The position numbers were made by a program, and so were the translations under genes. This document shows, piece by piece, positions 1-25,906 of a stretch of 25,906 nucleotides of DNA. The notes under the pieces were generated by a model. The model was not told where the DNA came from, did no database searches, and saw only the letters and a program-made list of their open reading frames with translations. The stretch lies in the IMG/VR virus record IMGVR_UViG_3300047561_000919, positions 1 through 25,906 of that record. One strand, given 5' to 3'. The stretch's first letter is position 1. Each line of letters starts with the position of its first letter. This DNA is from a virus. Taxonomy: Duplodnaviria; Caudoviricetes.

Positions 1-2
1 CT

Positions 3-323
3 AAAATACCTTCATTCCCTTTTTACAACGTGGTAAAATATGGAAAAGGTAAATATGGTCTAGAAATAGGACTTGCTGGATACAATAAAGAAAACGTTCT
101 TGTAGAAGTAAAAGACGGTATCTTAATTGTAGAAGGTAAAGTTGAAGATAAAAATATAGACTATGTTCAAAAAGGACTAGCTTATAGAAAATTCATTAAA
201 CAATTTGAGTTAGCATCTGATGTAGTAATTGATGAAGCTGAAATGGTTGATGGTTTACTTAAAATTAAACTTGGTTTTAAAAAACCAAAAGAAGTTGAAG
301 GTATTAAAGTAGAGGTAAAATGA
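3..323 (+). CDS. Small heat shock protein (Hsp20/IbpA-like), 5'-truncated by the window edge
   Basis: The frame is open from base 3 (KIPSFPFYNVVK, like the IbpA YPPYNI motif). It has alpha-crystallin motifs LEIGLAGY, GLAYRKFIKQFEL and AEMVDGLLKI. Confidence 0.9.
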   Translation, partial: KIPSFPFYNVVKYGKGKYGLEIGLAGYNKENVLVEVKDGILIVEGKVEDKNIDYVQKGLAYRKFIKQFELASDVVIDEAEMVDGLLKIKLGFKKPKEVEGIKVEVK

Positions 324-352
324 TGCCTTATAATTCTGAAGAAAACGATTGG

Positions 353-1786
353 TTAAATCCAAGCTTTTAGTTCTTCGCCCATAACTTTTGAGGCGATATC
401 AACTTTCTTACGGAGGGCATCTACGATTTTTTCATCTACGGTGCCTTCTGCAATAATATCAATATAAGTCATATTTTTAGTTTGACCAATACGATCAATT
501 CTAGCTTCAGATTGTTGACGTTTTTCTAAATCATAACCATTAGAATAATAAATCATAGTTGATGCACCTGTTAATGTAATTCCATACCCACCTGTTTGTG
601 GTGTACCTACAATAAATCTAACTGGGCTATCTGGATTTTGAATTAATTTAATTGCTTTTTGTCTATCATCTGTAGATGTATCACCATAATAAGTTACTAC
701 AGTATTATCTCCGTATCTTTTCTTAATAGCTTCAACGATAACTTCTATATCATATCTATAGTGGGCCCATATAACTGCTTTGCCTTCTAATTCATCTAAT
801 ACATCTAATAATTCATCTAATCTTTCATTTTTAAGAACTTGAATATCTCCATCATCAGATTTAAAATGACCACAAGTTATTTGATGTAATCTCATTAATT
901 GAGTAAGAACTGTAGCTGTTGTTGTTAACTTTCCATTTAAAACAGCAAGAGCTGTCTTTTTCATTTGTTCATATACTTTCTTTTGTTCTGGGCTTAATTG
1001 AACAATTCTTTTCATAAATGTTTTAGGGGGTAGATCTAAACAATCATCTTTTAATACTCTATATGAAAATGGTTTTAATTTATCAGATAATTCTCCAAGA
1101 TTTCTATAACCAACAACTAAGTGAATCATACGACCTGATACATTAATTTGTTTTGTAATAGCATATCTAGTTTTAAATGAATAAAAAGATTGATGATCTA
1201 ATAACCATGGATCTAAAAAATAACATTGTGTAAATAGATCTAATGGAGATTTAGTTACAGGTGATCCTGTCAATATTCTTTTATATTTAACATCACGACC
1301 TACATTAATAATTGTTTTAGTTCTAATAGCTTCTGGATTTTTAATTGTAGTAGATTCATCTATTGCCATTAATGTCTTATGACAGCTTAAAAATTTCTCA
1401 GCAAATTGTTTTCCTTTTTTAGTAGAGAATGCTTCAACATTCATAATTAAAATATGAAGATCAAAACTAGATTGAAATAAAGTATTTAATTCTTTTTCTT
1501 TAGTTTTATTAATAGTTGCTTCCCACAATACTACTTTTTTATCTACATAGTCTGGCATGTGATTTGGAATTTCACCATCAAACCAATTTTTATACACACC
1601 TTTAGGGGCTACAATCAAAACTCCGTTAATATGACCTTTGTTATAAAGGATAGCAATATTATCAATAAGAACCTTAGATTTACCTGTTCCCATTTCCATA
1701 AAATAGGCAAATACTTCTTTGTCCCAAGACATTTCTAATGCCTTTAACTGATGCGCAAATGGTTTGCTTTTAAATTTATAATTCAT
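353..1786 (-). CDS. SNF2-family (SF2) helicase
   Basis: Walker A MEMGTGKS, DEST box, LTGSP, GGYGITLT and QSEARIDRIGQ (motif VI). Confidence 0.93.
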   Translation of the reverse strand: MNYKFKSKPFAHQLKALEMSWDKEVFAYFMEMGTGKSKVLIDNIAILYNKGHINGVLIVAPKGVYKNWFDGEIPNHMPDYVDKKVVLWEATINKTKEKELNTLFQSSFDLHILIMNVEAFSTKKGKQFAEKFLSCHKTLMAIDESTTIKNPEAIRTKTIINVGRDVKYKRILTGSPVTKSPLDLFTQCYFLDPWLLDHQSFYSFKTRYAITKQINVSGRMIHLVVGYRNLGELSDKLKPFSYRVLKDDCLDLPPKTFMKRIVQLSPEQKKVYEQMKKTALAVLNGKLTTTATVLTQLMRLHQITCGHFKSDDGDIQVLKNERLDELLDVLDELEGKAVIWAHYRYDIEVIVEAIKKRYGDNTVVTYYGDTSTDDRQKAIKLIQNPDSPVRFIVGTPQTGGYGITLTGASTMIYYSNGYDLEKRQQSEARIDRIGQTKNMTYIDIIAEGTVDEKIVDALRKKVDIASKVMGEELKAWI

Positions 1787-1798
1787 ATATTCTTTCTA

Positions 1799-1835
1799 TT
1801 GACAACTATGTACATAAAAGTATATACCTTGTCAA
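1799..1835. promoter_or_regulatory. Overlapping divergent sigma70-type promoters
   Basis: TTGACA on + (1799-1804) and on - (1835-1830), with TATATA (1821-1826, +) and TACATA (1812-1807, -) at 16-17 nt spacing, between divergent genes. Confidence 0.6.
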
Positions 1836-1840
1836 GAAAT

Positions 1841-2212
1841 ATGGAAGACAAAATAGTTTATGTAATTCAAGATGTACCAGGCAGCAGAATAGGCATGCCT
1901 AAAATAAATATTATTGGTGCATCTAAATTTGGTAAACTAAAAATATTACTACCGGAGAATGCTCAGGTAACTTTAAGTACAAGTCCTGTTGTTGCTAAAT
2001 TAAAATCTTTATTAAAAGATTATAAGCCAACAGATTTTTTACTACTTACAGGTGACCCAGCAATAATTGGTATTGCATGTTCCATAGTTTCAGATTATAC
2101 TAATGGGCTATATAAACTTTTGAAGTGGGACAAACAAGAAAGAATGTACTATCCGTTAGAAATTAACTTAAACCAGAAAGAAGAAAACCATGTCAACGAT
2201 AATAGACTTTGA
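1841..2212 (+). CDS. Hypothetical phage protein of the replication module
   Basis: ORF 1751..2212; the likely start is ATG 1841 (MEDKIVYVIQD), downstream of the promoter. It contains DFLLLTGDP. Confidence 0.75.
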   Translation: MEDKIVYVIQDVPGSRIGMPKINIIGASKFGKLKILLPENAQVTLSTSPVVAKLKSLLKDYKPTDFLLLTGDPAIIGIACSIVSDYTNGLYKLLKWDKQERMYYPLEINLNQKEENHVNDNRL

Positions 2213-2744
2213 AGAAGATCAAGTAAAATCTGTAACTCAGATTGATTCACCTAAAACTTTATCCGATAAAGTTTTAAGATTAAAAGAATTAGAAGACGAG
2301 ATTCAAAACGCAGAAGAAAGTATTAACAAGTTAAAAGAACAAGCACGAATACTTTCTCAGGTAGAAATACCTTTAATGATGCATGAAATGCATATTACAA
2401 AATTAAAGCTAAAAGATGGTGAGTCTGTAGAAGTAAAACCTTTTTACAGTGCATCTATTGTTCCAGAAGTTCAGGAACAAGCTTTTGAATGGCTTCGTAA
2501 AAACGGTCTAGGTGATATTATTAAAAATGATGTCACTGTTACCTTTGGTCGTGGCGAAGATAACAAGGCAGCACAATACGCTGTCCTTGCACGAGGTCAG
2601 GGATTTGAACCAGTCCAGAAAATTGGTGTTCATTCTCAGACACTCAAAGCAGTAGTCAGAGAGCGTCTCGAAGCTGGACAAGGGATGCCCTCTGATTTAT
2701 TTAAAACGTTTGCAGGTAACCAAACAAAAATAACTAGGAGATAA
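2190..2744 (+). CDS. Conserved phage protein with an N-terminal coiled coil (replication module)
   Basis: 184 aa; coiled-coil heptads, AFEWLRKNGLGDIIK and VHSQTLKA motifs; lies just upstream of the SSB-like gene. Confidence 0.75.
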   Translation: MSTIIDFEEDQVKSVTQIDSPKTLSDKVLRLKELEDEIQNAEESINKLKEQARILSQVEIPLMMHEMHITKLKLKDGESVEVKPFYSASIVPEVQEQAFEWLRKNGLGDIIKNDVTVTFGRGEDNKAAQYAVLARGQGFEPVQKIGVHSQTLKAVVRERLEAGQGMPSDLFKTFAGNQTKITRR

Positions 2745-2750
2745 TCGAAA

Positions 2751-3482
2751 ATGGAAACGAGAAACGAGAAGCAAGTAGCAATAAAGAAAGATGCACCATT
2801 ACCTTCAACAATAATGTTTGAAAGTGATGCACATGCAGGTTTTGAGAATGTAAAGCAAGGAAGTTTAGCTTTACCAATCTTAAAACTATTACAAAATGGT
2901 TCTGCTGAAGCGCAAAAGCGAAATCAAGCTTATGTAGAAGGAGCTGAACCTGGAATGTTACTAAATACAGTAACAAAGAAAGTTTATGATGGAGCTAAAG
3001 GGATAAGTGTTATTCCTTGCCATTATAGATTGGAATACCAAGAATGGTCAGACTTTGGAACAGGATCAGGAAGACCTGAACAAATCTATTCTGATAGTTC
3101 TGATATATTAACTAAAACAACTAAAGATCAAATGGGTAAAGATAGATTACCAAATGGTAATTATATCTTAACTGTTGGTCAACATTTTGTTGTAATAGTT
3201 GATAATGGTTCATCTGAAACTGCTCTTATATCTATGAGTTCATCTCAAGGTAAGATTAGTAGAAAATGGAATGCTATGATGATGTCTATCACTTTAGATG
3301 GAAAAAATGGTGTATATACTCCACCATCATTTAGCCACATTTATAATCTAAAAACCGTATTGAATTCCGGTAAAGGAAATCAATGGTATGGATACAACAT
3401 AGAAAAAGTTGGTCCAATACAAGATCCAGCAGTGTATGAAAGAGCTAAACAGTTCTATCAATCATTAGCTAACGGAAAATAG
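2751..3482 (+). CDS. Putative single-stranded DNA-binding / recombination protein
   Basis: 243 aa with a strong SD (AGGAG). Beta-rich with aromatic residues (LPILKLLQ, SRKWN, GNQWYGY) and positioned before the primase. Function is inferred from context. Confidence 0.55.
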   Translation: METRNEKQVAIKKDAPLPSTIMFESDAHAGFENVKQGSLALPILKLLQNGSAEAQKRNQAYVEGAEPGMLLNTVTKKVYDGAKGISVIPCHYRLEYQEWSDFGTGSGRPEQIYSDSSDILTKTTKDQMGKDRLPNGNYILTVGQHFVVIVDNGSSETALISMSSSQGKISRKWNAMMMSITLDGKNGVYTPPSFSHIYNLKTVLNSGKGNQWYGYNIEKVGPIQDPAVYERAKQFYQSLANGK

Positions 3483-3493
3483 TTATAACTTCT

Positions 3494-3515
3494 TGGGTGG
3501 TAGAAATACCACCCA
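3494..3515 (+). terminator. Perfect 9-bp hairpin with a GAAA tetraloop (terminator or RNA stability element)
   Basis: TGGGTGGTA-GAAA-TACCACCCA between the SSB-like and primase genes; there is no clear U-tract. Confidence 0.55.
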
Positions 3516-3533
3516 TATAAATAAGAGTGGGAT

Positions 3534-5048
3534 ATGTTAGAAAGATTTAAAGAAGTATTTGCTGGCTTGCAAACAGCGTATGGTCAAACCAAAGTTACAG
3601 AAGAATTTTCAGAGAACGGAAAACACGAAGCTAAATCATTTACAATAAAAAAACCAGTATCAGATTTATTATGGCAAGCTCATTTAGATGGGGCCGAACC
3701 AGCGTTGGGTATAGTTCCAATTAGAGAAGATAACAAATGTAAATGGGGATGTATTGATATTGATACCTATCCATTTGATCATAAAGCATTTATTAAAAAA
3801 ATTAGAGATAAAGATTTTCCTATGATTTTATTTAGATCTAAATCAGGTGGAGCTCACGTATTTTTATTTACCAAAGAATTTGTTGCGGCAAGTTTAATGA
3901 GAGAAAGATTAAAAAAAATAGCAGGTATATTAGGATATGCAAAAGCAGAGATATTTCCAAAACAAGATTACATTAGAGCTGAAAGAGGAGATACAGGAAG
4001 TTTTTTAAATGTTCCTTATCATGGAAGTAATAAATCAGTTAGGTTTGCATTCAATGATAATGGAGAAGCATTAAAAGTAGATGAATTTTTTAAATTATAT
4101 GATCGATATTCTTTAACAGAAAAAGAATTATTTAACTTGAAAATTAATGAAACAGATAATTCAGATGATTTTTTAAAAGGTGCACCACCTTGTTTACAAA
4201 CAATATTAAAAGATGGAATGGCTGAGGGCGGTAGAAATGACATGATGTATAATATTGGTGTTTACTTAAAGAAAAGATTTGAGAATGAATGGCAAGCAAA
4301 AATGTATGTCTATAATGAGAAATATATGAAGCCACCATTACAACATACTGAAATAACAAGATCTATAGAATCCGTTGGTAAAAAAGATTATCGTTATAAA
4401 TGTAAATTAGAACCTATTGTTAGTTATTGTAATGCTAAGTTATGTTCTAAAAGAGAATTTGGAGTTGGGGATGATGTTCCACCACCAGAGATAACAGGTA
4501 TTAGTAAATATCCATCAGATCCTCCACTATATTTTGTTAATATAGATGGTGATAGCGTTGAGGTAGATGATGTTACGTTACATGATCCTGAGAAATTTTC
4601 TGTGGCATGTATGAATCAAATATCTAAACCTATGCTTCCATTAGGAAAGATTATATGGAGAAAACAATTAGTTAAGCTATTTGATAAGTTACAAGTATTA
4701 GATGCTCCTGATTCTGCAAAAGTAGATGTACAAATAAAAGATCTATTGGCTGATTTTATTAATAAAGCACCAGGTAAGAAGATAACTGATATAATGAGAG
4801 GTTTGCCTTTCACAGAGGAAGGTTTTACTTATTTTAAATTCTCAGATTTATGGAAATATTTACAAAGATCTAAGTCATGGATATTGCAAAAACAAAGAAC
4901 ATTAAGACTATTAAGTGAATTATTTGGAGCTAAAGAAGAAAGAATATCTATAGAAAAGAAACTTATTAGAGCAATGAAGATGGAAACTATTAAATTAGAT
5001 AAACCAAATGTAAGACAAACAAAAATGAAAGAATCTAGCTTAGTATGA
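3534..5048 (+). CDS. Archaeo-eukaryotic-type primase (AEP/prim-pol) with a PriCT/PriL-like domain
   Basis: CIDID (DxD), RSKSGGAHVFLF (motif II His), GSFLNVPY, APPCL...GGRN. No Walker A motif was seen. Confidence 0.75.
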   Translation: MLERFKEVFAGLQTAYGQTKVTEEFSENGKHEAKSFTIKKPVSDLLWQAHLDGAEPALGIVPIREDNKCKWGCIDIDTYPFDHKAFIKKIRDKDFPMILFRSKSGGAHVFLFTKEFVAASLMRERLKKIAGILGYAKAEIFPKQDYIRAERGDTGSFLNVPYHGSNKSVRFAFNDNGEALKVDEFFKLYDRYSLTEKELFNLKINETDNSDDFLKGAPPCLQTILKDGMAEGGRNDMMYNIGVYLKKRFENEWQAKMYVYNEKYMKPPLQHTEITRSIESVGKKDYRYKCKLEPIVSYCNAKLCSKREFGVGDDVPPPEITGISKYPSDPPLYFVNIDGDSVEVDDVTLHDPEKFSVACMNQISKPMLPLGKIIWRKQLVKLFDKLQVLDAPDSAKVDVQIKDLLADFINKAPGKKITDIMRGLPFTEEGFTYFKFSDLWKYLQRSKSWILQKQRTLRLLSELFGAKEERISIEKKLIRAMKMETIKLDKPNVRQTKMKESSLV

Positions 5049-6577
5049 AAAGAATAATTATTCCAGGACCTCCAGGAACAGGAAAGACATATCATTTAAC
5101 CAATCATTATTTAAGAAAGGAGATTGAAGAATATAAAACTCCTACTAATAAGATTGCATATATTACATTTAGTAATGCAGCTACAGAAGAGGCAAAGAAA
5201 AGAATTGATAATATATTTCCTAACTATGACATTAAAAAAGATTTCCCTTATATATCTACTATGCATTCTTTAGGCACAAGACAATTGAATATAGATACTA
5301 ATACACAATTATTAAAAGATTCTAAATGGAAAGCATTTAAAAACTTTTCACAAATATGCAGAGATATGTCTTTTGAATCATACATAAATGATTCTGGAAT
5401 ACCTCAATATAAAAACAATCACATGAAGATTATTGAATATGCTAGAGCTAAAAAAATTTCAATTGTTGATGCCGCAATAGAATTAGATTTACAACATTTT
5501 ATTGATGTGTGGTTAACAGAACAGATTGATGCCGATTTAAAATCATATAAAGAACAAACAGGGATGATTGAGTATTCCGATATGATTAAAAAGTTTGTTG
5601 AGAAAGACAAGTGTCCCCCACTCAAAGCTGTCTTTCTTGATGAAGCCCAAGATCTGAATCCTCTGCAATGGGACATGTTCTTTTACATTGAATCAAAATG
5701 TGAAAGATCTTACATTGCAGGGGATGATGACCAGACAATATATACGTTTCAGGGAGCAAATGAAAATATATTTATAAATTTAACAGGTGAGAAAGATCCA
5801 AGAATAGAATCAAGAAGAGTTCCAAGATCAGTTCACAAAGAAGCTTTAAGTGTATTAGAACATATTGATAATAGAATGATTAAAGATTGGAAGCCTAGAG
5901 ATGCTGAAGGTAATGTATTTCATAATCAAACAATTGATAATATAGATTTTAATTCTGGACAATGGATGGTTATAGCTAGAACTAATAAAATGTTATATCC
6001 AATAAGAGATATTTTAACTTCTTTAAACCTAAGATTTACTAGTAAAATCAACGACTTATTACCGAATTCATTATTGAAAGCTTATAGAATTTGGGTAAGA
6101 TTAAATCAAGGAGCTTCCGTTGGTGGAGAAGAAGCAAAATTAATTTATGAATATTTAAATTATAAACAAAAACATGTTAAGAGAGGATTTTCAGAGGGAA
6201 AATCTTTAGAAAATGTTGCTTATGTAGATTTAGATGATCTTATGATGGATCATGGATTAGAAATATTTGGAAGTTGGGAACAATTAAATATTCCACAGGA
6301 AAGTAAATTATATATGAAATCATTAATAGCAAATGGTGATGATTTATTTTCAGAAGCAAGAATTAAAGTATCTACAATACACGGTGTCAAAGGTGAAGAA
6401 TGCGAAAATGTTGTTTTGTTTACTGATCTAGAAAAGATTATTTATGAATCAGCATTAAGAAATCCTAACCCAGAGCATAGATTGTTTTTTGTAGGTATAA
6501 CCAGAACAAAGGAGAATTTATATATTATGCAACCAACTGAAGAATATTACTACAACATAGGAGATCCAATCATATGA
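5045..6577 (+). CDS. UvrD/Rep-like SF1 DNA helicase
   Basis: GPPGTGKT, FSNAA, LDEAQD, GDDDQTIY, STIHGVKGEE, FVGITRTK. Confidence 0.93.
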   Translation: MKRIIIPGPPGTGKTYHLTNHYLRKEIEEYKTPTNKIAYITFSNAATEEAKKRIDNIFPNYDIKKDFPYISTMHSLGTRQLNIDTNTQLLKDSKWKAFKNFSQICRDMSFESYINDSGIPQYKNNHMKIIEYARAKKISIVDAAIELDLQHFIDVWLTEQIDADLKSYKEQTGMIEYSDMIKKFVEKDKCPPLKAVFLDEAQDLNPLQWDMFFYIESKCERSYIAGDDDQTIYTFQGANENIFINLTGEKDPRIESRRVPRSVHKEALSVLEHIDNRMIKDWKPRDAEGNVFHNQTIDNIDFNSGQWMVIARTNKMLYPIRDILTSLNLRFTSKINDLLPNSLLKAYRIWVRLNQGASVGGEEAKLIYEYLNYKQKHVKRGFSEGKSLENVAYVDLDDLMMDHGLEIFGSWEQLNIPQESKLYMKSLIANGDDLFSEARIKVSTIHGVKGEECENVVLFTDLEKIIYESALRNPNPEHRLFFVGITRTKENLYIMQPTEEYYYNIGDPII

Positions 6578-6789
6578 GTAACGACGCATTTTTTAAACAA
6601 ATAGGAGGAGCTCATTATAAAAAATATAAAATACAACCTTCTAGATTTATCAATGAAAATAAGATACTGTTTGCAGAAGGAAACGCAATTAAATATATCT
6701 GCAGGCATCAAGACAAAGGTAAAAAGCAAGATCTTTTAAAAGCGATTCATTATATAGAAATGATTATTGAAAGAGATTATAATGTTTGA
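6574..6789 (+). CDS. DUF3310-family protein
   Basis: QIGGAHY, EGNAIKYICR and QDLLKAIHY signature motifs. Confidence 0.85.
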   Translation: MSNDAFFKQIGGAHYKKYKIQPSRFINENKILFAEGNAIKYICRHQDKGKKQDLLKAIHYIEMIIERDYNV

Positions 6790-8722
6790 AGCACAGAAGG
6801 AATGGATTTGTCCAGAAAATTTTCCTAATCTAAAAGGTTATAGTCATGTTGCTATTGACTTAGAAACTAAAGATCCGGATCTTAAATCAATGGGATCTGG
6901 TGCAATTAGAGGTCATGGACAAATAGTTGGTATCGCTGTAGCTGTTGAAGGATGGTCTGCTTATTATCCGATAGCTCATGAAGGAGGTGGGAATCTAGAA
7001 AAAGAAAAAGTAATGGCCTGGATCAAAGAAGTTTGTTCTGCACCTAATATTAAGTTATTTCATAATGCAATGTATGACGTATGCTGGCTTCGAGCAGCGG
7101 GCATCGAGATTAAAGGAGAGATTGTAGATACTATGGTTATGGCATCTTTAATTGATGAGAATAGATTATGGTATTCTTTAAATAGTGTTTCATTTGATTA
7201 TTTAGGTAAAACTAAAAATGAAACTGCTTTAAATGAAGCAGCTCAATCTTGGGGAATAGATCCAAAGTCTGAAATGTATAAATTACCTGCTATGTATGTA
7301 GGTTCTTATGCTGAAAAAGATGCTGAGCTTACATTAGAATTATTTAAAGTATTAACTAAAGAAATAGAACTCCAAAAAATACAGCCAATATTTAAATTAG
7401 AAACAGATTTGTTTCCTTGTCTTATTGATATGAAATTTAAAGGAGTCCGAGTTGATGTAGAAAAAGCAAAATTACTGAAACAAAAGCTAACATTACAAGA
7501 AGAAGAGTTGCTAGTAAAAGTAAAACAAGAAACAGGGATAGACCCACAAATTTGGGCTGCAAAATCAATTGCCAAAGTTTTTGATAAATTAGGTTTACAC
7601 TACGAAAGAACTGAGAAATCATTAGCACCTTCCTTTACAAAGAATTTTTTACAAGAACATAAACACCCTATAGTCCAAATGATTGCCAAAGCAAGAGAAA
7701 TAAACAAAGCTCATACAACTTTTATAGATACAATTCTAAGATTTGAACATAAGGGAAGAATACATGCTGACATAAATCCAATTAGATCTGATGTTGGTGG
7801 GACAGTTACAGGAAGGTTTTCATATTCTAATCCAAATCTACAACAAATTCCGGCTAGGGATAAAAATTTAGGTCCTATGATTAGGTCTTTGTTTTTACCT
7901 GAGATAGGACATAAATGGGGATGTTTCGATTATTCACAGCAAGAACCAAGATTAGTTGTACACTACGCAGCTGAGATAGAACCTATTTGTTTTGATGAAG
8001 CTGTTGAAAACATTGTAGTAAAATTTAAAGAAGGAAATGTAGACTTTCATAAAACTGTAGCTGATATGGCAAACATATCTAGGTCTCAAGCTAAAACAAT
8101 TAACTTAGGTTTGTTTTATGGAATGGGTAAATCTAAATTACAAGCTGAATTAGGTTTATCAACTAAAGGTGAGGCTGAGAGTTTATTTAATCAATACCAT
8201 GACAACGTTCCTTTTGTTAAAGAGCTAATGACTTACACTTCTAGATTAGCAAATCAAAATGGATACATAAAAACTTTATTAGGAAGAAAATGTAGATTTG
8301 ATAAATGGGAAGTAGATGAATTTAAATTTGGAGTTATGTCTACACCTCTAACAAAAGAAGAAGCAGCTAGAAAATTTAAAGAAAATTATATTTTAAAATA
8401 TCCAGATGTAGTCAATGATGAAAAAAAAATGAAACAATTAGAAGATGAACCTAAAATTAAAAGATGTTTTACATACAAAGCATTAAACAAATTAATTCAA
8501 GGATCTGCAGCAGATATGACAAAAAAAGCTATGCTAGATTTATATAAAGAAGGTATTATACCTCATATACAAATTCATGATGAATTAGATATTTCAATTA
8601 AAAATGATTCTGAAGCTAAAAAAATTGTGCAGATAATGGAAAATGCTGTAGCAGATAAAATGTTAATACCTAACAAAGTAGATTATGAATCCGGTGAAAA
8701 CTGGGGACAAATCTTTGATTGA
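6782..8722 (+). CDS. polA: Family A DNA polymerase with a 3'-5' exonuclease domain
   Basis: Exo motifs IDLET, HNAMYD and YAEKD; TGRFSYSNPNLQQIP; motif A DYSQQE; motif B KTINLGLFYG; motif C QIHDEL. The likely start is ATG 6782. Confidence 0.96.
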   Translation: MFEAQKEWICPENFPNLKGYSHVAIDLETKDPDLKSMGSGAIRGHGQIVGIAVAVEGWSAYYPIAHEGGGNLEKEKVMAWIKEVCSAPNIKLFHNAMYDVCWLRAAGIEIKGEIVDTMVMASLIDENRLWYSLNSVSFDYLGKTKNETALNEAAQSWGIDPKSEMYKLPAMYVGSYAEKDAELTLELFKVLTKEIELQKIQPIFKLETDLFPCLIDMKFKGVRVDVEKAKLLKQKLTLQEEELLVKVKQETGIDPQIWAAKSIAKVFDKLGLHYERTEKSLAPSFTKNFLQEHKHPIVQMIAKAREINKAHTTFIDTILRFEHKGRIHADINPIRSDVGGTVTGRFSYSNPNLQQIPARDKNLGPMIRSLFLPEIGHKWGCFDYSQQEPRLVVHYAAEIEPICFDEAVENIVVKFKEGNVDFHKTVADMANISRSQAKTINLGLFYGMGKSKLQAELGLSTKGEAESLFNQYHDNVPFVKELMTYTSRLANQNGYIKTLLGRKCRFDKWEVDEFKFGVMSTPLTKEEAARKFKENYILKYPDVVNDEKKMKQLEDEPKIKRCFTYKALNKLIQGSAADMTKKAMLDLYKEGIIPHIQIHDELDISIKNDSEAKKIVQIMENAVADKMLIPNKVDYESGENWGQIFD

Positions 8723-8724
8723 TC

Positions 8725-9369
8725 ATGTCTTATTTAAATGCTAACATACCTCCATTATATTGTAACATAAGGAAGGAATATTTATATGATCTTAAACAGC
8801 ATCACGGAGAAATTGAAAATTGTGTGGTCTTTGGTATTGCGAGTATACCTGGCCGTGCAATATTATTTCATTGTTTACTTGAATCAGGTGCAATTTATTA
8901 CAGATTACCTATCAGCGCTTTTATTCAAAAAGGGTTTGATCGCAGAAACGTACCAGACCAAGATATCAATGATCTTGAGTTATGGAATTCATTTAGTTAT
9001 TTTCCTAACGTTATCCGCTTTGATTTTTTAAAAGGACAATCCTGTAAATATTTAAACAAAGGAAATACACATAATGCAGAGTATTTATTTACTATTGACT
9101 GGGCGCATCCAGATGTTAATATCTTGGATACAGAACATTCTGAAATACCTCACGAACATAAGTGCGGTCATGTTTTGGCTCTTTGTAACGGTAATTATGC
9201 AATTCAGCCTAACAATCGTATTTTGTGGAACGTGCCTAGTTTTACTACTTCACCATACAAGCCTGATTATAAAGTCCAGACTACGTATTGGAATGTAGAA
9301 AACAAAAATTGGGTAACAGAAGATTCTGACAATATGTTTTATCAAGTTAACGAAGTCAAAAAAGACTAA
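8725..9369 (+). CDS. Conserved hypothetical phage protein
   Basis: ORF starting MSYLNANIPP, with YLFTIDW, EHKCGH and QPNNRILW motifs. Confidence 0.75.
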   Translation: MSYLNANIPPLYCNIRKEYLYDLKQHHGEIENCVVFGIASIPGRAILFHCLLESGAIYYRLPISAFIQKGFDRRNVPDQDINDLELWNSFSYFPNVIRFDFLKGQSCKYLNKGNTHNAEYLFTIDWAHPDVNILDTEHSEIPHEHKCGHVLALCNGNYAIQPNNRILWNVPSFTTSPYKPDYKVQTTYWNVENKNWVTEDSDNMFYQVNEVKKD

Positions 9370-9414
9370 TCGTAATAACCCTCACAGCTGGATGCTGTAA
9401 ATCAAAAAAATATT

Positions 9415-10017
9415 ATGACAATGAAAAGTTTATTAATAAAGTATTTGATAGTAGCTTTTTTAGCATTTGTATTAGGTACATTTTTTCCAAATCCAATAGC
9501 AAAGAAAAAAACTGAATTGGCCATTATCGCCTGGGCTAAGAACCTGGGGTTTGGGCCTCCAAGGTTTGAATATCACAATAATGATGAGTTTGTCATATCT
9601 CTTAAAAAATGTATCTCCTACCTCAATTTTGAAATTCCCACAAGAAACCACATAAATACTGAACTAATCGTTGCTCAAGCTGTTGTAGAAAGCAACTATG
9701 GAACGTCAAGGTTTGCATTAGAGGGCAACAACCTCTTTGGTATAAGGATCTGGTCAAAAGAGGGTATGTTACCTTATAAACAGCCAGATTCTATAGAATG
9801 GCGTGTAAGAGTCTTTAAAAACAAGTGTGAATCTGTTAAGTATTACATAGAAATTCTAAATACAAAACAAGTGTATACAGAATTTAGAAAAGCTAGAGAC
9901 ATGTCATTGAATAGAGATCCTATTAAAATGGCAAAAGCATTAGATAGTTTTTCTACAAACAAAGAATATGAAAAACATGTTATTGAGGTTATAAATAAAT
10001 TAAGAAATAATAAATGA
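9415..10017 (+). CDS. GH73/Bax-like glucosaminidase with an N-terminal membrane anchor
   Basis: AQAVVESNYGTSRFALEGNNLFGI and a FSTNKEY motif (YxTD-like); hydrophobic N-terminus. Confidence 0.85.
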   Translation: MTMKSLLIKYLIVAFLAFVLGTFFPNPIAKKKTELAIIAWAKNLGFGPPRFEYHNNDEFVISLKKCISYLNFEIPTRNHINTELIVAQAVVESNYGTSRFALEGNNLFGIRIWSKEGMLPYKQPDSIEWRVRVFKNKCESVKYYIEILNTKQVYTEFRKARDMSLNRDPIKMAKALDSFSTNKEYEKHVIEVINKLRNNK

Positions 10018-10077
10018 TAGAAGCAATAATACTTTTTAATATAATTGTTTGGACATATTATACGTATTTTTATTAAA

Positions 10078-10536
10078 ATGAACTTAAGTGAAAATTTTAC
10101 ATTACAAGAATTAATTTATTCAGATACAGCAATTCGTATGGGAATAGATAATAAACCTAATGATGAAACTGTAGAAAATTTAAAAATACTTTGTGAAAAT
10201 ATATTAGAACCTATTAGAGCTAATTTCAAAGCTCCTATTGTAATATCTTCAGGCTACAGATCAGCAGCTGTCTGCGCGGCCGTAGGATCGAGCAGCAAGA
10301 GTCAACATATCAAGGGACAAGCAGCGGACTTCGAGATTTTTGGCATACCTAATAAAGACGTAGCAGATTGGATCGTAAATAATATTGACTTTGACCAATG
10401 TATTCTTGAATTCTGGAATGAAAATGAGCCTAATTCTGGATGGGTACATTGCAGCTATTCAAAAGATATTAATAGAAAACAATATTTAAAAGCTAGTAAA
10501 GAGAATGGCAAAACAGTATATTCTACAATGGTATGA
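10078..10536 (+). CDS. Peptidase M15A-family endolysin
   Basis: LSENFTLQEL, ISSGYRS, SQHIKGQAAD and GWVHCS (Zn ligands H, D, H). Confidence 0.9.
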   Translation: MNLSENFTLQELIYSDTAIRMGIDNKPNDETVENLKILCENILEPIRANFKAPIVISSGYRSAAVCAAVGSSSKSQHIKGQAADFEIFGIPNKDVADWIVNNIDFDQCILEFWNENEPNSGWVHCSYSKDINRKQYLKASKENGKTVYSTMV

Positions 10537-10739
10537 AAAATTTAATAATTGATTCATTGATCGTACATGGAATTTGCCCAAGCTGTAAAGAATTGACAGC
10601 GTTAGTATCTATTGTGGATAACGTTTATAAATGCACAACATGTGGTGATGAATTAAAACAACACGTAAATGGTGTTATTAAATATCTACCTATGCAGAAA
10701 AAAGCAGTTCAGAAATTGATATATGGCAACAAAAAGTAA
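10533..10739 (+). CDS. Small zinc-ribbon protein
   Basis: CPSC...CTTC. Confidence 0.7.
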   Translation: MKNLIIDSLIVHGICPSCKELTALVSIVDNVYKCTTCGDELKQHVNGVIKYLPMQKKAVQKLIYGNKK

Positions 10740-10857
10740 TCTTTACGGCGTTAATTTATATCATTCAAGAACACGTAAGAGTAGAAAAGGCCGACATGCA
10801 AAAAAACCCAACAAATCAAACGATAGAAAAGAATACAAAGGCCAAGGAAGAATTTAA
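10723..10857 (+). CDS. Small basic protein (44 aa), not in the ORF track
   Basis: MATKSNLYGV...RKGRHAKKPNK...KEYKGQGRI; overlaps the stop of the upstream gene. Confidence 0.6.
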   Translation: MATKSNLYGVNLYHSRTRKSRKGRHAKKPNKSNDRKEYKGQGRI

Positions 10858-10866
10858 TATTAATCC

Positions 10867-10895
10867 TTGACTAATATAATATGAAACATTATATA
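10867..10895 (+). promoter_or_regulatory. Candidate sigma70-type promoter
   Basis: TTGACT-17nt-TATATA in an intergenic gap, upstream of SD GAAAGG and ATG 10924. Confidence 0.5.
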
Positions 10896-10923
10896 GGATA
10901 ATATAAACAAATAGAAAGGTGAA

Positions 10924-11085
10924 ATGACTGACATAACTAAATATAAAACCGTAACTTTGCCCATTAAAGATTATTTAATGTTGCCAAAGATAGCTGAAAA
11001 AATGCTTCCGGGTGGAAAATTAAGTAATTCTAAAGTAGTTTCAATGTTAATTAGAAAGAACTCAAATGGAAAACATAACAAGTAA
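10924..11085 (+). CDS. Small putative DNA-binding protein (ribbon-helix-helix-like, 53 aa)
   Basis: MTDITKYKTVTLPIKDYLML...LSNSKVVSMLIRK with SD GAAAGGTG; strand-helix-helix pattern. Confidence 0.6.
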   Translation: MTDITKYKTVTLPIKDYLMLPKIAEKMLPGGKLSNSKVVSMLIRKNSNGKHNK

Positions 11086-11392
11086 TTATTCTACTGAAAG
11101 TCAATCTTCGGATTACATACCCGAGAAAAAATTATGGAGAGCTGTAATTTGCCAAGCTCTTTATGATGCATTATCTGATTTAGAAGGGAAACAAATGCCA
11201 ACTAGTGAAAGAGAAAAAGCTCAAAATTGGTTTGTATATAATAGTGGTAACTTTAAGAGAGCATGTGAATGCGCAGGATTTGACCCTGATTATTTATCTA
11301 AGAAAGTATGTAAGTTAATTGAATTAAAAAAACTTAAAAAACTTGGAATAATTTGGAACACTAGAAAGGAAAATATTTTATATGCACGGTAG
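11066..11392 (+). CDS. Hypothetical phage protein
   Basis: EKKLWRAVICQALYDA...CECAGFDPDY. Confidence 0.7.
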   Translation: MENITSNYSTESQSSDYIPEKKLWRAVICQALYDALSDLEGKQMPTSEREKAQNWFVYNSGNFKRACECAGFDPDYLSKKVCKLIELKKLKKLGIIWNTRKENILYAR

Positions 11393-11561
11393 TACAATTT
11401 GCCCAAAATGTAATGGCAATGGATATATTACAATTAAACTTCAAGGTGAAAAAGAAAGTATTCACAAAGATTGCACTTATTGTAATAACCAAGGTGAAAT
11501 AAAAATAAACTCTGATAAAACTTTAAAAAAATATCTAGACTATACAAGGTTGGTACAATGA
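11382..11561 (+). CDS. DnaJ-type zinc-finger miniprotein (59 aa)
   Basis: CPKCNGNG and CTYCNNQG; SD GAAAGGA. Confidence 0.7.
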   Translation: MHGSTICPKCNGNGYITIKLQGEKESIHKDCTYCNNQGEIKINSDKTLKKYLDYTRLVQ

Positions 11562-11668
11562 CTGTGTCTGGATATAAAAAAGCAATTATTAAATTATTAA
11601 AAGCTTATCATAAAAAATATGATGCTTTTGGTAAACAAAAACCTAAAAAGAAAAAAAGATCAAAATGA
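11558..11668 (+). CDS. Small basic protein (36 aa)
   Basis: MTVSGYKKAIIKLLKAYHKKYDAFGKQKPKKKKRSK; ATGA overlaps at both ends. Confidence 0.5.
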   Translation: MTVSGYKKAIIKLLKAYHKKYDAFGKQKPKKKKRSK

Positions 11669-11742
11669 ATCCACTTATTGAATTAGGTCTTATAATTATT
11701 TTTGTACTTATAATGATACAAATTTTTAAATGGTATAGATGA
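11665..11742 (+). CDS. Single-TM microprotein (25 aa)
   Basis: MNPLIELGLIIIFVLIMIQIFKWYR; ATGA-coupled on both sides. Confidence 0.5.
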   Translation: MNPLIELGLIIIFVLIMIQIFKWYR

Positions 11743-12209
11743 ATATATTTCATTTAGATAAAAGACCAGACATATGCGCTAAATATCATTGCGATAAACA
11801 TGTGGTTAAAATGATATTAGAAACTGCACAAATGTTATCTACGGCTTATCAAAGACACTTTGGTATTAATGATAGTCTATATAAAGTTGCTTATCCTAAA
11901 CACCCAATGACTTTATGGGTAGGTGATTCAATAGAAAACTTTTTATGGTCAATGGATTTAATGAAATGTTTATTATCTCAATATACACTTCGTTATAACA
12001 AAGAACACGCGTCCTCTCGTATTTATAAAGTATTAGATAATTTAGACCTTATAAATTTTCCATCTGTTGGTTTTACTAATCCGCCTTTATGTATGCCGGA
12101 TGAATATAAAACAGATGATTATATTCAGTCCTATAAAAATTATTATATAAATGCCAAAAAATCATTTGCAAAATATACAAATGTTGATGTACCGATGTTT
12201 ATGCAATGA
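11739..12209 (+). CDS. Pyrimidine-dimer DNA glycosylase (DenV-like)
   Basis: MNIFHLD...HCDKHVVKMILETAQMLST, HPMTLW, EY/QY..RY.K.H and PLCMPDEYK. Confidence 0.75.
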   Translation: MNIFHLDKRPDICAKYHCDKHVVKMILETAQMLSTAYQRHFGINDSLYKVAYPKHPMTLWVGDSIENFLWSMDLMKCLLSQYTLRYNKEHASSRIYKVLDNLDLINFPSVGFTNPPLCMPDEYKTDDYIQSYKNYYINAKKSFAKYTNVDVPMFMQ

Positions 12210-12391
12210 AAGATCATACAATGAAGGATAAAGGCCCCAACGATCTAGAAAAGAAAATTTATCTTCTTGAAAGAACTAATTTTAGATTAACTGAAGAAAA
12301 CAATATGTTAAAAAAAGACATAGCTTTTCTTCGTGAAGAAATTCAAGCAACTAATTTAAAAAATATTATAAAATGTAAAGTAGAAATGTAA
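12206..12391 (+). CDS. Small coiled-coil protein
   Basis: DKGPNDLE followed by leucine heptads. Confidence 0.6.
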   Translation: MKDHTMKDKGPNDLEKKIYLLERTNFRLTEENNMLKKDIAFLREEIQATNLKNIIKCKVEM

Positions 12392-12627
12392 TGAAGAACC
12401 GTAAAATTGATATAGAGTTAAAATTACTTTACGAAGATTTAATGGAAATAATGATGTCTAAAGTATTAATACATAAAGATTCTCAAGTAGTGGCATCAAC
12501 AATGGTTGCACTTGCATTAAGACTTTATAAAACAACTTTAAGCCAATCTGAATTTAAAGATATGTTAAAAATAGTAGTTAAAAACGCTAAATCAATTGAA
12601 CCTTTTACTGTTAGGAGATTACATTAA
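12391..12627 (+). CDS. Hypothetical protein
   Basis: 78-aa ORF, TAATG-coupled. Confidence 0.65.
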   Translation: MKNRKIDIELKLLYEDLMEIMMSKVLIHKDSQVVASTMVALALRLYKTTLSQSEFKDMLKIVVKNAKSIEPFTVRRLH

Positions 12628-12689
12628 TGAGTGTTGTTGTAATAATTATAATAGCTATATTAATCTGGTTTGCGGTAATTAGATTATGA
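12627..12689 (+). CDS. Single-TM microprotein (20 aa)
   Basis: MSVVVIIIIAILIWFAVIRL; SD AGGAG; TAATG and ATGA coupling. Confidence 0.45.
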   Translation: MSVVVIIIIAILIWFAVIRL

Positions 12690-12829
12690 AAGAACGTAAA
12701 AGAAGATCGGATTGGGGTAAGGGTTGGGATGGCAAGAGTCGTATTCCTGATAAAACTTATAAAGAAAATTATGATCAAATAGACTGGTCATCAATTAAGA
12801 AAAATGATAATAAAAATAAAAACAAATAA
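12686..12829 (+). CDS. Small hypothetical protein (47 aa)
   Basis: MKERKRRSDWGKGWDGKSRIPDKTYKENYDQIDW... Confidence 0.6.
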   Translation: MKERKRRSDWGKGWDGKSRIPDKTYKENYDQIDWSSIKKNDNKNKNK

Positions 12830-12843
12830 TTAGAAAGAAAAAA

Positions 12844-13551
12844 ATGAGCGATTATAGAATAAAAGTAAGTATAAGAAATAATAGATTGTTAAAAGCCATG
12901 GAAGCAAAAGGATTTAAATCTGCAGCGCAATTTGAAAGATCTTATGGTTTTCGTAATTATGCCATGATTAGTTTAGTGAATGGTTCTAAACCCCCATTAG
13001 ATAAAAACGGTGAAACAAAACCATTTGTAAAAGAAATTTTAGATATATTGGAAATAAATATTACAGATGCTTTTACTGAAAAACAATTACAAGGTTTTAA
13101 AAAACATACATTTACTGTGGAGGCTAAAGAATCTCAATTATTACAGTTAATAAATATTAGAAAACCTTTAGAAATAAATTTAATGCAAAAAGACATTAAT
13201 AAATTAATTGATAATTTATTATCAAGTTTACCAAAACAATATGAAAAGGTAATTAGAATGTATATGTTTGAAAATAAAAGAAAATGTGAAATTGCGTCAC
13301 AACTAAATCTTTCCTCTTCTAGAATAGACCAGATAGTAGAAAAAGGAATAGAAAAATTAAAAACTCATTCTAATTTTGATAAATTAATTGAATCTGGCGC
13401 TGTTGATTTATTTGAAAATACTAAATTTAAAAAACCAAAAACATCTTATACACGTTTTAACCCTAAAAAAACATTACCTCCTGATGTTGTAGATCAAATG
13501 AATTGGGTATCAAAAGAAGCTATATTAGAAAATAAAAAAAATGACAATTAA
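12844..13551 (+). CDS. Transcription regulator with a sigma70 region-4-like HTH
   Basis: LSSLPKQYEKVIRMY...EIASQLNLSSSRIDQIVEKGIEKLK; possible N-terminal Xre-like HTH. Confidence 0.7.
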   Translation: MSDYRIKVSIRNNRLLKAMEAKGFKSAAQFERSYGFRNYAMISLVNGSKPPLDKNGETKPFVKEILDILEINITDAFTEKQLQGFKKHTFTVEAKESQLLQLINIRKPLEINLMQKDINKLIDNLLSSLPKQYEKVIRMYMFENKRKCEIASQLNLSSSRIDQIVEKGIEKLKTHSNFDKLIESGAVDLFENTKFKKPKTSYTRFNPKKTLPPDVVDQMNWVSKEAILENKKNDN

Positions 13552-13819
13552 AACAATTAAAGGTGTATGTTCAGAATTAATAGCTGCAAAAGAATTTTTA
13601 AACAAAGGTTATTATGTTGCTAAATCATTAGATCCGCAATGTCCTTTTGATCTTATTGTTGTTAATAAAAAAGGAAGGGCACGTTTACTTGATGTGAAGT
13701 CTGTATCCTACCGTAAGACTAGAAGTTATAATTGTAGAGTAGGCACAACAATCAATCGTTCTGCATCTAAAAAACAAAAAGCATTAGGAGTTGAAATATA
13801 TTACGTTAATGGAAATTAA
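13541..13819 (+). CDS. Small PD-(D/E)XK endonuclease (resolvase-like)
   Basis: G..SEL.A...FL.KGY, PFDLIV, DVKS. Confidence 0.7.
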   Translation: MTIKTIKGVCSELIAAKEFLNKGYYVAKSLDPQCPFDLIVVNKKGRARLLDVKSVSYRKTRSYNCRVGTTINRSASKKQKALGVEIYYVNGN

Positions 13820-13822
13820 ACT

Positions 13823-14113
13823 ATGAAATGCAATAAAATTATTTGTCCAACTTGTGGATATAAACCTCCAGTTTATACAAAAACATTATGGAAAAAAGAA
13901 AGATTTAGGATATTTAATAAATTTCGTAATAACTTAGATAATAGATTAAAATTAATTGATATTGTTAAAGAAGCCTGTAATTCTTCTATTTATAAAAATA
14001 AATTTTTAAAATTTTATAATGAAAGTAAATTTAATTTAGATAAAGAAATAAAAAATCTTTATTTATTAATAACTGATAAAAGACAGAAAAAAGATTTATA
14101 TGAAATGGAATAA
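13823..14113 (+). CDS. Hypothetical protein
   Basis: 96-aa ORF with CPTC. Confidence 0.55.
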   Translation: MKCNKIICPTCGYKPPVYTKTLWKKERFRIFNKFRNNLDNRLKLIDIVKEACNSSIYKNKFLKFYNESKFNLDKEIKNLYLLITDKRQKKDLYEME

Positions 14114-14780
14114 ACAATTCGAGTATCCTAAGTCTATGCGCTCTCTTGTTAAAGATGAAAGACACTATGAAGTTGGCTCCGAGAAGCTTCCTTCTGTGAC
14201 CACGATATTAGCAGCCACACAAAGCGACGAAAAGCGAGCGTCTTTGGAGGCTTGGAAGAATAGAGTTGGTGGTGTTGAGGCGGATAGAATTAAAAATACT
14301 GCAGCTACACGTGGTACCGCAATGCATTCCTATCTGGAGATGCATTTAAATGGTCAGGGGTTACTAGATTTGACTGACGAGGGGCGAGCAGCGAGGGGCA
14401 TGGCACAAACTATCATTGATAAAGGATTAATTGATTTAGAAGAAATTTGGGGTTCAGAAGTGACTTTGTATTATCCAGGGCTATATGCTGGAGCAACTGA
14501 TTTGTGTGGAATTTATCAAGGGCGCGACAGTATAATAGACTTTAAACAAAGCAACAAGCCCAAAAGAGATGAATGGATAGAGGATTATAAACTTCAACTA
14601 GCAGCCTATGCTTCCGCTCACGACTATGTTTATAAAACAAACATTGAACAGGGAGTTATATTAATGGTGACTCCTGATAATTTCTTTCAAAGGTTTATTA
14701 TTAATGGAAGCCAGTTTAGAGAATATAAATGGATGTGGCTTGAAAAAATAGATCAATATTATGCCTTACAAAAACCCTAA
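14100..14780 (+). CDS. PD-(D/E)XK exonuclease (Cas4/RecB-like fold)
   Basis: LPSVTTIL, RGTAMH, YAGATD, IIDFK, QLAAY. Confidence 0.85.
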   Translation: MKWNKQFEYPKSMRSLVKDERHYEVGSEKLPSVTTILAATQSDEKRASLEAWKNRVGGVEADRIKNTAATRGTAMHSYLEMHLNGQGLLDLTDEGRAARGMAQTIIDKGLIDLEEIWGSEVTLYYPGLYAGATDLCGIYQGRDSIIDFKQSNKPKRDEWIEDYKLQLAAYASAHDYVYKTNIEQGVILMVTPDNFFQRFIINGSQFREYKWMWLEKIDQYYALQKP

Positions 14781-15414
14781 AGTAATTAAAGAATATCTAA
14801 AAGATTATTATATTAAGAATAAAGAAGGAATTCTTAAGGATGCAGCGTTATATTATGAAACAAATAAACAAAAAATAAAAATACGAAATAAAAAATATTA
14901 CCAACAAAATAAAGAAGAAATTAAAAAAAGAACAAGCGACTATCGTGAAAAAAATAAAGATAAAGTTCAAGTATATGAAAAGAATCGTTATGCAAATAAT
15001 AAAGAAAATAAGCTTGCTGGAAGTAAAATCTATTATCAAAATAATAAAGAAAAATTAAATAAACAAAGATTGATATATCAAGCCAACAGAAGAAAGAACA
15101 ACCCTTCATACAGATTGATATGTAACGTAAGAAGAAGAACTGCTGGAGCATTAAAAGGTAGTACAAAAAGCGCAGGAACTATGATTTTGTTAGGAATTCC
15201 TGATGTAGAGTTTTTATGGAAACATTTAGAAGCAACATTTAAACATGGTATGACAAGGGAGAACCATGGTAGTATTTGGCATATAGATCATATTATACCG
15301 TGTTCTTCATTTGATATGAGTGATCCTGAGCAACAAAAAAAGTGTTTTCATTATACTAATCTTCAAGCTTTGTTTGTTCATGAAAATCTATCTAAAGGTT
15401 CTAAAATACTGTGA
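14761..15414 (+). CDS. HNH/endonuclease VII-like protein with N-terminal YYxxNKE repeats
   Basis: WHIDHIIPCSSF...CFHYTNLQAL...NLSK; repeated YYETNKQ, YYQQNKE and YYQNNKE. Confidence 0.8.
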   Translation: MPYKNPKVIKEYLKDYYIKNKEGILKDAALYYETNKQKIKIRNKKYYQQNKEEIKKRTSDYREKNKDKVQVYEKNRYANNKENKLAGSKIYYQNNKEKLNKQRLIYQANRRKNNPSYRLICNVRRRTAGALKGSTKSAGTMILLGIPDVEFLWKHLEATFKHGMTRENHGSIWHIDHIIPCSSFDMSDPEQQKKCFHYTNLQALFVHENLSKGSKIL

Positions 15415-15644
15415 ACTTAAACATTTATAAGTGGGTAGCAGCAAGCATCAGTATCATATGCTCTGTACTGCAGGCAACGGCGATTATAAGCCTACAATGG
15501 ATAGCTTGGATCTTTTTAATGATATCTGTTTTTATGTGGACTTATATTTCTTATATTGAAAAAGATAAGCCAAGACTTGCACAACAAGTTGTATTTATAC
15601 TTTTAAGTTTTGTTGCTGTGTATAATTGGTTTCAATATCGCTAG
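15411..15644 (+). CDS. Small three-TM membrane protein
   Basis: Three hydrophobic segments; GTG start overlapping the upstream stop. Confidence 0.6.
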   Translation: MNLNIYKWVAASISIICSVLQATAIISLQWIAWIFLMISVFMWTYISYIEKDKPRLAQQVVFILLSFVAVYNWFQYR

Positions 15645-15740
15645 TTTCTAACTGCTCGATACTCAACACTTTTGTCTAGAATAGAGAACAAAAGTAGGTT
15701 TAGAGTAGGCTGAGGGGAGCTTCAAGGGGCGAGCGACGGG

Positions 15741-15950
15741 GAAAACATACAAAAAACATACTTTTGCCACAATTTTGCCACAAAATAAGTGAGCAAATAC
15801 GCCACATGACAGATTTGAAATCGCTAGAACCATTGGTATTGCTCAATAGTTTTTTAAAACTGTCAATTCTGTCATGAAACTGTCATGCTACTATCGTTGG
15901 TATATAAGGATAATACCCACTTTTGACAGAGTTGACAGTTATTTTAAAAC
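15741..15950. repeat. Intergenic direct- and inverted-repeat cluster (origin-like)
   Basis: AAAACATAC x2, TTTTGCCACAA x2, six TGACAG/CTGTCA hexamers, and a 16/17 inverted repeat (15858-15874 vs 15924-15940). Confidence 0.7.
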
Positions 15951-16000
15951 TTTTCGCGTAATTATATTTCAAAAGATATGTAATATCACTATATAGGGTA

Positions 16001-16255
16001 ATGAACTTTAAATATGAATTATATAAGATTAGTTGGGAAGATATTTTAAGTGATTCCGCATGGGCTACTGATACAGAATTTGATCGCATGGAAGTAAGCC
16101 ACTGTATTTCAATTGGTTTTATTTATAAAAAAACAAAAGATTATGTTTGGATATTTTCATCATATGAGATAGATAACTTGGGCGAGATTACATACGGGGA
16201 TCGTACTGTAATTCCTGCAAACAACATCAAAAAAATGGAGAAAATCAATGGTTAA
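16001..16255 (+). CDS. Conserved hypothetical phage protein
   Basis: ISWEDILSDSAW...CISIGF...GDRTVIP. Confidence 0.7.
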   Translation: MNFKYELYKISWEDILSDSAWATDTEFDRMEVSHCISIGFIYKKTKDYVWIFSSYEIDNLGEITYGDRTVIPANNIKKMEKING

Positions 16256-16421
16256 AAAGAAAAAACAATCTCTTGAAGATATCATGGATAGAATTCAAGA
16301 AGATATAGATACTCTTAGAGACAGAGTATACGACTTAGAAAATCAAGCTGATTCTGATTCAGATGGTCCTGAAGATTGGGATGATGAAGATTCTGAAGAT
16401 GAAGATTCAGACGAAGAATAA
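16248..16421 (+). CDS. Small protein with a coiled coil and a very acidic tail (57 aa), not in the ORF track
   Basis: MVKKKKQSLEDIMDRIQEDIDTLRDRVYDLENQADSDSDGPEDWDDEDSEDEDSDEE; SD GGAG. Confidence 0.65.
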   Translation: MVKKKKQSLEDIMDRIQEDIDTLRDRVYDLENQADSDSDGPEDWDDEDSEDEDSDEE

Positions 16422-16969
16422 TTAACTTCTAATACTTCTTTCTTTTTGGGTTGTTGAGGTTTACCTAGTCTAATTTTCTTTTGTCTAGACTTAACGTCCT
16501 CCTCAAGGTCTTTAACTTCAACACCCTCAAGAAGAGGTTTGTAGTCTTCCATAATTTCCTTTAATCTATTTTCTAATTCATCAGCCGATAGATCTTCTAG
16601 CTTCCCGGTTCTAATAATCTTTTGTTCAACATATAAACCAGCTGCTTTTCCTCTAGCCACCTCAGCATTAATAGCTGCTGACCAAGCTCCCTTATCTCTT
16701 GATGAATCTCTAAGTTTTGCAAGTTCAGTTATATGACGTTCAAATGTAACATTATATTTCTTTTGATATTCAACTCTAAGTTCTCCAATGTATTGGACAA
16801 CTAATGGATATCTTTTTGGATTTTGTAATTCAGAAGCTCTAACAACAGCAGATTCTTTATCATATCCTGCATCAATAGCACATTCTGTTGCAGTTTTTCT
16901 TCCTTCGTTACTTACTATTTCGTATGCAAATTTCATTTGCATTTCTGTTAATTTCTTTGGAAGTCCCAT
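16343..16969 (-). CDS. terS: Terminase small subunit-like protein
   Basis: LTEMQMKFA...TATECAIDAGY...ASELQNP HTH, followed by AAINAEVARGKAAGLY. The likely start is ATG 16969. Confidence 0.75.
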   Translation of the reverse strand: MGLPKKLTEMQMKFAYEIVSNEGRKTATECAIDAGYDKESAVVRASELQNPKRYPLVVQYIGELRVEYQKKYNVTFERHITELAKLRDSSRDKGAWSAAINAEVARGKAAGLYVEQKIIRTGKLEDLSADELENRLKEIMEDYKPLLEGVEVKDLEEDVKSRQKKIRLGKPQQPKKKEVLEVNYSSSESSSSESSSSQSSGPSESESA

Positions 16970-16972
16970 GTA

Positions 16973-17005
16973 TTGACATGTAAAGTAATTCAGAGTAAAA
17001 GTCAA
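16973..17005. promoter_or_regulatory. Second pair of overlapping divergent promoter candidates
   Basis: TTGACA (+, 16973-16978) and TTGACT (-, 17005-17000) with weak -10 boxes (TAAAAG / TACATG) at 17 nt. Confidence 0.45.
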
Positions 17006-17068
17006 TCAGGGATGGCTTACGAGGGAAGAAAGCTTTATTGCTCCCAGATACTGATCCCTACAAAATTC

Positions 17069-17100
17069 CCAGCCAGTTATCTCCATGATTGGCTGGTTTT
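17069..17100 (+). terminator. Intrinsic terminator-like hairpin
   Basis: CCAGCCAGTTA-loop-TGATTGGCTGG (11 bp with G-U pairs) followed by TTTT. Confidence 0.55.
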
Positions 17101-17105
17101 AAATT

Positions 17106-17342
17106 ATGATTAATAGTAAAACATTACTAGATATTCTTCATAGGTTAATGAAAAAATCAGAAGCTGTGTCTAATGCAAGAATACAAGTTCAAATGCCTAA
17201 TGGCGATTTACACGATATTACACAAATTAAATTAATGGAAAACATGGTTATTGGACAATATGAAACTCATAGACTTGTGTTAAAAACAGAACCTCAAAAA
17301 CATAAAATGTCTAAGATTATTAACTCTAGTCAGATAGTCTAG
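17106..17342 (+). CDS. Hypothetical protein
   Basis: 78-aa ORF. Confidence 0.65.
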   Translation: MINSKTLLDILHRLMKKSEAVSNARIQVQMPNGDLHDITQIKLMENMVIGQYETHRLVLKTEPQKHKMSKIINSSQIV

Positions 17343-17347
17343 TTACT

Positions 17348-17710
17348 TTGAAACCCGAGACTAAATTCTGGCATGATGTTAAGAAGTTTATGCCGAACAT
17401 ATCGTTCACAAGAGTAGAAAATATAAGCGCTCATGGCACTCCAGATCTATTATGTTATAACAAGAATGGTACATTTTTTACTATTGAACTTAAAGTTAGT
17501 ACGAGTAATTCAGTTCGTCTCTCGCCACATCAAATAAGCTTCCATGTACGCCATCCTAAGAATACATTTATCTTAGTATTAGCTGCTACACTCAAGAGCG
17601 AAAAACTTTATGACGGAAGCCAAGCACTCGACCTCGCTGCTCGTGGCTTGAAGCTAGATCCTCGTTGCTCGGGGCTTGCTGCTTGCTACGATCTTTTTCA
17701 AACTCTGTAG
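17348..17710 (+). CDS. VRR-NUC/Holliday-junction-resolvase-like PD-(D/E)XK nuclease
   Basis: PETKFW, RVEN...GTPDL, IELK, LSPHQISFH. Confidence 0.8.
   Translation: MKPETKFWHDVKKFMPNISFTRVENISAHGTPDLLCYNKNGTFFTIELKVSTSNSVRLSPHQISFHVRHPKNTFILVLAATLKSEKLYDGSQALDLAARGLKLDPRCSGLAACYDLFQTL
17633..17685 (-). repeat. Phased heptamer array, 8 units of CTYG/CTAG-NNN
   Basis: Units start at 17633, 17640, 17647, 17654, 17661, 17668, 17675 and 17682. Confidence 0.85.
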
Positions 17711-17739
17711 TCAGCGGTTTGTCCCACGCAGGTTTGCGT

Positions 17740-17928
17740 CTAGCGTCCAGGCTTATAACCGTCATGCTTCCTTGTTCGTTTATACTTATCGTCAAAGCTT
17801 TCTTCCTTACGTCTATCTATTATCATTATTACCCAGATAACAGTTGCTCCTATCGCCATACTTAAAGCTAGGAACGAGATAAACAATCCATATAGTTCTG
17901 ATAATGTATCAATCATTAGTTTCTCCAA
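17740..17928 (-). CDS. Small membrane protein (early-type operon)
   Basis: Hydrophobic core with a charged C-terminal tail. Confidence 0.55.
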   Translation of the reverse strand: MEKLMIDTLSELYGLFISFLALSMAIGATVIWVIMIIDRRKEESFDDKYKRTRKHDGYKPGR

Positions 17929-18149
17929 TCAGTTAGTTTGTCGTTCATTGCATCTTCTAAAATCTCAGCCTCAGCTATAATATCTTCATCAGCTGCTAGT
18001 GCCTTGCTTCTCGCTTCATCAATAAACATAGTCGAGAGATGGGAAGCGCGCATCATGGCTTCTCCCTCAGTATATTTACCATCTAACCAATCTTTAAAAT
18101 ATTTGTTAGATAGATCTTCTATTGTGCTAATCGTATTAATCATTGTCAT
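17916..18149 (-). CDS. Small acidic hypothetical protein (early-type operon)
   Basis: ORF 17916..18158; SD GAAAGGA favours a start near 18149. Confidence 0.6.
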   Translation of the reverse strand: MTMINTISTIEDLSNKYFKDWLDGKYTEGEAMMRASHLSTMFIDEARSKALAADEDIIAEAEILEDAMNDKLTDWRN

Positions 18150-18282
18150 CTTGTTCATCCTTTCTAGTTATTATGTTTCTTGCTTGCTCTACTGTAAGCC
18201 TATCGTTTAGAATATGCAATAGCATATCTTGTATCTCATCAGCATCAGAGCTCCAGTTCCACAGGTCTTTGTTTGTCATCAT
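18136..18282 (-). CDS. Small protein (48 aa), first gene of the leftward operon, not in the ORF track
   Basis: MMTNKDLWNWSSDADEIQDMLLHILNDRLTVEQARNIITRKDEQDDND; strong SD AAGGAG. Confidence 0.65.
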   Translation of the reverse strand: MMTNKDLWNWSSDADEIQDMLLHILNDRLTVEQARNIITRKDEQDDND

Positions 18283-18302
18283 ATCTTTCTCCTTGTTAAT
18301 AT

Positions 18303-18331
18303 ATCCTACTTTATCCTATTACTATTGTCAA
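18303..18331 (-). promoter_or_regulatory. Strong leftward sigma70 promoter
   Basis: TTGACA-17nt-TAGGAT on the - strand, upstream of SD AAGGAG; TAGGAT occurs twice. Confidence 0.7.
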
Positions 18332-18340
18332 GTCAATAGG

Positions 18341-18426
18341 TGTGACATAATGTTGCAGCCTCGGTGCTTGCTGCTCGTGGCTAGATGCATGAGACGAGTA
18401 GCAAGTCAATGCGACATATTGTCGCA
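18341..18426. repeat. Two operator-like palindromes flanking an orientation-switching heptamer array
   Basis: TGTGACA-TAA-TGTTGCA (18341-18357) and TGCGACA-TAT-TGTCGCA (18410-18426); the array spans 18360-18405. Confidence 0.8.
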
Positions 18427-18703
18427 GGCTTGCCTTATTGTTGCCACAATTCGCGCCAGTTGCGCGGCCGCCACCGGTGGGATACTGGCGTAGTGGTACA
18501 GGTGACGGGCGGCGTCGGCATCTCACACCACATAGAGGGGTCCCTATCACTTTAAAGATCATTATTTGTTTTAAAATATCAATTACCCCTATTTAAAAAG
18601 GGGACCCAGGTTTTCCCCCTTGCGCCTTGATTTAGCCTTTTAGAGGTGCTAAAAACATATTAACATCAAAACAGTAGATGCAAAAAATTTTATAAAAAAT
18701 TTT

Positions 18704-20176
18704 ATGGAAATTGATTTAGAAAAGATAAAGAAGTTACCACCTGACATTAGAAAAGAATATTTAAAAACTCTTTTAATGGCAAAAGAAAAAAGAAAGATTG
18801 AAAAAATAAATGTAGATTTTTTATCTTTTGTTAAACATGTTTGGCCAGAATTTATTCAAGGTTATCATCATAAAAAAATTGCAGAAAAATTTAATGATTT
18901 GGCTCAAGGTAAAATTAAAAGGCTTATTATCAATATGCCACCAAGACATACAAAGTCTGAGTTCGCTTCGTTCTTGCTGCCAGCATGGATGATTGGGCAA
19001 CGACCTAAATTAAAGATAATTCAAACGACTCACACCACAGAATTAGCGGTTAGGTTTGGTCGTAAGGCTAAAACATTAATGGACACAGAAGAATACAAAC
19101 AAGTTTTTAAAACAAGATTAAGAGAAGATAGTCAGGCGGCTGGTAAATGGGAAACAGAACAAGGAGGCGAGTACTTTGCAGCGGGTGTTGGTGGAGCTAT
19201 TACTGGACGAGGTGCAGATCTATTAATTATTGACGATCCACATTCTGAACAGGATGCTCTAAATGTTGATGCGTTAGAGCGTGCATACGAGTGGTATACA
19301 TCTGGACCTAGACAGCGTTTACAACCAGGTGGAGCAATCGTTGTGGTTATGACAAGATGGAATACAAAAGATTTAACTGGAAAGTTGTTACAAGCATCTG
19401 GAGATATTAAATCAGATAAATGGGAGATAATAGAATTTCCAGCAATACTTCCATCAGGTAAACCTATTTGGCCAGAGTATTGGAAGCTTGAAGAATTAGA
19501 GGCTGTTAAAGCATCATTAAGTTTACCTAAGTGGAATGCTCAATGGATGCAAAATCCAACATCAGAAGAAGGAGCTATCATTAAACGTGAATGGTGGAGT
19601 AAATGGGATAGTGAATCTATACCTGATCTTTACCATGTCATACAATCTTACGATACGGCATTTATGAAAAAAGAAACTGCCGATTATTCAGCTATAACTA
19701 CTTGGGGAGTATTTTATCATTCAGAAGATTCTGGCCCCCAGTTAATATTATTGGATGCAATTAAGAAACGATTAGAGTTTCCAGAGCTTAGAAGACTTGC
19801 ATATGAACAGTTTAGATATTGGAATCCTGATACTGTACTTGTTGAATCTAAAGCTTCTGGACTTCCTTTAACATATGAATTACGTAAAATGGGAATCCCA
19901 GTTATCAACTTTACACCAAGTAAAGGAAATGATAAGCATACCCGTGTTAACAGTGTTGCACCTCTATTTGAGAGTGGCTGCATATGGGCACCTACTCACA
20001 AAAGCTTTGCTCAAGAAGTAATTGAAGAGTGTGCTGCGTTTCCTTATGGAGACCATGATGACCTTGTTGACTCCATGACTCAAGCAGTTATGCGTTTTAG
20101 ACAAGGTGGTTTTATTGAACATCCTGAGGATTACGTTGAAGAAGAAGTAATCCACGAGGAAAAGGAATTGTATTAA
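18704..20176 (+). CDS. terL: Terminase large subunit
   Basis: NMPPRHTKS (Walker A), LLIIDD (Walker B), and nuclease motifs SYDTAF, ADYSA and HDDLVDS. Confidence 0.95.
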   Translation: MEIDLEKIKKLPPDIRKEYLKTLLMAKEKRKIEKINVDFLSFVKHVWPEFIQGYHHKKIAEKFNDLAQGKIKRLIINMPPRHTKSEFASFLLPAWMIGQRPKLKIIQTTHTTELAVRFGRKAKTLMDTEEYKQVFKTRLREDSQAAGKWETEQGGEYFAAGVGGAITGRGADLLIIDDPHSEQDALNVDALERAYEWYTSGPRQRLQPGGAIVVVMTRWNTKDLTGKLLQASGDIKSDKWEIIEFPAILPSGKPIWPEYWKLEELEAVKASLSLPKWNAQWMQNPTSEEGAIIKREWWSKWDSESIPDLYHVIQSYDTAFMKKETADYSAITTWGVFYHSEDSGPQLILLDAIKKRLEFPELRRLAYEQFRYWNPDTVLVESKASGLPLTYELRKMGIPVINFTPSKGNDKHTRVNSVAPLFESGCIWAPTHKSFAQEVIEECAAFPYGDHDDLVDSMTQAVMRFRQGGFIEHPEDYVEEEVIHEEKELY

Positions 20177-20177
20177 T

Positions 20178-21227
20178 ATGAATAAATTTTTAGCAGAGCT
20201 TTTACAATTGGCAAAAGAAGTTGGAGTTAATCCTGCAAAACTTGCTGGTACAAGAACTAATATTACACCAATAACAAAACCATCTCTTACAAGAATCAAT
20301 GTAGATCCCGTTAGACTTAAAGCTGCATTTGAAGATGGATCTCTTTCTAAAGAAGAAGTTAAAAGACAAATTGAAGAAGTTATTTCTTTAGGCATGGCTG
20401 GAAAATTAAATGATGTTGAGATGAGTAAAGCTATTAGTAACATTAGATCTGGAAGAGACGCTATTAATCCTCCAGCAGCTGATATTGTAGATATGGGTAG
20501 CAAGCAGCGAGTAGCTGGTGAAGGATTAGAATCTTTAAAAGAACAAGCTGGATTATCTGCACGTCCAGGATCTCCTATTGGTGATTTAGAATTGAGAAGC
20601 AAACAGCTAGTACAAAAAGCTGGTGGTATAGAACAAGCTTTAAAAGAAAAACCATCTGATATAAAATCTATCTTAGATGATTTTATGAAAGGTCAAACAA
20701 CTCAAAATGATTTAAATAAAGAAGGTTTAGTTAGAGCAACTGTTAGAAATATTATGGAGAATGATATTAAAGCAGGAAAATTAAAAAATTTAAAAAAAGG
20801 GGATCTATATGACAAAGATCCCATCGAACATTTTAGAATTAATTATGGTGAGGATGCTTTAGAACAAATAGATAGTTTAGCTCCTGATTTTAGAAATTTA
20901 TACACAGCAGATGAAGCTGAAAAATTAGTTAGATCTAAATTTGAATTAGAACCAAAAGCAAAACCAAGTGATGAATTAAATCCATTTATAACAGAAGAAA
21001 AAGCAAAAGGCGGAAGAGTTGGTTATGCAAGTGGGTCTAAGTTAACTGACACAGGTAAATCTTTAGAAGAAAGTATTAAGGAAGAACATAAATCTTATAA
21101 TAATTATAGAAAATCTATTGATGAAGCACCTATACCATTAGATGATGAATATATTAGAATGTGGATACGAAGTAGATTAAAATCAGGTGGCCCTGCAGAG
21201 GGATTAGATTATTTAGTAGGAGAATAA
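20178..21227 (+). CDS. Probable virion-associated hypothetical protein
   Basis: Helical 349-aa ORF between terL and portal; KAKGGRVGYASG and LKSGG motifs. Confidence 0.6.
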   Translation: MNKFLAELLQLAKEVGVNPAKLAGTRTNITPITKPSLTRINVDPVRLKAAFEDGSLSKEEVKRQIEEVISLGMAGKLNDVEMSKAISNIRSGRDAINPPAADIVDMGSKQRVAGEGLESLKEQAGLSARPGSPIGDLELRSKQLVQKAGGIEQALKEKPSDIKSILDDFMKGQTTQNDLNKEGLVRATVRNIMENDIKAGKLKNLKKGDLYDKDPIEHFRINYGEDALEQIDSLAPDFRNLYTADEAEKLVRSKFELEPKAKPSDELNPFITEEKAKGGRVGYASGSKLTDTGKSLEESIKEEHKSYNNYRKSIDEAPIPLDDEYIRMWIRSRLKSGGPAEGLDYLVGE

Positions 21228-21228
21228 T

Positions 21229-21396
21229 ATGGAAACAGGTAGATATAAACAAGCAATGAGTTTTTTAATGAATCCAAAATACATAAGAAACGATTTTGTA
21301 ATACCTAAAAGACCTGTTTCAATAGAAGAATTACAAATGCCTGAAACAAACATTACTGAAGAAGACAATAAAACATTACTAACTTCAGAAGAATAG
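21229..21396 (+). CDS. Small hypothetical protein (55 aa)
   Basis: METGRYKQAMSFLMNPKY...; SD AGGAG. Confidence 0.6.
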   Translation: METGRYKQAMSFLMNPKYIRNDFVIPKRPVSIEELQMPETNITEEDNKTLLTSEE

Positions 21397-21401
21397 ATCA
21401 T

Positions 21402-21551
21402 ATGGTTTCAGTTAAAAGACTAACAACAACCATACCACCTTTAAAGGGGCCATGTTCGCAAGGCTTGAATATGCCTAATAAAAAGGTTAAGGTGGTAGCT
21501 TCGGAGAAAAATAATAATGGCAGATATAGACAAGGCACTTCCAAACGTTGA
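21402..21551 (+). CDS. Small protein (49 aa) overlapping the portal start
   Basis: MVSVKRLTTTIPPLKGPCSQGL...; fills the gap before the portal gene. Confidence 0.5.
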   Translation: MVSVKRLTTTIPPLKGPCSQGLNMPNKKVKVVASEKNNNGRYRQGTSKR

Positions 21552-23997
21552 TCAGCAATTTAAAGTCCCGACTGAAGAGGAATTAATACAACAAGAACAA
21601 TTCCCTGAAGCAAAAGGACCTACTGATGTTACTGAGAACGAAGATGGAAGTGTTGATATTAACTTTGACCCTCGTAGCACGCCGCTAGACGCTGGCAAAG
21701 ATCATTTTGCAAATTTAGCAGAAGTTTTAGACGACGATATTTTAGGACCTATTGGCTCAGAGCTAATGGATGATTATACAGATTATAAATCTTCACGAGA
21801 AGATTGGGAAAGAACTTATACAAACGGATTAGATCTTTTAGGATTTAAATACGAACGTAGAACTCAGCCATTCAGAGGAGCATCGGGTGCGACGCATCCA
21901 GTACTTGCAGAAGCTGTAACTCAGTTTCAAGCTTTAGCATATAAAGAATTATTACCAGCAGAAGGACCAGTTAGAACTCAGATTATGGGAGCTGCAACTC
22001 CTGAGAAGGAGCAGCAAGCAGCGAGAGTCAAGGAATACATGAATTATCAAATCATGGATGTCATGAAAGAGTATGAGCCAGAGTTTGATCAAATGTTATT
22101 TTATTTACCATTATCAGGATCTACATTTAAAAAAGTTTATTATGATTCAGTATTAGGAAGACCAGTATCTCAATTTATTCAAGCAGAAGATTTAATTGTT
22201 CCTTACACAGCAACTTCTATTGAAGATGCTGATGCAGTTATTCATGTACTTAAAGTTTCTGAAAACAATTTACGTAAACAACAAGTATCAGGATTCTATA
22301 AAGATATAGAATTAACTCCAACGGACGATGATGCTGTTACTAATCAATTAGATGAAGCTAAGAGAAGAATAGAAGGAATTAGAAAAACACAAGGTGCAGA
22401 TGTTTATACATTATTAGAATGTCATATTAATTTGGATATTGAAGGATTCGAAGATATGGATGCTTCTGGTGAGCCCACAGGTATTAAACTTCCATACATT
22501 GTAACTGTAGAAGAAGCTTCTAGAAAAGTTTTATCTATTAAAAGAAACTGGAAACAAGAAGATCCTAAAAAAGAAAAGATTCAATATTTTGTACACTTTA
22601 AATTTTTACCAGGTTTAGGTTTTTATGGATTTGGATTAATTCATATGATTGGTGGTTTATCTAGAACTGCAACAAGTGCTTTAAGACAATTAATTGATGC
22701 AGGTACATTATCTAATTTACCAGCTGGATTTAAAACAAGAGGTATTAGAGTAAGAGACGATTCACAACCTATTCAACCAGGTGAATGGAGAGATGTTGAT
22801 GCCCCAGGAGGAAATCTTAAAGATTCATTTATGCCACTTCCATTTAAAGAACCTTCGCAAACATTACTTGCTTTAATGGGTGTTGTTGTTCAAGCAGGAC
22901 AAAGATTTGCATCAATTGCTGATTTAAATGTTGGTGATGGTAATCAACAGGCAGCTGTTGGTACAACTGTTGCTTTACTTGAAAGAGGAAGTAGAACAAT
23001 GTCAGCTATTCATAAAAGAATTTACGCAGCTTTAAAACAAGAGTTCGGACTATTAGCTACACAATTTAAAGTTAATTTACCACCGGTATATCCATACGAT
23101 GTTATTGGTGGACAAAGACAAATTAAGCAAGCTGATTTTAATGATAACGTTGCAATTGTTCCAGTTGCAGATCCAAATATATTTTCACAAACACAAAGAA
23201 TATCTTTAGCACAAACTGAAATGCAACTTGCTGCAGCTAATCCTGGAATTCATAATACATATGAAGTTTACAGAAATATGTACGAAGCATTAGGAGTAAA
23301 AGATATTGATAAGATTTTAATTCGACCACAACAACCACAACCAAAGGACCCTGCACTAGAACACATTGATGCTCTTGCAGGGAAACCGTTCCAAGCATTC
23401 CCTGGACAAGATCATAGATCTCATATTACTTCACACTTAAGTTTTATGGCAACAAACATGGCAAAAAATGCTCCAGTGGTTATGGCTGCATTAGAAAAAA
23501 ATATTTTTGAACATATTTCTATTATGGCTCAAGAACATACACAGATAGAATTTCAAAATGAGATACAACAATTACAAATGATGACTCAACAGATGCAACA
23601 AATGGGTCAACAGAATCCACAGGTGATGCAACAAATGCAAACACAAGCTAAAATGCTTCAAGAAAAGATTGAAGCTAGAAAATCACAATTAATTTCTGAT
23701 GCAATGGAAGAATTTTTAAAGGAAGAACAACAAATTTCATCACAATTTGGAAATGACCCAATTGCAATGTTAAGATCTAGAGAGTTAGATCTTAGAGCTC
23801 AGGAAAATGCTATTAAAGAAGAACAAGCTAAGGAAAGAATTAACCTTGACAAGATGAGAGCTATGATGAATCAATCTACTCAAGACGAAAAACTACAGCA
23901 AAATGAAGATTTAGCTAAGATGAGAGCCAGTACTTCTTTACAAAAGACAGTGTTATCTGCTAAGTTAAAAAAAGATAGTGAAAATTTTAAAAAATAA
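21517..23997 (+). CDS. Portal protein (podovirus type) with a long Q/M-rich coiled-coil C-terminus
   Basis: 826 aa downstream of terL; HPVLAEAVTQFQA, LSGSTFKKVYYD and GFYGFGLIH motifs; helical barrel-like tail. Confidence 0.85.
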   Translation: MADIDKALPNVDQQFKVPTEEELIQQEQFPEAKGPTDVTENEDGSVDINFDPRSTPLDAGKDHFANLAEVLDDDILGPIGSELMDDYTDYKSSREDWERTYTNGLDLLGFKYERRTQPFRGASGATHPVLAEAVTQFQALAYKELLPAEGPVRTQIMGAATPEKEQQAARVKEYMNYQIMDVMKEYEPEFDQMLFYLPLSGSTFKKVYYDSVLGRPVSQFIQAEDLIVPYTATSIEDADAVIHVLKVSENNLRKQQVSGFYKDIELTPTDDDAVTNQLDEAKRRIEGIRKTQGADVYTLLECHINLDIEGFEDMDASGEPTGIKLPYIVTVEEASRKVLSIKRNWKQEDPKKEKIQYFVHFKFLPGLGFYGFGLIHMIGGLSRTATSALRQLIDAGTLSNLPAGFKTRGIRVRDDSQPIQPGEWRDVDAPGGNLKDSFMPLPFKEPSQTLLALMGVVVQAGQRFASIADLNVGDGNQQAAVGTTVALLERGSRTMSAIHKRIYAALKQEFGLLATQFKVNLPPVYPYDVIGGQRQIKQADFNDNVAIVPVADPNIFSQTQRISLAQTEMQLAAANPGIHNTYEVYRNMYEALGVKDIDKILIRPQQPQPKDPALEHIDALAGKPFQAFPGQDHRSHITSHLSFMATNMAKNAPVVMAALEKNIFEHISIMAQEHTQIEFQNEIQQLQMMTQQMQQMGQQNPQVMQQMQTQAKMLQEKIEARKSQLISDAMEEFLKEEQQISSQFGNDPIAMLRSRELDLRAQENAIKEEQAKERINLDKMRAMMNQSTQDEKLQQNEDLAKMRASTSLQKTVLSAKLKKDSENFKK

Positions 23998-24012
23998 GGT
24001 ATAAATAAGCTT

Positions 24013-24210
24013 ATGAAAAATAAAAAAGATAAATCTCAAGGAGTTTATGGTACTCAAGTAGGAGATCATAGTAAATTCTTAAATTCTGATGGCTATAAAA
24101 AAGGTGGCATTGATGTTGAAGTTACAAATAAAATGGAAACACAAAGTGTACAAGTAAAAGGTCAGAGCAGAATGTTACCAGAAAAAAAATCTAAAGCTGA
24201 ATGGTACTAG
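24013..24210 (+). CDS. Small hypothetical structural-region protein
   Basis: 65 aa; contains GYKKGG. Confidence 0.65.
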   Translation: MKNKKDKSQGVYGTQVGDHSKFLNSDGYKKGGIDVEVTNKMETQSVQVKGQSRMLPEKKSKAEWY

Positions 24211-24211
24211 T

Positions 24212-24634
24212 ATGTTACCAATGCTTGGAGCTATTGCGCCATTAGCTAAGATATTATTTAGTACAATAGAAAAAGCAGTTCCAGACAGAGATTTACAAGA
24301 AAAATTAAAAGCTCAACTTAATCAACAATTACTACAATCTAGTACAGAAGAATTAAAAGCGGCAGCATCTATTGTTGAAGCAGAGGCTAAAGCAGGCTGG
24401 TTTACAGCAAGTTGGAGGCCCCTTTTAATGTACGTATTAATCTTTATATTAGTCTGGAATTATATTCTTGGACCTGTTATAAGATTAATGATAGGAACTG
24501 TTATTACATTTGAATTACCAGGAGATGTTTGGACATTGTTACAAATTGGACTTGGTGGATATGTAGTAGGACGTTCTGGTGAGTCAATCGCAAGAACGAT
24601 GGCTAATAAAACAACAAGTACTAACAAGGAGTAA
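24212..24634 (+). CDS. Holin of the 3-TM (GTA holin-like) family
   Basis: AEAKAGWFTASWRPLLMY, LWxLL-like and LGGYVVGRSGE motifs with TM segments. Confidence 0.8.
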   Translation: MLPMLGAIAPLAKILFSTIEKAVPDRDLQEKLKAQLNQQLLQSSTEELKAAASIVEAEAKAGWFTASWRPLLMYVLIFILVWNYILGPVIRLMIGTVITFELPGDVWTLLQIGLGGYVVGRSGESIARTMANKTTSTNKE

Positions 24635-24638
24635 AAAA

Positions 24639-25118
24639 ATGAGAAACGATTTTAAACAAAGACCAAGATCAGATTTTAGAGGGGGCGGTATTGCTCTTAG
24701 AGGAATAGGAGCTGCACTTAGAGGCGGCGGAATTGCTCAAAGAGGAATGGGAGTTGCTCTTAAAGACGGTGGAAAATTATTCGGTGGAAAAGAAACTTAC
24801 AAAGAAGAATTAGGAGAAGCTAAAGCAGTTGCTTCTAAAAAAATTTCCCCAAAACAATTTGTTAAAGGAGAAAAATCAGAAAAACATAAAGGCGAAGAAT
24901 TAAAAAATTTAGCTAAACAAGCTAAGTCTATTAAATCTGGAAAAATGTCTCCAGAACAATACGCTAAAATGGAAACTTCTGAGCCAATGAAAAAAGGTGG
25001 AAGAGCTTTAAAAAAAGTAGATTCAGGAAAAAATCCAGGTCTTGCAAAGTTACCAACTTCAGTAAGAAATAAAATGGGTTTTATGAAAAAAGGTGGCAAA
25101 GCTAATAAGAAAAAATAA
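24639..25118 (+). CDS. Basic Gly/Lys-rich protein with repeated GG modules
   Basis: SD AAGGAG then ATG 24639; FRGG, LRGG, LKDGG and MKKGG x2. Confidence 0.75.
   Translation: MRNDFKQRPRSDFRGGGIALRGIGAALRGGGIAQRGMGVALKDGGKLFGGKETYKEELGEAKAVASKKISPKQFVKGEKSEKHKGEELKNLAKQAKSIKSGKMSPEQYAKMETSEPMKKGGRALKKVDSGKNPGLAKLPTSVRNKMGFMKKGGKANKKK
24677..24773 (+). repeat. 42-bp in-frame tandem repeat (about 2.3 copies)
   Basis: Units at 24677, 24719 and 24761 encode RGGGIALRGIGAAL / RGGGIAQRGMGVAL / KDGG. Confidence 0.85.
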
Positions 25119-25324
25119 TGGCTGGATTAGGATGTCAGACAAAAGGAACAGGTATTGCTAGAGTACAAAAAGCCAAAGGTGGCAAAGTTCAAAAAGTAAT
25201 GCATGAATTTAAATCTGGTAAGTTACATTCTGGAAATAAAAAAGGTCCGGTTGTAAAATCTAGAAAACAAGCTATTGCAATTGCTCTTTCTGAAGCAGGA
25301 AAATCTAAAAAAAATAATGACTAG
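25118..25324 (+). CDS. Small basic protein: GG leader plus a DUF6496-like core
   Basis: KVMHEFKSGKLHSG...VKSRKQAIAIALSEA. Confidence 0.75.
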   Translation: MAGLGCQTKGTGIARVQKAKGGKVQKVMHEFKSGKLHSGNKKGPVVKSRKQAIAIALSEAGKSKKNND

Positions 25325-25541
25325 ATTTAAGAAACAAACTTTAAAAGATAAAAGAAAAAAACCTTTAACTGTAGCTGGAACAGCTATGTCCTCAATGATG
25401 CCATCTATGAATTCTAATAATATGATGGGACCTACAGCGCCAGAAGGCGATATGGGTTCTTCTCAAGGTTTTAAAAAAGGTGGAATAATTTCTAGAGGTC
25501 AAGGTGACGTAATAAAAATTAAAACAACTAAATATTGTTAA
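25317..25541 (+). CDS. Small basic, Met-rich protein with a C-terminal GG module
   Basis: Likely start ATG 25317; GFKKGGIISRGQG. Confidence 0.65.
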   Translation: MTRFKKQTLKDKRKKPLTVAGTAMSSMMPSMNSNNMMGPTAPEGDMGSSQGFKKGGIISRGQGDVIKIKTTKYC

Positions 25542-25741
25542 TGGCTGGACTTGGAAAACAATTAAGAGGAACTGGTATTGCTAAAATACAAATGAAAAAA
25601 GGTGGTTCTTCTAAGCCAGGTCTTTGGGCAAATATAAATCGTAGAAAAAAATTAGGTATATCAAGACCTAAATCTAAAACTACTATTTCTAAAGAAGCAT
25701 ATTCCAACATGAAAAAAGGTTTCCCTAAAAATAAAAAATAA
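25541..25741 (+). CDS. Small basic protein: GG leader plus a PGLWANI core
   Basis: MAGLGKQLRGTGIAKIQMKKGG...PGLWANINRRKK. Confidence 0.75.
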   Translation: MAGLGKQLRGTGIAKIQMKKGGSSKPGLWANINRRKKLGISRPKSKTTISKEAYSNMKKGFPKNKK

Positions 25742-25906
25742 TGCCTGAAGATTATAATGAAAAATATTATAAACTTGAAAAAAAAAGACAAGAATCTTTT
25801 AAAAATTCTGAAAAAGAATTAAATAAAAAATATAAACAAATCATGGAAGAAGAAAGCATACAAGAGGGTCTTAATCGATTACATACAGAAGATTCAAATG
25901 CAGAAT
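25741..25906 (+). CDS. Hypothetical protein, 3'-truncated by the window edge
   Basis: TAATG-coupled; MPEDYNEKYYKLEKKRQESF... is open to the end of the window. Confidence 0.55.
   Translation, partial: MPEDYNEKYYKLEKKRQESFKNSEKELNKKYKQIMEEESIQEGLNRLHTEDSNAE

Follow-up and report, generated by a model that had tools for sequence, protein, structure and literature searches.

Genomes of a freshwater pelagiphage and its relatives carry arrays of a degenerate four-base box, better written as C-N-N-G repeated every 7 bp, with CRAG preferred and the linkers free. The arrays exact a cost at synonymous sites, are polarised in two domains and form an inverted cluster between the genes for the small and large terminases (terS and terL), next to a small terminase of SF6 type. 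A sequence-only reading of this DNA had proposed a directional cis-signal bound cooperatively by a phage protein, and a selected signal of that kind is borne out by the free linkers, the bent codon choice, the conserved architecture and the joint gain and loss of arrays. The reading we prefer, tentatively and at somewhat less than even probability, is that the heptad arrays are a terminase docking code, read by the small terminase, which gives packaging both identity and direction.

The DNA analysed is a stretch of 25,906 nucleotides (the window), which on sequence grounds is from a freshwater HTVC023P-type pelagiphage. In sequence comparison its TerL is 76% identical to that of HTVC027P and 61.5% to that of HTVC023P, and TerL, PolA, the helicases and the marker order are common to all three. 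The relatives, the GC content of 32% and the freshwater runs point to SAR11 (LD12) as the putative host. Both cultured phages, HTVC023P and HTVC027P, carry heptad arrays, dispersed copies included. HTVC023P-type phages have been ranked among the most abundant pelagiphages, in a paper whose accessible text holds nothing relevant to heptad arrays (PMC9599517); the isolation preprint uses the words 'repeat' and 'termini' 0 times. No account of heptad arrays was located in the open-access literature searched, nor did the searchable papers describe termini, packaging mode or cis-signals for HTVC023P-type phages.

Every CRAG or CTYG unit that had been named from the sequence was found in its place, and 14385-14396 is indeed the exact reverse complement of 17632-17643. 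Against 1000 shuffles that kept each gene's protein and codon use, period-7 CRAG arrays stood far above the null: the plus strand had 12 same-strand pairs, where the null averaged 1.27 and peaked at 6, the minus strand had 9 (mean 1.37, maximum 5), and there were 7 triples (mean 0.21, maximum 3). With the C-N-N-G unit, triples numbered 10 against 0.6 outside the interval from the VRR-NUC gene to terL and 12 against 1.8 inside it, each reached by 0/300 shuffles. Some arrays had to be redrawn. The units at 17633-17685 form a single continuous array of eight, and those at 18360-18377 and 18395/18402 belong to one continuous array of seven (18360-18405), whose phase is unbroken across the polarity switch (CTCG, CTTG, CTCG, CTAG, CATG, CGAG, CAAG). 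Overlooked earlier were the mixed array 21671-21695 in the portal gene, the minus pair 18619/18626 and the pair 7940/7947 in polA, the last probably forced by the polA motif QQEPRL. Arrays in the window are spaced 1.3-4.3 kb apart (Table 1). Rfam gave no match, and a general repeat search missed the arrays because their linkers differ.

Table 1. Arrays, associated elements and genes in the window. GC3 is given at the array against the gene mean, with the share of comparison windows as high.
Feature	Position	Strand	Remarks	GC3
3-unit array immediately downstream of the start codon, Pam3 gp34-like (SSB-like) gene	2758..2775	+	recurrent in relatives	0.42 against 0.19; 0/227 other windows
4-unit array inside polA	7084..7108	+	kept in the window's subclade	0.23 against 0.15; 35/619
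Two short arrays (10289/10296; 10311-10335), M15 peptidase gene	10289..10335	+		0.38 against 0.25; 1/105
53-aa ribbon-helix-helix-like (RHH-like) protein	10924..11085	+		
4-unit array (three CGAG and CATG), PD-(D/E)XK exonuclease gene	14378..14402	+	most recurrent dispersed site	0.65 against 0.31; 0/205
3-unit intergenic array	15723..15740	+	no further plus array until terS	
Small terminase, SF6-type N-terminal helix-turn-helix	16343..16969	-		
VRR-NUC/resolvase-like nuclease	17348..17710	+	left border of minus cluster; weak PHROG matches	
8-unit array over 3' end of VRR-NUC gene	17633..17685	-	antisense to VRR-NUC; the family's most constant array	
3-unit array inside leftward ORF 17916-18158	17996..18013	-		
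Leftward sigma-70-like promoter TTGACA-17-TAGGAT	18303..18331	-	consensus match only	
Two GCGAC-N5-GTCGC-type palindromes (18342-18356, 18411-18425)	18342..18425	.	flank the switch array	
7-unit in-phase array	18360..18405	.	spans the polarity switch	
Conserved AGAGG(G)T(A/C)CC motif	18534..18544	+	precedes terL; may be a cut site or part of a late promoter	
Large terminase	18704..20176	+	right border of minus cluster	
3-unit array, gene after terL	20501..20518	+		
4-unit mixed-orientation C-N-N-G array, portal gene	21671..21695	.		
3-unit array, portal gene	22015..22032	+	lineage-specific (site turnover)	0.08 at this position in relatives; not conserved

The box stands out solely where it recurs in 7-bp phase. 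Scans with control periods or with the pattern reversed gave 1 control match in 32 records, and flanking units are C-N-N-G in 21-25% of cases in phase, palindromic CTAG and CATG included, but in 2-6% when out of phase. Of the pairs of adjoining heptads in phage arrays, 35/1010 and 65/1862 are identical (about 3%; random pairing 6-7%), whereas in bacterial heptamer arrays the figure is 458/641 (71%), which argues that the phage arrays did not arise by slippage. It had been expected that the arrays would constrain synonymous positions, and GC-rich synonymous codons do keep the boxes, as seen in the sense pairs of relatives and in the GC3 peaks. Sense pairs exceed synonymous expectation in ssb (28 against 1.0), the exonuclease gene (90 against 13.8), polA (50 against 14.5), uvrD (17 against 6.8) and the M15 gene (12 against 1.6), and across the plus genes of 23 records (149 against 33.0). 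Antisense pairs in VRR-NUC number 731 against 122 in 161 dereplicated genes, many of them fetched by the pattern itself.

Across 519 related loci, 157/175 C-N-N-G chains outside the VRR-NUC-to-TerL interval face the plus direction and 420/487 inside it face minus; CDAG arrays in 28 records divide 45/45 and 43/47. The skew inverts at defined points, as in systems of the KOPS and Chi type. The polarity described earlier holds as a strong tendency, not as an absolute rule. The companion claim, that neither coding nor transcription explains the arrays, stands for the period and only in part for the orientation: synonymous shuffles of plus genes yield CRAG pairs 12 times as often as CTYG pairs (33.0 against 2.7), and the minus arrays of the window sit at or downstream of the leftward promoter (18331). 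Minus-strand genes were discarded as a test of genome against transcript polarity, having low power (81 kb held one array). The SNF2 and TerS genes are array-poor and lean opposite ways on a handful of events; in minus-strand SNF2 the few chains lean to the genome plus orientation (5/6 triples), and one subclade has one minus array in terS. Plus arrays become denser toward the cluster (0.20, 0.75 and 1.48 per 10 kb), a gradient that may come from the tolerance of accessory genes.

Arrays reach 13 exact units, with several arrays per cluster, and dispersed and clustered arrays appear and vanish together across the family. In a sister clade with period 8/4 there is no excess of dispersed period-7 pairs (11 against 11.2), which links clustered and dispersed arrays as one system. 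An exact 4-mer de novo scan missed the degenerate arrays of HTVC023P and DSL-LC04; the same scan, blind to degenerate arrays, found nothing in Synechococcus phage MinM2.

Many arrays of the cluster, which is placed between terS and terL, adjoin promoters. Of the 140 cluster arrays outside VRR-NUC, 73 stop no more than 35 bp from a leftward -35 box (random 2.8%), against 1/140 with the box at the opposite end and 1/42 rightward promoters with an array; none of 121 dispersed arrays precedes a promoter. In the window the leftward promoter is about 30 bp from the switch array, whose two halves (18365-18378, 18394-18408) make up an inverted repeat that is imperfect (folding z -2.8, 1/200 shuffles equally good). 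The four relatives with the shortest interval (495-691 bp) keep both minus heptad pairs and the AGAGGT(A/C)CC motif, while no leftward promoter was found in them, which argues against an explanation by transcription. AGGGGTC occurs in 109/162 terL upstream regions, 17/70 regions with the AGAGGT(A/C)CC motif have an in-phase chain within 110 bp (null 0.14%), and in DSL-LC04 two chains of six units stand 270-500 bp ahead of terL. The suggestion that the polarity switches bracket an origin and a genome end gains no support from contig ends, as the assembled contigs share none, and GC skew tracks gene strand and gives no independent origin signal. Of four runs, two show raised summed contig depths, which can serve as a hint only, in parts of 16925-18434 (57 against 35-42 in one, 14.8 against 6.2-6.7 in the other), whereas depth in the remaining two is flat. 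A 35-bp repeat near 18430 is where contigs break.

The small terminase is the leading candidate reader and the RHH-like protein the second. TerS has matches to Pam5 TerS (21DI, E 2.6e-5) and SF6 TerS (4ZC3, E 4.5e-4); its single-sequence fold is poor (pLDDT 46), and an alignment-based model (pLDDT 72) matches SF6 TerS only at E 0.27-0.46. For the RHH-like protein the nearest named clusters are RHH_1 (score 0.90-0.91, a lead only). Period is tracked equally well by TerS, the RHH-like protein and neighbouring genes, and follows clade, not TerS alone. Counting changes on gene trees was given up as a means of naming the reader, as RHH, TerS, VRR-NUC and exonuclease require 2, 3, 2 and 2 (48 rows, only 4 of period 8) and do not discriminate. 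Nor does the repeat change with the TerS recognition helix: phages that share the CAAGC unit carry very different helices. A rule that a short helix-turn-helix turn excludes period 7 was also abandoned: with the CRAG/CDAG unit, 0/38 rows with a 6- or 7-residue turn had period 7, but with a neutral unit 10/60 do, a 90-residue length filter had dropped the counter-example L199, and an independent-pairs test found only 2 supported pairs. The 84-aa gene at 16001 was rejected as an Sm-like reader, with no named family match.

Two described packaging systems frame the docking proposal. Published accounts place the SPP1 pac repeats between terS and terL (PMC4737164) and describe an HK97 small terminase that moves along with the motor while reading the DNA in a direction-dependent way (PMC10370121). 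The pelagiphage arrays likewise lie in or beside terS, with a helix-turn-helix small terminase. On this view the small terminase would dock cooperatively on heptad arrays. The cluster would serve as a pac/cos signal of unusual length, while the dispersed copies would label the concatemer both as phage DNA and as having a direction. That units in one phase can face either way suggests a repeating protein on double-stranded DNA as the reader. The interval from VRR-NUC to terL may hold the packaging start or genome ends; plus arrays may be passed over by the motor or used for loading, and the inverted cluster might position or stop the motor for a cut near the conserved motif before terL. A more specific form, in which terminase-read arrays orient and license the motor as KOPS do and the inverted junction cluster sets start or stop, we consider unlikely. 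Some points weigh against docking. A spacing of 7 bp does not match the helical turn, so that no single ring could wrap around all of an array; the -35 adjacency of cluster arrays fits a transcription factor better than a terminase; and we know of no packaging system that requires sites across a whole genome.

That adjacency leads to the alternative that the boxes are operators for a small dimeric RHH protein (perhaps that at 10924-11085), with each box taking one dimer as omega/parS does. Such a protein would control leftward early promoters and coat the dispersed sites, where it would form roadblocks or have an architectural role. We regard it as rather doubtful, though credible. In the accessible text on pSM19035, omega binds 7-10 contiguous heptads, direct or inverted, overlapping promoters (PMC9499535), and ParG of TP228 is described with 4-bp boxes and 4-bp spacers at period 8 (PMC3130281), while the phage family has periods 7 and 8; both proteins need two or more units, by the same partial sources. 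The in-phase C-N-N-G flanks, CTAG and CATG included, agree with such a protein, as does the presence of the RHH-like gene family-wide in two types that match the two clades. Yet two MAD-type RHH rows have period 7, and the 200 bp upstream of RHH-like genes hold a same-strand heptad pair in 0/149 cases (a reverse pair in 7), their promoters bearing another motif, ATCC(C/T)A. Box period, phase and (in the cluster) promoter adjacency resemble omega/ParG, but the protein's own promoter does not. The dispersed arrays without promoters and the arrays that persist where a leftward promoter was not found also count against it, strict domain polarity is left unexplained by proteins that tolerate inverted boxes, and annotation shows no ParA-like gene, either for the 41 proteins scanned in the window or for four isolate genomes.

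An alternative we think unlikely is that the arrays polarise replication or recombination as KOPS, Chi or Ter do, as sites where the phage's primase, helicase or helicase-nuclease loads or stops; the divergent switch near terL would then be an origin or end junction and the convergent point near terS a trap. The two-domain polarity, the density of plus arrays immediately left of the minus cluster, the kilobase spacing and the SNF2 triples would suit it; among the phage's genes are those for an AEP primase, UvrD-like and SNF2-like helicases, an exonuclease and the resolvase-like nuclease, and on trees of the replication genes array type needs 2 changes. Each Chi, KOPS or primase site, however, is one short word and lacks both the period-7 repetition and the two-fold core, GC skew marks no independent origin, one subclade's minus array lies within terS, and HTVC027P has strong arrays yet an SSB-like protein only 28% identical to that of the window. 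Reading by a host protein or a bacterial heptamer-repeat pathway, with the phage copying a host-type signal, is less probable again. Bacteria do hold a five-heptad CAAGC pattern (120 stretches in 2/64 parts scanned, about 5200 estimated), and at L521, 1 of 80 bacterial loci examined, a four-helix-bundle-like ORF lies beside the array; but bacterial arrays are of slippage type, none of the 80 bacterial record titles listed (from those 2/64 parts) names a Pelagibacterales genome, and the period shifts with phage clade, as expected of a phage-encoded reader. Neutral microsatellite expansion with amino-acid motifs and coding-strand purine bias has scarcely any probability left and is largely refuted. 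Some pairs are protein-forced (polA 7940; LDPW in SNF2), the shuffle null itself has a 12:1 sense bias, and the VRR-NUC tail peptide is conserved over its array; against this stand the excess over synonymous shuffles (reached in 0/300 and 0/1000), linker identity at or below random, the GC3 peaks and the near-empty controls.

Genome-wide oriented motifs are familiar from KOPS/FtsK, Chi/RecBCD and the mycobacteriophage L5 stoperators, with Ter/Tus a further comparison; T7 has heptamer arrays next to the phage ends, and lambda cosB and P1 pac are comparable terminase recognition sites. To our knowledge KOPS, Chi, Ter, stoperators and T7 arrays are either single words or restricted to the ends, none of them is a phased C-N-N-G array with free linkers in genes, and we know of no pac or cos site or phage operator that is a phased polar code costing synonymous codons in essential genes. 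The degenerate box sets the phage arrays apart from single fixed words of the KOPS/Chi kind, which FtsK or RecBCD/AddAB read. Omega/parS and ParG/parH share contiguous short-core repeats (7 bp in omega, 8 bp in ParG), direct and inverted units in one phase and overlap with promoters, but have six or two sites on a plasmid, a ParA partner and little dependence on orientation; here a lytic phage has arrays throughout coding DNA and two polarity domains, with no ParA seen. SPP1/SF6 pac with G1P offers an SF6-type small terminase and repeats beside terS and over promoters, but in the accessible accounts those repeats are few and local and the SF6 DNA-binding domain is non-specific, unlike the 7-bp phase, long multiple arrays and genome-wide co-oriented copies seen here. 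Polar sites could serve a directional sequence check in packaging as in the HK97 sliding/termination model, in which, as far as the accessible text goes, one 15-bp-scale site at cos is read by a DNA-threaded ring; the family TerS resembles SF6 TerS, whose channel is reported as too narrow. Bacterial heptameric repeats have an identical CAAGCNN consensus and period, but are homogeneous and intergenic.

How SF6-type small terminases gain specificity is an open question (PMC9611059). The arrays may provide a handle on it, or be a phage counterpart of omega/parS or KOPS, with the period-8 sister clade as a natural specificity control. They also explain the odd Cys/Leu/Ala-rich spurious ORFs and the assembly breaks in this region.

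The window, 25.9 kb long with 32% GC, is part of the genome of an HTVC023P-type podovirus, with a TerL that is 76% identical to that of Pelagibacter phage HTVC027P and 61.5% to that of HTVC023P. It shares with these isolates the gene order SNF2 helicase, Pam3 gp32/33/34-like, AEP primase, UvrD, PolA, M15, exonuclease, terS (minus strand), VRR-NUC, terL and portal. Ten runs hold at least one third of it, six labelled freshwater metagenome and four metagenome; we infer that the host is LD12. One gene, HNH/endonuclease VII-like, is missing from a strain in one run. In some freshwater relatives (L098, L116, L420, L425) the SNF2 helicase gene has relocated and lies between terS and VRR-NUC on the + strand; their array architecture is the same.

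All of the array units listed by the sequence-only reading were found in the window. There are 12 period-7 CRAG pairs on the + strand and 9 on the − strand, compared with 1.27 and 1.37 in shuffles keeping protein and codon use, none of 1000 reaching either count. The two arrays beginning at 17633 and 18360 are present but each is a single run, the phase of the latter (the switch array) being unbroken across its units. Positions in phase with and adjoining CRAG runs hold C-N-N-G in 188 of 876 cases for dispersed arrays and 252 of 1070 for the cluster (the arrays between VRR-NUC and terL); the corresponding out-of-phase figures are 2% and 6%. The commonest such neighbours are CTAG, CATG, CRGG and CTGG, and reversed CTYG is enriched too; the array unit is wider than CRAG. 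C-N-N-G triples in the window number 10 outside and 12 inside this interval, against 0.6 and 1.8 (0/300 shuffles), and this neutral unit recovered an extra array (see table).

Coordinates of arrays and neighbouring features
Record	Position	Feature
Window	10860-10923	ATCC(C/T)A / TAGGAT motif, promoter of RHH-like gene
Window	10924-11085	53-aa RHH-like protein
Window	12844-13551	sigma-70 region-4 HTH protein
Window	14761-15414	HNH/endonuclease VII-like gene
Window	16001-16255	84-aa beta-rich protein
Window	17633	single 8-unit array
Window	18342-18356; 18411-18425	GCGAC-N5-GTCGC palindromes flanking switch array
Window	18360-18405	switch array, single 7-unit run
Window	18403-18434	contig breaks in three runs
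Window	18430-18464	site of 35-bp direct repeat in one freshwater run
Window	18534-18544; 18597-18607	AGGGGTCCC/GAGGTACC motifs
Window	21671	extra array found with C-N-N-G
L001 (marine relative)	17800-18150	hairpin-like elements
L003 (HTVC023P)	12490-12565	three 33-bp direct repeats after terS
L003 (HTVC023P)	14930-15065	repeated GAGAATAACAACGAAA words after VRR-NUC

A five-heptad CAAGC pattern matched an estimated 1900 or so IMG/VR stretches, and 147 loci were stored. An HTVC023P-type marker occurs in 139 of these, seven of the other eight being fragments below 700 bp. In all 107 loci that include VRR-NUC, the array runs antisense to this gene. Both cultured members carry dispersed arrays, with triples outside the interval at 21 vs 1.6 in HTVC027P and 12 vs 1.0 in HTVC023P (0/100 shuffles). 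Among 168 distinct intervals, a biased sample as many loci were fetched by the array pattern itself, the period is 7 in 114, 8 (often as period-4 runs) in 30 and unclear in 24. Dispersed pairs in the period-8/4 sister clade show no excess at 7, 4 or 8 (11 vs 11.2, 12 vs 11.7, 7 vs 10.0), whereas those in the period-7 clade reach 149 vs 33.0 at distance 7 and 78 vs 25.5 at 14; cluster and dispersed arrays therefore behave as one system. Per 10 kb, the structural half has 0.20 plus arrays, the replication genes have 0.75, the stretch from purM to VRR-NUC has 1.48 and the part after terL has 0.49.

Neighbouring heptads in the phages are identical in 35/1010 and 65/1862 pairs, where random pairing expects 6-7%, while bacterial arrays matched by the same pattern have 458/641 identical. 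The phage arrays are selected sites, not microsatellites. CAAGCNN repeats are widespread in bacteria (L494-L613: Pseudomonas, Halomonas, Bacteroidota, Planctomycetota), often as inverted pairs. Against synonymous shuffles, sense pairs are in excess in the ssb-like gene (28 vs 1.0), exonuclease (90 vs 13.8), polA (50 vs 14.5), uvrD (17 vs 6.8) and M15 (12 vs 1.6); the excess is weak for terL, primase and portal and absent from purM, g2190, capsid, SNF2 and terS. In relatives, G/C third positions at the sites of the window's exonuclease and ssb-like arrays are more frequent than in every other segment of these genes, but the portal site is lineage-specific. Dispersed arrays are fixed sites plus turnover.

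CDAG arrays in 28 long records (1.05 Mb) lie on + in 45/45 cases outside the interval and on − in 43/47 inside. Distinct C-N-N-G chains of at least four units, which come from related and hence non-independent loci (519/577 orientable), split into 157 plus, 9 minus and 9 even outside the interval, while those inside it comprise 420 minus, 35 plus and 32 even; a count on 28 records gives 39/6/11 (plus/minus/even) outside and 46/4/6 (minus/plus/even) inside. The proposed strand polarity is therefore pronounced without being absolute. Most genes lie on +, where CRAG pairs already outnumber CTYG pairs 12 to 1 in the shuffled null, so dispersed polarity could partly be a by-product. Minus-strand genes have little power here: 5/6 SNF2 triples lean to genome +, and the two terS triples, from one subclade, are sense.

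Within the cluster, 73 of 140 non-VRR arrays end no more than 35 bp (mostly 4-12 bp) from a leftward −35 box, compared with 2.8% of random positions; the association falls to 1/140 at the other array end, 1/42 for rightward promoters and 0/121 for dispersed arrays. The four shortest intervals (L083, L073, L061, L082; 495-691 bp) keep 2-4 minus pairs and an AGAGGT(A/C)CC motif, and the search pattern found no leftward promoter in them. The claim that neither coding nor transcription direction explains the arrays is partly supported: coding does not account for the period and these minimal intervals speak against transcription, but the coding bias of the null and the tie to leftward promoters weaken it. 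Mixed-orientation chains precede the AGAGGT(A/C)CC motif in 17/70 regions, and the sharing of one phase by units of either orientation suggests that double-stranded DNA is recognised through a repeating, roughly two-fold contact.

The GCGAC-N5-GTCGC palindromes, with at most one mismatch, occur inside the interval in 12 of 44 long records and outside it in one. We take them to resemble the RegR/PrrA box of alphaproteobacteria, and by this analogy a redox regulator of the host may control the early promoters. About two thirds of 162 terL upstream regions, from every clade, have the AGGGGTCCC/GAGGTACC motifs at a distance of 100-300 bp from terL. They are candidates for a cut site or for part of a late promoter; GGGCCCACCC repeats occur upstream of terL in the period-8/4 clade. 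At 18430-18464, a contig from one of the freshwater runs carries a direct repeat of 35 bp together with 123 additional bases, and the window may hold a short allele or collapsed repeat there. The non-coding divergence region of marine relatives (L001 and the intervals of L072, L084 and L034) contains repeated GC-rich hairpin-like elements of the form CTGATCCC...GGGATCAG. Both repeat sets of HTVC023P are separate from the heptads.

The suggestion of a directional cis-signal bound cooperatively by a phage protein stands to this extent: the arrays are very probably under selection and bind a protein cooperatively, whichever protein that is. The split between periods 7 and 8 is explained equally by trees of RHH, TerS, VRR-NUC and exonuclease (2, 3, 2 and 2 changes), and a rule linking TerS HTH turn length to array period looked strong and then failed with the neutral unit C-N-N-G; on these grounds the reader is not singled out. 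TerS is SF6-type (profile matches to Pam5 TerS, E 2.6e-5, and SF6, E 4.5e-4; predicted model pLDDT 72). An 84-aa protein of no named family adjoins terS and was detected in 121/137 intervals.

Our tentative preference is for terminase docking, with TerS as candidate reader and the cluster as a pac-like docking array beside terS/terL. The cluster sits where the pac repeats of SPP1 lie (PMC4737164) and is kept in minimal intervals, adjacent to a conserved motif before terL, and the HK97 small terminase can check sequence directionally in packaging (PMC10370121). Against docking, the SF6 domain is non-specific (PMC4737164), binding by pac-type TerS tends to be weak (PMC9611059), and phages that share the array unit differ freely in the recognition helix, so that the unit does not change with it. 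That the arrays are boxes of an RHH system is a less likely reading: their geometry is closest to omega, whose 7-bp heptads lie over promoters in mixed orientation (PMC9499535), and ParG, with an 8-bp period (PMC3130281), and the protein with RHH-like neighbours is family-wide, in two clade types. However, its own promoter carries heptads in 0/149 cases and a different motif instead. ATCC(C/T)A / TAGGAT, which overlaps the −10 region of this promoter and of the interval early promoters in either orientation, is likely the RHH protein's own operator. A replication or recombination polarity signal is unlikely, and a host-type signal improbable.

In line with the sequence-only reading, no description of such arrays was found in the open-access literature, term searches of the isolation preprint (10.1101/2019.12.14.876532) and an 80-genome study (PMC9599517) returning no mention; 10.1101/2022.09.19.508504 did not bear on them. 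The arrays would work like an omega/parS or a pac array, a likeness only as regards membership of either class, and differ from both in being genome-wide, with two-domain polarity inside coding DNA.
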